Shown in pieces: positions 1 through 64,000 of a stretch of DNA of 64,000 nt. Source of the stretch: an uncultured Planctomycetota bacterium (GTDB taxonomy: Bacteria; Planctomycetota; Planctomycetia; Isosphaerales; Isosphaeraceae); assembly GCA_963823665.1 (NCBI GenBank), contig CAWGMQ010000011.1, forward strand, positions 1,088,001-1,152,000. Reading direction: 5' to 3'. Each line of letters starts with the position of its first letter. Positions within the stretch are counted from its first letter, which is position 1. The position numbers and the translations under genes are program-made. Under the pieces are notes generated by a model that did no database searches, had not been told where the DNA came from, and saw nothing but the letters and a program-made list of their open reading frames with translations.

Positions 1-70
1 CACGATCCGGTTCGAGCTGGAACGGGCCCACTAGCCCGACGGGCCGGCTAGGGTCCGCTTTGAGCGAACG

Positions 71-457
71 CTAAACCTCACTCAGCCCCCGCAGCACAAA
101 AACAACAAGCGCACAGACAAGCGCCACCACAAGTACCAGCCAGAGTAAATGCGAGATATTGAATTGAATTCGCGGCGCCGCGATTCCCTTCTCCTGCTCC
201 GAACGATAGTCGCTCCAGTATCCATACAAGACCAGACAAAGAAAACCCGCCGGAAAGAGCCCGGGGAACAGCACAACCATGAGCAGCGTGAAACCGCTCG
301 GCCCAAATCCCAACTGAGCTGCGGCCACGCACCAACCGATGAGGACAAGACAGAGAGCCATAGCGACCTGATACCCGATGCCGCGGCCGCGCGCATAGCG
401 GTGTTCCGCAACGCCGGGGGAGTCTTGCCGGCGATCGGAGTCCTCATGTTCTCCCAT
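71..457 (-). CDS. Hypothetical membrane protein (about 3 TM segments)
   Basis: 128-aa ORF with hydrophobic stretches (VAMALCLVLIGWCVAAA; FTLLMVVLFPGLFPAGFLCLVLYGYW; LLWLVLVVALVCALVVFVL). The last is preceded by RIQFNISHLL, resembling the QF(S/T)(L/I)xxLL motif common in planctomycete membrane proteins. Confidence 0.6.
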   Translation of the reverse strand: MGEHEDSDRRQDSPGVAEHRYARGRGIGYQVAMALCLVLIGWCVAAAQLGFGPSGFTLLMVVLFPGLFPAGFLCLVLYGYWSDYRSEQEKGIAAPRIQFNISHLLWLVLVVALVCALVVFVLRGLSEV

Positions 458-605
458 CGCGGCTGCCTCCGTTTGAAACGAGCGCGATTACCGTGCCGCC
501 GGCAAGGGCGCCGGCAATCCGCCGCGTGCCGGCGCGTGTGAGGTAAGTCGTCGCCGTGAGCAAAGAAAGGTAGACGCAAGCGGCAAGAACAAGCATCTGC
601 GTCAT
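444..605 (-). CDS. Short hydrophobic protein or truncated membrane-protein fragment
   Basis: MTQMLVLAACVYLSLLTATTYLTRAGTRRIAGALAGGTVIALV has two hydrophobic segments. It is co-oriented with its neighbours and overlaps the start of 71..457. Confidence 0.3.
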   Translation of the reverse strand: MTQMLVLAACVYLSLLTATTYLTRAGTRRIAGALAGGTVIALVSNGGSRDGRT

Positions 606-637
606 CACAATCGGCCTCGATCGATAGCAACTGAGGC

Positions 638-1120
638 TCAAGGCGCGGGTTTGGCGCGATTTGTTCCAGCCTCTCCGGAAACACCCTTTGGCCGGGGTGT
701 TGCCACCGTCTTCGGTGTGTGCCGCGCCTCCTCGACGAGCGCTGCGAGCTTGGGAGGCGTGAGGGCCTTGAGCATGCTGTTCATTGTCGCCGTTCCGGCG
801 GCCTTTTCGACCGCACCATCCGCGATCGAGACGTGAAACTCTTCCTCCAGCTCCATCACGACCTCGACGAGGTCGAGCTCGTCGGCTCCGAGGTCCTTGA
901 GCGAAGTCGACGACTGAATCTCTCCCGGTTCCTTGCCGAACTGTTTCCCCAATATCACGATGATCGCCGCTTCGTCCGTGCTCAGCCCCCGATCATGGGA
1001 TCTCACGACGACCACCGACCCCGAAGGCGGCCTGGGACCGCCATCACAACCCGCAGCGGTTGATAAAATCCACAAGGCGAGAGCGCTGAATGAGGTGAAT
1101 CGAATCCAGCGATCATTCAT
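638..1120 (-). CDS. Acyl-carrier-protein-like protein with N-terminal signal/lipobox; Ppant Ser replaced by Glu
   Basis: ATG at 1120 is preceded by GAGG. MNDRWIRFTSFSALALWILSTAAG-C is lipobox-like. The ACP-like core is SLKDLGADELDLVEVVMELEEEFHVSI (canonical DLGADSLD). Confidence 0.75.
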   Translation of the reverse strand: MNDRWIRFTSFSALALWILSTAAGCDGGPRPPSGSVVVVRSHDRGLSTDEAAIIVILGKQFGKEPGEIQSSTSLKDLGADELDLVEVVMELEEEFHVSIADGAVEKAAGTATMNSMLKALTPPKLAALVEEARHTPKTVATPRPKGVSGEAGTNRAKPAP

Positions 1121-1127
1121 CGTGACC

Positions 1128-2330
1128 TCACGTCGTATAATCCGCATTGAGTCTAATGTATTCCGCCGTAAGGTCACACGTCCAGAACCGCACCGACTCG
1201 GCGCCCGATTTGAGCCGCAGGCGCAGCGACACGTTGCGATCGGCCTTGATTGCTTTCGACAAGGCCTCGGCATCAAATGTGGCTGGCATCCCATCTTCAT
1301 AAACCGATACGTTGTTAATCGAGAGCGACAGGTCTTCCTCGCGGAACGAGACGCCGGCGTAGCCGGCGGCCGAGACGATGCGGCCCCAGTTCGGGTCGGC
1401 GCCGTGGATCGCTGTCTTCACGAGCGGGCTGTCGGCGACGGCCCGGGCGATTGCGCGCGCGTCATCGAATGACTCGCATCCATGGACGTCAATCGTGATG
1501 AAATGCGTGGCGCCCTCACCGTCATTGGCGATCGCGCAGGCAAGCTGCTCGCACGTAGTGCGCACCATCGCGGCGAACGCCGCCACATCGTCGCCTCGCA
1601 AGATCGGCTCGGAGGTGGCTGTGCTCGAGAGCAGAAGGACCGTGTCGTTGGTGCTAGCGTGCCCCTCGACCGAGATGCAGTTGAACGAACGATCGACCGA
1701 GGGGAGGAGGATGCCGGAGAGGTCGTTGGCCCAGACCGGGGCGTCGGTCAGGAGGAAGGCAAGCATCGTCGCCATCCGCGGACCGATCATGGCGGCCCCT
1801 TTGGCTATACCCAGCACGGTCACCTCCCGGCCCCCGATTGTTTGGCGGAGAGAGACGACCTTGGGGCGCGTGTCGGTCGTCATGATGGCGCCCGAGGCGG
1901 CCTGGAATGACTCGGGGCCGGCCCCCAGGGCGTCAATAGCTTGCTCGACCCCGGCTTCGATCCTGTCCATGGGAAGCTGGTGCCCGATGACTCCGGTCGA
2001 GGCAACCAGAACCTGCTCGCTCCGGCAGCCCAGCCGCGACGCGGCCTTCGCAGCCGTGCGCCGGGCGTTCTCGAGCCCCTCTTCGCCGGTCGCGGCATTG
2101 GCGTTGCCCGAGTTGATCACCACCGCCCGGACGTCGTCGGCCGGCAGCCGATCACGGCACCATTTCACCGGCGCTGCACAGATCCGGTTGAGCGTGAACG
2201 CGCCGGCGGCCGAAGCAAGCCCGTCCGAAGCCAGCACGGCAAGGTCGGGCGATCCCGAAGCCTTCAGACCGGCCGTCACGCCGCTGGCGCGAAAGCCGCG
2301 CGGGATGAAGAGCAATGAACCATCACTCAT
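1128..2330 (-). CDS. argJ: Bifunctional glutamate N-acetyltransferase / ornithine acetyltransferase ArgJ
   Basis: Family motifs INSGNANA, VASTGVIG, IMTTDT, AKGAAMIGPRMATML, STNDT, DGEGAT, DPNWGRI and the C-terminal TCDLTAEYIRLNADYTT. About 400 aa from the ATG at 2330. Confidence 0.96.
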   Translation of the reverse strand: MSDGSLLFIPRGFRASGVTAGLKASGSPDLAVLASDGLASAAGAFTLNRICAAPVKWCRDRLPADDVRAVVINSGNANAATGEEGLENARRTAAKAASRLGCRSEQVLVASTGVIGHQLPMDRIEAGVEQAIDALGAGPESFQAASGAIMTTDTRPKVVSLRQTIGGREVTVLGIAKGAAMIGPRMATMLAFLLTDAPVWANDLSGILLPSVDRSFNCISVEGHASTNDTVLLLSSTATSEPILRGDDVAAFAAMVRTTCEQLACAIANDGEGATHFITIDVHGCESFDDARAIARAVADSPLVKTAIHGADPNWGRIVSAAGYAGVSFREEDLSLSINNVSVYEDGMPATFDAEALSKAIKADRNVSLRLRLKSGAESVRFWTCDLTAEYIRLNADYTT

Positions 2331-2552
2331 CGAAAAGAACTCCTGGGCGAGACCCGGGCGGACCAAGAATCGTCTCGGGCTGGACACCTCGCGCGGCCGC
2401 GCGGTTCAGTGGCCGCCCGGTGATCACCGGGCCGTACAGCCCCCGCTTGCTCGACGCGTACGGCGATTCGAACGCATCCGAGCGGACTCGCCAGACCAGA
2501 CTATCCAATCATCGTTCGCGCGGAAAGATCCCGCCAAACTCGGCTTCGTGAG

Positions 2553-2596
2553 GCGCGGAACCCCGCGCTGCGGAGTGCTCCGTTCCGGGCTCCGCA
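2553..2596 (-). terminator. Tandem GC-rich hairpins downstream of gene A (possible terminator or RNA-stability element)
   Basis: GCGCGG-aacc-CCGCGC (2553-2568) and TGCGGAG...CTCCGCA (2569-2596). Duplicated after gene B. No clear U-tract. Confidence 0.35.
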
Positions 2597-2622
2597 TGCG
2601 GCGATCCGCCATTCCGCCGGAT

Positions 2623-5370
2623 CTATCCCAAAAGGGATTTCCGGCCCTTCGACTTGCCGGCCGTTTGTTCGAGCGCCAGGTCATAGACCAACTGCCCAAA
2701 CACATCGGTGGCATTCGCAGCCGGCGCCACCGCGACATCATCCAGACGGAATCCGCCGATCCGATCGTTGACAGGGCGATTGAGTGCACTTGAGAGCGCT
2801 TCGTCGACCGCCGCCAGGCTGCTCGCCAACGAACTCGAGGGATGCACGCTCGCAGCGGAAACATCCGATTGAGCCGTTGCCGCACGACCCGGAGAGCTCG
2901 AGCTCGATCCGTTGCCTTGCCCCTGGAACGACGTAGCGGCAAGGGCGCTCATTGTTTCGGATAGAGGCGGCGGGTCGGGATCGAAGAACAGCCCGCTCAG
3001 CACTGCATTGGGGCCGGCCGTCCGCGTGAACGTGATCAGCACGTTCCCCGATATCGTCCAGGTCAGATACTCTCCACTCGCGAAATTCGACACACTCTGC
3101 GTATTCAGCACGGCACTCGTATTGGCGTCGGAGAGCGTCACAGTCTCCGCGCGGTGCGACGCGTCGTAGTCAAGGAAATAGAGCTCGAGGTTGTAAGCCT
3201 GGCCGGAGGCCACGTTCACATCGACCGTGAAGCTCGTGGCCGAATCCCAGACAGCCGCAACACGACTCGTCCCGGACGGCGGTACCTGAAGCGCCTGCCG
3301 GGTTGACGGCGACGGCGTCGACCAAGTGTATTCCGACTCCCCCGACGGCGTGATCGTGGCATGCGCCGGATTGACCACGCTGCTGGCGACCAGGGTATAC
3401 CCATCCAATCCGTAGACGTTGATCCAGTTCCCCTGAGTCGATGTATCGGAGCCGACAAAACTCGCCGTGGCCGAACCAGGAGGCGGAGGTGGCGGAGGTG
3501 GCGGCGGCGGCGGAGGTGGCAAAGTCGTCGTGGGATCGAAGAATAGTCCGTTCAGCACCGCATTGGGGCCGGCCGTCCGCGTGAACGTGATCAGCACGTT
3601 CCCCGATATCGCCCAGGTCAGATACTCTCCGCTCGCGAAATTCGACACACTCTGCGTATTCAGCACCGCACTCGTATTGGCGTCGGACAGCGTCACTGTC
3701 TCCGCACGCCCCGAGGTGTCGTAGTCAAGCAGATAGAGCTCGAGGTTGTACTCCTGGCCCGGGGCCACGTTCACATCGACCGTGAAGCTTGTGGCCGAAT
3801 ACCAGACAGCCGCAACACGACTCGTCCCGGACGGCGGTACCTCGAGCGCCTGCTGGGTTGACGGCGACGGGGTCGACCACGTGTATTCCTGCTCGCCGGC
3901 CGGCGCGATCGTGGCATGGGCCGGATTAACCACGCTGCTGGCGACCAGGCTATACCCATCCAATCCGTAGACGTTGATCCAGTTCCCCTTCGTCGAGGTA
4001 TCGGAGCCGACAAAACTCGCCGTGGCCGAACCAGGTGGCGGAGGTGGCGGAGGTGGCGGCGGCGGCGGAGGTGGCAAAGTCGTCGTGGGATCGAAGAATA
4101 GTCCGTTCAGCACCGCATTGGGGCCGGCCGTCCGCGTGAACGTGATCAGCACGTTCCCCGATATCGCCCAGGTCAGATACTCTCCGCTCGCGAAATTCGA
4201 CACACTCTGCGTGTTCAGCACCGCACTTGTATTGGCGTCGGAGAGCGTCACAGTCTCCGCACGGCCCGACGTGTCGTAGTCAAGGAAATAGAGCTCGAGG
4301 TTGTAATCCTGGCCGGAGGCCACGTTCACATCGACCGTGAAGCTCGTGGCCGAATCCCAGACAGCCGCAACACGACTCGTCCCGGACGGCGGTACCTCGA
4401 GCGCCTGCTGGGTTGACGGCGACGGGGTCGACCACGTGTATTCCTGCTCGCCGGCCGGCGCGATCGTGGCATGGGCCGGATTAACCACGCTGCTGGCGAC
4501 CAATTGATAGCCGTCGGATCCGAAGACATTGATCCAGTTGCCCTTCGTCGAGGTATCGGAGCCGACAAAACTCGCCGTGGCCGAACCAGGTGGTGGAGGT
4601 GGCGGAGGTGGTGGTGGCGGCGGAGGTGGCAAAGTCGTCGTGGGATCGAAGAATAGTCCGTTCAGCACCGCATTGGGGCCGGCCGTCCGCGTGAACGTGA
4701 TCAGCACGTTCCCCGATATCGCCCAGGTCAGATACTCTCCGCTCGCGAAATTCGACACACTCTGCGTATTCAGCACCGCACTCGTATTGGCGTCGGACAG
4801 CGTCACCGTCTCCGCACGCCCCGAGGTGTCGTAGTCAAGCAGATAGAGCTCGAGGTTGTACTCCTGGCCCGTGGCCACGTTCACATCGACCGTGAAGCTC
4901 GTGGCCGAATACCAGACAGCCGCAACACGACTCGCCCCCGACGGCGGTACCTCGAGCGCCTGCTGGGTTGAAGGCGACGGGGTCGACCACGTGTATTCCT
5001 GCTCGCCGGCCGGCGCGATCGTGGCATGGGCCGGATTGACCACGCTGCTGCCGACCAGGGTATACCCATCCGATCCGTAGACGTTGATCCAGTTCCCCTT
5101 CGTCGAGGTGTCGCTGTTAACGAAGACCGCCGACGCACCGGTCGCCGTGATCACGCCCGTCGAGACGGAGACGAAATTGTAGGTGTAGTTGTGTCCCGAG
5201 TTTCCGTCGGTGACCGTGCCGCTGGGCGTGAGCGTGAGTCCCGTGCCCGGGCTCGAGGTGTTGTAGGTCTCGATAAAGTTCGCCGTATCACCAAGGGCGA
5301 CGCTGCCAACCGTGATCGTCGGAATTGCCGTAGCCGAGGTCGTTCCGTCCTGGACCTTGGTGTTGGTCAC
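2623..5370 (-). CDS. Gene A C-terminal fragment: YDG-like module, four ~185-aa repeats with poly-Pro linkers, conserved tail
   Basis: 915-aa ORF. Joined to the upstream ORF by a 1-nt deletion at ~5388 (TISAR|ALTITAVTNTKV). Confidence 0.85.
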   Translation of the reverse strand: MTNTKVQDGTTSATAIPTITVGSVALGDTANFIETYNTSSPGTGLTLTPSGTVTDGNSGHNYTYNFVSVSTGVITATGASAVFVNSDTSTKGNWINVYGSDGYTLVGSSVVNPAHATIAPAGEQEYTWSTPSPSTQQALEVPPSGASRVAAVWYSATSFTVDVNVATGQEYNLELYLLDYDTSGRAETVTLSDANTSAVLNTQSVSNFASGEYLTWAISGNVLITFTRTAGPNAVLNGLFFDPTTTLPPPPPPPPPPPPPPGSATASFVGSDTSTKGNWINVFGSDGYQLVASSVVNPAHATIAPAGEQEYTWSTPSPSTQQALEVPPSGTSRVAAVWDSATSFTVDVNVASGQDYNLELYFLDYDTSGRAETVTLSDANTSAVLNTQSVSNFASGEYLTWAISGNVLITFTRTAGPNAVLNGLFFDPTTTLPPPPPPPPPPPPPPGSATASFVGSDTSTKGNWINVYGLDGYSLVASSVVNPAHATIAPAGEQEYTWSTPSPSTQQALEVPPSGTSRVAAVWYSATSFTVDVNVAPGQEYNLELYLLDYDTSGRAETVTLSDANTSAVLNTQSVSNFASGEYLTWAISGNVLITFTRTAGPNAVLNGLFFDPTTTLPPPPPPPPPPPPPPGSATASFVGSDTSTQGNWINVYGLDGYTLVASSVVNPAHATITPSGESEYTWSTPSPSTRQALQVPPSGTSRVAAVWDSATSFTVDVNVASGQAYNLELYFLDYDASHRAETVTLSDANTSAVLNTQSVSNFASGEYLTWTISGNVLITFTRTAGPNAVLSGLFFDPDPPPLSETMSALAATSFQGQGNGSSSSSPGRAATAQSDVSAASVHPSSSLASSLAAVDEALSSALNRPVNDRIGGFRLDDVAVAPAANATDVFGQLVYDLALEQTAGKSKGRKSLLG

Positions 5371-8300
5371 CGCGGTGATCGTGAGCGCCGCGCCGAGATC
5401 GTGGCGGTCGAGACTGGAATGAACGTGTAGCTGTAGTCGTTACCGGAGAAGCCGTCGCTCACCGTTCCGGCCGGAGTCAGCGTCAACCCCGTGCCCACGT
5501 TCCTGGTGCTGTAAATCTCGGTGAAGTTCGGCGTGTCAGTGCCTTGAATGACACCCGAGGTGATCTTGGGAATCGTCACCGCCCCGGTTGTCCCGTCATA
5601 GGTCTTGCTGTTGGCCAACGCCGTCACAACCAGCGCCCGCGACGTGATTACTCCGGTCGAGACCGTAACGTACGTGTACGAGTAATTGTTGCCGGAGTTG
5701 CCGTCACTCACCACCCCGGCGGGAGTCAGCGTCAACCCCGTCCCCACATTCTTCGTGCTGTATGTGTCAGTGAAGCTCGCCGTGTCACCAGGCATCACCG
5801 CGCCCGAAGTAATCGTGGGCAACGCCGCCGCTGACGTGGTCGCGTCATAGACCTTGCTGTTGGTCGCGGCCGTGATCGAGAGCCCGGCCTTGATGATGGT
5901 TCCGGCGGCGGTCTGGAGGACGACGTTGTAGTCGGCCCCGCTGACGCCGTCGGTGACGGTGTAACCCGACTGCACAACCAGCGTGCTGCCGAGGGTGCCC
6001 AGGACGTTCTTCGAGGCGAACGCCTGCGTCAATCCTGTCAGCGTGTCGCCGCCGTACAGCTTGTTGGCAGGCTCACCGCTGACCTGGTAGGCCGGAGTCT
6101 GCGACGAGGTGGTGAGCCCGTTATAGACCCTGCTGTCGGTCGTCGCCGTGATCGTCAGGGTCGCCGGGGTGATTGTGAAAGTGGTATAGTTACTCGCGGA
6201 AGCGTAGTTGGTCGTCCCGGCGTAGCTGGCGTAGACCGTGTAGGTTCCAGCATCCTTCGGAGCCCTGCTTCCGAGATCGGTGCCGCCGTTCCCGATACCG
6301 ACGTAATAGGTGTAAGTGAGCGGGACCCCATCCAATTCGTTCGAGGGTAAGCCGTCGTTGGGGGTGATGGTGGCGCTGGCCGCAAAGGGCGATCCGTTGT
6401 AGAAATTGCTCGCGTCGGTGACGCTCACCGTGGGCTTGATCTGGTTGATGGTGATCGATGTGCTGGTCGCGCCGCCGGTGATCAGATTGCTCCAGGGATT
6501 GCCCGACGGCAAGGCCGAAGCGACCAGATGGTACACGCCGGCGTCATTGATGCTCAAATCGGTGAAGGTGACGATGCCGCCTGACGCATCGAGCGGGTTC
6601 GTGCCCGAAAGCGTACCGAGGTATGGCCCCGCGCTCAGCGTGAGATCCACCTGCGAACCGGGCACGGTGCTGCTGTCGAAATTGATGCCGAGGTTGCCGC
6701 TAGAGTCCTCGGCCACGAGTTCTGGCTGCTGGGCGAAAGTGACGCCGAAGCTGGCCGTGGATGAGGGCTCGGGCACGAAGACCAGCTCGGTCGGCACCGC
6801 GTAGTAGGCAGACACGGTGGGATTGAAGCCAGAGCCCGTGCCGGGTGTAAAGACGCCGATCCACGGCGTGAAGCTAACATTGCCCGACACGCCCGCGCCA
6901 TCGCCGCCGGGGTTGGCCGACGTCGTCGGACCATGCAAGCTGCCCCACCAGTTCTGTGTGGCATCGATCGACCCGCTTGACTGGATGTCGTCCACACCCG
7001 TGGTGTCGCCCGTGAAGTCGTTGTCGTTGATTGTCGCCGTGCTGGTGTCGCCCGGGCCAGAGCCCACCAGGACGCCGGTCGTGTCGGTTTGAATCGTGTC
7101 GTTGGTGATCGTCGCGCTTGCGCCGTTCTCGACCAGAATGCCGGTCGTGTTGTCGATGATCGAGGCGCCGCTGATAAGCGCTGAAGTCGCGGAGCCGCTC
7201 ACCAGCACGCCGGTGCCATCGGATGCAAACGTGCCGCCCGAGATCGCGACTGTGCCTCCGAAGGCGGCGATGCCGCCGCCGTCGAGGTATGAGGTGTTGC
7301 CCGAGACAATGCTGCCCGTGATGGTCAAGCTCCCGCCCGCCTGGTAGATTCCGCCGCCCGAGGCTGCCGTGTTGCTCTCGATGCTGCCGCCGGAGACCGA
7401 GACGGTACCACCCGGATTCGAGACGGTACCACCCGAGTTATATATGCCGCCCCCGGCGCCCGTGGCGTTGTTGCTGGAAATCTCGCTGTCGATCAAGCTC
7501 AGCTTGCCGGCGTTAAAGATGCCGCCGCCGGAGGCTGCCGAATTGTCCGTGATGACGTCGCCGTCGAGCGTGAGCGAGGCACCACGCTGGACAACGATGG
7601 CGGAGTAACCCGAGAAGTTTTTGATGGTCAGGCCCGAGATGGTCACGTCGGCCGCGGTGACGTCGAAGCCGGAACCCGACAGACCGGTGCCGTCGAAGCG
7701 GGAAGCCGACAGAAGGGTGCCGTCCAGGACGGGGGTCGCACCCTGCGATGCGTCGGCCTCGATCGTCAGGTCGGGCACGGAAACGACATCGGATTCGTCG
7801 TAGCCGTTGCCGGTTTCCACCAGGATCGTGCTGCCGTCGCCGGCCACACGGATGGCGGCCTGGATCGTCGTGAAGCCGGTGGCCGGGGTTGCCCCGTTGT
7901 CAGTCCCGGATGTATTGGCCGAGTTGACGTAGATTGTGGGCTGGTATTCATAGGCGCCGAAGTCGACGACGCCGAACCCATGCTCTGGCCGGATGAGTCC
8001 GCGCTGGTCGGTGGTTGGTACGTCGACACCGGTTATGGTGCTGCTTCCCGCGCCCAAGGCGGGACTGCCCGGCAGTAGGGCGATCGTCTCGGTCGGGCCG
8101 CCGTTGCCGGCCAGTCTCGCAGCCAGCCCCGGGTTGCCGGGCCCGAACAGAATCGGATTGATCGAGCCCGTCACCGTACCGGTTCTCGTCAACGCCGACC
8201 AGGTTGTTCGAGCTGTCCGAGGCGATTCCCGTGCCCGCGATATCACCTGCGCCGGAGGCATCGGTGTCGAGCGCGACGATTGTGTTATAGAGGGTGGCCG

Positions 8301-11300
8301 TGCCGTCAATAATATCCAGCCCGCCGCCGGAGCTGGTTGCCGTGTTGTAGGCGATGGTGTCGTTGATCGCCGTAAGCGTTCCGGAGCCATTGGGCCCGCT
8401 CTGGACGGAGATGGCGCCGCCGGAGCTGGCCGAGTTGTCCGCGAGCGTGCTGTTGATGATCGTCATGTCGCCGCCCGGAAGAGCAATGCCGCCGCCGTCG
8501 ACCAGAGCGGAGTTGCCCGAGAGGGTGCTGCCCGTGATGGTCAAGCTCCCGCCCGCCTGGTAGATTCCGCCGCCGGACCCAAAGTGGGCTGCGTTGTTCG
8601 TGAGCGCAGTTGCTGTTGACGTGCACCGTGCCCGATTGATTAAAGATGCCGCCGCCGTAGGTATAGGCTGCATTGCTCGAGATCGCTCCGCCGGAGATCG
8701 TGAGCTCGCCCCCGGCGTTGAAGATTCCGCCGCCATTCGAGTCGGCGTAGTTGTTCGAGATCTCTCCGCCGTCGATCTGTACCAAGCCGCCCAAGTTAAA
8801 GATGCCGCCGCCGAAGTCGGCGCCGTTCTGCGAAAGCCCGCTGTTGGTGATGGTCAGGGTGCCGCTCTGAAGATAGATCCCGCCGCCATCGATGCCGGCT
8901 TTGTTGCCCTGGATTGTGCAACCTGCGGTCACATGCACCGCGCCTGATTGATCATAGATGCCGCCGCCGCTTGCGCCGACGGTGTTGTTCGAGATCGCGC
9001 CGCCGGAGATCGTGACCTTGCCGCCCGCGTTGTCGATGCCACCGCCGCTGGCGGCGGTGTTGTTCGAGATCGTGCCGCCGGTGACGGTCAGCGTGCCGCC
9101 CGCCACAAAGATCGCGCCGCCGCCTGAGGCTGCCGTGTTGCTCTCGATGCTGCCGCCGGAGACCGAGACGGTACCACCCGAGTCATAGATGCCGCCCCCG
9201 GCGCTGGTGGCGTTGTTGCTCGAAACCTCGCTGTCGACAATTGACAGCTTGCCGGCGTTAAAGATGCCGCCGCCTCGGGCCGCCGAATTGTCCTCAATGG
9301 TGTCGTTGATCGCCGTGAGCGTTCCGGGGCCGACAGGCCCGCTCTGCACGCAGATGGCACCGCCTGAGCTGGCTGAGTTATCCGCGAGTGTGCTGTTGAT
9401 GATCGTCAAGTCACCGCCCGCAAGCGAGATGCCGCCGCCGTCGTGGTAAGCGGTGTTGCCCGAGACGGCGCTGCCCGTGATGGTCAAGCTCCCGCCCGCC
9501 TGAAAGATTCCGCCGCCGTAGCCATTTTGGGATCGGTTGTTCGTGACAGCGCAGTTGCTGTTGACATGCACCGTGCCCGATTGATTAAAGATGCCGCCGC
9601 CGTCGGTGTAGGCTGCATTGCTCGAGATCGCTCCGCCGGAGATCGTGACTTGTCCCCCGGCGTTGAAGATTCCGCCGCCATTCGTGATGGCAAAGTTGTT
9701 CGAGATCTCTCCGCCCTCGATCCGCACCAGGCCGTCCGAGTTAAAGATGCCGCCGCCGAAGTCGGCGCCGTTCTGCGAAAGCCCGCTGCTGGTGATGGTC
9801 AGGGTGCCGCTCTGAAGATAGATCCCGCCGCCATCGTTGCCGGCTTTGTTGCCCTTTATGGTGCAACCGGCGGTCACGTGCACCGCGCCTGAGTGATCGT
9901 AGATGCCGCCACCGCTCTTGCCCGCGCTGTTATTCGAGATCGCACCGCCGGAGATCGTGACTTTGCCACCCTCGTTGTCGATCCCGCCGCCGCTGGCGGC
10001 GGTGTTGTTCGAGATCGTGCCGCCGGTGACGGTCAGCGTCCCGCCCGCAACAAAAATCGCGCCACCGCCCTTGCCTGCCGTGTTGCCCTCGATGCTGCCG
10101 CGAGAGACCGAGACGGTGCCACCCGGATTCGAGACGGTACCACCCGAGTTATATATGCCGCCCCCGGCGCCCGTGGCGTTGTTGCCCGAAATCTCGCTGT
10201 CGATCAAGGCCAGCTTGCCGGCGTTGAAGATGCCACCGCCGGAGGCCGCCGAGTTGTCAGTAATGACGTCGCCCTTGAGCGTGAGCGAGGCACCACGCTG
10301 GACAACGATGGCGGAGTAACCCGAGAAGTCTTCGATGGTCAGGCCCGAGATGGTCACGTCGGCCGCGGTGATGTCGAAACCGGAAGCCGACAGACCGGTG
10401 CCATAGAGGACTGGGGTCGCACCCTGCGATGCGTCGGCCTCGATGGTCAGGTCGGGGACCGAAACGGAATCGGATTCGTCGTAGCCGGTGCCGGTCTCGA
10501 CCAGGATCGTGTCGCCCGCGACGGCGGCCTTGATGGCGGCCTGGATCGTCAAATAGCCGGTGGCCGCCGTGAATCCATCGTCAGTCCCGGAGGTATTGGC
10601 CGAGTTGACGTAGATCGCGAGCGGCTGCTGGTAGGCCCCGATGAAGACAGCTCCGGCGGCGTAGTCTTGCCGCGGGAAGCCGCGCTGGTCGGTGGTTGGT
10701 ACGTCGATTCCCGGTATGGTGGTGCTTCCGGCGTCCACGGCGGGACTGCCGATCAACAGTGCGATTGTCTCCGTCGGGCCGCCGTTGCCCGCCAGTCCGG
10801 CGGCCAGCCCCGGGTTGCCGGGCCCGAACACAATCGGATTGATCGAGCTGCTCACGGTGCCGGTTCTCGTCTACGCCCACCAGGTTGTTCGAGCTGTTCG
10901 AGGTGATCCCCGTGCCCGCGATATCGTCGGCGCCGGAGGCATCGGTGTTCGTGGCGACGATGGTGTTATAAAGCGTGGCCGTGCCGCCCGTCACATCCAG
11001 GCCGCCGCCCGAGTTGGTGACGGTGTTGTAGGCGATGGTAACGTTGATCGCCGTGAGCGTTCCGGAGCCATCGGGCCCGCTCTGGACCGAGATGCCGCCG
11101 CCTGAGCTGGCTGAGTTGTCCGCGAGCGTGCTGTTGGTGATCGTCAAGCCGCCGCCCGGCAGTGAGATGCCGCCGCCAAAGCCAAGGCCGGATGCGCCGG
11201 GATTACCCGCGCTCGCCATTACGCCATTAGTTCCAGTCGCACCCCTGCCACCCTGTCCACCGGCGCCTCCGACGGCGGAGTTGTCCGCAATCGTGACGCC

Positions 11301-14300
11301 GGAGATCGTGACGGCACCGCTGGCGATATACAGACCGCCGCCGTAAGCCGAACCGCCGATACCGCCAGTACCCCCGGCGCCTGGGGCTCCGCCTGCGGTG
11401 ATGGAGCCGCTTGCCCCCTGTTCGCCAACGCCGCCCACGGCTTTGTTGGAGTTGATCGAGACGTTGGAGAGCGTCAAGTTGCCGCCCGAGTCAAAAACTC
11501 CGCCGCCCATGGCGTTGGCGCCAACGGTTCCGATGGCGGAGTTGCCCGCGATCGTGCCCTCGGAGACGGTGACGAGACCACCGGCGAGATAGATGCCTCC
11601 GCCGCTCTCCGCCGCGTTGGACTGGATCGTGGCGCCGGTGGCATGCACCGTGCCCCCGGCTTCGTAGACGCCGCCGCCGCTTGCGCCGGCGACGTTGTTC
11701 GAGAGCGTGCCGCCGTGGATCGTGACGACGCCGTGCGAGTTGTCAATGCCGCCACCATCGTGACTGGCAGAGTTGTCCGCGAGGTTTCCGCCCGTGATGG
11801 TCAAGCTACCGCCGGCGTGGTAGAGGCCACCGCCGCTGGCCGCCGAGTTGGACCGGATGGTGCTGCCGGTCACGTGTACCGTGCCCGCGGCCTCGTACAT
11901 GCCACCGCCGTTCGTGGCGGCGTGGTTGTTCGAGAGCGTGCCGCCGGCGATCGTGACCTTGCCATCCGCGTAGATGCCGCCACCGTTGCCCGCGCTGTTC
12001 TGCGCGAGGGCGCTATCCGCGATGATCAAGGTGCCGTAAGACTGATAGATCCCGCCGCCGCTCGCCGCCGAGTTGAGCTGGATGGCACCGCCGGTCACGT
12101 GCACGGTACCCGCGCTATCGTAGAGGCCGCCGCCGTCGATGGCGGCGGTGTTGCTCGACAGGGTGCTGTCCGCGACGATCAAGCTCCCGCCCGCCTGATA
12201 AATCCCGCCGCCGTTCGCCGCCGAGTTGGACTGGATGGCGCCGCCGGTCACGTGCAGAGCGCCAACGGATTCGTAGATGCCGCCTCCGTCGGCACCCGCG
12301 ACGTTGTTCGAGATCGCGCCGCCGGAGATCGTGACCGCGCCGCCCGCTTCATCGATGCCGCCGCCGTCGAGCACGGCCGTGTTGTTCGAGATTGTGCTGA
12401 GAGTGACGGTCAGCGTGCCGCCGCCGACAAAAACTCCGCCACCGCCCTGGCCGGCTCCCGCGGTGTTCTGCTCGATGGTGCCCGCGAAGACCGAGACGGC
12501 ACCACCGGAATCAAAGATGCCGCCGCCGGCGAGCGCGGCGGCGTTACCGGCAACCTCGCCGCCGGTAATCGTCAGCTTGCCGCTACCGCCGACGTAGAGA
12601 CCGCCGCCAAAGGGCGCCGAGTTGTCCCGGATGGAGCCCCCGGTCACATGCACCGTGCCCGCAGTGTCGTAGAGGCCGCCGCCCGAGTTGCCGGCCATGT
12701 TGTTCGAGATCGTGCTGTCGGTGACGTTCAGCATTCCGCCGCCAAGATAAAGACCCCCGCCGTACGCAAGGCCGCCGCCTTCGCCCACGGCCTTGTTCGA
12801 GTTGACGGAGACATCGATCAGCTTCAGGACGCCGCTCGACTCAAAGATTCCGCCTCCCAGCGCGTTACCGCCGGATTGGCCGATCGTTCCCTCGGCTCCG
12901 TTTGCGGAGTTGCCGGTGATGGCACCGCCCGAGACCGTGACGACACCACGGGTGACGTAGATGCCGCCGCCGCTCGCTGCCGAGTTGTCCACGATGGTGG
13001 CGCCGGTCCCATTCAGCGTGCCGCCGACCTCGTAGATGCCGCCGCCGTCGCGCCCGGCGAAGTTCTGCGAGAGCGCGCCGCCGCCAAGAGTCACACGGCC
13101 GCCCGCGTCGTCAATCCCGCCGCCGTCTGAGCTGGCGTTGTTCTCTCTCAGGGTGCTGTCCGCGATGGACAAAGTGCCGTTCTCAAGATAGATACCGCCG
13201 CCGTTCGCCGCCGAGTTGAGTAGGATGGTGCAGCCAAGGGCCACTTGCACCCTGCCCGTGGCATCAACGATGCCGCCGCCGTCGATGCTGGCGATGTTTT
13301 GCGAGAGGGTGCTGCCCGCGACCGTCAAGGCGCCGTTCTGAAGATAGATTCCGCCGCCGTTCGTCGCTGTGTTGCCCGTTATGGCGGCGCCCGAGACTTG
13401 TGCCTCGCCCGCGCTATCGTAGAGGCCGCCGCCGTCGGTGCCGGCGGCGTTGTTCGAGATCGTGCCGCCGGCGATCGTGATTGCGCCGTCACCGTCAAAG
13501 ATGCCGCCGCCGTTGAACGTGGCGGTGTTTTGCGAGAGGACATTGTCCGTGATGATCAAGCTTCCGCCCGCCTGATAGATGCCGCCGCCGGAGGCTGCCG
13601 AGTTGAGCTGGATAGCACCACCGGTCACGTGCACGGTGCCCGCGCTATCGTCGAGTCCGCCGCCGTCGATCGAGGCGGTGTTGTTCGACAGAGTGCTGTC
13701 CGTGACGATCAAGCTCCCGCCCGAGAGATAGATGCCGCCACCGTTTATCGCCGAGTTGAGCTCGATGGCGCAGCCGCCTTTCACCTGCGCTGTCGCCGAG
13801 TGATCAAAGATGCCGCCGCCGCGTGAGCCCGCGGCGTTGTCCGAGAGCGCGCCGCCGGAGATCTTGACGTCGCCGCCTGAGTCGTCGATGCCGCCGCCGT
13901 CGACGGTGGCCGTGTTGTGCCAGAGCGTGCTGTCCGTGATGATCAAGCTCCCGCCCGCCTGATAGATTCCGCCGCCGCTCGCTGCCGCGTTGCTCTGGAT
14001 GATGGCTCCGGCCACATGCACCGCGCCCGAGTGGCCAAAGATGCCGCCGCCGCTTGCGCCGGCGACGTTGCTCGAGATCGCGCCGCCGGAGATCGTGACG
14101 TCGCCACCCTCGTTGTCGATGCCGCCGCCGCCCGAGCCGGCCGTGTTGTTCGAGATCGTCACGCCGGTCACGGTCAGTGTGCCGCCCGCTACATAAATCG
14201 CGCCTCCGCCTGAGGCTGCCGTGTTGCCCTCGATGCTGCCGCCGGAGACCGAGACGGTACCACCCGGATTCGAGACGGTACCACCCGAGTTATAAATGCC

Positions 14301-17300
14301 GCCCCCGGCGCCCGTGGCGTCGTTCCTGGAAATCTCGCAGTCGATCAAGGTCAGCTTGCCGGCGCTGTCGATCCCGCCGCCGAAAGCCGCCGAATTGTCC
14401 GCGATGACGTCGTCGTCGAGCTTGAGCGAGGCACCCCGCTGGACAACGATGGCGGAATAACCCGAGAAGCCTTCGATCGTCAGGCCCGAAATGGTCACGT
14501 CGGCCTCGGTGATAACGAAGCCGGGAGCCGACTGACCGGTGCCGACGAGGACCGGGGCCGCACCCTGCGACAGGTCGGCCTCAATGGTCAGATCGGGCAG
14601 GGAAACGACGTCGGATTCGCTGTAGCCGTTGCCGGTCTCGACCAGGATCGTGTCGCCGGCGACGGCGATATTGATGGCCGCCTGGATCGTCGTATAGCCG
14701 GTCGCCGGCGATAACCCGTTGTCAGTCCCGGAGGTATTGGCCGAGTTGACGTAGAGCGTGGTGTTGATGGTCGCGACCTGATGTTCGTAGGCCCCGATGT
14801 CGACAACTCCGGTCGCGTACTCCGGCCGGGGCAAGCCTCGCCCGTCGATCGTTGGTACATCGACATCCTGTATGGTGCTGCTTCCCGCGCCCAAGGCGGG
14901 GCTGCCGGTCAGGAGGGCGATGGTCTCGGTCGGTCCGCCGTTGCCCCCCAGTCCTGTCGCGAGCCCCGGGTTGCCGGCCCCGAACAGAATTGGATTGACC
15001 GAGCCGATCACCGTGCCGGTCTCGTCAACGCCGACCAGGTTGTTCGCGCTGTTCGAGGTGATCCCCGTGCCCGCGATATCGTCGGCGCCGGAAGCATCGG
15101 CATTGAGGGCGACGATGGTGTTATAAAGATCCGCCGTGCCGCTCATCACATCGAGCCCGCCGCCGGAGCCCGTCACGGTGTTGTAGGCGATGGTGTCATT
15201 GGTCGCCGTGAGCGTTGCGGAGCCGTAGGGCCCGCTCTGGACACAGATGGCACCGCCTGAGCTGGCTGAGTTGTCCGCGAGGGTGCTGTTGGTGATCGTC
15301 AAGCCGCCGCCGGCAAGTGAGATGCCGCCGCCATAGCCCAAGCCGGATGCGCCGGGGCTACCCGCGCTCGCCGTTGTGCCGCTGGCTCCAGCAGCACCCT
15401 GGCCACCCTGCCCGCCGACGCCTCCGACTGCGGCGTCGTCAGCGAACGTGCCTCCGGAGATCGCGACGATGCCAGCGGCGATAAACAGCCCGCCGCCAAA
15501 TCCCGCACCACCGGAACCTCCCGCGGCCCCGGCTGCGCCCGGGATGGAGCCGCTGCCGCCCTGTCCGCCCTGTCCGCCCACGGCCCTGTTGGAGTTGATC
15601 GAGACATTGTTCAGCGTCAACTTGACGCCCGAGTCAAAGATTCCGCCTCCCATGCCACTGCCGCCGGCGCCACCGGTTTGACCCGCGGCGCCGGTCATCC
15701 CCACGGAACCGATGGCGGAGTTATCCGCAATCGTGCCGCCGGAGATCGTGACGACACCACCGGCGCTATAGATGCCGCCGCCATTGGCCGCCGAGTTGTC
15801 CCGGATGGTGTCGCCGGTCATATTCAGCATGCCGGAATTGTGGATGCCGCCGCCATTGCCGCCGGTGTTCTGGTTATTCTCGATGATGTCGGTCGCGAGC
15901 GTGAGCGACGCACCGCTCTCGACATCGATGGCGGCCGAACCCGAGAAGTTCTCGATCGTCAGGCCCGAGATGGTCACGCCGGCCGCGGTGACATCGAAGC
16001 CCGGAGCCGACTGACCGATGCCGTCCAGGACCGGCGCCGCATTCTGCGATAAATCGGCCTCGATCGTCAGGTTGGCCACGGAAACCACGTCGGATTCGTT
16101 GTAGCCGTTGCCGGTCTCCACCAGAATCGTGCTGCCGGTACCGGCGGCATTGATCGCGGCCTGGATTGTCGTATAGCCGGTCGCCGGCGTTGAACCGTTG
16201 TCTGTCCCCGAGGTATTGGCCGAGTTGACGTAGATCGTGGTGGGAGGCCTGGTGGCCGCGGGCTGCTGTTCGAAAGCCCCGACGTCGACAACGCCGGTCG
16301 CGTACTCTGGCCGGGTGAACCCGCGCCCGTCGATTGTTGGTACGTCGACACCCGGTATGGTGCTGCTTCCCGCGCCCAGGGCGAGGCTGCCGCTCAGGAG
16401 GGCGATGGTCTCGGTGGGGCCGCCGTTACTGGCCAGTCCCGCGGCCAGGCCCGGGTTGGCGGCACCGACCAGAATCGGATTGATCGAGCTGCTCACCGTG
16501 CCGGTCTCGTCGACACCGACCAGGTTGTTCGAGCTGCTCGAAGTGATCCCGGTGCCCGCGATATCGCCTTCGCCGGAGGCATCGGTGTTCTGAGCGACGA
16601 TGGTGTTATAAAGATTGGCCGTGGCGTCTGTCAGATCGAGCCCGCCGCCGGAGCTGGTTGCGGTGTTGTAGGCGATGGTGTCGTTCACCGCTGTCAGCGT
16701 TGCGGCGCCGTAGTACCAGCTCGGGACGGCGATGCCACCTCCTGAGCCGGCTGAGTTGTCCGCGACGGTGCTGTTGGTGATCGTCAAGCCGCCGCCTGGA
16801 AAATCGATGCCGCCTCCGTACCCAAGGCCGGCGCTTCCCGATGCGCCATTGGTCCCGGCCGCACCAAGGACACCATTGCCACCCTGCCCACCGGCGCCTC
16901 CGGCGGCGGAATTGGCGGCGAACGTGCCGCCCGAGACGGTCACCGTGCCACCGGTGATATAGAGCCCGCCGCCAAATCCCGCGCCACCGCGGCCCCCCGC
17001 AGCCCCGGCTCCGGTTGCGGCTGCGCCTGATGGGGTGGTTCCGCTGCTCCCATGTCCGCCCTGACCGCCCTGACCGCCCACCGCTCTGTTGGAATTGATG
17101 GAGACGTTATTCAATGTCAGGTTGGCGCTCGATTCAAAGATTCCGCCTCCCGTGGCCGTGGCGCCCTGGCCACCGGTTTGACGCGTGCCGCCCGTCCACC
17201 CCGCCGCACCGACGGCGGAGTTGCCCGCAATCTTGCCGCCGGAGACCGTGACGACACCACCGGCGATATAGATGCCGCCGCCCTTGGCCGCCGTGTTGTC

Positions 17301-20300
17301 TAGGATGGTGCTGCCGGTCAAATTCAGCGTGCCTGAATCAAAGATGCCGCCGCCGTTGCCGTTCGCGTTCTGGTTCTTCTCGATGATGTCGTCGACGAGC
17401 GAGAGTGAGTCACCGCGCTGGACAAGAATGGCGGACGAACCGGAGAAGTTCTGGATCGTCAGGCCCGAAATGGTCACGCCCAGAGCGGTGACGTCGAAGG
17501 CGGGAGCTGACTGACCGGTGCCGTCCAGGATCGGGGTTTGCCCTGCCGCGGCCTCGATGGTCAGATCGGGTATGGAAACGGAATCGGATTCGTTGTAGCC
17601 GTCGCCGGTCTCCACCAGAATCGTGTCGCCGGCAACGGCGGCATCGATGGCGCTCTGGATTGTCGTATAGCCGGTCGCCGGTGTTGACCCGTCGGCCGTC
17701 CCGGTGTTGGCCGAGTTCACGTAGATCGGGACGATTTCCGTCAGCGAATTCTGGCCCGAGGTGAAGTCACCGTCAGCGATAAAGAACGCGATGATCACGT
17801 TATTCCCGTCCACCAAGCTTGTCGAAGGCAAAGTGGCCGTGGCCGTGCCCGATGCGAGCATGACGCCGCCGGGCGTGAGATCGGTACCGGTCGTTGAGTC
17901 GTAGAAGTCGACCGATCCGCTCGGTGCAACGAGGCTGGGAACGCTCGCCTGGACCGCTGCCGTCAGGGTGACGTCCTGGCCCGGGAGCGGGAAAATCGCC
18001 GAGCTGGACAAGGTGATCGAGGTCGGGATGGATTCCGCGACGCCGTTCACTTCAAATGTGTCGCCAAACTCGGGCACGCTGTTGCCCGTGGTATTCCGGA
18101 CGAAGTCGCCGCCACCGTTTACGTCGAGCGTGTTGCCGCCGAGATCGTCGGGAGTACCGAGGTCGAGTTTGCCGCTGCCGGTGATGCTGATGGCCGGTTC
18201 CGAGAAGCCGGTCGATGACTCGATGACATCGTTCCGCAGGATCAGGTTGCCGCCGGTGACCAGGATGGTCGGGGAGTCCGAGTCGGTGGTGAAGGTCGCG
18301 CCGGAGACGATCACCGTTCCTTGTGTGACCACGAGCGCCGGTGAGTGGCCGGCGAACGTCGTTGTGGTGCCGTTGCCGGTCACGACCACCGTCACTCCGG
18401 CCGGAGGATTGAACGACGAGTCGTTGAAGGAGCCGCTGCCGAGGTTGACGGTGATCGTGACCGGGGTTGTCTGCGCCGTGAGAGCGTTCACGGCCGAGCT
18501 AACGGCCTGCAAAATGGTGTTCGTCGACGCCACCAGGGTGGGCGAGGACGTTGCGGTGATTGCCGCGGCGAGATTTGCGGCCGTCACGGGGCTGACCACC
18601 TGGCCGCCCGAAAGGGTGCCGGAGCTCGAGCCGAAGTTGCCGGTGGCGCTCGAGTAGACCGCCGTGACGGCGTGAGGGCCGGCAGCCAGAAGAATATCGG
18701 AGCTGGCAGCAGTGCCGACGATCACCGGCGCCGGCGCGCCAGCTTGGTCCCGTCCACGCTGAACTGCACACTGCCGTCAGTGGCTGGACTCGTGGAGCCC
18801 GTGATGTAAACCGTGGCCGTGAAGACGACGGGCTGTGTGGGGCCCGCCGGGTTCAACGAGGTGACCACCGTCGTGGTGGTTGCCGCGGCCGCGACGTTCA
18901 ATCTCTCGTCCACGGGAACCGCTTGGAAATACGTGGCATTCCCTGGCTGCGAGGCCTCGATCACCACCGTGCCCGCTCCGGTGATCGTGAGGACGTCGCC
19001 CGCAACGGTTGCCGGTCCCGACTTGACGGCGAAAATGGTCCCCAGGCCCGACGAGGCGGTCGCAGTGAGCGTGATGGGAGCGGCACCGAAGGTCTCGCCG
19101 GCGGGCGCAGCGAAGCTCACCGTCTGGCTCTTCGTGCCGTTCGGCGTCTCATAGGCGCCGATATCCACCGTACCGTTCAAGATGCGCGGGAAGCCCGTGC
19201 CCCGCTGATCGGTGGTGATGCCTGAGGGGATCAACCCGTTATTGCCGTCGTTAATGGCCGGGCTGCCGAGAAACAAGGGCATCGTCTCGGTCGGGCCGCC
19301 GTAATATCCGAGCAGACCGAGATTGGCGGCGAGCGGCGAGGCGACGGTGCCCGTCAAGTCTTTATCGGCGCCGGAGGCGAGCCAGCCGGTGCTGCCATCC
19401 GTCTTGCCGATCAAGTTGGTCCCCTGGGAGTTAACAAATCCAGAGACATCGGGCGCGCCGTTGGTGGCCATGTTCCCCGCCACGATCGTGTTGCCGATGT
19501 GCATATGAAACCCATGGTAGTAACTTCCCCGGGTTTGAATGCCGCCGCCGTAGCGGGCGGAGTTGTCGCTTACTGTGCAGTCGATGAGGGTCGCCTGTCC
19601 AAAGGCCCACAGGCCTCCGGCGTTTGCCGAGGCGGTGTTGCCGCTGACGGTGCAGTTGGTCAGTGTGGCTACGCCTTCGAGCACGAAGACGCCCCCGCCG
19701 TCCCCAAAGGCGCCGGTGGCTTGGTTGACGCTGACAGTGCAGTCGAGGAGCGTGGTCGGGCCGGCGCCGGCGGCGAAAATGCCGCCCCCGCTTTGTGCCG
19801 TGTTGCCGCTGACGGCGCTGTTGATCAGCGTGGTCTTGGCGCCCGAGGTGTAGCCGGCAGTGCTGTCGGTATCCACGCCGCCGCCTTCGGTTGCCGAATT
19901 GTTGCTGACGGTGCAGTTGGTCAGCGTCACCGTCGTGCTCACGGCCCCGTCGTTTTCAAGGCCGCCGCCAAGGTGGGCGGAGTTGCCGCTGACGGTTGAG
20001 TCATTCAATGTGATCGTGCCGTAGTTGTAGTTCTCGATGCCGCCGCCGCGGCCGAAAGTGCCGGTGGCCATGTTGCCGCTGACCGTGCAGTTGGTCAGCG
20101 TGGCCGTACCTGGTTGGGAAGAGGCAAGGCCGACGTTGTATAGACCGCCGCCGCTGAACGCTTTATTGCCGCTCAGGTTGGAGTCGAAGAGCGTGGTCGT
20201 GCCGAACTCGTTGTTTACGCCGCCGCCGACTCCGGCCATATTGTCGCTCAAGGTGGAGTTGGTCAGCGTGGCCGTACCCTCCTTGTTGTACAGTCCACCG

Positions 20301-23300
20301 CCGCCGTTGCTGGCGGTATTGCCGCTGACGGTGGAGCTGGTCAGCGTGGTTGTACCTCCATCGTTGAACACGCCGCCGCCTGCGCTCTGAGCGGTGTTGT
20401 CGCTGACGATGCAGTCGGTCAGCACGGTCGAGCCATTGTTGTAGGTCATCAGCCCGCCGCCGATGGTGGCGGAGTTGCCGCTGACGGTGCAGTTGGTCAG
20501 GGTCGTCGTGCCGCCGTAGCTGGCCAGACCGCCGCCGTCGATCGCGGTGTTGCCGCGGATGGTGACGCCGCGGAGATAGGTCGTGCCGCCGGCATCAAAC
20601 AGGCCGCCGCCGTCGCCGGCCGTTCCAGAACCGCTCGCATCGCCCCCGGAGACGGTGACATTCTTGAGCGTGAATGTGTCGCCGGCGGGCTCTTTCACGA
20701 AGAAGATACGGAACCCCGACGTGTCCGTGGGCCCGGGACCCGCGATCACGAGGCCCGGAGCCGTGCTGGCATCGATCGTCATCGGGGCCGTGATGGCCAG
20801 CGCCGAGAAACCGTCATCGGTCGCGTCGCCGACCGTCGTCAGGTAGATGGTCTGCCCGGCAAGCGAGGAAGCGAAGGTGATCGTGGGGGCGAATGCGCCG
20901 GCGTCGGCCGCGTCGATTGCGGCGCGGAGCGAGCCGGGCCCCGAGTCGTTGGTGTTCGTCACCAGGTAGGTCTGCGCGATCACGACCTGGCCGCCGGAAA
21001 GGGTGCCGGTGCTGGTGCTGAATTCGCCGGTTGCGCTCGAGAACACCGCCGTGACCGTATATGTGCCGGTGGCCAGGGACGTGCTCGAGATCGTCGCGGT
21101 GCCGGTTGCGCTCAAGGTCACCGGGGCGCCCAGGTTGGTGCCGTTCAATTCAAACTGCACGCTTCCCACGGGGACTGTTCCTGTGCCGCTCGAGTTGCTG
21201 ACCGTGGCCGTGAAGGTCACGGAGTCGTCCTCGCCCGCGGGATTCATCGAGCTGGCCACCGCCGTGGTGGTTGCTGCGGGCGCGACCGTGAGCACGCTTG
21301 ATGATGTGTAAGTGATGTTGTAGTTCGTGAGCCCGGTGCCCGTCGCGGCGCTGGCAACGATGGCGTAGGTGCCCGGCGCGGCCGACGCCGGCGCCCGGCG
21401 CTGGTCACGGTCACGCCGGTAACGCTGTCGCCGGTGCCCGACACCAGGCCGGTTGTCGTGAAGGTCGCAGTGCCGAAGGTCGCCACCGAGCCGTAGATCT
21501 TGCTGGAACCAGGATAGCTGACGTTGATGGTCAGAGGCGCCGGGAGAACCGTTTCACTCAGACTGCCTGAGCTGCCGAAGAAGGTCCCGGTCGGAGTGTA
21601 AACGGCGCTCAACGACTCGACGCCCACGGGCAAAGAGGAGAGGGTGAACGTCGAGGTTGCGCTGTGGCCGCTGCCGCTCAAAGCGGAACCTTGCCCGAGC
21701 TGGGTTTCCCCTTCATAGAAAGTGACGTTACCCGCCGGCACGCCGCCGCCCGAGTCGCTGACCGTGGCCGTGAACGTGACCGAGTGGCCGTAGGTCGCGG
21801 GACTCGTGGACGCCGTCACGGAGGTGTTCGTCACATAGTAACCATTGATGAAAATATCGCCGGCCGGCGCGTACACATTGAGCTGGCCGCCGATCTGCAC
21901 ATTGAGCGGCGCGGCGCTCGACCCGACGGCGGTTTCCGCCGTCAACGTGGTGCTGCCGGTCGTCTTGATTTGAATGCCAGAACCGGTGCCCAGGATGCTT
22001 CCCGGACTGGAGATGTTGACCGCGCCCGAGGCGGTCACCTGGCCCAGGGTCAGGATCCCGGAGGTGTCCTGAACGGTGATCGGCCCTCCGGCGGTCATGT
22101 TCAAGGTTCCGGTCGCCTTGACGAAGAGCTGGTCGTCGGGTGGAAGCACGAAGCCGGTGACCGTGTAGCCGGAGGGCTGCTGGCCCAGCGGCACGGTGAC
22201 GGTTTGGCCTTGGGCGTTCACGGCTTGCTCGTTCACTTCGCCCGGGGCCGATGCAGCCGCGAGTGCCGCGGACTGGGTCGATGTGAGGGTCCCTGCGGCG
22301 GTGAGGGTCGGGGAGCCAGCGGCCATCGCGCCCGCCGAGAGCGTGATCGTGGTCGAGTTGTTGACAGTCTCGATCGTCGTCCCCGGCGTCACGCCGGTGC
22401 CGGTGACGGTCTCGCCGACGAACAGTTGCGCCGTGCTGCTGATCCCAGTGACCTGGGTCGAATTTTTTGTGAGCGTGCCGGTGAAGGTAATATTCTCGAT
22501 GTCCCCCAGCGGGAGGAAGATCGGCGCGTTGGTCTGGCCGATGCTCGCGCTCGAGATCAGTGTCACATTCACTCCGGAAATATTCGGCGTCGAGACCCCG
22601 ACCGGAGTGGCGAGCGGCGGGTTCACCCCCACCTGGGGGAGCGCGTCGCTCAGATCCGAACTGGGCCAGGCCGCGTTGCTCGTGAGGTTCGACACCTGCT
22701 GCTGTGTCGCCACGTAGCTGAACGATGGGTTGAAGGTTGCGAATTCCGGCAATGCCATCCAGTTCGTGCCCAGGTTCTGGATGAAGAAGGCAATAAAGCC
22801 CTGGTACTGCGAGTTGGCGTACGTCTCGATCTGGGCGTTCGTCAACTGGGCCGGTAAATAAGGTTCCGCGGTCAGAGGCCCGGTGCCGCTCTGGGTCGCG
22901 CTCGCGGAAAGCGTGATGGTGCCGGTTGTGGTTGGGGTTGAAGCAATGATACTCGCGATCGTCGTCCCGGTCGGGATGCCGGCGCCGGTGACGGTCTCTC
23001 CGACGAACAGCCCGGCCGTACTGCTCAAGCCCGTGACCTGATTCGTTCCATTCAGTGTGCCGGTAAAGGTCTCGGCCAGGGCCAGGGCTGCCGGTCCGCT
23101 AAAGAGCGACAGGCCGCCCGCGGTCAGGGTGAGAGCACCATTCTGGACGCTGCCGTTTTCGAGCAGTTGCCAGTACCCTGCGTAATTGGCGTCGACCTGG
23201 TTTTCGAAGGCGCTCACGGTCTGATTCTCGTCCGCGAGCGGGTTCGTCAGGTCCAGGAGGAGTTGCTGGCTCGGAACCGCGCCGGCCTGGGCCAGAGGTG

Positions 23301-26300
23301 TCGCCGCGGCACCGAAGATCTGCCCGTTCTGCACGTTGATGGTGACGTTGCCGTTCGTCGAGACGATCTGGCCGACGTCGAGATTGCCGCCAGTTCCAAC
23401 ATAATAGTCCTGGTCCAGGTCGATGTCGTCGAGCGCGGTGACGTTCACGACCCCCTCCGCGAAGAGCACCAGCGGCGCGGCCGCCGATCCAACCTCGCCG
23501 GTCGCGGAGGTGAGCGTGATGTTGTTCGCGAGGATCGAGGAGTAAAGGCCGGGCGCTGGATCGAGACCGCCGGTCGCGTTGATGACGACGTTGCCGCCGC
23601 TGTGGTAGGTCTGGACGTTTTCGATGAGCGCCCCCGAGCCCAGGTTCAAGTACACCCCCTGGTCGCCGGCCGTGACGTTGAGCACGCCGGTAGGTGTCTG
23701 GGCCGTGAGGTTCTCGGGCCCAGTGACGTTCGCGGGCGCCGAAAGCGTGAGCCCACTCGGCGCGCTCAGGGCCTGAATCGTCGTTCCAACCGGGAGGTCG
23801 GTGCCGGTGCCGGTAACGGTGTCCCCGACGGCCAGCCCCGTTGCATTGCTGATGCCCGTGACCTGATTCGAACCGCTGGTAAGGGTGCCGATAAAGGACA
23901 CTGTGGGCGTCGGCTGCGTCAGGGTCGCGTTCAAGGGTGCCAGGACGGTGAACGTCTCGGAGCTATCGTCCATCGCGTTCGACGAGAGCGTGATCGTCGT
24001 CGAGCTGTTGATCGTCTGGATCGTCGTCCCAGCCGCGATGCCGGTGCCGGTGATGGTCTCGCCGGGGAAGAGCCCGGTCGTCGTGCCGATGCCCGTGACC
24101 TGATTCGTTCCATTCAATGTGCCGGTGAAGGTCTGGTCGATGCCGATGCCGCCGGAGGATGTGAGCGTGAGGTTGTGTGACGTGATGCTCGCGGAAGCGC
24201 TGCTGTCGGTGATGCTCGAGGCGGTGATCGTCGTGGTGCCGTTGGGATTGGCGATATTTCCAGCGAGGATGACCGGGGCATTCGGCGAGTCAATATTGAC
24301 CGAGCCCTGGGCCGCGCCGGCGAAATTGATGGCGATCGGGTAGTCCGCTTCGATCGCGTCTGTCAGCGTCAGTTTCACCCGGGTGGGGTAGTAGTAAGCC
24401 CAGGGGTCGAGATCCTTGCCGCTTGAGTTTTTCACCGCGGGTTTGGTCGGCTTGAACCCGAATTGTTGATTGACATAGACCGGGTCAAAGACAAACCAAT
24501 TCTGCACGCTCCCTTCAATGAGTTCACTGAATGCAGATGTGCTGTAGCCGGATAAGGCGGCGGGGAAGAGTGATTGGTCGAACGGTGTGCTTCACGGGTC
24601 GTTGGGGTTCTGGAAGGACCACGGAGAAAGAGTGTTGCTCGGAACCGACGTAACCGTCCGTGTGAGGGTTGCCTGAACCGACCAATAGTAATGCAGGTTT
24701 TGCATGGGGGTGTAAATCGTCGACGTCCCGGTCGTCCCGCTCGGGTTGCTGACGGGCTGCAGGATCGAGCCGCTGGCCAGGATCCCATCGGCCGTGGCCG
24801 CGCCCTGGTACGTCGTGATGGCCCCACCCGGATGGTAGACGTAGACTGTTTGTACGTAGAGCTGGGCGCTGTTTGGCGGGGTGGTCGTGGCGTGTTCCAG
24901 GTCTGTGATCACGACTTCGGTAGGCGGGGTCGAGCTCAGGGAGCCGATCCCGGCGTTCACGTTGTTCACAACCACGGGGATGTTCGTCTCGTTGTCGATC
25001 GTCACCTGGCCGTTGCCGTCGTTGACGTTGATGTCACCCGACAGATTGGTGCTCATGATCCTGCCGGCGAGCGACAGGTAGCCGGCGCCTGAGGAGGCGT
25101 TCACGTTATTGACGATGATCTGGTTGGTGGCCGCGTCAAACTGGGCGGTAATCTGATTGTCGCTCGAGGAGACGGTGCTGACCGGAAGGCTGAAGAGGGA
25201 CTGCAGGGGATTGTGTGTGTAAAGGGACTGATCGGCCTGGATGGTGCTGTTCAGGGACGATGGCAGGTCGACCGACCAGTTGTTGGGCAGCCCGACATTG
25301 ATGGTGCCGTCGACATCGATGATGGCGGCGGTGATGAGGACCTTTCCGGCATTGAGCGCGCTTGATCCGGAGATGAAGGTCTCGGCGACGCTGCCATCGA
25401 CCGTCGCGGCGGCGGAGAGCGAAAGCGATGTCGGAATCGCGTCGATGGTGTCGGTCATGTCACCGGTTGCGGTTGCGGCATTCGATAAGGAATAGACCGG
25501 ATACCCATGGGATGTTTTGACTGTGATCGTCGTCCCATCGGGGATGCCGGGACCGGAGATGGGATAGCTTTGCCCGTCGGTCAGGCCCAGCGCCGGGTCC
25601 TCGTCAAGGCCCTGCCCATTGCTAAAGAACACACCGTCTTTTTGTCCGGAGTTCGTCTCGAGGGTGTAGGTGGGGTAGCTGATCGACTGGATTGTCGTCC
25701 CAGCCGGGAGACCTCCACTGGTCCCCGTGATGGTGACGGCCTCACCGACGGCCAGCCCCGCCGTATTACTGCTCAGGTTCGTGATCAGGTTCGAACCGGC
25801 CGTGAGTGTCCCGGTGAAGGTCACTGGCGTCGGCTGCGAGGGAAGCGGATCAAGGGTGATGCTCTCATCAGAACCGGTCAGGGTCTCGGGCAAGGAGAGC
25901 GTGATCGCAACATTTTTCCCATTGTTGCCGCTGGCGGTAAAACTCAGGACCGTCGTTCCCGGCTGGATGCCGTTGCCGCTCACGGGCTCACCGTCGAACA
26001 CGACCGGCCCAGTATTGGTCGTGATCGAAGTAGAGCCTTTTTTCAGTTTGGCGGTGAAGGTCTCCGACTGTTGAAAGGTCGGCTCGACGGGGACTACGGG
26101 GAAGTAGCCCTCGTTGCTCGAGTTCATCTGGTAGTACTGCCCAACCGGACTCTCGGACTTCGCGTCCGTCTCTGTCACCGGATCGGGATTGGTGGACGAG
26201 GATACCGAAGCATTGCTACCCGTGTTGGTGCCGAAGAAAACGATGCTGGTTCCCGCTTCTGGTACTTGTGTTCCGTCGTCATTGAGGTATTCCAGAACTG

Positions 26301-29300
26301 GTGTCGATGGCGCATCATTTGTCCCGGCCGCCGTCAACAGTGATGAACTGGGCGTATCGCCGACCTTGCCGATGAGAGCCTTGGTGAGAGCGGTGTTGTC
26401 CGCTGCGATGCTACTGTCGTCGCCGTACTCCGGGAGATCGTTGAACATGGAGTTGGCAACGAAGGCAACGGCGAGGTTGGCGTCCAGATTGGGCCCGGGC
26501 GTGGTATCGGGATTACCGCCCGGCCAGATCATCTCGGAGTCATACTGCGAGTACGGAGACTGGCCGGTCACCACAGTCTGCCCGGGCGTGTCGATCACCA
26601 GGGCGCCGTTCGGCGCGGAGATGGCAACCTGGTTGGCTTGGATGGGCGAAAGCTGTACGACGGACCCGTTCGCGTCAGCGATCGAGACCTGCCCGCGCAG
26701 ATTTTCCACTTCGCCGGAGATGAACACGGCCGGCCCGAAGCTCGAGCTGCCCACCGACTGAGTGTACGTTTCCTGGATGTTCACGACCGGACTGGCGCCT
26801 GCGGCCACATTATTCAGACTCGCGATGGTCAACCCGGAGGATGCAGCTTGCTTGGCACCGGCCGCGCCGGTGTAGTCCACGTCGCCGGCGAGCAAGGGCG
26901 AGATGTTGATCGCGTTGACGATGAGGTAGTCAGGGCTGTTGTTGATGATGTTGATCGAAGGTGCGCCGTAGGCCGTGACGGTGCCGGTGCCGGAAAGGGT
27001 GGCGGCGTTCACCGTCACGTTGCCGCCGAAAGCGGTCAGCGAGCCGAGCTGGATGGCGCCGACGGTGTCCCCCTGCGGGACAACTTCGCCGTCGAGCACC
27101 ATTTGATCCGTCGGGCTCAGGTTGCTCTGGTTGATGACCTGATAGGGGTTAAAAGTCGGATCGAAGCTTGCCGTGAAGCTCGACATCAACGAGCCGCCGG
27201 AGAAAGCAGGGTAGGCCAGGTCGGGGTTGGTAAAGGGGGCGAGATAAGGCACGTTGTTGACGTTGTTGACGTTGGGGGTCGTCACGCCGTTGGCGGTGAT
27301 TTCGGTGCTAAAGATGCCCGAGTTCGCGACGTTGGGAATGTTGATGTTGAGCACGTCGAAGATGCCGGCGGTGACGGTGCCGTTGATCGTCACGGTCGAG
27401 GTGGTGGGGCTGCTGGCCGAGCTGTCGGAGTTCTTTTCCGGGATCATCGAGGTGCCGGTCGCGGTGCCGCCGGTCTTGATCGGGATGATCCAGAGCTCGT
27501 AACCGTGGCCGATTCCCGTCGCGGTTGCTATTGGGGCGCCGTGGTCCGCCGCCAAGGTGATGTTCTGCCCGCTCTCGATCTGGTCGCCCGAGCCCACGGA
27601 CAGCGACGCGTTGCTGGCGAGCGTCGTGAGGGCGTGGGCGATGGGGATGCCAATAAAGCCCCGCGCGTACGACTGCGCGTTGGCGAAGCCCAGCATGCTT
27701 GTGTCGGGGTTGCTGTCGGCGGGATTAGCGTCGTCCCCGGCGGTGAGGCTGATGTTGCCGTAGGCCGTCAGGTTCGTGTCGGGGCCGAGCGTGAGGATCT
27801 GGTTCGACGTGACGTCGGTTGTCGCGCGGGCGGAGGCCAGGGCGCCGGCGAATCCGAACGTATTGGCCGTGCTTGTGTTCGCGGCGTTGACCTGTGTGTC
27901 GGTGCCGATCCCGATGTTCTGGTTGGTCGTGAAATTGTCGGGTCCCCCGGACGTTGAGCTGGTCGCCACGGTGTTAATCAGGTTGGCCGTGAGAGACGAA
28001 TTGGTGCCGCCTCCCTCGAGCGCACCGCCGGCCGAGAGCGCGACCTGGTCCTGAGTGTTCAGCACGCTCGACGCCGTCAGGAAGATGCCGGACGTGCCCG
28101 TGCTGTTCGTGCTGGTCGACTCGACCCAGATCGTGACCAAGCTGCCGATCGTAACGTCGGCGTTACCGGTCAGATTGGTGTCGCTCACGGCGGCCGTGCC
28201 GTTCAAGAAGCCGCCAGCCCCGGCGGTGACGGTGTTCCCGATGGTGGTCCCGTTCGTCGGGAGGTTCTCCGTGAACGTGTTCTGCGCCGTGACGTCCACG
28301 GCGGACGAGGCCATGATGACCGTGTTCGAGAGTATCGTCGCGTTCGCCGCGATGTTGTCGGTGTTGTTCGCCGCGGCACCGCTGGCGCCGGCGACCGCGG
28401 CGTTTGCGGACGTCACGTTGGGCGTGAACTTGCTATTATTATTGGCCGAGACATTGACGGTGCCGGCGAAGATGGCGGGCATTGTTCCACTGGCGAGCGG
28501 ACCGCCCAAGGTCGCCGAGACGGTCGAAGTGTCGTTAGTGTCGCCGACCGAGACGTCGCCCGCGATCAGGCCGCCGCTGCCGGCGGTGCTCGATGCGTTG
28601 TTTTGGTCCGTCCCGGTGGCGGCGACAGTGAGCGCACCGGAGCGCGAGCTACTGGTCAGCACCCCCGCCCCCAATTGGGCCGTGGTGGTCACAGACGAGT
28701 TGGCGGTGGCCGCGTCGGCGCCCAGGGCGAGAATGCCGCCGATTGCCACGCCGGTGGCCATCGCGGACTGGTCGCTCGTGCTGGTGGCGTCGATCGAGAC
28801 ATTCCCGTTCGGGAGCATCACCGCGGTGCCGGTGGTCGCCTGCACCGTGCCCTCGGCCTGGGCCGTGCTGACGGTGGCGTTAATTCCCGCCAGGACCCCG
28901 CCTGCGCCGGCGTCGGCCTGTGAATTCTCCGTCGCGCTCCGCGTCGCATCGACTGAGAGCGAGGCGGCCGAGATCGAGACCGAATTGCCGAGGTAGCTCG
29001 ACGTCGTTCCGGAAACGGTCGCGATGCTGACATTCACGCCGATCGAGACGCCCCCCACGTCGACTCCGATCGATTCGGCGCTCGCTTGCGGCGTCTGCTG
29101 GGCGTTTACCAGGACGGTACCGGTTGACGTGATCGTGCTGTTGTTATTGATGGCAGCCATCACGTCCGGCGCGGTTGTAGCGGTGGCGGCGGCGCCGCTG
29201 CCGGCGATGATGCCGCCCGCCAGCGCGAAGGCCAAAGCATCCGAACTATCGTTGGCCGTGGCCATGACCGTCAGATTGGCGCAGCCGGTGACAACGCCAT

Positions 29301-32300
29301 CGATGTGGGCGCTGGTCGAGCCATCAGCCGATGTGGTCGCGATGCTGCCGCCTATGGCGAGGAAGCCGGCGGCAATTCCAAACGTCGTGGCCGTGGCACT
29401 GTTGGTCGCGCCGGCCGTGACGGAGATATTGCGGGTGGCGCTCAAGGTGGCCCCGCTGCCTTCATAGGCGTCCACGGCGGGGTTGACCATGGCGCTGGCT
29501 CCGGCTCCGGCGCCGGCGGCGCCCAAGGCGGCCGCTACGGATGTGGCCACAGACAGCGTGTTCACCGAGTCGCTCGAGCTGGCGCCGATCGAAATCTGGC
29601 CTCCGGTGGAGGTGACGTTGGAATTATCCACGTAAGCGGTGATGTTGCTGCTGACGGTGTTCAGGGCCACGGAGAGGCCGACCGAGCCGCCGACGATGGC
29701 GGCCGCCCCGGCCACGGCAACGACTTGCGAGGTGATGGCGGCGTTTTCTGCGGCCGTGAGCGTGATGGCCCCGGCCGCGGTGATCGTGCTCGGGGCGCTC
29801 GAGGAAGGGCCCTCGATATAGCTTTTGATCGTGTTGTCGACCGTATTGCTGGCGCCGGCGCCGCGCCGGCGAAGGCCGCGCCGATCCCGATGGCACCGGC
29901 GACGCTGGCCGCCACGCAGGTGGCCTGGAGCATGGCCGTCGTGGGCATGGTGGCGCTCAGCGTGATCTGGCCCGCGGCGGTGATCGTCGAGTCGTCGCTG
30001 TAGGCCTCGACCGTGTCTTCGACATCGTTGCTGGCGATCGCGGCGCTCAAGCTGAAGCTGACGGCTGCGACACTGCCGGAGAGGCTCACGGCGGCGGCCA
30101 CAGTGATGGCCGTGAGGTTGGGCGAATCCGTGGCTGCCAGGGTGACATTTCCGCTGTTCGTGGTCGTGACTCCGGCGCCGCCCGAGAGGTAGGCCTCCAC
30201 CGTATTATCGACCGTGTTGGACGAATAACCGACGCCCACAGCGATCGCAACCCCGGCGCCGATGCCGCCCCCCACGGCGATGGCCACGGCCCCGCCGACG
30301 GTCACGGCCGTCATGCTCGACGTCTCGGCCGCGGCCACGCTCACGTTGTTGCCCGTGGCGCTCACCGACGAGTCGGACACATAGGCCAGAACCGAGTTTT
30401 GAATACTGTTGGTGGCGACGGCAAAGCCCGCGGCGAATGCGAGGCCGCCGGCGATCAAGCCGGCTCCGATGCCAACCGCCGCGGCGATGCCGCCGCCACC
30501 GGCAATGATCGTCGAGTTGTCGGTGGCATCAATGTCGACGCTGCCCGCCTGGGCGGTCACGTTGCTGCCGCCCGAGACGTAGGCATCAACATTGTCTGCG
30601 ATGCTGCTGCTCGAAACCGAACCGGCCACGGCCACGCCGATACCCACTCCGACAAGCTCACCTACACCGAGACCCAAGGATACCGCTCCGCCGATCGCCA
30701 CGGCCAGGATGCTCGCCTTCTCGGTCGCGGCGACGTTCACCATCCCCGCCGAGGTCACGTCGGAACTGACCACATAGGCCTTGACGTTGTTATCGATGCT
30801 GTTGCTGGCCGCCGCCACCCCGAGCGAGACGCCCAGGCCGGCCAGCTCGGCGCCGATGCCGATGCCGACGGCCAGCCCGCCTGCGATGGCCTCGATCGAC
30901 GAGCTGTCGGTGGCCGTCACGATCACGTCTCCGGCGGAGAGGGTCTTCACCGTGCTGTTGCCCGCGATATACGCATACACGTTGTTGCTGATGCTATTGC
31001 CGGACCCTGCGCCGCGGCGCCGACACCGACGCCAAGGAAGCCCTCGCTCACGCCGATGCCCACCGCGCCGCCGATCGTCCAGGCGTCGATCGTCGCCGAC
31101 TCGGTCGCGGTCAGACTGACGTCGCCGTCGGTCGCGGTTACCGCCGAGTTGTCGATATAAGCGCTCACATTGTCCTGGATGTCGTTGATGGCCACCGAGA
31201 TGCCGATCGAAGCGCCAATGCCGTACGTGGTACCTACGGCCACCCCCACCCCCAGGGCCCCGGCGATGGTCAGGATGTAGGCGTTGTCGGTGGCGCTCAC
31301 GTCAATCGCGCCAGCGCTCGTTGTAACGACGCTGTTGTCGATATAGGCAAGGACCGAGTTTTGCACAATGTCGCCCGAGCCGGCCCCGGCCCCGGAGCCG
31401 GCGACGCCCCCTGCTTGGTCCGAAACAGCCACGGCGACCGCGACGCCGATGGTTAGCGCCTCGATCGTCGGCATCGCGATGGCCGTCACGTTGACGTCGC
31501 CCGCAGAGCTCAATGTGGAGCCACTCACGTAGGCTTGGGTGGTGTTGCCAATCTCGTTGAATGCGACCGACACCCCGACGGCGAGCCCGAGGGTCCCCGT
31601 GCTCACGGCGATGCCGACTCCGCCCGCGAGCGCTTTGATGGTCGAGGTGTCCAAGGCGCTGACGTCCAAGCCGTCCGCGCCCGTTTCCGTGGTGGTGACG
31701 CCGGTCGAGCCGGAGATATAGGCGTCGGTGGTGTTGTGGATGATGTTGATCGAGACGGCCCCGCCCACGGCGACTGAGGCGAAGCCAACGCCCCCCGCGA
31801 ACGAGCCCGCGACGGTGATGTTGTTGATCTGGCCGGCGTACGTGGCGTTCACGTCGATCTGGCCCGCCTTCAGGCTGCCGGTGACGTTCTCGATGGCGGC
31901 GCGGACGACGTTATTGTTCTTGGAGGAGGGATCGTTGGGATCGCCGCCCAGGTAATTGAAAGCGATCGAGGCGCCAATGGCGGCCGCGATCGCCGAGGTC
32001 CCGACGCCGACAATGGCCACGGCGCCGGCCAAGGAGTCGATCGTCGAGGTGTCGCTTGCGAGAACGCTGAGCTTTCCCCCGGCCAGGACGTACTGAGGGG
32101 AGGCGATGTTGGACACCTCGGCTTCGACCGTGTTGTCGATCCAGTTGAGCGAAAGCGAGCCGGCGAAGGCGACTTTCCCGGTGGCGGCGACCGCGCCGCT
32201 GACGGCCATGGCGGCGACCTGCACGTCCAGGCCTGCCGGCAGCGTCGTGGGCTTGGCGAAGGTGGCGTAGACGAGCATGGCAGCGCCCGAGGAGGCGGTC

Positions 32301-35300
32301 GAGTCGTCGATGATGGCGGTGTCGGTGTCATGGATGTTGTTGACGGCTACGGCGGCCGCCCCGGCGAAGTTGCCGCTCAAGCTGGCGCCGACATTGCCCG
32401 CCAGGGTCGCGATCGAGGCCGTATCGGTGGCCAGCACCGAGAGCTTGCCGGCGGCGGTCACCAGCGATGGCGTGCCTCCGAGGCCGACACCCCCGCTGGC
32501 GGCGATGTGGGCGTCGACCGTGTTGGTGATGAAGTTGAGGGCGAACGAGCCGCCGAAGGCGTTGCCGCTAGCGGAACCGGCGCCGCCGACCACGACGTTG
32601 ATGTCCTGCGCCGCCTCGGTGGAGCTGACGGTCACGGCTCCCCCCGTCGATTGGACCGTCGACCCGTGGACGTAGGCCGTGATGATGTTCGCGATATCAT
32701 TCAAGCCGATGGAGGCATTGACGGCCGTCTTACTGCCGGTCGAGATGGCCACGGAGCCGGTCCCGGAGCCGATCTTCGAGGCATCGTTGGCCTCGACCTC
32801 AATATTGCCCCCGGCCTGGACGTTCGAGTTGCTCGAGATGTGGGCATCGACGTCCATGCGGACGAAATTCAAGTTGACGGCGCCGGCGCCGGCGCTGTTG
32901 GTGCCCCCCGCCCCGGCGGCCGCGACGCTGACGAGCTGGCCGCTGATCGGGATGGGCAAGGCCACGGCCATGCCCCCCACGACGAACTGCGTGGGCTGGA
33001 CCTCCAGGCTTTGGCTCGAGCCCGTCCCGGGTGAGGTCAGAGGGATGGGCTGGTTGTTGACGGCGTCATTCTCGGTGCCAGCCAGCTTGATATGAGTCGC
33101 GTCCACCACGATGACGTAGTAGATCTGGCCGCTCGTCAAGCTGCCGATGCTCGAGCCACCGCCGTTCTCATAAGTGACGGCGTCGCCGGTGGCCAGATTG
33201 GGGTTCTTCGCGAAGCTGATCTCGTCTGCCCCGGGCGTCGTGGTCGCCACGGCGGAGGTGCCGAAGGTGAGGGCCGAGGCGGGCACGGTCGGAGTAAAGC
33301 TTTGCCCCGTGCCAAGGCCCAATGAGCTCAGAGCCAGCGCGGTGCCGGCGCTTGCGTTCGCCTGCGAATTTGCCAACTGGATGGTAAAGTCATTGACCTT
33401 GATGACGTAGTACGTGCCGCCATCGGTCAGGCCGCCGACATCGTACACGCCTTTCAGGGCCGGGATGTCATCGATCTCTTGCTGGAGCTGAGCGGCCAGG
33501 GTCGCGGCGGTATAGGTCCCGTGGGTCAAGGTAATGCTGAACCGAGTGCCGCCGGCGGACAGGTACAGCGTATCGTTGGTGGAATCGATTGCGAGCGTGG
33601 CGGCACTGGAGCCGGTGATCGTGCTGTCCGTTTTGGAGGTCGTGGTCTTGGGTGAACTGCCAAAGAGGCCGATCGCGGCGTCGCCGCTTACCTGAATGAC
33701 CGGACCGCCCGAATCGAGAGTGAGCATGCCGTTGTTTTGAGTGACGGTCATGCCCCCGTTGCTGTGGTAAACGACCTCCTCGCCGGTCGTCAGGCCGTGG
33801 GGGCTGGCGAACGTGACCGCGTTCGTGACCGACAAACCGGCCTTGATGATGGCGGTATTGATGGCGGTCTGGACTGCCGTGGCCAGGGCGCTGGCCGTGT
33901 AAGTCCCCGCCTTCAGCGTGATGGTGAGCGGTGTGTTCTTCACGTTCACCAGCAGTGTGTCGTTGCTGCCGGCCGTGATGGTGAGATTGGCGGTCGCGGA
34001 CCCCGTGATCGAGTCGCCGCTGGTCGTGGGAGCAGAGCCGAGCAGGCCGGTTTCCGCATCGCCCCCAGTCACAGTGAACTGAGGATTGTTCGAGGTGATG
34101 GTCAACGTGCCAACGTTCTGGCTGACGGTGACCGCGGCGATGGGAACCGTGGTGGCCGGCAGCGCGACGCTCTGGGAGGACGGATTGAACGACGCGCCAG
34201 CGGCGACATCGAGCGGCGTGAGGGTCTGGCTCGAGCTCGTGCCGGGGGAGCTCAATGAGATGGGCCTGGACGAGGTGGGCACCAGGATTGTACCCGCGCC
34301 GGAAGAGGTCAACTCGATTGGGTTGCCATCATTGGCATCGGTCAGCGAGTCGGCCAGCACGACCTGCGTCGCGCTCGCGCTCATGACGTAGTAGGTCGTG
34401 CCGCTCGTCAGTCCGCCGATTGCGGTGCCCTTGGTTGCGACATAGACAACGGCCTCTCCGGTGTACAAGCCGAGACTGCTCGAGGAGAGCGTGATCTGGT
34501 TGGTTGCGGTATTCACCCCGGTCACGTTTGCCTGGATCGGAGTGCCGGACACGGCGTCATCATAGGTCGCGGCCAGCTTGATCGTGTCAGGATCAAGCAC
34601 GATGACGTAATAGGAGTGGCCGCTCGACAGCCCGCCGATGCTGCTGCCGCCGCCGCTGTTGTAGACAACTTCCTGCCCCGTGGTCAGGCCGTCGGGACTG
34701 GCAAAGTGAATGGCGTCGCCGCTCTCCGTGACGCCAGAACTGGTGTTCAAGTTCAAGGTGGTGGCGCCGGGCAGCGTGGTCGGGTTATTGAAACCCGACA
34801 GGACGAGCACCTGGCCGCCGGCGGTCACGGTCGAGCTATCAATATAGGCCGTGTCGCCGCTGGCCGGCTCGGGCACCGTGAACGTCCCGGTGCCGGTCGA
34901 GGCGGTCAGGCTGATGATCTGGCTGGGGCTTCCGCTGGTGGCGTCAGCCTGAGAGGGGTCGAGCTGAATATCGGTCGCATCGACGGAGACGACGTAATAG
35001 GTGCTCCCGTCCGTGAGGCCGCCGATACTCGCGCCGCCATTGTTGTCGTACTTGACCGGCTCTCCCGTGTACAGGCCGGGGTCGCTGGCGAAGCTGACCT
35101 CGTTGCCATTCGTGATGGTGGCGTTCACGGCGGACGGGCCGAATGTGGCGGACGGGGATGCCATCAAGGCCGTGAAGGTGTGCCCCGTCCCACTACCCAG
35201 GTTGGGACCGAGCGTGATGGGGACGGTGGGCGTCGACAGGGCGCCGGCCTGGCTTGCGGCGAGCCCGATCCCGTTGTCGGGGGCCTTGATTATGTAGTAG

Positions 35301-38300
35301 CTGGCCCCCTCGGTTAAGCCGTCGATGCTGGTGCCGCCGGCGTTGTCGTAGACCAGCTCTTCGCCGGTCGTCAGGCCATCGTGCGTGAAGATGGCGCCGT
35401 TCATTTCCTTCTGGAGCTCGACCGCTAGCTCAGCGGGCGTGTACGTCCCGGCCGCGAGCGTGATGGTAAGCGCCGTGCCGTTCACATTCACCACGAGGGT
35501 GTTGTTGCTGCTGGTAATCGTCGTCGAAGCGGCGGCGGGGGTCGAGCCGCTGATCGAGTTGCTCGAGGCTGAAGGCGAGCTGCCAAAGAGGGCGCTCTCT
35601 GCGGAGCCGCTCACCTGGATCTTCGAGGCGCCGGCGGGCAGTGGAACGTTAAAACTCAAGATCAGCGTGCCGTTGCTTTGCTCGGCGCTGAACAGGTAGA
35701 TCTCATTGCCGGAGATCGAGGAGCTCGTGGGATTGAACGTCACGGCCGGCGTGGATTGCAGCTTCGTGAGCGTGAAGTTCTGGCTCGAGGTGGCGCTGCC
35801 GGTAGACGATATCGGGATGGCGGTGCCGGCCAGGGCTTCGGCGTCGGTCGCGGCAAGCTGGATGTGGTTGGGATCGACCGCGATGACGTAGTACGTCTGG
35901 CCATCGACCAGGCCGCCGATCGGGGTGCCGCCATTGGCGTGGTAGACAACCGCGGTTCCGGTGGCGAACCCATTATTGGGTAAATCGATCTCGGTATTGA
36001 CGGGGATCGGGTTATCCGCGGTCGTGCTGACGGTCGTGCTGCCGGGGAGGACGCCGCTCGTGTAGGACAGGACGTTCGGATCCAGAGAGGACAGGCCGCC
36101 CAGGTAGTTATAGGCCAGGTCGGCACCGATGGAGCTACCGCCGCCGCTTGCGGCGACGCCCAGGGCGACCACGTACTCCGAGGCCGCTTCGCTCGAATTC
36201 ACCGTGACATTGCCGGCAGAGGCCGTGACGGTCGAGCCGAGCAAGTGCGCGTCCACTGTATTGGTGACGGAGTTGATGGTGAGGGTGCCCGCACCGGTGG
36301 AGCTCTTACCGCTGCCGCCCCCCCGGCGCCGACCGCCACCAGCAGCGGGCTCGAGGCGGCCGACACGCTGACGGAACCGTCCGAGGAAGTGACCGTGGAA
36401 TCGAAGATGTAGGCGGTGATGGCGTTGCACAAGACGTTGTAGCCGATGGACAGCCCGACGCTGTCGCTCTTTTGCGACAAGGCGACGCCGCCCGAGAACG
36501 AGGCGTCCAGCGACGTGTCGCCCGCCTGGACCGTGACGTTGCCGGTGCTGGTGACCGTGGCGCTGGCGATGTCGGCGTCGACGGTGTCCTGAACCAGGTT
36601 GATCGCCACCGAACCGCCCAGGGCGGAACCCTGGGTGCTGGCGGCGCCGGCCACCGCCAAGTTGAGGATCGAGGAGTTCTCGTCGGCCGTCACCTGGACC
36701 GCCGCCCTAGCGACGACGGTCCCACCCTCGATTTCGGCCATCGTGTTATTGGCGATATCGTTGAACGAGAACCGCCGCGCCGATGCCGGCGTTCTTGCCG
36801 CCGGCGGCCGCGCCCGCCCAGGCCACGATATTCGTCGTCCCGGTCGCCGAGACGGTCAGACCCTCGTCGGAATTGGCCGCCGGATAACCGGTGGTTCCGA
36901 CTAGCGTATTAATCGAATCGCCACTGCTGATATAGGCATCTGTCGTCTGATTGATCACGTTGACGATGAACGACCCGGCGAGGGCCTTACCGCCGGACGC
37001 GGAGCCGACGCCGCCGGCCAAGTCGGTCGCCTGGACTGAATTGATCAGCGTGGTAAGGACCGTGTTCAGAACGCTGGATTCAGAGATCTGGGTGAGCGTC
37101 GCGGAGGTAACGCTGGATATCGCCGGCGCCGCGAGGATCAGGTAGCCGGCGGTTAGGGGCTGGGGGGTGGTGGCCGTGAAGGGCGCCGAAAGCGTCAGCA
37201 CGGTGCCCGCCAGAGTGTAGGCGATACTCTCTATCGTCGTACCGGGTAGGATGCCGGTGCCGCTCACGGTCTCGGTGGGGGCCAGCCCCTTGACTGTATT
37301 GGTCGTTACCTGATTGGGATTCGTCGCGCTCGGTGTACCGGTGAAGGGGATGCTGCCTGTCGCCAGGACCACCGTCCCGGTCACGATGCCGGTGCCCTGG
37401 AGCGGCTCGCCGGCGAACAGCGGCGCCGAGCTGCTGAAGCCCGTGACCACAGGCGAATTGAGCGTAAGTGTACCGGTGATGGTTGTTGGATTGTTGGGGA
37501 TGATCTGGTCGGCCGTCGAGCTGGGGACCACGTCCGTCCCCGGATTGAGTGACGACTCGGAAGTGACCTGGGTCAGGTCGGCCACATTCGCTTGAACGCC
37601 CGAGGCGAGGAATGCGCTCGTCGTGTTGTTGAGGACGTTCACATTGACAGCGGCGCCGGCGCCCGTGTTCATGCCGACGGCCAGCGTGACGGCGATGTTC
37701 TGAAGCGTCTGGTCGTTTTCGGCGTGGACGGTCAGGCCGCCAAATGACTTCACGGTCGTTGATCCAGAGAGGCTCTCGGTAACACTGAACGTCGCCGGCG
37801 CCGAAAGGGTGATGGTGCCGGACGCCGGGCCGATAGCCGTGATCGTCGTCCCAACCGGGATGCCGTTGCCGGTGACAGTCTCCCCGACGTTGAGCCCCGT
37901 CGTACTGCTGATACCCGTGACCTGCATTCCGTTCAGTGTGCCGACGATGGTGCTGGGAAGTCCGGTGATCGTCTCGAAAACGGGGCCGCCGGTGATCGTC
38001 GCGGGCGCTGAAAGCATAATGCTGCCTGGTGAGCTTGCGGTCGAACGGACGATACTCGTGATCGTCGTCCCAACCGGGATGCCGATGCCGGTGACGGCCT
38101 CCCCGTCGAAAAGCACCGCCGTACTGCTGATGCCCGTGACCATGTTCAACCCGTTCGTGACTGTCCCGACGACAGAGCTTCCGGTTGGCGTTGCGGTGAG
38201 GCTCTCGGAAACGGGGGAAACGGGATTCGATAGCGTGATGGTTCCGGGTGCTGGACCGATACCCGTGATCGTCGTCCCGGCCGGGATGTCGGGGCCGCTG

Positions 38301-41300
38301 ACAGCCTGCCCGAGGGAGAGCTTCGCCGTGTTGCTGATGCCCATGACCTGATTCGATCCGCTCGTGATCGTGCCGGTGAGACCGCCGATCGAGGCCTGGG
38401 TATTGATCGTGATCACGTTGATCCCGGCCGAGCCCGCGTAGCCGCTGGCCTGCGATCCGAGGGCGACACCCAAGGCCTGTGTCGAGAAGTCGTTGGGAAG
38501 CGGCTGATTGTTGGTCCCCATGACCATCTGGGCACTGACGGTCACGCCGTCGGCCGAGATGGTGTCGCCGGCGCCGATCGTGGCCGTGTTGGTCACGGTG
38601 GCGACATTAAGGGACGCGGCGGCGCCGATCGAGTTCTGGCTGCCCGTAACCTTGGACACGGTCACGGCGGCGGCACGCCCGTCGGCCAGGGCCAGGGCGG
38701 TGGCCTGGTTGGCGGTTTGGACCGAGAGCGAGCCGCTGGTCGTTGTCACGGTGAGACCGTTGTCGATCGACGCGACCGTGCTGGTCGAAAGGACGTTGAC
38801 GGCGACGGCCGCCGCGAGACCCACCTGCGTCGCGCTTTTGGTGCCCGCCTTGGTCGTGGCCGAGCTCGAAGGCGAGGTGGTCTCGTCGCTGGATTTCGGG
38901 GGTGCCTTGACCTTGGTCGTATCGGCGGTACCCGTGGCATTGCTGTCCATCGGAGCGTCCGAGCCCCCCTCCGTGTCGGCGTAGCTGAACTGGTTCGACG
39001 TCTCCTGGTCCGCGGTCCCGCTGCTGCCGGTGGATGCAGGGGGAGGCGAAGAAGAGGAGGACGACGACGGCGGCGCGGGCGAGCCGCTCTCGCTGGCGAT
39101 GGCGGCGGCCTGACTGAACGACGTCACCGGATTCGCCGTCACGCTGATGGGGCCGGCGGCCGTGACGTTGCGGCCCAACTCGGCGAGGAACGAGTCCTGC
39201 GACACGTTTACGACCACCGAAGCCCCGACCCCGACGCCGCCGCTGGTAGCGGCCGTGGCGTCGGCCAGCGAGCTCACCGAGTACGACCCACTCGCTCCGA
39301 TCGTGAGAACCGCCCGCGAGGACCAGCGGAGTCGCACTGTCCGAGCCGACGCTGGCCGTGGTCATATCGCTGGCGATCACGATGGCGATGCCGGCGCCGA
39401 TGCCTATCTTGCCGGAGGCCCCGTTCGTTGCCGTGGTCGTGATCGTGTGGTTCGAGCTGGCGGTCACCGTCAAGCCGGCGGCGCCCGTCAGGCCCGCGTT
39501 CTGCTGCAACTCCGACTGGGTGGTGTCGGAAATGATGTTCAGGGCCAACGACGCGCCGACGCCCGCCTCGCCGCCGGTGGCGACGCTACCCGGCACGGGT
39601 AGCGCCGACGTCGTGTCGGTCGAGTTGTTCAGGGAGGTTATCGAGACAGTGCCCGCGACACTGCCCGTGTCATTGTCGGCGGTGACAGAAGCGCCGGTCT
39701 CGATCAGGGCTTGACTGGTGTTGTTGACGATGTTGATCGCCAGCGACCCGGCCACGCCGATGTCGGTCTGCCCCGCGCCAGAGCCCGCGCCGGAGGTCGC
39801 CGAGGCGCCGTATACGTTCATCGGAGTGGTGCCGAGCATTCCCGCATTGACGATCACACCATCGGTGTCGATCGTCGCGGCCTGGATCGTCGCCTCGGTC
39901 GAGGCATCGACGAGGTTCAAGGCGACCGCGGCGCCGATTCCGGCCTTGGTGTTCCCCGCGGTCGCCGAGGCGGCGCCCGAGGCGGTCGCCGTGTCGCCGT
40001 AGACGGGGTTGGCGCTCGAGCCGGTGTCGTTGGTCGCGGTGACGGTCAAGGGACCGCCTGAGTCGGTGATGGTCAGGCCGGCGGGCACAGTCGCATCGGC
40101 CTGGCTGTCGGCGATGTTGACAGCCACCGCGGCGGCCACCGTGACCCCACCGTCGGACGTCGAGGCCGACGGGGTCGCGGCTTTGCCCTTGCTGTCGCCG
40201 ACACCGGAGGAATCCCCTTCGCTGTCCGCGAAGTTACGCTGCTTGGCGTTCTGGCCGTCGACGGAGTTGGAATCCTTTGTATCTGAGTTGGGCCCTTCCT
40301 CGCTCGTGTTCTCGCTGGATTGCGGCTGACTCGATTCCTGCGTATTGGTCTCCCCGCCGGAGGCGCTGGCCGTCGCATTGGCGGCGCTGGCGGACGACGC
40401 GTTGGCGATGAACGAGACGCCGCCCGAGCCGGTGGCCGTGATGTTCCGCAGGGTGGTCGCGGTGGTTTGATCGGTGGCGATGTTGAGGGCGATGGCCGCG
40501 CCCACGGCGGCGGAGCCCGTGCCCATGGCCGTGCCGCCGGAGGTGCTGCTGGTCGCACTGGTGTGGGTGGCCGTCGCCGACAGCGATCCCACCGTGAGCG
40601 TGCCGCCCGTCCCCACCTCCGCCGTGGTCGTGTTACTGGCGAGCGACAGCGCCACCGCGGGACTGACCGCGATCCCACCCGCCGCGCCCGCCTCGGCCGT
40701 CGTACTCATCGTATCGAGTGAGGTCGCCGACAGCGACGTCGCCCCGGCCCCGGTCATCATCACGTTGTCAGCCAGCTCCGCCAGGGCCGTATTGCTGACG
40801 ATATCCAGTCCCAGCGAGGCGCCGACACCGACCGAGCCGCCGCTGCTGGGGCTGCCGGGCGCCGGCATCGCCGACACGGTGGAATTCGCATCTTCCTCGG
40901 CCGTCAGCGACACGGCGCCGGTGCCGCCGGAGGTAATTGTCACCGTGGCACCGGACGTGGCCGGTGGGATGGCGTAGCTCTGACCGATGGTCGCCTGGCT
41001 GCTGGCACTCACCAAGTTGATCGCCAGGCCGCCGGCCACGCCGACGTCCGTGCCGCCCGCGCCGGCGGTCGCCGTGGCGCCGTAGGTGCTGGGCGTCTCG
41101 ACTCCACTTGCCATCCACTGCTGCGCTCCCACCGTGATGGCACCGGCATTGATTGTCGTCCCGGCGCCGATGGCACCGAGCGAGCGAGACTTGACCAGGT
41201 TCAGCGCCACCGCGGCGCCAACGCTGTCCTTTGCCGTCCCGGACGCCACGCCAGTGGCGGCGGCCGTGCCGCCGGTGGTGTTCTGCGCGCTCACTGTCAG

Positions 41301-44300
41301 CGTGCCCGGAGCGGTGATGGTGAGCCCGTCGGGGATCGTGGCGTCGGCTTCACTGTCGGCGAGGTTCACGCCCACCGCGGCGGCCACCGTCACCGAACCG
41401 TCGGACGTCGAGGCCGCCGGGGTCGGTGCGGCGCTCTTGCTGTCGCCGGAGCCGGACGAATCGCCTTCGCTGTCAGCGAACTTACGCTGCTTGGCGTTCT
41501 GGCCGTCGACCGAATTGGAGTCGTTTGTGTCTGAGTTGGCACTTGCTCACTCTTCTCACTGCTACTCTCGGTGGACTGCGGCTCACTCGACTCGGTGGTG
41601 TTCGACGGTCCGCCCGAGGCGCTGGCCGTCGCATTGGCGGCGCTCGACGACGACGCATCGGCGATAAACGAAACGTTGCCGCCCGTACCGGTCGCGGTGA
41701 TGCTCCGCAAGGTCGTCGCGGTGGTCTGGTCGCTGGCGAGATTGAGGGCGATGGCGGCGCCCACGGCGGCGGAGCCGGTGCCGGAGGCGGTGCCGCCCGA
41801 CGTCGTGGAGGTCGAACTGGTGTGGGTCGCCGTCGCCGAGAGCGATCCCACGGTGAGCGTGCCGCCGGAGCCGACCTCCGCCGTGGTTGTGTTGCTGGCG
41901 AGCGACAGGGCCACGGAGGGACTGACCGCAATGCCCCCGGCCGCGCCTGCTTCGGCCGTGGTGCTCATCGAATCGAGCGATGTGGCCGCCAGCGACGTCG
42001 CCCTTGCGCCGGTCATCACGACGTTGTTCGCCAGCTCCGCCACAGCCGTATTACTGACGATATCCAATCCCAGCGAGGCGCCGACACCGACCGAGCCGCC
42101 CGAGGCGCCGCCGGAGGCCGGCATGGCCGAAACCGTCGAATTGGCATCCTCCTCGGCCGTCAGCGACACGGCGCCGGTGCCGCCGGAAGTGATCGTCACC
42201 GTGGCGCCCGAGGTGGCGGGCGGGCTGGCATAGCTCTGCCCGATGGTCGCCTCGCTGCTGGCACTGACCAGGTTAATGGCCAGGGCGCCGGCGAGGCCAA
42301 CGTCCGTGGCACCCGCGCCGGCGGTCGCTGTGGCGCCGAACGTATTGACCTCCGGCGTGCCCGAGTCCTGGTGCATGGTGGCACTGAGGGCCACGGACTG
42401 GGCGCTGATGGTGGTCCCGGCGCCGATGGTGGCCATGTCGCGGGATTTGACCAGGTTGAGCGCGACGGCGGCGCCGACGCCGAGTTTGGCGGTGCCCGCG
42501 CCGGTGCCGGAGGCCGTCGCCGTGTCGCCAAAGACCGTGCCGGAGCTGGCCCCGGTGCCATTGGCGGCGGTGAGGGTCAAGGGGCCGGCCGCGGTGATGG
42601 AAAGGCCGTCGGGGATGGTCGCCTCGGCCTCGTTATCGGCGATATTGACGGCCACCGCGGCTGCCACCGTGACTCCACCGTCGGAGGTCGAGGCCGTCGG
42701 GGTATCGGCGTCACTCGTGCTGCTGCCGGCGTCGGCCTCGTTTCCGTCGGAGTCGGTGTCCGTACTCGCCTCGCTGTCGGCATAGCTGCGTTCCTCGGCG
42801 TCCTGGCCGTCCACGGAGTTGGGATCGCTGGTGTCGGATCCGGAGGCCGCCTCGGAGCTGCTGGCCGGGCCCGAGTCCGACTCCTGCGACTCCTGGGTGT
42901 TGGTCGGACCGCCCGAGGCGCTCGCGGTTGAGGTGACGACACTGGCGGCCGACCCGTCGGCAATAAACGATACTCCCCCTCCCGTCGCGTCGAGGGAACG
43001 GCCGGTCGTTGCCGTGGTCTTGTCGGTGACGATGGCCAGGGCGATCGCGACGCCCGCCGAGGCCGAGCTCCCCATGCCGGACGCCGCCCCCGATGTGGTC
43101 GACGCCGAACCGATGTGGGTCGCGGTGGCCGAGAATGCGCCGGTGACCGAGAGCGGGTCATTCGAGCTGTCCGGGGTCCCGACCTGGGCCTGCGTCGTGT
43201 TGGTCACGAGCGTGATGGCCGCCGAAGGGCTGATCGACAACGTTCCCCCCGCCGAGCCCGCCATCGCGTCCGTGGTGACCGTGTCGCTTGAGCCGGCGGT
43301 GAACGTCAGGTTGTCGGCACCGGTCAGTTTAGCCGTGTTCCCGAGATTCGCCAGCGTGGAGTTGCCGCCGATGTCAAGCGCGATCGACGCGCCGATGCCG
43401 CCAGAGCCGGTCCCGGTTGCCCCCGTGCCGGCCGGCTGGGCTGTCGCCGCCTCGGTGGCGCTGTCCTGCGCGTTGAAAGTCACGCTGCCATTGTTTGCGT
43501 GGGTATTGTTCGTGATCGAGACGGTCGAGCCCGATGGGACCGTTGCCGCGCTCGTGTTGGACACGATGTTCAGAGCCAGCGAGCCGGCGAGCGCGATTGC
43601 GCGCCCGAGGCCCCGGAAGTCGCGGATGCCGAGTCATTGTGAACGTCCGATGGGGACGCCATGGGCGTGGTTGCCTGAACTGTGATGGCGGGCGACGAGA
43701 GGGTGGTCGCGCCGGTCGTGCTTTCGACCGTGGCCGTGTTGCTCTCGTCGGCATCGTTGATCGCGACCGCGACGCCCACGCCGGCTTCGGCCTCGCTTGC
43801 GGTCGCGTCGCCGCTGGCCACGGTGGTCGTATTGTTGTCTGAGGACGCGCTGATGTTGATGGCACTCGTGCCCGTGACCGAGGACGAGTCGACGTAGGCC
43901 TGGGTCGTCGGCGTGAACCGGCTCACCGCCACGGAACCGGCGACGCTTATTGGAGAGCCGTCCGACTCGGCCGTGTCGGCGGGCGCGGATACGTCGGTGG
44001 AGAGCAGGCCTGTCGGCGGTTCGGGGCTTCCTGCCGCGGTGTAGTATGGGTCGAGGTGCCCCTTGAGGATGTTTTCAACCTGAGTGAGAATGCTGGAGCC
44101 GGCGCCGGCGATCGTCGAGCTGGCGGTCGTGGCGGCCGTGTTGGTTGTCGTGGCCGTGACATTGACCGTGGCGCCCTTCACGGTTGAGCCGCCGGCGACA
44201 TCGGCCTGGCTGGTGGTGTTGTCGACCGTCACGGCGGCGCTCGCCCCGCCGATACCGCTCGAGCCGTTCACGTCCGTCGTCACATTGGTGGTGTTGGTCG

Positions 44301-45216: not shown

Positions 45217-45552
45217 CGGTGCCACTCCATGTTGTGGTGCAAATTCTCAAACCTTGAGCAGGCGCAGTCGCTCAAGCTGATCACTGACCGCGCGGACCAT
45301 TCGTTTCAAACATCGGCGACCAGGCGGCCTGAAGAGCCTCGCTGGCTCTCCACGCCCCGGACACGTTCAGGGTGAGTCGTTTTGCGTGAAAGCGGGTTGC
45401 GCGAGGACCGCTGCCCCACACGTGGCGCACAGCGATCCGGCACGCGCCCGTGCCTGTCTCGGCAGCGCCGCAGTTCACGTGACTCTCAAGTCGTCAACTG
45501 CTGGGCCGTCTACGACCCGAAGAGCCGCATCGTCAACTTCACATCACTGTGG

Positions 45553-45747
45553 TCATACGCTTCTCAGTGCATCGATAACAGCATCGGTGTCGCTCTTCTT
45601 TCCAACGGGGTGTGGTTCTAAATTCCGTGCGTGTAGGTCATGCACTCTTTGCTCGGACAGCTCCGCGAGCGCTCGGTGATCGGCAGCCCGGAGCTGCTCG
45701 ATCAGGTGGACCATTCCACTGCGCGGGTCGCCCATGATCTTGCCCAT
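45553..45747 (-). pseudogene. Possible degenerate N-terminal remnant of a planctomycete-type ECF sigma-70 factor
   Basis: LIEQLRAADHRALAEL...LEPHPVGKKSDTDAV resembles the LLxxxxxGDxxALxEL...LDxRLxxRVDxSDV start of such ECFs, then stops after 64 aa. Confidence 0.3.
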
Positions 45748-46068
45748 AACCTATGACTGGCGCACGGCCGCCAGTTCGAGACAAGAAAAATCGAATCTCC
45801 ACCAAAGATTTTCTGGGCGTCCGTGAAATCGGGCCGAAGTGTTCTGCGTTTCGCAGGTTATGGCGACCAAGGGATCGTCCGAGCACGGAAATCCTGCCGG
45901 TCGACTTCGCACCGCGGCGCCGGGCCATTCACGAGCGCGGGAAACTCTTGCCTCCACCAGCTTGGCGTTTCTCCAGGTGTCGGACAGCGACGATCGATGC
46001 GCGTTCGTTCGCTCGCTGTACCTAACGCGACGAACCGGCGCCAAACCCCTCACGCGTTAAAAAATTTT

Positions 46069-46190
46069 TCAGGAAATCGCGGAATCGCCCCGGACCTTCA
46101 ACTCGGCATCGAACCAGGTGTGGGCGTAAGTCCCGTGGCGCTCAGCCGTTGCCGCGAGGCTTTCATGACCTCGGCGATCTCGGCCCCTGC
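46069..46190 (-). pseudogene. C-terminal (region 4 HTH) remnant of an ECF sigma factor, TIGR02999-like
   Basis: AEIAEVMKAS[1-nt gap, P]ATAERHGTYAHTWFDAEL resembles ExAxxLGISxxTxxRxWxYARAWLxxEL. Confidence 0.5.
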
Positions 46191-46232
46191 GCGGAACCCC
46201 GCGCTGCGGAGTGCTCCATTCCGGGCTCCGCA
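46189..46232 (-). terminator. Tandem hairpins downstream of gene B (copy of 2553-2596)
   Basis: GCGCGG-aacc-CCGCGC and TGCGGAG...CTCCGCA; one loop substitution relative to the gene A copy. Confidence 0.35.
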
Positions 46233-46258
46233 TGCGGCGATCCGCCATCCCGCCAGAT

Positions 46259-49200
46259 CTATCCCAAAAGGGATTTCCGGCCCTTCGACTTGCCGGCCAT
46301 TTGTTCGAGCGCCAGGTCATAGACCAACTGCCCAAACACATCGGTGGCATTCGCAGCCGGCGGCACCGCGACATCGTCCGGACGGAATCCGCCGATCCGA
46401 TTGTTGACAGGGCGATTGAGTGCACTTGAGAGCGCTTCGTCGACCGCAGCCAGGCTGCTCGCCAACGAACTCGAGGGATGCACGCTCGCAGCGGAAACAT
46501 CCGATTGAGCCGCTGCCGCATCATCCGGGGAGCTCGAGCTCGATCCGTTGCCTTGCCCCTGGAACGACGTAGCGGCAAGGGCGCTCATTGTTTCGGAGAC
46601 AGGCGGCGGGTCGGGATCGAAGAATAGTCCGCTCAGCACTGCATTGGGGCCGGCCGTCCGCGTGAACGTGATCAGCACGTTCCCCGATATCGTCCAGGTC
46701 AGATACTCTCCACTCGCGAAATTCGACACACTCTGCGTATTCAGCACGGCACTCGTATTGGCGTCGGAGAGCGTCACAGTCTCCGCGCGGTGCGACGCGT
46801 CGTAGTCAAGGAAATAGAGCTCGAGGTTGTAAGCCTGGCCGGAGGCCACGTTCACATCGACCGTGAAGCTCGTGGCCGAATCCCAGACAGCCGCAACACG
46901 ACTCGTCCCGGACGGCGGTACCTGAAGCGCCTGCCGGGTTGACGGCGACGGCGTCGACCACGTGTATTCCGACTCCCCCGACGGCGTGATCGTGGCATGG
47001 GCCGGATTGACCACGCTGCTGGCGACCAGGGTATACCCATCCAATCCGTAGACGTTGATCCAGTTCCCCTGAGTCGAGGTATCGGAGCCGACAAAACTCG
47101 CCGTGGCCGAACCAGGAGGCGGAGGTGGCGGAGGTGGTGGCGGCGGCGGAGGTGGCAAAGTCGTCGTGGGATCGAAGAACAGCCCGCTCAGCACCGCATT
47201 GGGGCCGGCCGTCCGCGTGAACGTGATCAGCACGTTCCCCGATATCGCCCAGGTCAGATACTCTCCGCTCGCGAAATTCGACACACTCTGCGTATTCAGC
47301 ACGGCACTCGTATTGGCGTCGGAGAGCGTCACAGTCTCCGCGCGGTGCGACGCGTCGTAGTCAAGGAAATAGAGCTCGAGGTTGTAAGCCTGGCCGGAGG
47401 CGACGTTCACATCGACCGTGAAGCTCGTGGCCGAATCCCAGACAGCCGCAACACGACTCGTCCCGGACGGCGGTACCTGAAGCGCCTGCTGGGTTGACGG
47501 CGACGGGGTCGACCACGTGTATTCCGACTCCCCCGACGGCGTGATCGTGGCATGCGCCGGATTGACCACGCTGCTGGCGACCAGGGTATACCCATCCGAT
47601 CCGTAGACGTTGATCCAGTTGCCCTTCGTCGAGGTATCGGAGCCGACAAAACTCGCCGTGGCCGAACCAGGAGGCGGAGGTGGCGGAGGTGGTGGCGGCG
47701 GCGGAGGTGGCAAAGTCGTCGTGGGATCGAAGAACAGCCCGCTCACCACCGCATTGGGGCCGGCCGTCCGCGTGAACGTGATCAGCACGTTCCCCGATAT
47801 CGCCCAGGTCAGATACTCTCCACTGGCGAAATTCGACACACTCTGCGTATTCAGCACCGCACTCGTATTGGCGTCGGAGAGCGTCACAGTCTCCGCACGC
47901 CCCGAGGCGTCGTAGTCAAGCAGATAGAGCTCGAGGTTGTACTCCTGGCCCGTGGCCACGTTCACATCGACCGTGAAGCTCGTGGCCGAATCCCAGACAG
48001 CCGCAACACGACTCGTCCCGGACGGCGGTACCTGAAGCGCCTGCCGGGTTGACGGCGACGGCGTCGACCACGTGTATTCCGACTCCCCCGACGGCGTGAT
48101 CGTGGCATGCGCCGGATTGACCACGCTGCTGGCGACCAGGGTATACCCATCCGATCCGTAGACGTTGATCCAGTTCCCCTGAGTCGAGGTATCGGAGCCG
48201 ACAAAACTCGCCGTGGCCGAGCCAGGTGGCGGAGGTGGCGGAGGTGGCGGCGGCGGCGGAGGTGGCAAAGTCGTCGTGGGATCGAAGAATAGTCCGTTCA
48301 GCACCGCATTGGGGCCGGCCGTCCGCGTGAACGTGATCAGCACGTTCCCCGATATCGCCCAGGTCAGATACTCTCCGCTCGCGAAATTCGACACACTCTG
48401 CGTATTCAGCACCGCACTCGTATTGGCGTCGGACAGCGTCACTGTCTCCGCACGCCCCGAGGTGTCGTAGTCAAGCAGATAGAGCTCGAGGTTGTACTCC
48501 TGGCCCGGGGCCACGTTCACATCGACCGTGAAGCTTGTGGCCGAATACCAGACAGCCGCAACACGACTCGTCCCGGACGGCGGTACCTCGAGCGCCTGCT
48601 GGGTTGACGGCGACGGGGTCGACCACGTGTATTCCTGCTCGCCGGCCGGCGTAATCGTGGCATGGGCCGGATTGACCACGCTGCTGCCGACCAGGGTATA
48701 CCCATCCGATCCGTAGACGTTGATCCAGTTCCCCTTCGTCGAGGTGTCGCTGTTGACGAAGACCGCCGACGCACCGGTCGCCGTGATCACGCCCGTCGAG
48801 ACGGAGACGAAATTGTAGGCGTAGTTGTGTCCCGAGTTTCCGTCGGTGACCGTGCCGCTGGGCGTGAGCGTGAGGCCCGTGCCCGGGCTCGAGGTGTTGT
48901 AGGTCTCGATAAAGTTCGCCGTATCACCAAGGGCGACGCTGCCAACCGTGATCGTCGGAATTGCCGCAGCCGAGGTTGTTCCGTCCTGGACCTTGGTGTT
49001 GGTCACCGCGGTCACTGTAAGCGCCCGAGCCGAGATGGTGCCAGTCGAGACCGCCACGAATATGTACGTGTAGTCGTTGCCGGAGAAGCCGTCGTTCACC
49101 GTTCCGGCGGGGGTGAGCATCAAGCTCGTGCCCACGTTCTTGGTGCTGTAGCTCTCCGTGAAGCTCGGCGTGTCAGTGCCTTGAATGACACCCGAGGTGA

Positions 49201-50335
49201 CCGTCGGCGGCGTCGCGGCAGCCATGGTGCCGTCATAAGTCTTGGAGTTGGCCGCGGCGGTCACCGTGAGCGCCCGAGCGATGATGACTCCGGTCGAGAC
49301 CGGAACGTAGTTGTACGAATAATTGTTGCCCGAGTTGCCGTCGCTCACGAGCCCACCGGGCGTGAGAGTCAACCCGGTACCCACGTTCTTGGTGCTGTAC
49401 GTGTCGGTGAAATTGGCGGTGTCACCGGGCATCACGGTGCCGGCGGTGATCGTCGGCAACACCGCGGCGTCGGTCAATGCGTTATAGACCTTGCTGTTGT
49501 ACACCGCGGTGATCGTGAGCGCCTCTTGCGAGATCGTGAAGTTCTTGGTATCGCTCGCCGTCGCGTAATCAGTGCTCCCGGGGAATGTGGCAACGACCGT
49601 GTAAGTTCCGAAGTTGCGCGGCGCGGAGCTGCCCAGATTCGTTCCGCCGGTCCCGATCCCCACGTAATAATCAAAACTGATGCCGATTCCTTGCAGCGTG
49701 TTGTCGGGAGACCCGTCGCTGGGTGTGATGGTGGCGGATGCCATGAACGGCGACCCGGTATAGGTGTTGCTCGCATCCGTCACATGCACCGTGGGCGCGG
49801 CTGCGGCCGCGTTCACCGTGATCGTGGTGCTCGTGGCGTCGTTCGTGATCACGCTGCCCCACGGGTCGCCGCTGGGCAAAGCCGAAGCCGTCAGCGTGTA
49901 CACCCCGTTGTGGGTGATGCTCAGGTCGGTGAACGTCGCAATGCCGGCCGTGGCATTGATCGGGTACGTGCCCGAAAGCGTCCCGATGCCCGAGCTCACG
50001 TTCAGGACCAGATTGACTTGCGAGCCCGGCACGGTCGTGCTGTCGAAGTTGATGCCGAGATTGCCCGAGGCATCTTCGGCTTTCACCTCCGGCTGCTGGG
50101 CGAACTCCATGCCGAAGCCGGCCGTCGACGACGGCTCGATCGCAAACGCCAGCTTCGTGGGTACCGCGTAGAGCTCGCTCACGGTCGGATCGAAGCCGGG
50201 ACCACCCCCCGAAGTATAGACACCGATCCACGGCGTGAAGCTCACGTTGGACGACACGGCCGTGCCGTTGCCGCCCGGGTTGGCGGACGTGGTCGGGCCA
50301 TGCAAGCTGCCCCACCAGTTGTCGGTGGCGTTCAC
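46259..50335 (-). CDS. Gene B C-terminal fragment: Ig/YDG-like stalk, four ~185-aa repeats with poly-Pro linkers, conserved tail
   Basis: 1358-aa ORF paralogous to gene A 2623..~6960. Confidence 0.85.
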   Translation of the reverse strand: MNATDNWWGSLHGPTTSANPGGNGTAVSSNVSFTPWIGVYTSGGGPGFDPTVSELYAVPTKLAFAIEPSSTAGFGMEFAQQPEVKAEDASGNLGINFDSTTVPGSQVNLVLNVSSGIGTLSGTYPINATAGIATFTDLSITHNGVYTLTASALPSGDPWGSVITNDATSTTITVNAAAAAPTVHVTDASNTYTGSPFMASATITPSDGSPDNTLQGIGISFDYYVGIGTGGTNLGSSAPRNFGTYTVVATFPGSTDYATASDTKNFTISQEALTITAVYNSKVYNALTDAAVLPTITAGTVMPGDTANFTDTYSTKNVGTGLTLTPGGLVSDGNSGNNYSYNYVPVSTGVIIARALTVTAAANSKTYDGTMAAATPPTVTSGVIQGTDTPSFTESYSTKNVGTSLMLTPAGTVNDGFSGNDYTYIFVAVSTGTISARALTVTAVTNTKVQDGTTSAAAIPTITVGSVALGDTANFIETYNTSSPGTGLTLTPSGTVTDGNSGHNYAYNFVSVSTGVITATGASAVFVNSDTSTKGNWINVYGSDGYTLVGSSVVNPAHATITPAGEQEYTWSTPSPSTQQALEVPPSGTSRVAAVWYSATSFTVDVNVAPGQEYNLELYLLDYDTSGRAETVTLSDANTSAVLNTQSVSNFASGEYLTWAISGNVLITFTRTAGPNAVLNGLFFDPTTTLPPPPPPPPPPPPPPGSATASFVGSDTSTQGNWINVYGSDGYTLVASSVVNPAHATITPSGESEYTWSTPSPSTRQALQVPPSGTSRVAAVWDSATSFTVDVNVATGQEYNLELYLLDYDASGRAETVTLSDANTSAVLNTQSVSNFASGEYLTWAISGNVLITFTRTAGPNAVVSGLFFDPTTTLPPPPPPPPPPPPPPGSATASFVGSDTSTKGNWINVYGSDGYTLVASSVVNPAHATITPSGESEYTWSTPSPSTQQALQVPPSGTSRVAAVWDSATSFTVDVNVASGQAYNLELYFLDYDASHRAETVTLSDANTSAVLNTQSVSNFASGEYLTWAISGNVLITFTRTAGPNAVLSGLFFDPTTTLPPPPPPPPPPPPPPGSATASFVGSDTSTQGNWINVYGLDGYTLVASSVVNPAHATITPSGESEYTWSTPSPSTRQALQVPPSGTSRVAAVWDSATSFTVDVNVASGQAYNLELYFLDYDASHRAETVTLSDANTSAVLNTQSVSNFASGEYLTWTISGNVLITFTRTAGPNAVLSGLFFDPDPPPVSETMSALAATSFQGQGNGSSSSSPDDAAAAQSDVSAASVHPSSSLASSLAAVDEALSSALNRPVNNRIGGFRPDDVAVPPAANATDVFGQLVYDLALEQMAGKSKGRKSLLG

Positions 50336-53300
50336 GGCGTCCGCAACGGCGGTTCTCGTTATTGGTCACGCCCGCCGTCGTGTTGCCCGAGAGGTCGTTG
50401 TATTGCGCCGTGACCAGGCTCGTATCCAGGGCGCCCGAGCCGACCATGATGCCGGTGGCGTTGCCGGTGATGGCGTTGTTCGTGATCGTGGCCGAGTCGC
50501 CGTACTCGACCAGGATACCGGTGCCATCGTCGCTGATCGAGTTTCCGCTGATGGTTATGTCCTGGTCCACTCCGCCCGGGAGGTTGTAGTAATTCCCAAA
50601 CAGGCCGATGCCGCCGTTGGTGCCACTGATCGTGTTGCCGGCCCCGGCTGACGTCCCGCCGATCGTGACTCCGTTGTCGCCGCCGGCCAGAGCGAGCCCG
50701 GTATAGGAGCCGCCGGTAATCGTGTTACCGGTGATCGACGAATTGGTCAAAGCCAGGACATACATCCCGCCAGCGTCGGCGCCTCCGACAATCTGGTTGT
50801 TGGAGATGGTGTCGTCGTTATTGACCTCGGGTCCGCCCGTGCCGAAGGTGATTGCGTTGTCGACGAACTTGTTGCTGTCGATCGTCAAGTTCGCCGAGCC
50901 CTGGTCCAAGTAGATGCCGTTGTCTGCGGCAGGGCCGCCCAGCGTGTTGTCTTTAATGAGGTTGTACTGGATCAATGAGGGCAACGCGCCGCTGCTATTG
51001 GCATACAAACCCATGTTATTATTCTGAACGATGTTGTAAACGATCTGGTAACCCGAAATCGTCGACGGCAGATAGATTCCGGCATTCAAGTCGTCGGTGA
51101 CCCCTTGAATGGTGAAGCCGTTGATCGTGACATCATTTGCCTGGACCAAGAAATCGAAGTCGGGACCGTTGACGACCGACTCTGCGCTTCGCGAGCCGGT
51201 GACCGGGTTCACACCCGCATTGGCCCCGTCGAGGATCACAGGCTGACTGATCGTCACGTCACCAGCGTAGTCGATCGCCCCTCCCTGGACGTACACCGTG
51301 TCACCGCTGCCGGCCACGTTGACCCCGCGCTGGATCGCGCCGGCGTTCGCGGCTTCGCTGCTCTGGGCGACGAAGACGGGGTCGCTCTTGAGGCTGACGT
51401 AGCCGAGCGTGGGATCGTCGAGGTAGTCGGTGATCTTGTCTTCGATGTCAAAGTAGGTGGCGAGGTCGGCGGGGATGGTCGGGTCACCGGTGGCGCCGAC
51501 GAAGCCGTCGAAGCTGACCTGGCTGGCGTCGAGCGTACTGGGTGTCACGCCGCCCATCGCCCCGCTCGCCAGGACGATGTATTCGGATAATCCACCATCC
51601 GCGGCCGGACCGCCGGTCAAGTACGCCGGAAGGGTCCCGCTGAAGGCGACGCTGGCCGCCGATCCGCTGGCCTCGATGCCCGTGACCGTCGCTCCGTCGG
51701 TCGCACTGATGGTCGTATCGCCTTCGATCGTTGCGAAGACGCTCGGGTCGGTGCCGCTAAGTGGGTCGTCCTGCACGTACACGCCGATCTGGCTGGCGGT
51801 GATCGAAAGGCCGTCGACTGTCACCTGGGTGGACGCGCCGGCGTCGCTCGGGCCATAGCCGGCATAGTTGTTCACCCACACGCCGTAATCCGCGCCGCTA
51901 ACCGATCCGCCGCTAATGAGCAGCGATCCCGTTGTGGGCGTATTCCAGACGGTGTAACCAGCAACGACGTTCGACGTCGTGTAGGTCGCATCGGTGCCGT
52001 CGATCTGGTTATCGCTGAAGGTCGCGCTAACGCCGCCTTGCTGCGAGCTGATCAAGACTCCGGTCCAGTAGCGGGACAAATCGCTCGGATCGTCGGTGGC
52101 GCTTGCGTTGATTGTGTTTCCGGACACGGAGAAGGGCGATGCTGCGTCGTAGTTCAGATTGTAGAAAATGCCGATTCGGTACGCGGAAATCATGTTGTCC
52201 GAAATCGTCGCCGGCGTCCCTGGGTTCGCATCGGAGTAGTTGCCGGTCTGCACGCCGATACGGACCGTGTCCAGCACGTTAGCGGTCACGCTGGCATAGA
52301 AGTTGTTGTAGAGGATCACGCCCACGCCGTAACCGTATCCGCCTCCGCCCAGGTTCTGGATCAGGTTCTCCGAAATGGTGTTGCCATCAGTGGCATCGCC
52401 GGCGTTGATTCCACTGTAGGCATTCTCAAAATCGACGCCCGCGTAGGCCGTATTCTCGACGATGTTGTTTGCGATCGAGATTGAACCCACATCGACGTAG
52501 GAGGAGATCCCCTCCGATGCATCGATGTAAACGCCGTTGAAGGTTACCGAACCGCCGTCGTAATGGACGAAGCCAGGTGTGACGCTGTTGCTCCCGTCAA
52601 TTGTCATCCCCTGGATCGTCACACCGCTCGAATCGACGCCGATGATGGTGATCGCCGTGGAGTCAAACGGATTCGGGTCGGAAGCGCCCGGCATCACGAC
52701 GGCTTGATCGCCCAGAGCGGGCGTGGGATCGGTGTTCGGATCAAACGTGGGGATCGGCCCGAGCAGGGTCAAGGGCTTGTCGATCTCAATCTCGGATGTA
52801 ACGCCATCCGTCGCGTCGTTGTAAGAGCCCGTCGCGACGTACGTCCCCGCCTCGACATTGACGGTGTCATTGTCCGATGCCGCGTCGATGCCGCGCTGGA
52901 TGCTGGGCGCCGTCGTGCCTCCGGGCGTGAAGTAGCTGTTCGGCGTCACGTAGATGTTGGCGGCCTTCAATCGCACGAGCCCATAGCCCGATACGTCGAT
53001 ACCGTCGACGATCTTGTCCTCGATCGCGTAGAGGTCCGACAGCGTTGCCGCTGAGAGCGTGACTCCGTCGAAGACGTTGGTCCCGCTCGGGTCCAGCTCG
53101 CCGCTGAACTCGTCGACGATGTCGTAGATGTCGCCCGTGAATGTATTGCCGGTGATACTGACCGTCGGACTATTGAGCGAGTAAGGACCGCCCGTGCCGT
53201 CAGTCGAGGTGCGGATGCCTGTGTCCGAATTCTCGAACGTGTTGTTCGAGACTGTGATCGGGCCGTTGGTGAATGACGGATTGAAGAACGCGATGCCTGT

Positions 53301-56300
53301 ACCGTACGAGCCCGCGGCGATGTCGGTCGCCCCCCGGGTGATGTTCTCGAAGATGTTGCTGTCGAGCGTGAGATTGCCGGTGTTGTTCGCCACCAGCACG
53401 CCGATGTCCACACCGTTGAAGGTGTTGTTGTCGACCGTTCCCTGGACGTCGGAGAAGTTCAACTGAAGCGTGCTCTGGTCGTTGGCGTCGGCGATACCCG
53501 TGAACGTGTTGCCCTCGACGTCCATGAAGTTGCTCGTGTCAGCGCCGCCTGCGTAGAAGCCGACGATCTGGATCACCGCGCTATCCGAGGGGTTTGACCC
53601 CGTCGTCGTGATTTGGTTGTCGGTCAACGTCAGCTTTTGCGGGTTGTTGAGAATCATGTTGGTCTGCGCGCTCGCGGCCATCGCGTTCAGGTCGAGCACG
53701 TTGTTCAGAAAGCTGAGCTGGACCCCCTGAGGCTCGCCCCCGATCAACTTCGACCCGTTCGCGGAGCCCGTCCCGTCGAGGGCGAAGCCGTCGATCGTGA
53801 CATCGGAGTCGTTGGCGACCGTGAACGCTGCGATGCTCGAAGAGGTCGGGCCGCTCAGGGTCGACTCGCCCGTGCCGTGCGAATGTCTGTGTCTACCGGA
53901 AACGCCGACCATCGCGCCCTCGAGCGTGAGCTGCGCCTGCGGAATGTTCAGGCCCGCCGTGATGTCGTACGCTTGCGTCCCCCCCTGGACAAACACGGTG
54001 TCGCCGCTCGAGGCCACGTTGATGCCGCGCTGGATGGCGCCGGGGCTCGCGATCTCGCTGCTCTGGGCGACGAACACGTCGCCGGTCTTGAGGCTGACAT
54101 AGCCGAGCGAGCTGTCGTCGAGGTAATCGGTGATCTTGCCTTCGATGCCGTAGTAGGTCGACAGGTCGTCCGGAAGGGTGCCGGTTGCTCCGACGAACCC
54201 GCCGGTGTCGCCGGTGCTGCCGAAAACCACCTCGCTCGCGTCAAGTGTCGAGCCCGCCATCGCTCCGCTCTCGAGGACGATGTATTTCGACAAGCCGGCG
54301 TCAAGATAAACGGGAGCCGTGCCGCTGAAACTCAGGCTGGCGTTCGGGCCGCTGACCTCGATGCCGACGGCCGAGCCCGTGATCACCGTGCTGGAAGTCA
54401 CCTCGGCGGAGATCAGCGAAGGGACGGTCGTGTTGCGCGGATCGTCCTGGACGAAGATGCCCGCGACCGATGCGTCGCTGATGCTGACGGCGCTGACAAC
54501 GATCGCCGTCGAGCCGCCGCTGGACTGGTAACCGTCGTAGTTATCCACCCAGACGCCATAGTCGGTATCAGTGACGCTGCCTCCACTGATCGTGACCGAA
54601 GACGTGGTGGTGTCGTTCCAGATCTGATAGCCAACAGTCGTCTCGGCGTCGCTCGCGCCGGTGGCGCTGATGATGTTGCCGGAGAGAGTTACGCCTGGGA
54701 TTCCCCCTTGAGACGAGATCTCGATGCCGTCCCACTCCGTGCCAAGCACGAGCTCTGCACGCTCTCGTCGGCCTCGTTGATCGTATTGGAGCTGATCGTG
54801 AACGCCGAGGCGTCGGTATACGACAGGTTGTAGAAGATTCCCTGGAATGCCGAAGTGATCGTGTTGCCGGAAATGGAAGGCGAGAAGCTAAGATCCGAGT
54901 TCGCGTTCGAGAAGTTACCCGTTTGAACCCCGACGAGCACGCTGCTGATGACGTTGTCGTTCACCTGGGCGTAGAAGTTGTTATAAAGGATCACGCCGAT
55001 CCCGGCGGCGGAAGGGTTGGCGGGAGTACCGAGGTACCCGTCGTATCCTACGTTTGAGATCTTGTTGTCGCTGATGACGTTGTCTGAAGTCGCGGCAGGG
55101 TTGACAGCATTGTAGAAATCAACTCCTGAATACGAAGTGTTTTCAATGACGTTGTTTTCGACCGTGATGCCGCCGACGCCCTGGTAACTGGCGATGCCCT
55201 CGCCCGCATTCACATCGACGCCGCCCACGTCGATCCCGCTATCCGGGAGCGCTGAATTGTAACCGTTGATCGTGAAGCCCTCGATGGTGACGTCGGAGGA
55301 CATCACGTAGAACACCTGGACGAAGAAGTCAGCGCTTGGGTCGGTGCCGGTCGCCGAGGGAACCACGATCGCCGGCGCATTTGGGGAACCCGTATTCGGG
55401 TTCACACCCGAGTTGGGCCCGAGGATGGACAAAGGAGCGGTGGCGTCGACGAACAACCCACCGGGGCTGCCAACCGAATTGGCTTGATACGTCCCCGCCT
55501 GGACGTTGACGGTGCCCAGACTGTTGGCCTCCGCCGCGTCGATGCCGCGCTGGATGGAGTCGGGAACATTGTTCAGGAAGGAGCCGGGGTAGTTGGTCTC
55601 GTTGAGCTGGGTGATGTAGACGTTGCCGGCTACGATCTGGACCAGGCCGTAGCTTTCGTTGTCCAGAGCGTCGATGATGCCGTTCTGGATGATGTAATCA
55701 TCCGCCAGGCCGCCCGCACTCGGGGTCAAGCCGCCAAACGTGTTGTTGGTGGCGTTGACATATTGCGAGGATTGATTGTCGATGTAAGTGGTCGTGGCGG
55801 CGAACGCGTTGGCTGTCGTCGCGCCGACAGTCACTGTGCCGGCGGTGCTGTCGATCGCCAGATCGGTGGTGTTGTCGGTGGTACCGCTGAAAGTCACGCC
55901 ATCGACGCTGCCCGAGCCGCCGGTCTCGAATTCGACACCGGTGGTGTTGCCGTAGATGTTGTTGGCGCTGCCGACGCGTCGATCGTCGCGCTGCCGCCGT
56001 TCTCCACCAGGATGCCAGTGGTGAAGCCCTCGATCGTGTCGCCGGTGATCGTGGCCGTGCCGCCGTCGACGTCCATGCCGATCCCCGCCGGGTCGCTCTC
56101 AATGGTGAATCCGGAGATCGCGACCGTCACTCCGGGCTCGACCGTGATGCCGGTGGCGCCGCCGGTGACCTGGATGATGGACGGACCACCGCCTGCGCCC
56201 TCGAGCGTCAAATCCTTGTCAATCGTGATCGGGCCGACGTAGGTCCCCGGCGCGACGTCCAGCGTGCTGCCGGGAGCAGCGTTGTTGATCTCGGTCTGGA

Positions 56301-59300
56301 GCGTGGTGACTTCGAAGGCCCCGATGTCGACAGTGCCGTTCACGATCCGCGGGTAGCCGGCGCCGCGCTGGTCGGTGGACAGGGAGTACGTGTTGGCGAG
56401 GGCGGTGCTTCCGTTGCCGATGGCATAGCTGCTGGGCTCGAGCGCGATGGTCTCGGTCGGGCCGCCGTTATGCTGGAGCTTATTCGGGTCGAGCCCCACG
56501 TTGGCGTCTGAGACGCCGACCTGGTTGCCGTTGTCGCCGTCGATCAGGCTGCCGGTATTGTCGACTCCGACCAGGTTGTACGCACTGGCCAGCGTAACGC
56601 CATTATTGCCGTCGATGTCGTCGGCCACTCCGCCGGCGGTGTTGAGGGCGACGATCGTGTTGTACAGGGTGTCGTCAATGCCGCTCGCAATTAGCCCGCC
56701 GCCGCCGTATTCAGTAACGGTGTTGTAGGCGATGGTGCTGTTGACGACCGTCAGGGTGCCGCCGTCGAAAATGCCACCGCCTGACCGGTACGCCAAGTTC
56801 GACGCGACGGTGCTGTTGAGGACGGTCAGTGTGTTTTCGTTGTAGATGCCGCCGCCGTAGCCGGAACTGCCGTAGTTGGTGGCGCCTGCGGTGCGATCGT
56901 CGGTCGCGTCGTTGTGCGCGACGGTGCTCGCCGTGATCGTCACGGTGCCACCCGAAACAAAGAGGCCGCCGCCCAGGGCCGCCGAGTTGTGGTCGATGGT
57001 GCTGCCGGTGATCGATAGCGTTCCGCCGTTATTATTGTAGATGCCGCCGCCCCTCGAGCCGGCGGAGTTCGACGAGAGCGCGTCGCCGGAGATCGTGACG
57101 TCGCCGCCGGAGTTGAAGATGGCGCCGGCGTCCTGGGTGGCGGTGTTCTTCGAGAGCGTGCTGTCCGTGATGGTCAAGTCGCCGTACGAAACGTAGATGG
57201 CGCCGCCCGAGGCGAGGCCCGCAGCGCCGGGTTCTTCTGGTGAACCCGGCGAGCCGGCGAGCGCGCGGGAGTAGCCAGGAGAGCCCATAGTCAAACCACT
57301 GCCGCCCGAACCGGGGGCGCCGGGTTGACCTCCGGGCGCAGTATGGGTCATTCCGGCTCCGGGGCGGCCCCCGGTGACGCTATTCGAGGCCACGGCGTCG
57401 TCGGTCAACGTGACCGAACCGCGAGCGACATAGATACCACCGCCGGCGGCTTTTCCACCGTTGCCGCTCAGCCCGCCATTGCCACCACGACCGCCGGAGT
57501 TGTTGCCACCGCCATCGCCACCGAGTCCAGAGAGTCCTGGGTAGATCTGACCGAGACCAGCCGCGCCGCCGTGTCCGCCCTTCCCTCCAGTGCCTCCTTT
57601 TCCTCCTTGGGCGCCAGACCCAGCAGCTCCGCCCTTACCGCCGATCGCGCTGTTAAAGGAGAGAGTCGTGCTGGTGAAGGATGGGTCAATAATAAGGTGC
57701 CGGGCGCTCGCGTAGACGCCTCCGCCTTGGCCCGCGCCGCCGGTGCCGCCCGAGCCACCCGCTCCACCCGGGCCTCCCACTCCACCTCGACCACCAAAAC
57801 CGCCAGTCCCTCCGTTACCACCGAATTCATACTCTGAACCGCCACCTGTTCCACCCTTCCCTCCTTGACCACCCGTGCCTCCTGCTCCTCCGAGACCTCC
57901 TTGGCCTCCCGTTCCGGCTGCGCCGCCCTCGGCGTGATTATACTGGATCACGGAGCTGCCCGGACTCGTGCCGAGAACGGACACATTTGTGGTTGCAAGA
58001 ATGTAGAGACCGCCGCCGAGGCCCGCGCCGCCCTGGCCGCCCGCTCCGCCACTGCCACCCGCTCCGCCCGTTCCGCCCGCTCCGCCTGTTGATCCCCGGC
58101 CGCCAGTTTGTGAAAAGGAAGGGGTGCCAGCCGGGCCGGTAGCCCCAGCGTTACCCTCGCCTCCCGCACCGCCGGCTCCGCCAGTGCCACCGTTGCCGCC
58201 CCGGCCGCCGAGAGCGTTATTGGAATTGACCGTATCGTTGGTCAAATTGGCGGTCCCGCTGGCAATATAGACTCCGCCGCCGTCGCCCGCCCCGCCGGCG
58301 CCTCCGGCGCCTCCCCGCCCACCCGGTTGACCGGCAGACCCGGGCATGCCAGGCGCGCCCGCGGTCCCAGCCGCACCCGCTGAACCCTGCCCGCCCGCGC
58401 CTCCGTGGGCGACATTGGATTCAACCAGGGTCGACGTCATGGTGAGAACGCCGGAGCCGAAGTAGATCCCGCCGCCTTGCGCTGCACCGCCCGGGCCACC
58501 AGCGCCGCCGGGGTAGCGACCGTTGTCGCCCACGCCGCCGATGGCTGAATTGCTTTTCACGCTGTCATGGCTCAGGGTCACGTTGGCGCTAGCCGCCGCG
58601 TAGATGCCGCCGCCGAACGCTGCGAGCGGGTTGCCCGGAATATCCTTGACTTTGTTGCCTTCGATCGTGGTGTCGCTGATCGTCAGGGTCCCGCCGGCCT
58701 GGTAGATGCCGCCGCCATTCGGAAAGGCCACGTTGTTCTTGATGAGGCCGTTGGCGATCATCACCGTGCCACTACCGCGGGCGTAGATGCCGCCACCCGA
58801 CCTGGCGTCATTGGCCGAAATCGAACCGCCCGAGATCGAGAACCTTGCCTCCGCTGTCGAACACGCCGCCGCCGCTGGCATACGAGTTGCCGTCGTCCTT
58901 GATGACGTCGCTCTTCAATTTCAGTGAAGCGCCGGACTCGACAACTACGGCCGATGACAGCGTGAAGTTCTGGATCGTGAATCCCGTGATCGTGACGCCA
59001 GTGACATCCGCATTGACCGTGAAGCCGGCGGAGGGCTGCGCGGTGCCGTCCAGGATCGGGTGTTGGCCCGCATCGGCCTCGATGGTCAGGCTGTCCGTGC
59101 TGACGGTGTCGGACTCGTTGTAGCCGAGGCCGGTCTCCACGTAGATCGTCTCGCCCAGGCTTGCGACATCGATCGCGGCCTGGATCGTCCTGTAGCCGGT
59201 GGCCGCAGTTACCCCGTCGACTGCACCGAGGTTAGCCGAATTGACGTATAACACGGCGCCGGTGAGCAGGGTCCGCGGCTCGAGCACCTCCAGGATCCGC

Positions 59301-59386
59301 TGCCTGCTCCGTGATGCGTCGCGCCGGTTCCGAGATTTCCGTGAGGCGAACAGATTGGAGAATCGATGAGAGTGGCTGCGCGACAT
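46259..59386 (-). CDS. Gene B, reconstructed: ~4,375-aa planctomycete surface beta-helix protein split by 4 single-base indels
   Basis: GAGGAG+ATG at 59386 and the ILEVLEPRTLLT motif. Five ORFs join at ~58840 (+1), ~55972 (-1), ~54750 (-1) and ~50353 (+1); net 0, and 13128 nt is divisible by 3. Confidence 0.8.
46611..48766. repeat. Four tandem 555-bp coding repeats (gene B)
   Basis: cgtagacgttgatccagtt recurs at ~47047, 47602, 48157 and 48712. Confidence 0.95.
49671..54749 (-). CDS. Gene B fragment: acidic right-handed parallel beta-helix (pectin-lyase-like) modules
   Basis: 1692-aa ORF with repeated (S/A)IQRG(I/V)xxAxxxDTVxVxxG starts, IEDKI(T/V)D and GVILYNNFYA. Confidence 0.8.
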   Translation of the reverse strand: MLGTEWDGIEISSQGGIPGVTLSGNIISATGASDAETTVGYQIWNDTTTSSVTISGGSVTDTDYGVWVDNYDGYQSSGGSTAIVVSAVSISDASVAGIFVQDDPRNTTVPSLISAEVTSSTVITGSAVGIEVSGPNASLSFSGTAPVYLDAGLSKYIVLESGAMAGSTLDASEVVFGSTGDTGGFVGATGTLPDDLSTYYGIEGKITDYLDDSSLGYVSLKTGDVFVAQSSEIASPGAIQRGINVASSGDTVFVQGGTQAYDITAGLNIPQAQLTLEGAMVGVSGRHRHSHGTGESTLSGPTSSSIAAFTVANDSDVTIDGFALDGTGSANGSKLIGGEPQGVQLSFLNNVLDLNAMAASAQTNMILNNPQKLTLTDNQITTTGSNPSDSAVIQIVGFYAGGADTSNFMDVEGNTFTGIADANDQSTLQLNFSDVQGTVDNNTFNGVDIGVLVANNTGNLTLDSNIFENITRGATDIAAGSYGTGIAFFNPSFTNGPITVSNNTFENSDTGIRTSTDGTGGPYSLNSPTVSITGNTFTGDIYDIVDEFSGELDPSGTNVFDGVTLSAATLSDLYAIEDKIVDGIDVSGYGLVRLKAANIYVTPNSYFTPGGTTAPSIQRGIDAASDNDTVNVEAGTYVATGSYNDATDGVTSEIEIDKPLTLLGPIPTFDPNTDPTPALGDQAVVMPGASDPNPFDSTAITIIGVDSSGVTIQGMTIDGSNSVTPGFVHYDGGSVTFNGVYIDASEGISSYVDVGSISIANNIVENTAYAGVDFENAYSGINAGDATDGNTISENLIQNLGGGGYGYGVGVILYNNFYASVTANVLDTVRIGVQTGNYSDANPGTPATISDNMISAYRIGIFYNLNYDAASPFSVSGNTINASATDDPSDLSRYWTGVLISSQQGGVSATFSDNQIDGTDATYTTSNVVAGYTVWNTPTTGSLLISGGSVSGADYGVWVNNYAGYGPSDAGASTQVTVDGLSITASQIGVYVQDDPLSGTDPSVFATIEGDTTISATDGATVTGIEASGSAASVAFSGTLPAYLTGGPAADGGLSEYIVLASGAMGGVTPSTLDASQVSFDGFVGATGDPTIPADLATYFDIEDKITDYLDDPTLGYVSLKSDPVFVAQSSEAANAGAIQRGVNVAGSGDTVYVQGGAIDYAGDVTISQPVILDGANAGVNPVTGSRSAESVVNGPDFDFLVQANDVTINGFTIQGVTDDLNAGIYLPSTISGYQIVYNIVQNNNMGLYANSSGALPSLIQYNLIKDNTLGGPAADNGIYLDQGSANLTIDSNKFVDNAITFGTGGPEVNNDDTISNNQIVGGADAGGMYVLALTNSSITGNTITGGSYTGLALAGGDNGVTIGGTSAGAGNTISGTNGGIGLFGNYYNLPGGVDQDITISGNSISDDGTGILVEYGDSATITNNAITGNATGIMVGSGALDTSLVTAQYNDLSGNTTAGVTNNENRRCGRRERHRQLVGQLAWPDHVRQPGRQRHGRVVQRELHAVDRCLYFGGWSRLRSDRERALRGTHEAGVCDRAVVDGRLRHGVRPAAGGESRRCLGQSRHQLRQHDRAGLASQSGPERELGHRDAFGHVPDQCHGRHCDVHRPEHHPQRGVHADGFGFAQRRPVGQRDHERRHEHHDHGERGRSRAHGACDGCEQHLYRVAVHGIRHHHTQRRVSRQHAARNRHQF
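54689..55897 (-). CDS. Gene B fragment: parallel beta-helix module
   Basis: SIQRGIDAA...VNVQAGTY; GIGVILYNNFYAQV, paralogous to the next fragment. Confidence 0.75.
   Translation of the reverse strand: MTFSGTTDNTTDLAIDSTAGTVTVGATTANAFAATTTYIDNQSSQYVNATNNTFGGLTPSAGGLADDYIIQNGIIDALDNESYGLVQIVAGNVYITQLNETNYPGSFLNNVPDSIQRGIDAAEANSLGTVNVQAGTYQANSVGSPGGLFVDATAPLSILGPNSGVNPNTGSPNAPAIVVPSATGTDPSADFFVQVFYVMSSDVTIEGFTINGYNSALPDSGIDVGGVDVNAGEGIASYQGVGGITVENNVIENTSYSGVDFYNAVNPAATSDNVISDNKISNVGYDGYLGTPANPSAAGIGVILYNNFYAQVNDNVISSVLVGVQTGNFSNANSDLSFSPSISGNTITSAFQGIFYNLSYTDASAFTISSNTINEADESVQSSCLARSGTASRSRLKGESQA
55894..58881 (-). CDS. Gene B fragment: GGGI beta-helix with long Gly-rich (GGx)n loops and a choice-of-anchor-Q-like segment
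   Basis: GGAGGxGG tracts; NGGPTETIAL...TDQRG...VDIGAFE. Confidence 0.8.
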   Translation of the reverse strand: MPAAAACSTAEARFSISGGSISANDARSGGGIYARGSGTVMIANGLIKNNVAFPNGGGIYQAGGTLTISDTTIEGNKVKDIPGNPLAAFGGGIYAAASANVTLSHDSVKSNSAIGGVGDNGRYPGGAGGPGGAAQGGGIYFGSGVLTMTSTLVESNVAHGGAGGQGSAGAAGTAGAPGMPGSAGQPGGRGGAGGAGGAGDGGGVYIASGTANLTNDTVNSNNALGGRGGNGGTGGAGGAGGEGNAGATGPAGTPSFSQTGGRGSTGGAGGTGGAGGSGGAGGQGGAGLGGGLYILATTNVSVLGTSPGSSVIQYNHAEGGAAGTGGQGGLGGAGGTGGQGGKGGTGGGSEYEFGGNGGTGGFGGRGGVGGPGGAGGSGGTGGAGQGGGVYASARHLIIDPSFTSTTLSFNSAIGGKGGAAGSGAQGGKGGTGGKGGHGGAAGLGQIYPGLSGLGGDGGGNNSGGRGGNGGLSGNGGKAAGGGIYVARGSVTLTDDAVASNSVTGGRPGAGMTHTAPGGQPGAPGSGGSGLTMGSPGYSRALAGSPGSPEEPGAAGLASGGAIYVSYGDLTITDSTLSKNTATQDAGAIFNSGGDVTISGDALSSNSAGSRGGGIYNNNGGTLSITGSTIDHNSAALGGGLFVSGGTVTITASTVAHNDATDDRTAGATNYGSSGYGGGIYNENTLTVLNSTVASNLAYRSGGGIFDGGTLTVVNSTIAYNTVTEYGGGGLIASGIDDTLYNTIVALNTAGGVADDIDGNNGVTLASAYNLVGVDNTGSLIDGDNGNQVGVSDANVGLDPNKLQHNGGPTETIALEPSSYAIGNGSTALANTYSLSTDQRGAGYPRIVNGTVDIGAFEVTTLQTEINNAAPGSTLDVAPGTYVGPITIDKDLTLEGAGGGPSIIQVTGGATGITVEPGVTVAISGFTIESDPAGIGMDVDGGTATITGDTIEGFTTGILVENGGSATIDASAAPTTSTATPPVSNSRPAARAASMA
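58808..59386 (-). CDS. Gene B N-terminal fragment with LEPRxLL motif
   Basis: MSRSHSHRFSNLFASRKSRNRR...ILEVLEPRTLLT followed by the LYVNSAN...TIQAAI module; strong RBS. Confidence 0.85.
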   Translation of the reverse strand: MSRSHSHRFSNLFASRKSRNRRDASRSRQRILEVLEPRTLLTGAVLYVNSANLGAVDGVTAATGYRTIQAAIDVASLGETIYVETGLGYNESDTVSTDSLTIEADAGQHPILDGTAQPSAGFTVNADVTGVTITGFTIQNFTLSSAVVVESGASLKLKSDVIKDDGNSYASGGGVFDSGGKVLDLGRFDFGQ

Positions 59387-60296
59387 CGTCGGTGCTCCTC
59401 TATCTCGAGTGATGATTTCGTGTTGGTCGATCGCGGCTGGCAATCGAGTCTTGGTGTCGATCGAGTCGGGACGCTTGGGTTCGATGGCTCGTGGCTAAAG
59501 GCAATGGATGGGCGGAACGATTCGTGTACGGATTCGGGATTTTGAAGTAACCGAGTAACGCCGTCCGGGCCCTCTAGTAGCGGCTAAGGAATAATCCGGG
59601 ACATCGCGAATGCACCTCGCTCACGCTTCGGGTTGGTGTCGGGCATGGCGCGAAAAGACCCGCCGGAAGTTACTCTTTGTCCGGAAAAGTACGAACCGCG
59701 AACGAACCGGATCAGAGCTTTTTCAAGCGATCCGGGTTGATCAGGTGAAACAGAGAACCACGACCGCGAAACGAGGCGGTTACTGCCAGGAAGCTGGAAA
59801 GTCAGCCGGAGATCGCGACGTCATCCCCGCGCAACGGGGAAGACCACAGCTCTCCTTCGCTCCCCACCTCGGGATCGCGGCGAGTCAATCAATCAAATGC
59901 ACCGCTGCAAGGCTTCCACGCATACGTCTGCGTTGGATTCCGTGGTGAACCGCGTCGTCGGGCTCGGCTACCCGTTTGGATCAGACCTCCAATCACTGAT
60001 GCCACTCGAACGGTTCGATCCGCAGGTCGAAAGGGCCAGACCATCATGGTCGCTGCCGAAAGATTTCGTCATCTTTCGATGATAGACTTGCGCTGTTGCG
60101 TGCTCTTACTTGTTTGATCGCACGACGGGTCGTGATTCTAAGCACGCTTGAACGGAGATTGCAAGTGCGCAGATGAAATAAATGAAAGACGTTTTTTGCA
60201 AAAGAGCCGAAAACGCGGAATTTCGTGCTGAAATGATTTGAGAGCGAGCCGTTGCATCGAGATGAGTCGCGTCGTTTTGCGGCAGCGTCCTGGTGA

Positions 60297-61073
60297 TCAC
60301 CGGGCTGTGTAGCCGCCGTCGACAAAAAGCGTGGCGCCGGTCATGAAGCTCGAGGCATCCGAGGCGAGGAAAACCGCCGCCGGGCCCAGCTCCACGGGGT
60401 CGCCCCAGCGCGCCAGCGGCACGTTCGACTCCATTTGAGCGCGGGCTGCCGGGTCGTTCAAAAGCGGCGCGTTGATTTCGGTGGCAAACGGTCCGGGGCA
60501 GAGCGCGTTGACGTTGATACCGTCTTTGGCCCATTCAAGAGCCAGCGTCTTGGTCAGAAGCGTGAGCCCCCCCTTGCTTGACGCGTACGGTGAGCGGCCC
60601 GGCAGCGAGATTTCCCCCAGCATGCTCGAGACGTTGATCACCCGGCCCCACTTCTGAGCTTTCATCACGGGCGCCACCGCGCGGCAGCAAAGCCAGGGGC
60701 CTTTGAGGTTCGTATCGACGACCGTGTCCCAGTCGTGCTCGGTCAGCTCTTCAATCGGGCCGCGGATGTTCACCCCGGCATTGTTCACCAGAATGTCGAT
60801 CCGACCGAGCGAATCCAGCACCTGGGTCAGCATGCTAGCCACGTCCGCCGGACGAGTCACGTCGGCAGCAATGCCTAGAGACCTTCGCCCCGAGACACGC
60901 TGAATCACCTCGGCAACGCGGGCGGCCGTTTCAAGCTGCCGCGCGGAAATCGCCAGGTCCGCGCCGGCCGACGCGAGCGCATCCGCGATCGCGCGCCCGA
61001 GCCCCCGCGAGCCTCCCGTCACAACCGCAACCTTGCCGTCGAGCCGGAACCGATCGAGCACGCTGCCATTCAT
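60297..61073 (-). CDS. Short-chain dehydrogenase/reductase (SDR) family NAD(P)-dependent oxidoreductase
   Basis: TGGSRGLG, NNAG, catalytic S and YASSK, C-terminal VDGG; 258 aa. Confidence 0.95.
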   Translation of the reverse strand: MNGSVLDRFRLDGKVAVVTGGSRGLGRAIADALASAGADLAISARQLETAARVAEVIQRVSGRRSLGIAADVTRPADVASMLTQVLDSLGRIDILVNNAGVNIRGPIEELTEHDWDTVVDTNLKGPWLCCRAVAPVMKAQKWGRVINVSSMLGEISLPGRSPYASSKGGLTLLTKTLALEWAKDGINVNALCPGPFATEINAPLLNDPAARAQMESNVPLARWGDPVELGPAAVFLASDASSFMTGATLFVDGGYTAR

Positions 61074-61108
61074 GTTGCGCTTTCAATTTGTGTTGGCATC
61101 GCGGAAGA

Positions 61109-64000
61109 TCATCCAAAAAGAGACTGCCACGCCTTGGGCTTGCCGGTCACCTGTGCGAGCGCCAGATTGTCGATCAACTGGTCGCGCAAATCGCTGACGT
61201 CCGCAGTCGGCGGCACGATCGACACGACGACTCCCCCCGAACGGACCGTTGGGGCCCCTTTGCTGGCGGAGCTTCTCCACCCACCCAGGATCGCTTCGTC
61301 GATCGCCGCCAGGCTGCTCGCCAACGAGCTCGAGGGATGCACGCTCGCAGCGGAAACATCCGATTGAGCCGTTGCCGCACGACCCGGAGAGCTCGAGCTC
61401 GATCCGTGGCCTTGCCCCTGGAACGACGACGTAGCGGCAAGGGCGCTCAGTGTTTCGGATCCAGACGGCGGGTCGGGATCGAAGAACAGCCCGCTCACCA
61501 CCGCATTGGGGCCGGCCGTGCGCGTGAACGTGATCAACACGTTCCCCGATATCGTCCAGGTCAGATACTCTCCACTCGCGAAATTCGACACACTCTGCGT
61601 ATTCAGCACGGCACTTGTATTGGCGTCGGAGAGCGTCACAGTCTCCGCACGGTGCGACGCGTCGTAGTCAAGGAAATAGAGCTCGAGGTTGTAAGCCTGG
61701 CCGGAGGCCACGTTCACATCGACCGTGAAGCTCGTGGCCGAATACCAGACAGCCGCAACACGACTCGTCCCGGACGGCGGTACCTCGAGGGCCTGCTGGG
61801 TTGACGGCGACGGGGTCGACCACGTGTATTCCTGCTCGCCGGCCGGCGCGATCGTGGCGTACGCCGGATCTTTCACGCTGCTGGCGACCAGGCTATACCC
61901 ATCCGATCCGTAGACGTTGATCCAGTTCCCCTTCGTCGAGGTATCGGAGCCGACAAAACTCGCCGTGGCCGAACCAGGAGGCGGAGGTGGCGGCGGCGGC
62001 GGAGGTGGCACAGGAGTCGTGGGATCGAAGAATAGTCCGTTCAGCACCGCATTGGCGCCGGCCGTCCGCGTGATCGTGATCAGCACGTTCCCCGATATCG
62101 TCCAGGTCAGATACTCTCCGCTCGCGAAATTCGACGCGCTCTGCGTGTTCAGCACCGCACTCGTATTGGCGTCGGACAGCGTCACTGTCTCCGCGCGCCC
62201 CGAGGCGTCGTAGTCGAGCAGATAGAGCTCGAGGTTGTACTCCTGGCCCGTGGCCACGTTCACATCGACCGTGAAGCTCGTGGCCGAATACCAGACAGCC
62301 GCAACACGACTCGTCCCCGACGGCGGTACCTCGAGGGCCTGCTGGGTTGCCGGCGACGGGGTCGACCACGTGTATTCCTGCTCGCCGGCCGGCGTGATCG
62401 TGGCGTACGCCGGATCTTTCACGCTGCTGGCGACCAGGCTATACCCATCCGATCCGTAGACGTTGATCCAGTTGCCCTCCGTTGAGGTGTCGCTCTTGAC
62501 GAAGACCGCGGTCGCTCCCGACGCCGATGTGATCACGCCGGTTGAGACGGGAACGAACGTGTAGGTGTAATTGTTGCCGGAGTTGCCGTCGGTGACGGTG
62601 CCGCTGGGCGTGAGAGTCAACCCTGTACCCACATTCGGCGTATTGTACGTTTCGATGAAGTTGGCCGAATCGCCCGGGGCAATGCTTCCGGAGGTGATCG
62701 TGGGAATGGCCGCGGCGGAGGTGGTTCCGTCGTAAGTCTTGGTGTTGGTCACGGCGGTAACGGTGAGCGCCCGCGCCGTGATCGTGCCCAACGATGCCGC
62801 AACATACGAGTACGTGTAGTTCTTGCCCGAGTTGCCGTCGTTCACCGCGCCGCCGGGGGTCAGCGTCAGGCCGCTGCCCACGTTTCTGGTCGAGTAAGTC
62901 TCGATGAAGCCGGCGGTGTCGCCGGGCATCACGGTGCCCGAAGTGATCGTGGGAACCGTCGTCGCGGACGTTGTGCCGTCGTAGGTCTTGCTGTTGGCCG
63001 CGGCCGTCACCGTCAGGGCCTCGGCCGTGATCGTGCCGGAGGAAGCCGCAACATACGAGTACGTGTAGTTCTTGCCCGAATTGCCGTCGTTCACCACACC
63101 GCTGGGGGTCAGCGTCAGGCTGCTGCCCACGTTCTTGCTCGAGTACGCGTCGGTGAAACCGGCTGTGTCGCCGGGCATCACCGTACCCGCGGTGATCGTG
63201 GGCACCGTCGCTGCTGCGGTTGTGCCGCTGTACGTCTTGGTGTTGGCGGCCGCGGTGATCGTGAGCGACTCTGGCGAGATCGTGAAGCTGGTCGAGCTGC
63301 TGGCCGTCGGATAATTCGTGCTGCCAGGGAAGGTGGCGACGACTGTGTACGTTCCTTCGTTGCGCGGTGCGGTGCTGCCCAGATTCGTTCCGCCGGTCCC
63401 GGTCCCCGCGTAATAATCAAAGTTGATACCTTCTCCCTGCAGCGTGTCGTAGGGAGGTCCGTCATTGGGTGTGATCGTGGCGGAGGCCGCAAACGGCAAC
63501 CCGTCATACGTGCCGCTCGCATCCGTGACACTTACCGTCGGCGGGCTCGTGGCGGTGGCGGGATCGAAGAATAGTCCGCTCAGCACCGCATTGGCGCCGG
63601 CTGTCCGCGTGATCGTGATCAGGACGTTACCCGATATCGTCCAGACCAGATACTCTCCGCTCGTGAAATTCGACACGCTCTGCGTGTTGAGCACGGCATT
63701 CGATTTGGCGTCGGAGAGCGTCACCGTCTCCGCACGGTGCGACGCGTCGTAGTCGAGGAAATAGAGCCCGAGGTTGTACTCCTGGCCCCCGGCCACGTTC
63801 ACATCGACCGTGAAGCTGGTGGCCGAATACCAGACGGCCGCAACACGACTCGCCCCGGACGGCGGTACCTCGAGGGCCTGCTTGGTTGTCAGCGACGGGG
63901 TCGACCACGTGTATTCCTGCTCGCCGGCCGGCGTGATCGTGGCATGGGCCGGATTGACCACGCTGCTGGCGACCAAGTCATAGCCGTCGGATCCGTAGAC
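61109..64000 (-). CDS. Gene C (3' part, continues beyond window): third paralogous surface protein with ~185-aa repeats and YDG-like modules
   Basis: Open frame to the window edge with the same repeat domain, SKTYDGTT modules and a related C-terminal tail. Confidence 0.85.
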   Translation of the reverse strand, partial: VYGSDGYDLVASSVVNPAHATITPAGEQEYTWSTPSLTTKQALEVPPSGASRVAAVWYSATSFTVDVNVAGGQEYNLGLYFLDYDASHRAETVTLSDAKSNAVLNTQSVSNFTSGEYLVWTISGNVLITITRTAGANAVLSGLFFDPATATSPPTVSVTDASGTYDGLPFAASATITPNDGPPYDTLQGEGINFDYYAGTGTGGTNLGSTAPRNEGTYTVVATFPGSTNYPTASSSTSFTISPESLTITAAANTKTYSGTTAAATVPTITAGTVMPGDTAGFTDAYSSKNVGSSLTLTPSGVVNDGNSGKNYTYSYVAASSGTITAEALTVTAAANSKTYDGTTSATTVPTITSGTVMPGDTAGFIETYSTRNVGSGLTLTPGGAVNDGNSGKNYTYSYVAASLGTITARALTVTAVTNTKTYDGTTSAAAIPTITSGSIAPGDSANFIETYNTPNVGTGLTLTPSGTVTDGNSGNNYTYTFVPVSTGVITSASGATAVFVKSDTSTEGNWINVYGSDGYSLVASSVKDPAYATITPAGEQEYTWSTPSPATQQALEVPPSGTSRVAAVWYSATSFTVDVNVATGQEYNLELYLLDYDASGRAETVTLSDANTSAVLNTQSASNFASGEYLTWTISGNVLITITRTAGANAVLNGLFFDPTTPVPPPPPPPPPPPGSATASFVGSDTSTKGNWINVYGSDGYSLVASSVKDPAYATIAPAGEQEYTWSTPSPSTQQALEVPPSGTSRVAAVWYSATSFTVDVNVASGQAYNLELYFLDYDASHRAETVTLSDANTSAVLNTQSVSNFASGEYLTWTISGNVLITFTRTAGPNAVVSGLFFDPDPPSGSETLSALAATSSFQGQGHGSSSSSPGRAATAQSDVSAASVHPSSSLASSLAAIDEAILGGWRSSASKGAPTVRSGGVVVSIVPPTADVSDLRDQLIDNLALAQVTGKPKAWQSLFG
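61472..62510. repeat. Two tandem ~546-bp copies of the same coding repeat (gene C); a further copy at ~63560-64000
   Basis: cgtagacgttgatccagtt at ~61910 and ~62456; linker of 11 Pro. Confidence 0.9.

Follow-up and report, generated by a model that had tools for sequence, protein, structure and literature searches.

The DNA analysed here, called the window, is a 64-kb stretch (G000:C11:1088001-1152000) of a 16.46-Mb assembly of 12 contigs. Its minus strand, on which all features given below by window coordinates lie, carries 15 consecutive ORFs at 2623..45216 that are read here with high confidence as a single giant gene of ~14,200 codons. The earlier note had joined these ORFs into one gene, and its proposal is borne out by a codon-model Viterbi analysis (a Markov model of codons that includes states for frame switches), which follows one unbroken coding path from 45088 to 2655, and by homologous proteins that cross the junctions. 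The path contains one in-frame TGA and 13 frame switches (at ~43601, 41540, 39306, 36770, 36322, 31003-31012, 29863, 21394, 18740, 10862, 8607, 8181, and 5392), and each of them coincides within ~10 nt with a junction placed in that note. The gene spans 42.6 kb from an ATG at 45216, which is preceded by a Shine-Dalgarno-like GGAG (45225..45228), to a stop at 2623. No terminator or promoter match is present within 2300-2800. Read through with an X at each break, the translation yields a product of 14,201 aa and 1.37 MDa that is rich in G, A, T, and S and contains 1.7% K+R.

The adjacent gene encodes ArgJ, whose best matches are found in Isosphaeraceae (Aquisphaera insulae at 68%, Singulisphaera acidiphila at 62%). 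The other neighbor is an upstream tandem paralogue (46259..59386) with an LEPRTLL leader, ~4,370 codons, and four frame switches of its own. Five soil metagenome DNA runs contain 7-11% of the sequence words of the giant gene, and four of them hold pieces identical to the window in a comparison over 24400-44300; no public RNA run is among the matching runs. In the following, G000 denotes this genome, and G001 (same genus), G066, G079, and G098 are the relatives that were compared with it.

Modular architecture of the encoded protein

The predicted protein starts with a basic N-terminal leader that ends in ELERRTLLS (45079..45216). It follows the pattern of a basic N terminus and a subsequent LExRxLL (here LERRTLL) and does not contain the hydrophobic core of a signal peptide (maximum KD19 of 1.37 in the first 100 aa). 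The Planc_extracel (PF07595) and LEPR-8K/LEPR-XLL (NF012209) HMMs match neither this leader nor that of the neighbor at E≤10. Among the candidates scored in genome scans with both models (150 of 512 and 150 of 248), the leader of the giant gene does not appear, and leaders of paralogues give weak matches, e.g. at C4:439581, C5:978994, and C8:554867. The earlier note had assigned both a ribosome-binding site and a leader to the first fragment only. For the leader this holds, with LERRTLL being the sole LExRxL in 14,201 aa. It does not hold for the ribosome-binding site, since GGAG-like boxes precede in-frame starts in three of the 13 internal fragments (at 30920, 10756, and 8673), none of which has a leader.

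The leader is followed by an LktA_tand_53-type β-solenoid shaft of ~5,700 aa (28017..45078), whose loops are acidic and rich in Ser and into which small domains are inserted. Four fragments match LktA_tand_53 (NF012206) with 236.7, 145.6, 86.3, and 78.6 bits, above the cut-off of 50 bits and with E values down to 1e-71. A structural model of 481 aa of the solenoid takes on an all-β repeat fold (pLDDT 74), with middling to weak matches to β-solenoids that include the secretion domains of FHA, HxuA, HMW1, and EtpA (Z 6-9). A Foldseek search of the PDB with this model gives no match at E≤0.001.

Three types of small inserts interrupt the chain. The first comprises eight FCCH-like modules of the form 'GGL..G..YYV' (33010..36010, counted with a self-profile), one of which is split by a nested insert. 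These modules match the baseplate wedge family phrog_2885 (E 1e-10) and baseplate wedge initiators in BFVD (E 9e-6), with an E1_FCCH lead of 0.90, and are also related to phage tail-fibre modules. Homologues carry comparable numbers of copies (eight in G001, eight in G079, and six in G098). The second type is present in twelve copies of ~65 aa ('TFTGTL..GS.QVTG..ST'; 22308..38380), which are arranged in clusters at 37159-38380, 25452-26073, and 22308-24141 and match the virion structural protein family phrog_6002 (E 1.5e-5). The third type (35387-35665 and 33833-34135) gives weak PHROG matches only. In sequence and fold the inserts resemble small modules of cyanophage baseplate wedges and tail fibres (PHROG 2885, 38233, and 6002; E1_FCCH-like), with the difference that the modules here sit inside a cellular β-solenoid.

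The C-terminal half contains, in order, two Big_3_5 Ig-like domains (21002..21819, profile matches), six PMP-type GG(A/G)I β-helix units of which five have choice-of-anchor Q caps (7325..20968), a YDG-repeat stalk (5140..6365; PF18657, E 4e-12, in three stretches), and four repeats of 167 aa connected by poly-Pro linkers (2977..5136). The domain order described in the earlier note is thereby recovered, as LktA_tand_53 (fragments 1-8), choice-of-anchor Q, Big_3_5, Chlam_PMP, YDG, and the four C-terminal repeats are all found. The chain ends in a short, low-complexity, basic tail (2623..2961; ...DLALEQTAGKSKGRKSLLG-stop). As had been proposed, this family tail is confined to the last fragment; it has three matches in the genome, one for each tandem gene of this cluster, so that outside the giant gene it recurs only in the two upstream tandem genes.

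The 167-aa repeat matches no Pfam, NCBIfam, or PHROG family. It is widespread, with 160 matches among 2,419 candidates, and occurs fused to NPCBM, PA14, subtilase, YDG, Big_3_5, and dockerin domains. Its structural model (pLDDT 69, poor in the N-terminal third) is a predicted galactose-binding-like jelly-roll of the CBM35/CBM32/malectin type. Foldseek matches it to CBM35 and malectin at E ~1e-4, and the best structural match is VIA (Z 8.2, rmsd 3.3, 112 aligned). The modeled fold, which is also common to DOC and IFT25 domains and not to CBMs alone, gives middling matches; a CBM-like fold is predicted for the repeat. The conserved aromatic columns W18, W52, W77, Y78, Y100, and Y137 are suggestive of putative glycan binding.

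Frame breaks, homologues, and integrity of the gene

At each frame switch, 300 nt were aligned to paralogues and relatives, and the frame-restoring shift was counted among the matches spanning the site. All 13 switches have a frame-restoring indel in at least one aligned paralogue or orthologue. Every spanning match restores the frame at 41540 (2/2), 39306 (5/5), 36770 (1/1), 21394 (6/6), 18740 (2/2), and 5392 (9/9), and most do so at 43601 (3/4), 36322 (5/6), 31003 (6/8), 29863 (5/6), 10862 (5/7), and 8181 (6/7). At the last two sites the result agrees with the GVDET-GTV repair of the earlier note, as intact copies inside the window and the G001 orthologue both support it. At 8607 only 9 of 18 matches give the restoring shift, though the top three (85-87% identity) all do. 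The in-frame TGA (24592..24594) replaces a codon for the Trp of an NDPW/NNPW motif in homologues. Trp occupies the site in all three spanning proteins (P0003, P0063, and P0012) and in a paralogue on contig C4; the evidence is at the protein level, as the same alignment yields no DNA match across the TGA.

Independent sequence bears on one of the 14 breaks (36322) among the pieces listed, in a comparison over 24400-44300 that spanned eight of the 14. This break lies in a run of seven G (36317..36323). A 281-nt public contig (run X4, record 30) aligns to 36126-36405 with no substitution and a single gap, which is an extra base in the G run that restores the frame. The depth of this contig is 2.6. 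A second run (X3, depth 5.7 at the same site) lacks the extra base, in pieces without proven bridging. No public contig among the listed pieces crosses the TGA.

Single-ORF homologues with a similar leader exist in G098 (C57, 9,201 codons) and G079 (C74, 7,853 codons, both measured from stop to stop), and match chiefly the LktA-type part. The syntenic orthologue in G001 has nine breaks of its own. Its product of ~13,400 aa is 48.7% identical over aa 809-13,746, and the gene is flanked by argJ (L097) downstream and a sister gene upstream. Among the 121 family genomes, seven matched one gene segment at E≤1e-40, and no intact homologue of more than 9,201 codons was found, with protein searches that extended to 5,000 aa at most and so could not reveal full-length homologues. 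Between the giant gene and its G001 orthologue, divergence is highest at the third codon position and lowest at the second in six of six sections.

G000 contains nine loci marked by LktA-type repeats, with coding chains of 12-43 kb. The 3′ 3.3 kb of the giant gene are 93% identical to the end of the upstream tandem gene, and the identity extends past the stop codon. One tested stretch is 87% identical to the upstream paralogue vs 82% to the G001 orthologue, and the 5′ 4 kb are 89% identical to a nonsyntenic G001 gene vs 72% to the syntenic one. Modules thus appear to have been exchanged between paralogues, which would make the giant gene a mosaic.

Breaks of the same kind occur elsewhere in the assembly. 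The rpoB gene of G000 has an extra base (C3:1631045) that is absent in 11 of 11 relatives, and aspS has two frame switches; recA and gyrB are intact. The rpoB gene of G001 carries a deletion of its own. In twenty spread 20-kb stretches (400 kb), 42 same-strand switches are found in the 248 kb called coding, some of which are gene borders. The giant gene breaks once per 3.3 kb vs at most once per 5.9 kb in this genome sample. Of the nine further giant loci that were compared, six break less often (1-4 per 18-34 kb), and three are equal or worse.

The insertions are bound to a sequence motif. Four switches in the gene (39306, 36770, 10862, and 8181) are single-base insertions in GAGACC/GGTCTC hexamers, the BsaI/Eco31I site. 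In the whole window, six of the seven '+1' switches are such an extra base (giving GAGAACC/GGTTCTC), the remaining one being a deletion of 2 nt; the motif is thus present at 6 of 17 switches (P ~2e-11). The deletions are mostly shortened G or A runs, often in GGGCGC. Four further motif-bound insertions lie in other giant loci of G000 and none at switches of G001 or G066, which suggests strain-specific methylation as their cause. GAGAACC is present at only 1 of 42 switches of the random genome sample, so the motif is not the main error genome-wide. Among the papers that a literature search on nanopore errors listed, none contains GAGACC. Nanopore data are reported to show a G-to-A bias close to methylated motifs (10.64898/2026.01.14.699587), and such a bias would fit a TGG miscalled as TGA at 24592-24594. 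The absence of CAGCTG, which was also considered as a possible base-calling artefact, is ruled out as one, as this hexamer is depleted likewise in G001, G066, G079, and G098.

In the very likely reading, the giant gene is one intact single gene, and both the TGA and the 13 indels arose as errors in the consensus of a metagenome assembled from long reads, an origin that we infer from the contig sizes and the error pattern. It is unlikely that the gene is instead a recent pseudogene, or that one or a few sites such as the TGA are true lesions and the rest errors. The break density above that of the genome sample would fit such decay, as would the TGA, which is a substitution and lies outside every listed public contig. 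A densely broken paralogue (G000:C5:1418-1437 kb) points to either decay or poor consensus in the family. These points are outweighed by the presence of a single stop in 14,200 codons, the absence of large deletions, the nonrandom location of the indels, which coincide with sequence motifs, and a codon-position pattern that indicates constraint through to the 3′ end. Moreover, rpoB and aspS are broken likewise, and at one indel an independent contig restores the frame.

Real slippage or recoding at some breaks, which would tune filament length through a phase-variable G run at 36322 or GCGC-GG-CGC sites, is very improbable. Indeed, G001 lacks the same base at 36322, as does G066 at 31012 and 29863, and X4 and X3 conflict at 36317. 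Yet at 31012 and 29863 the frame is kept in the G001 orthologue and in several paralogues, for which reason homopolymer errors are favored for the recurring breaks; G098 is in frame at 31012 as well. The same context of G loss is found at breaks of other giant loci in G000, and a single sequencing chemistry is expected to produce the same homopolymer under-calls across genomes. Common homopolymer errors hence explain the recurrence at 36322, 31012, and 29863 best. An operon of separate genes with assembling products, for which the GGAG-like boxes in three of 13 internal fragments could speak, can practically be dismissed, as the breaks interrupt repeat units, the leader and the tail each occur once, homologous proteins cross the junctions, intergenic spacers are absent, and intact homologues contradict it.

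Proposed function and relation to known giant genes

As an intact single chain, the product looks like an exported adhesin, a surface filament of an uncultured soil member of the Isosphaeraceae. In the proposed mechanism, the basic LExRxLL leader would route the chain out of the cell, where the LktA-type and PMP-type β-solenoids together with the Ig and YDG domains may form a long rod. The phage baseplate/tail-type inserts and the four CBM-fold repeats could then bind polysaccharides of plant litter, soil particles, biofilm matrix, or other cells. Domain profile searches of the product gave no match to enzymes, toxins, or autotransporters, no transmembrane anchor was found, and the last fragment has no match to the C-terminal β-barrel of PMP autotransporters. 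LktA of the Fusobacterium type features an N-terminal secretion domain and a two-partner transporter gene; fragment 1 gives no NCBIfam match to the N-terminal secretion domain of the LktA family, and the window holds no transporter gene. TolC/HlyD/HlyB and sapC genes are likewise absent from the 64-kb window. In G000, which is 92% complete, SapC has no match, and HlyD has 54 weak matches, none above the cut-off.

A broader proposal is put forward tentatively. A soil genus of Isosphaeraceae with genomes of at least 16 Mb might possess a family of nine or more mosaic giant genes and build from it surface filaments that are single chains of 1.4 MDa. Their shafts would bear ~20 phage baseplate/virion-type modules, and their tip would belong to an undescribed lectin family that tandem genes swap as a cassette. 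Export would proceed via an LExRxLL-leader route and not via a linked type I system.

Giant surface genes are described as typical of planctomycetes (PMC5177795, PMC5352709, PMC12673574, PMC11573180). Those of Fuerstiella marisgermanici and Gimesia maris, from the same phylum, likewise encode multidomain proteins with predicted surface, adhesion, or carbohydrate-binding roles, and one gene above 10 kb is given for Paludisphaera borealis (PMC5177795, PMC5352709). The length of 42.6 kb compares with a maximum of 36,239 bp in the 2016 survey of 29 planctomycete genomes (PMC5177795, PMC5352709). If polished, the gene would exceed in length every gene of the compared published surveys of cultured planctomycetes (36.2 kb). 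Proteins of at least 10,000 aa are described as frequent among Planctomycetota (10.1101/2023.11.21.568195), so the 42.6-kb gene is no established record.

The Chlorobium chlorochromatii proteins Cag_665 (20,647 aa) and Cag_663 share with the product an N-terminal motif of the LExRxLL type (LEPRxLL in the Chlorobium proteins) and a giant β-helical surface architecture, and Cag_665 has LktA-like repeats near its N terminus (10.64898/2026.03.19.712371). According to the same source, a TolC-like gene and sapC lie between their genes, neither of which is present in the window, and their C-terminal halves contain haemagglutinin motifs and an MtxA-like domain instead of the PMP, YDG, and CBM-fold repeats found here. 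With the 'tandem repeat-containing filamentous protein' of NF012206 (LktA_tand_53), only the repeat is held in common, with no sign of leukotoxin activity and no toxin domain found. For giant genes of Omnitrophota, single-base indels in long reads are reported to break the frame and Illumina reads to repair it (10.1101/2023.11.21.568195). These belong to another phylum, and their products have been linked to predation and to the degradation of cell walls (10.1101/2023.11.21.568195), whereas no enzyme domain is detected here.

Giant surface genes of planctomycetes, and the fact that indels in long reads fragment them, are thus known already, and none of the present results overturns known biology. 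New is a very long gene with two uncharacterized module types. A literature search that lay outside most subscription journals and bioRxiv supplements found no work on this gene family or the phage-like inserts. The locus shows clearly how a giant gene can go unnoticed in public protein sets: its largest piece in the assembly has at most ~2,700 codons, compared with ~14,200 for the repaired gene, from which it follows that giant-protein surveys undercount long-read MAGs. It also supplies two testable units, namely the widespread 167-aa module with its predicted CBM fold and the phage-tail-type inserts in a bacterial β-solenoid.

Tandem surface-protein genes and their shared cassette

The window carries two further tandem surface-protein genes, one at 46259-59386 that contains four frame switches and one at 61097-64000 that contains a single switch and runs on to about C11:1159700. 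Both have the C-terminal repeat cassette and tail of the giant gene in common with it. At the DNA level, window positions 2553-5883 and 46189-49520 are 93% identical across 3.3 kb, and the matching stretch extends about 70 nt beyond the stop codon, which suggests gene conversion between the tandem genes. Two neighbouring genes are intact: downstream of the giant gene lies argJ (1128-2405), and between the two tandem genes there is an SDR oxidoreductase gene (60297-61082).

Within the giant gene, the repeats of the cassette (2977-5136) are joined by runs of 14-17 prolines, for whose translation EF-P-type help is probably required. A third type of repeated insert, characterized by the motif LTITLAAGTYT..ELA..LQ..IN, is present at 35387-35665, 33833-34135, and about 33440-33745. 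One copy is nested within an FCCH-like module, and the insert gives weak matches to PHROG 19400 and nothing stronger.

Broken genes elsewhere in the assembly

Five more giant genes, 24-34 kb in length and each interrupted by two to eight switches, are likewise hidden at C5:14988-48822, C5:951982-978995, C3:587158-611737, C6:1085001-1109330, and C8:554894-580981. The LktA-repeat paralogue at C5:1418000-1436975 (locus handles L009/L010) harbors 24 switches in 12 kb, most of them +1, and represents either a stretch of insufficient polishing or a genuine pseudogene. The essential genes rpoB (C3:1631045) and aspS (C4:181866-183602) are frameshifted in the assembly as well, and its annotation will thus overcall pseudogenes.

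Genome size and CAGCTG scarcity

The whole assembly comprises 16,460,759 bases (completeness 91.9%, contamination 3.5%), and that of the same-genus relative G001 comprises 16.1 Mb (completeness 84%). At 16.46 Mb it exceeds the 13.99-Mb MAG that is the largest planctomycete one named in PMC12673574, and also the 16.04-Mb genome of Minicystis rosea, termed the largest bacterial genome in 2021. The assembly may be a mixed bin of relatives; however, rpoB, recA, and aspS are single-copy, and samples of all 12 contigs have a GC content of 0.61-0.64 and share a depletion of the hexamer CAGCTG. This hexamer is absent from the window (32 expected) and occurs four times in 400 kb of the genome (268 expected). 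Its near-absence extends to G001 and to the relatives G066, G079, and G098, and reflects either lineage-wide restriction-site avoidance or mutational loss.
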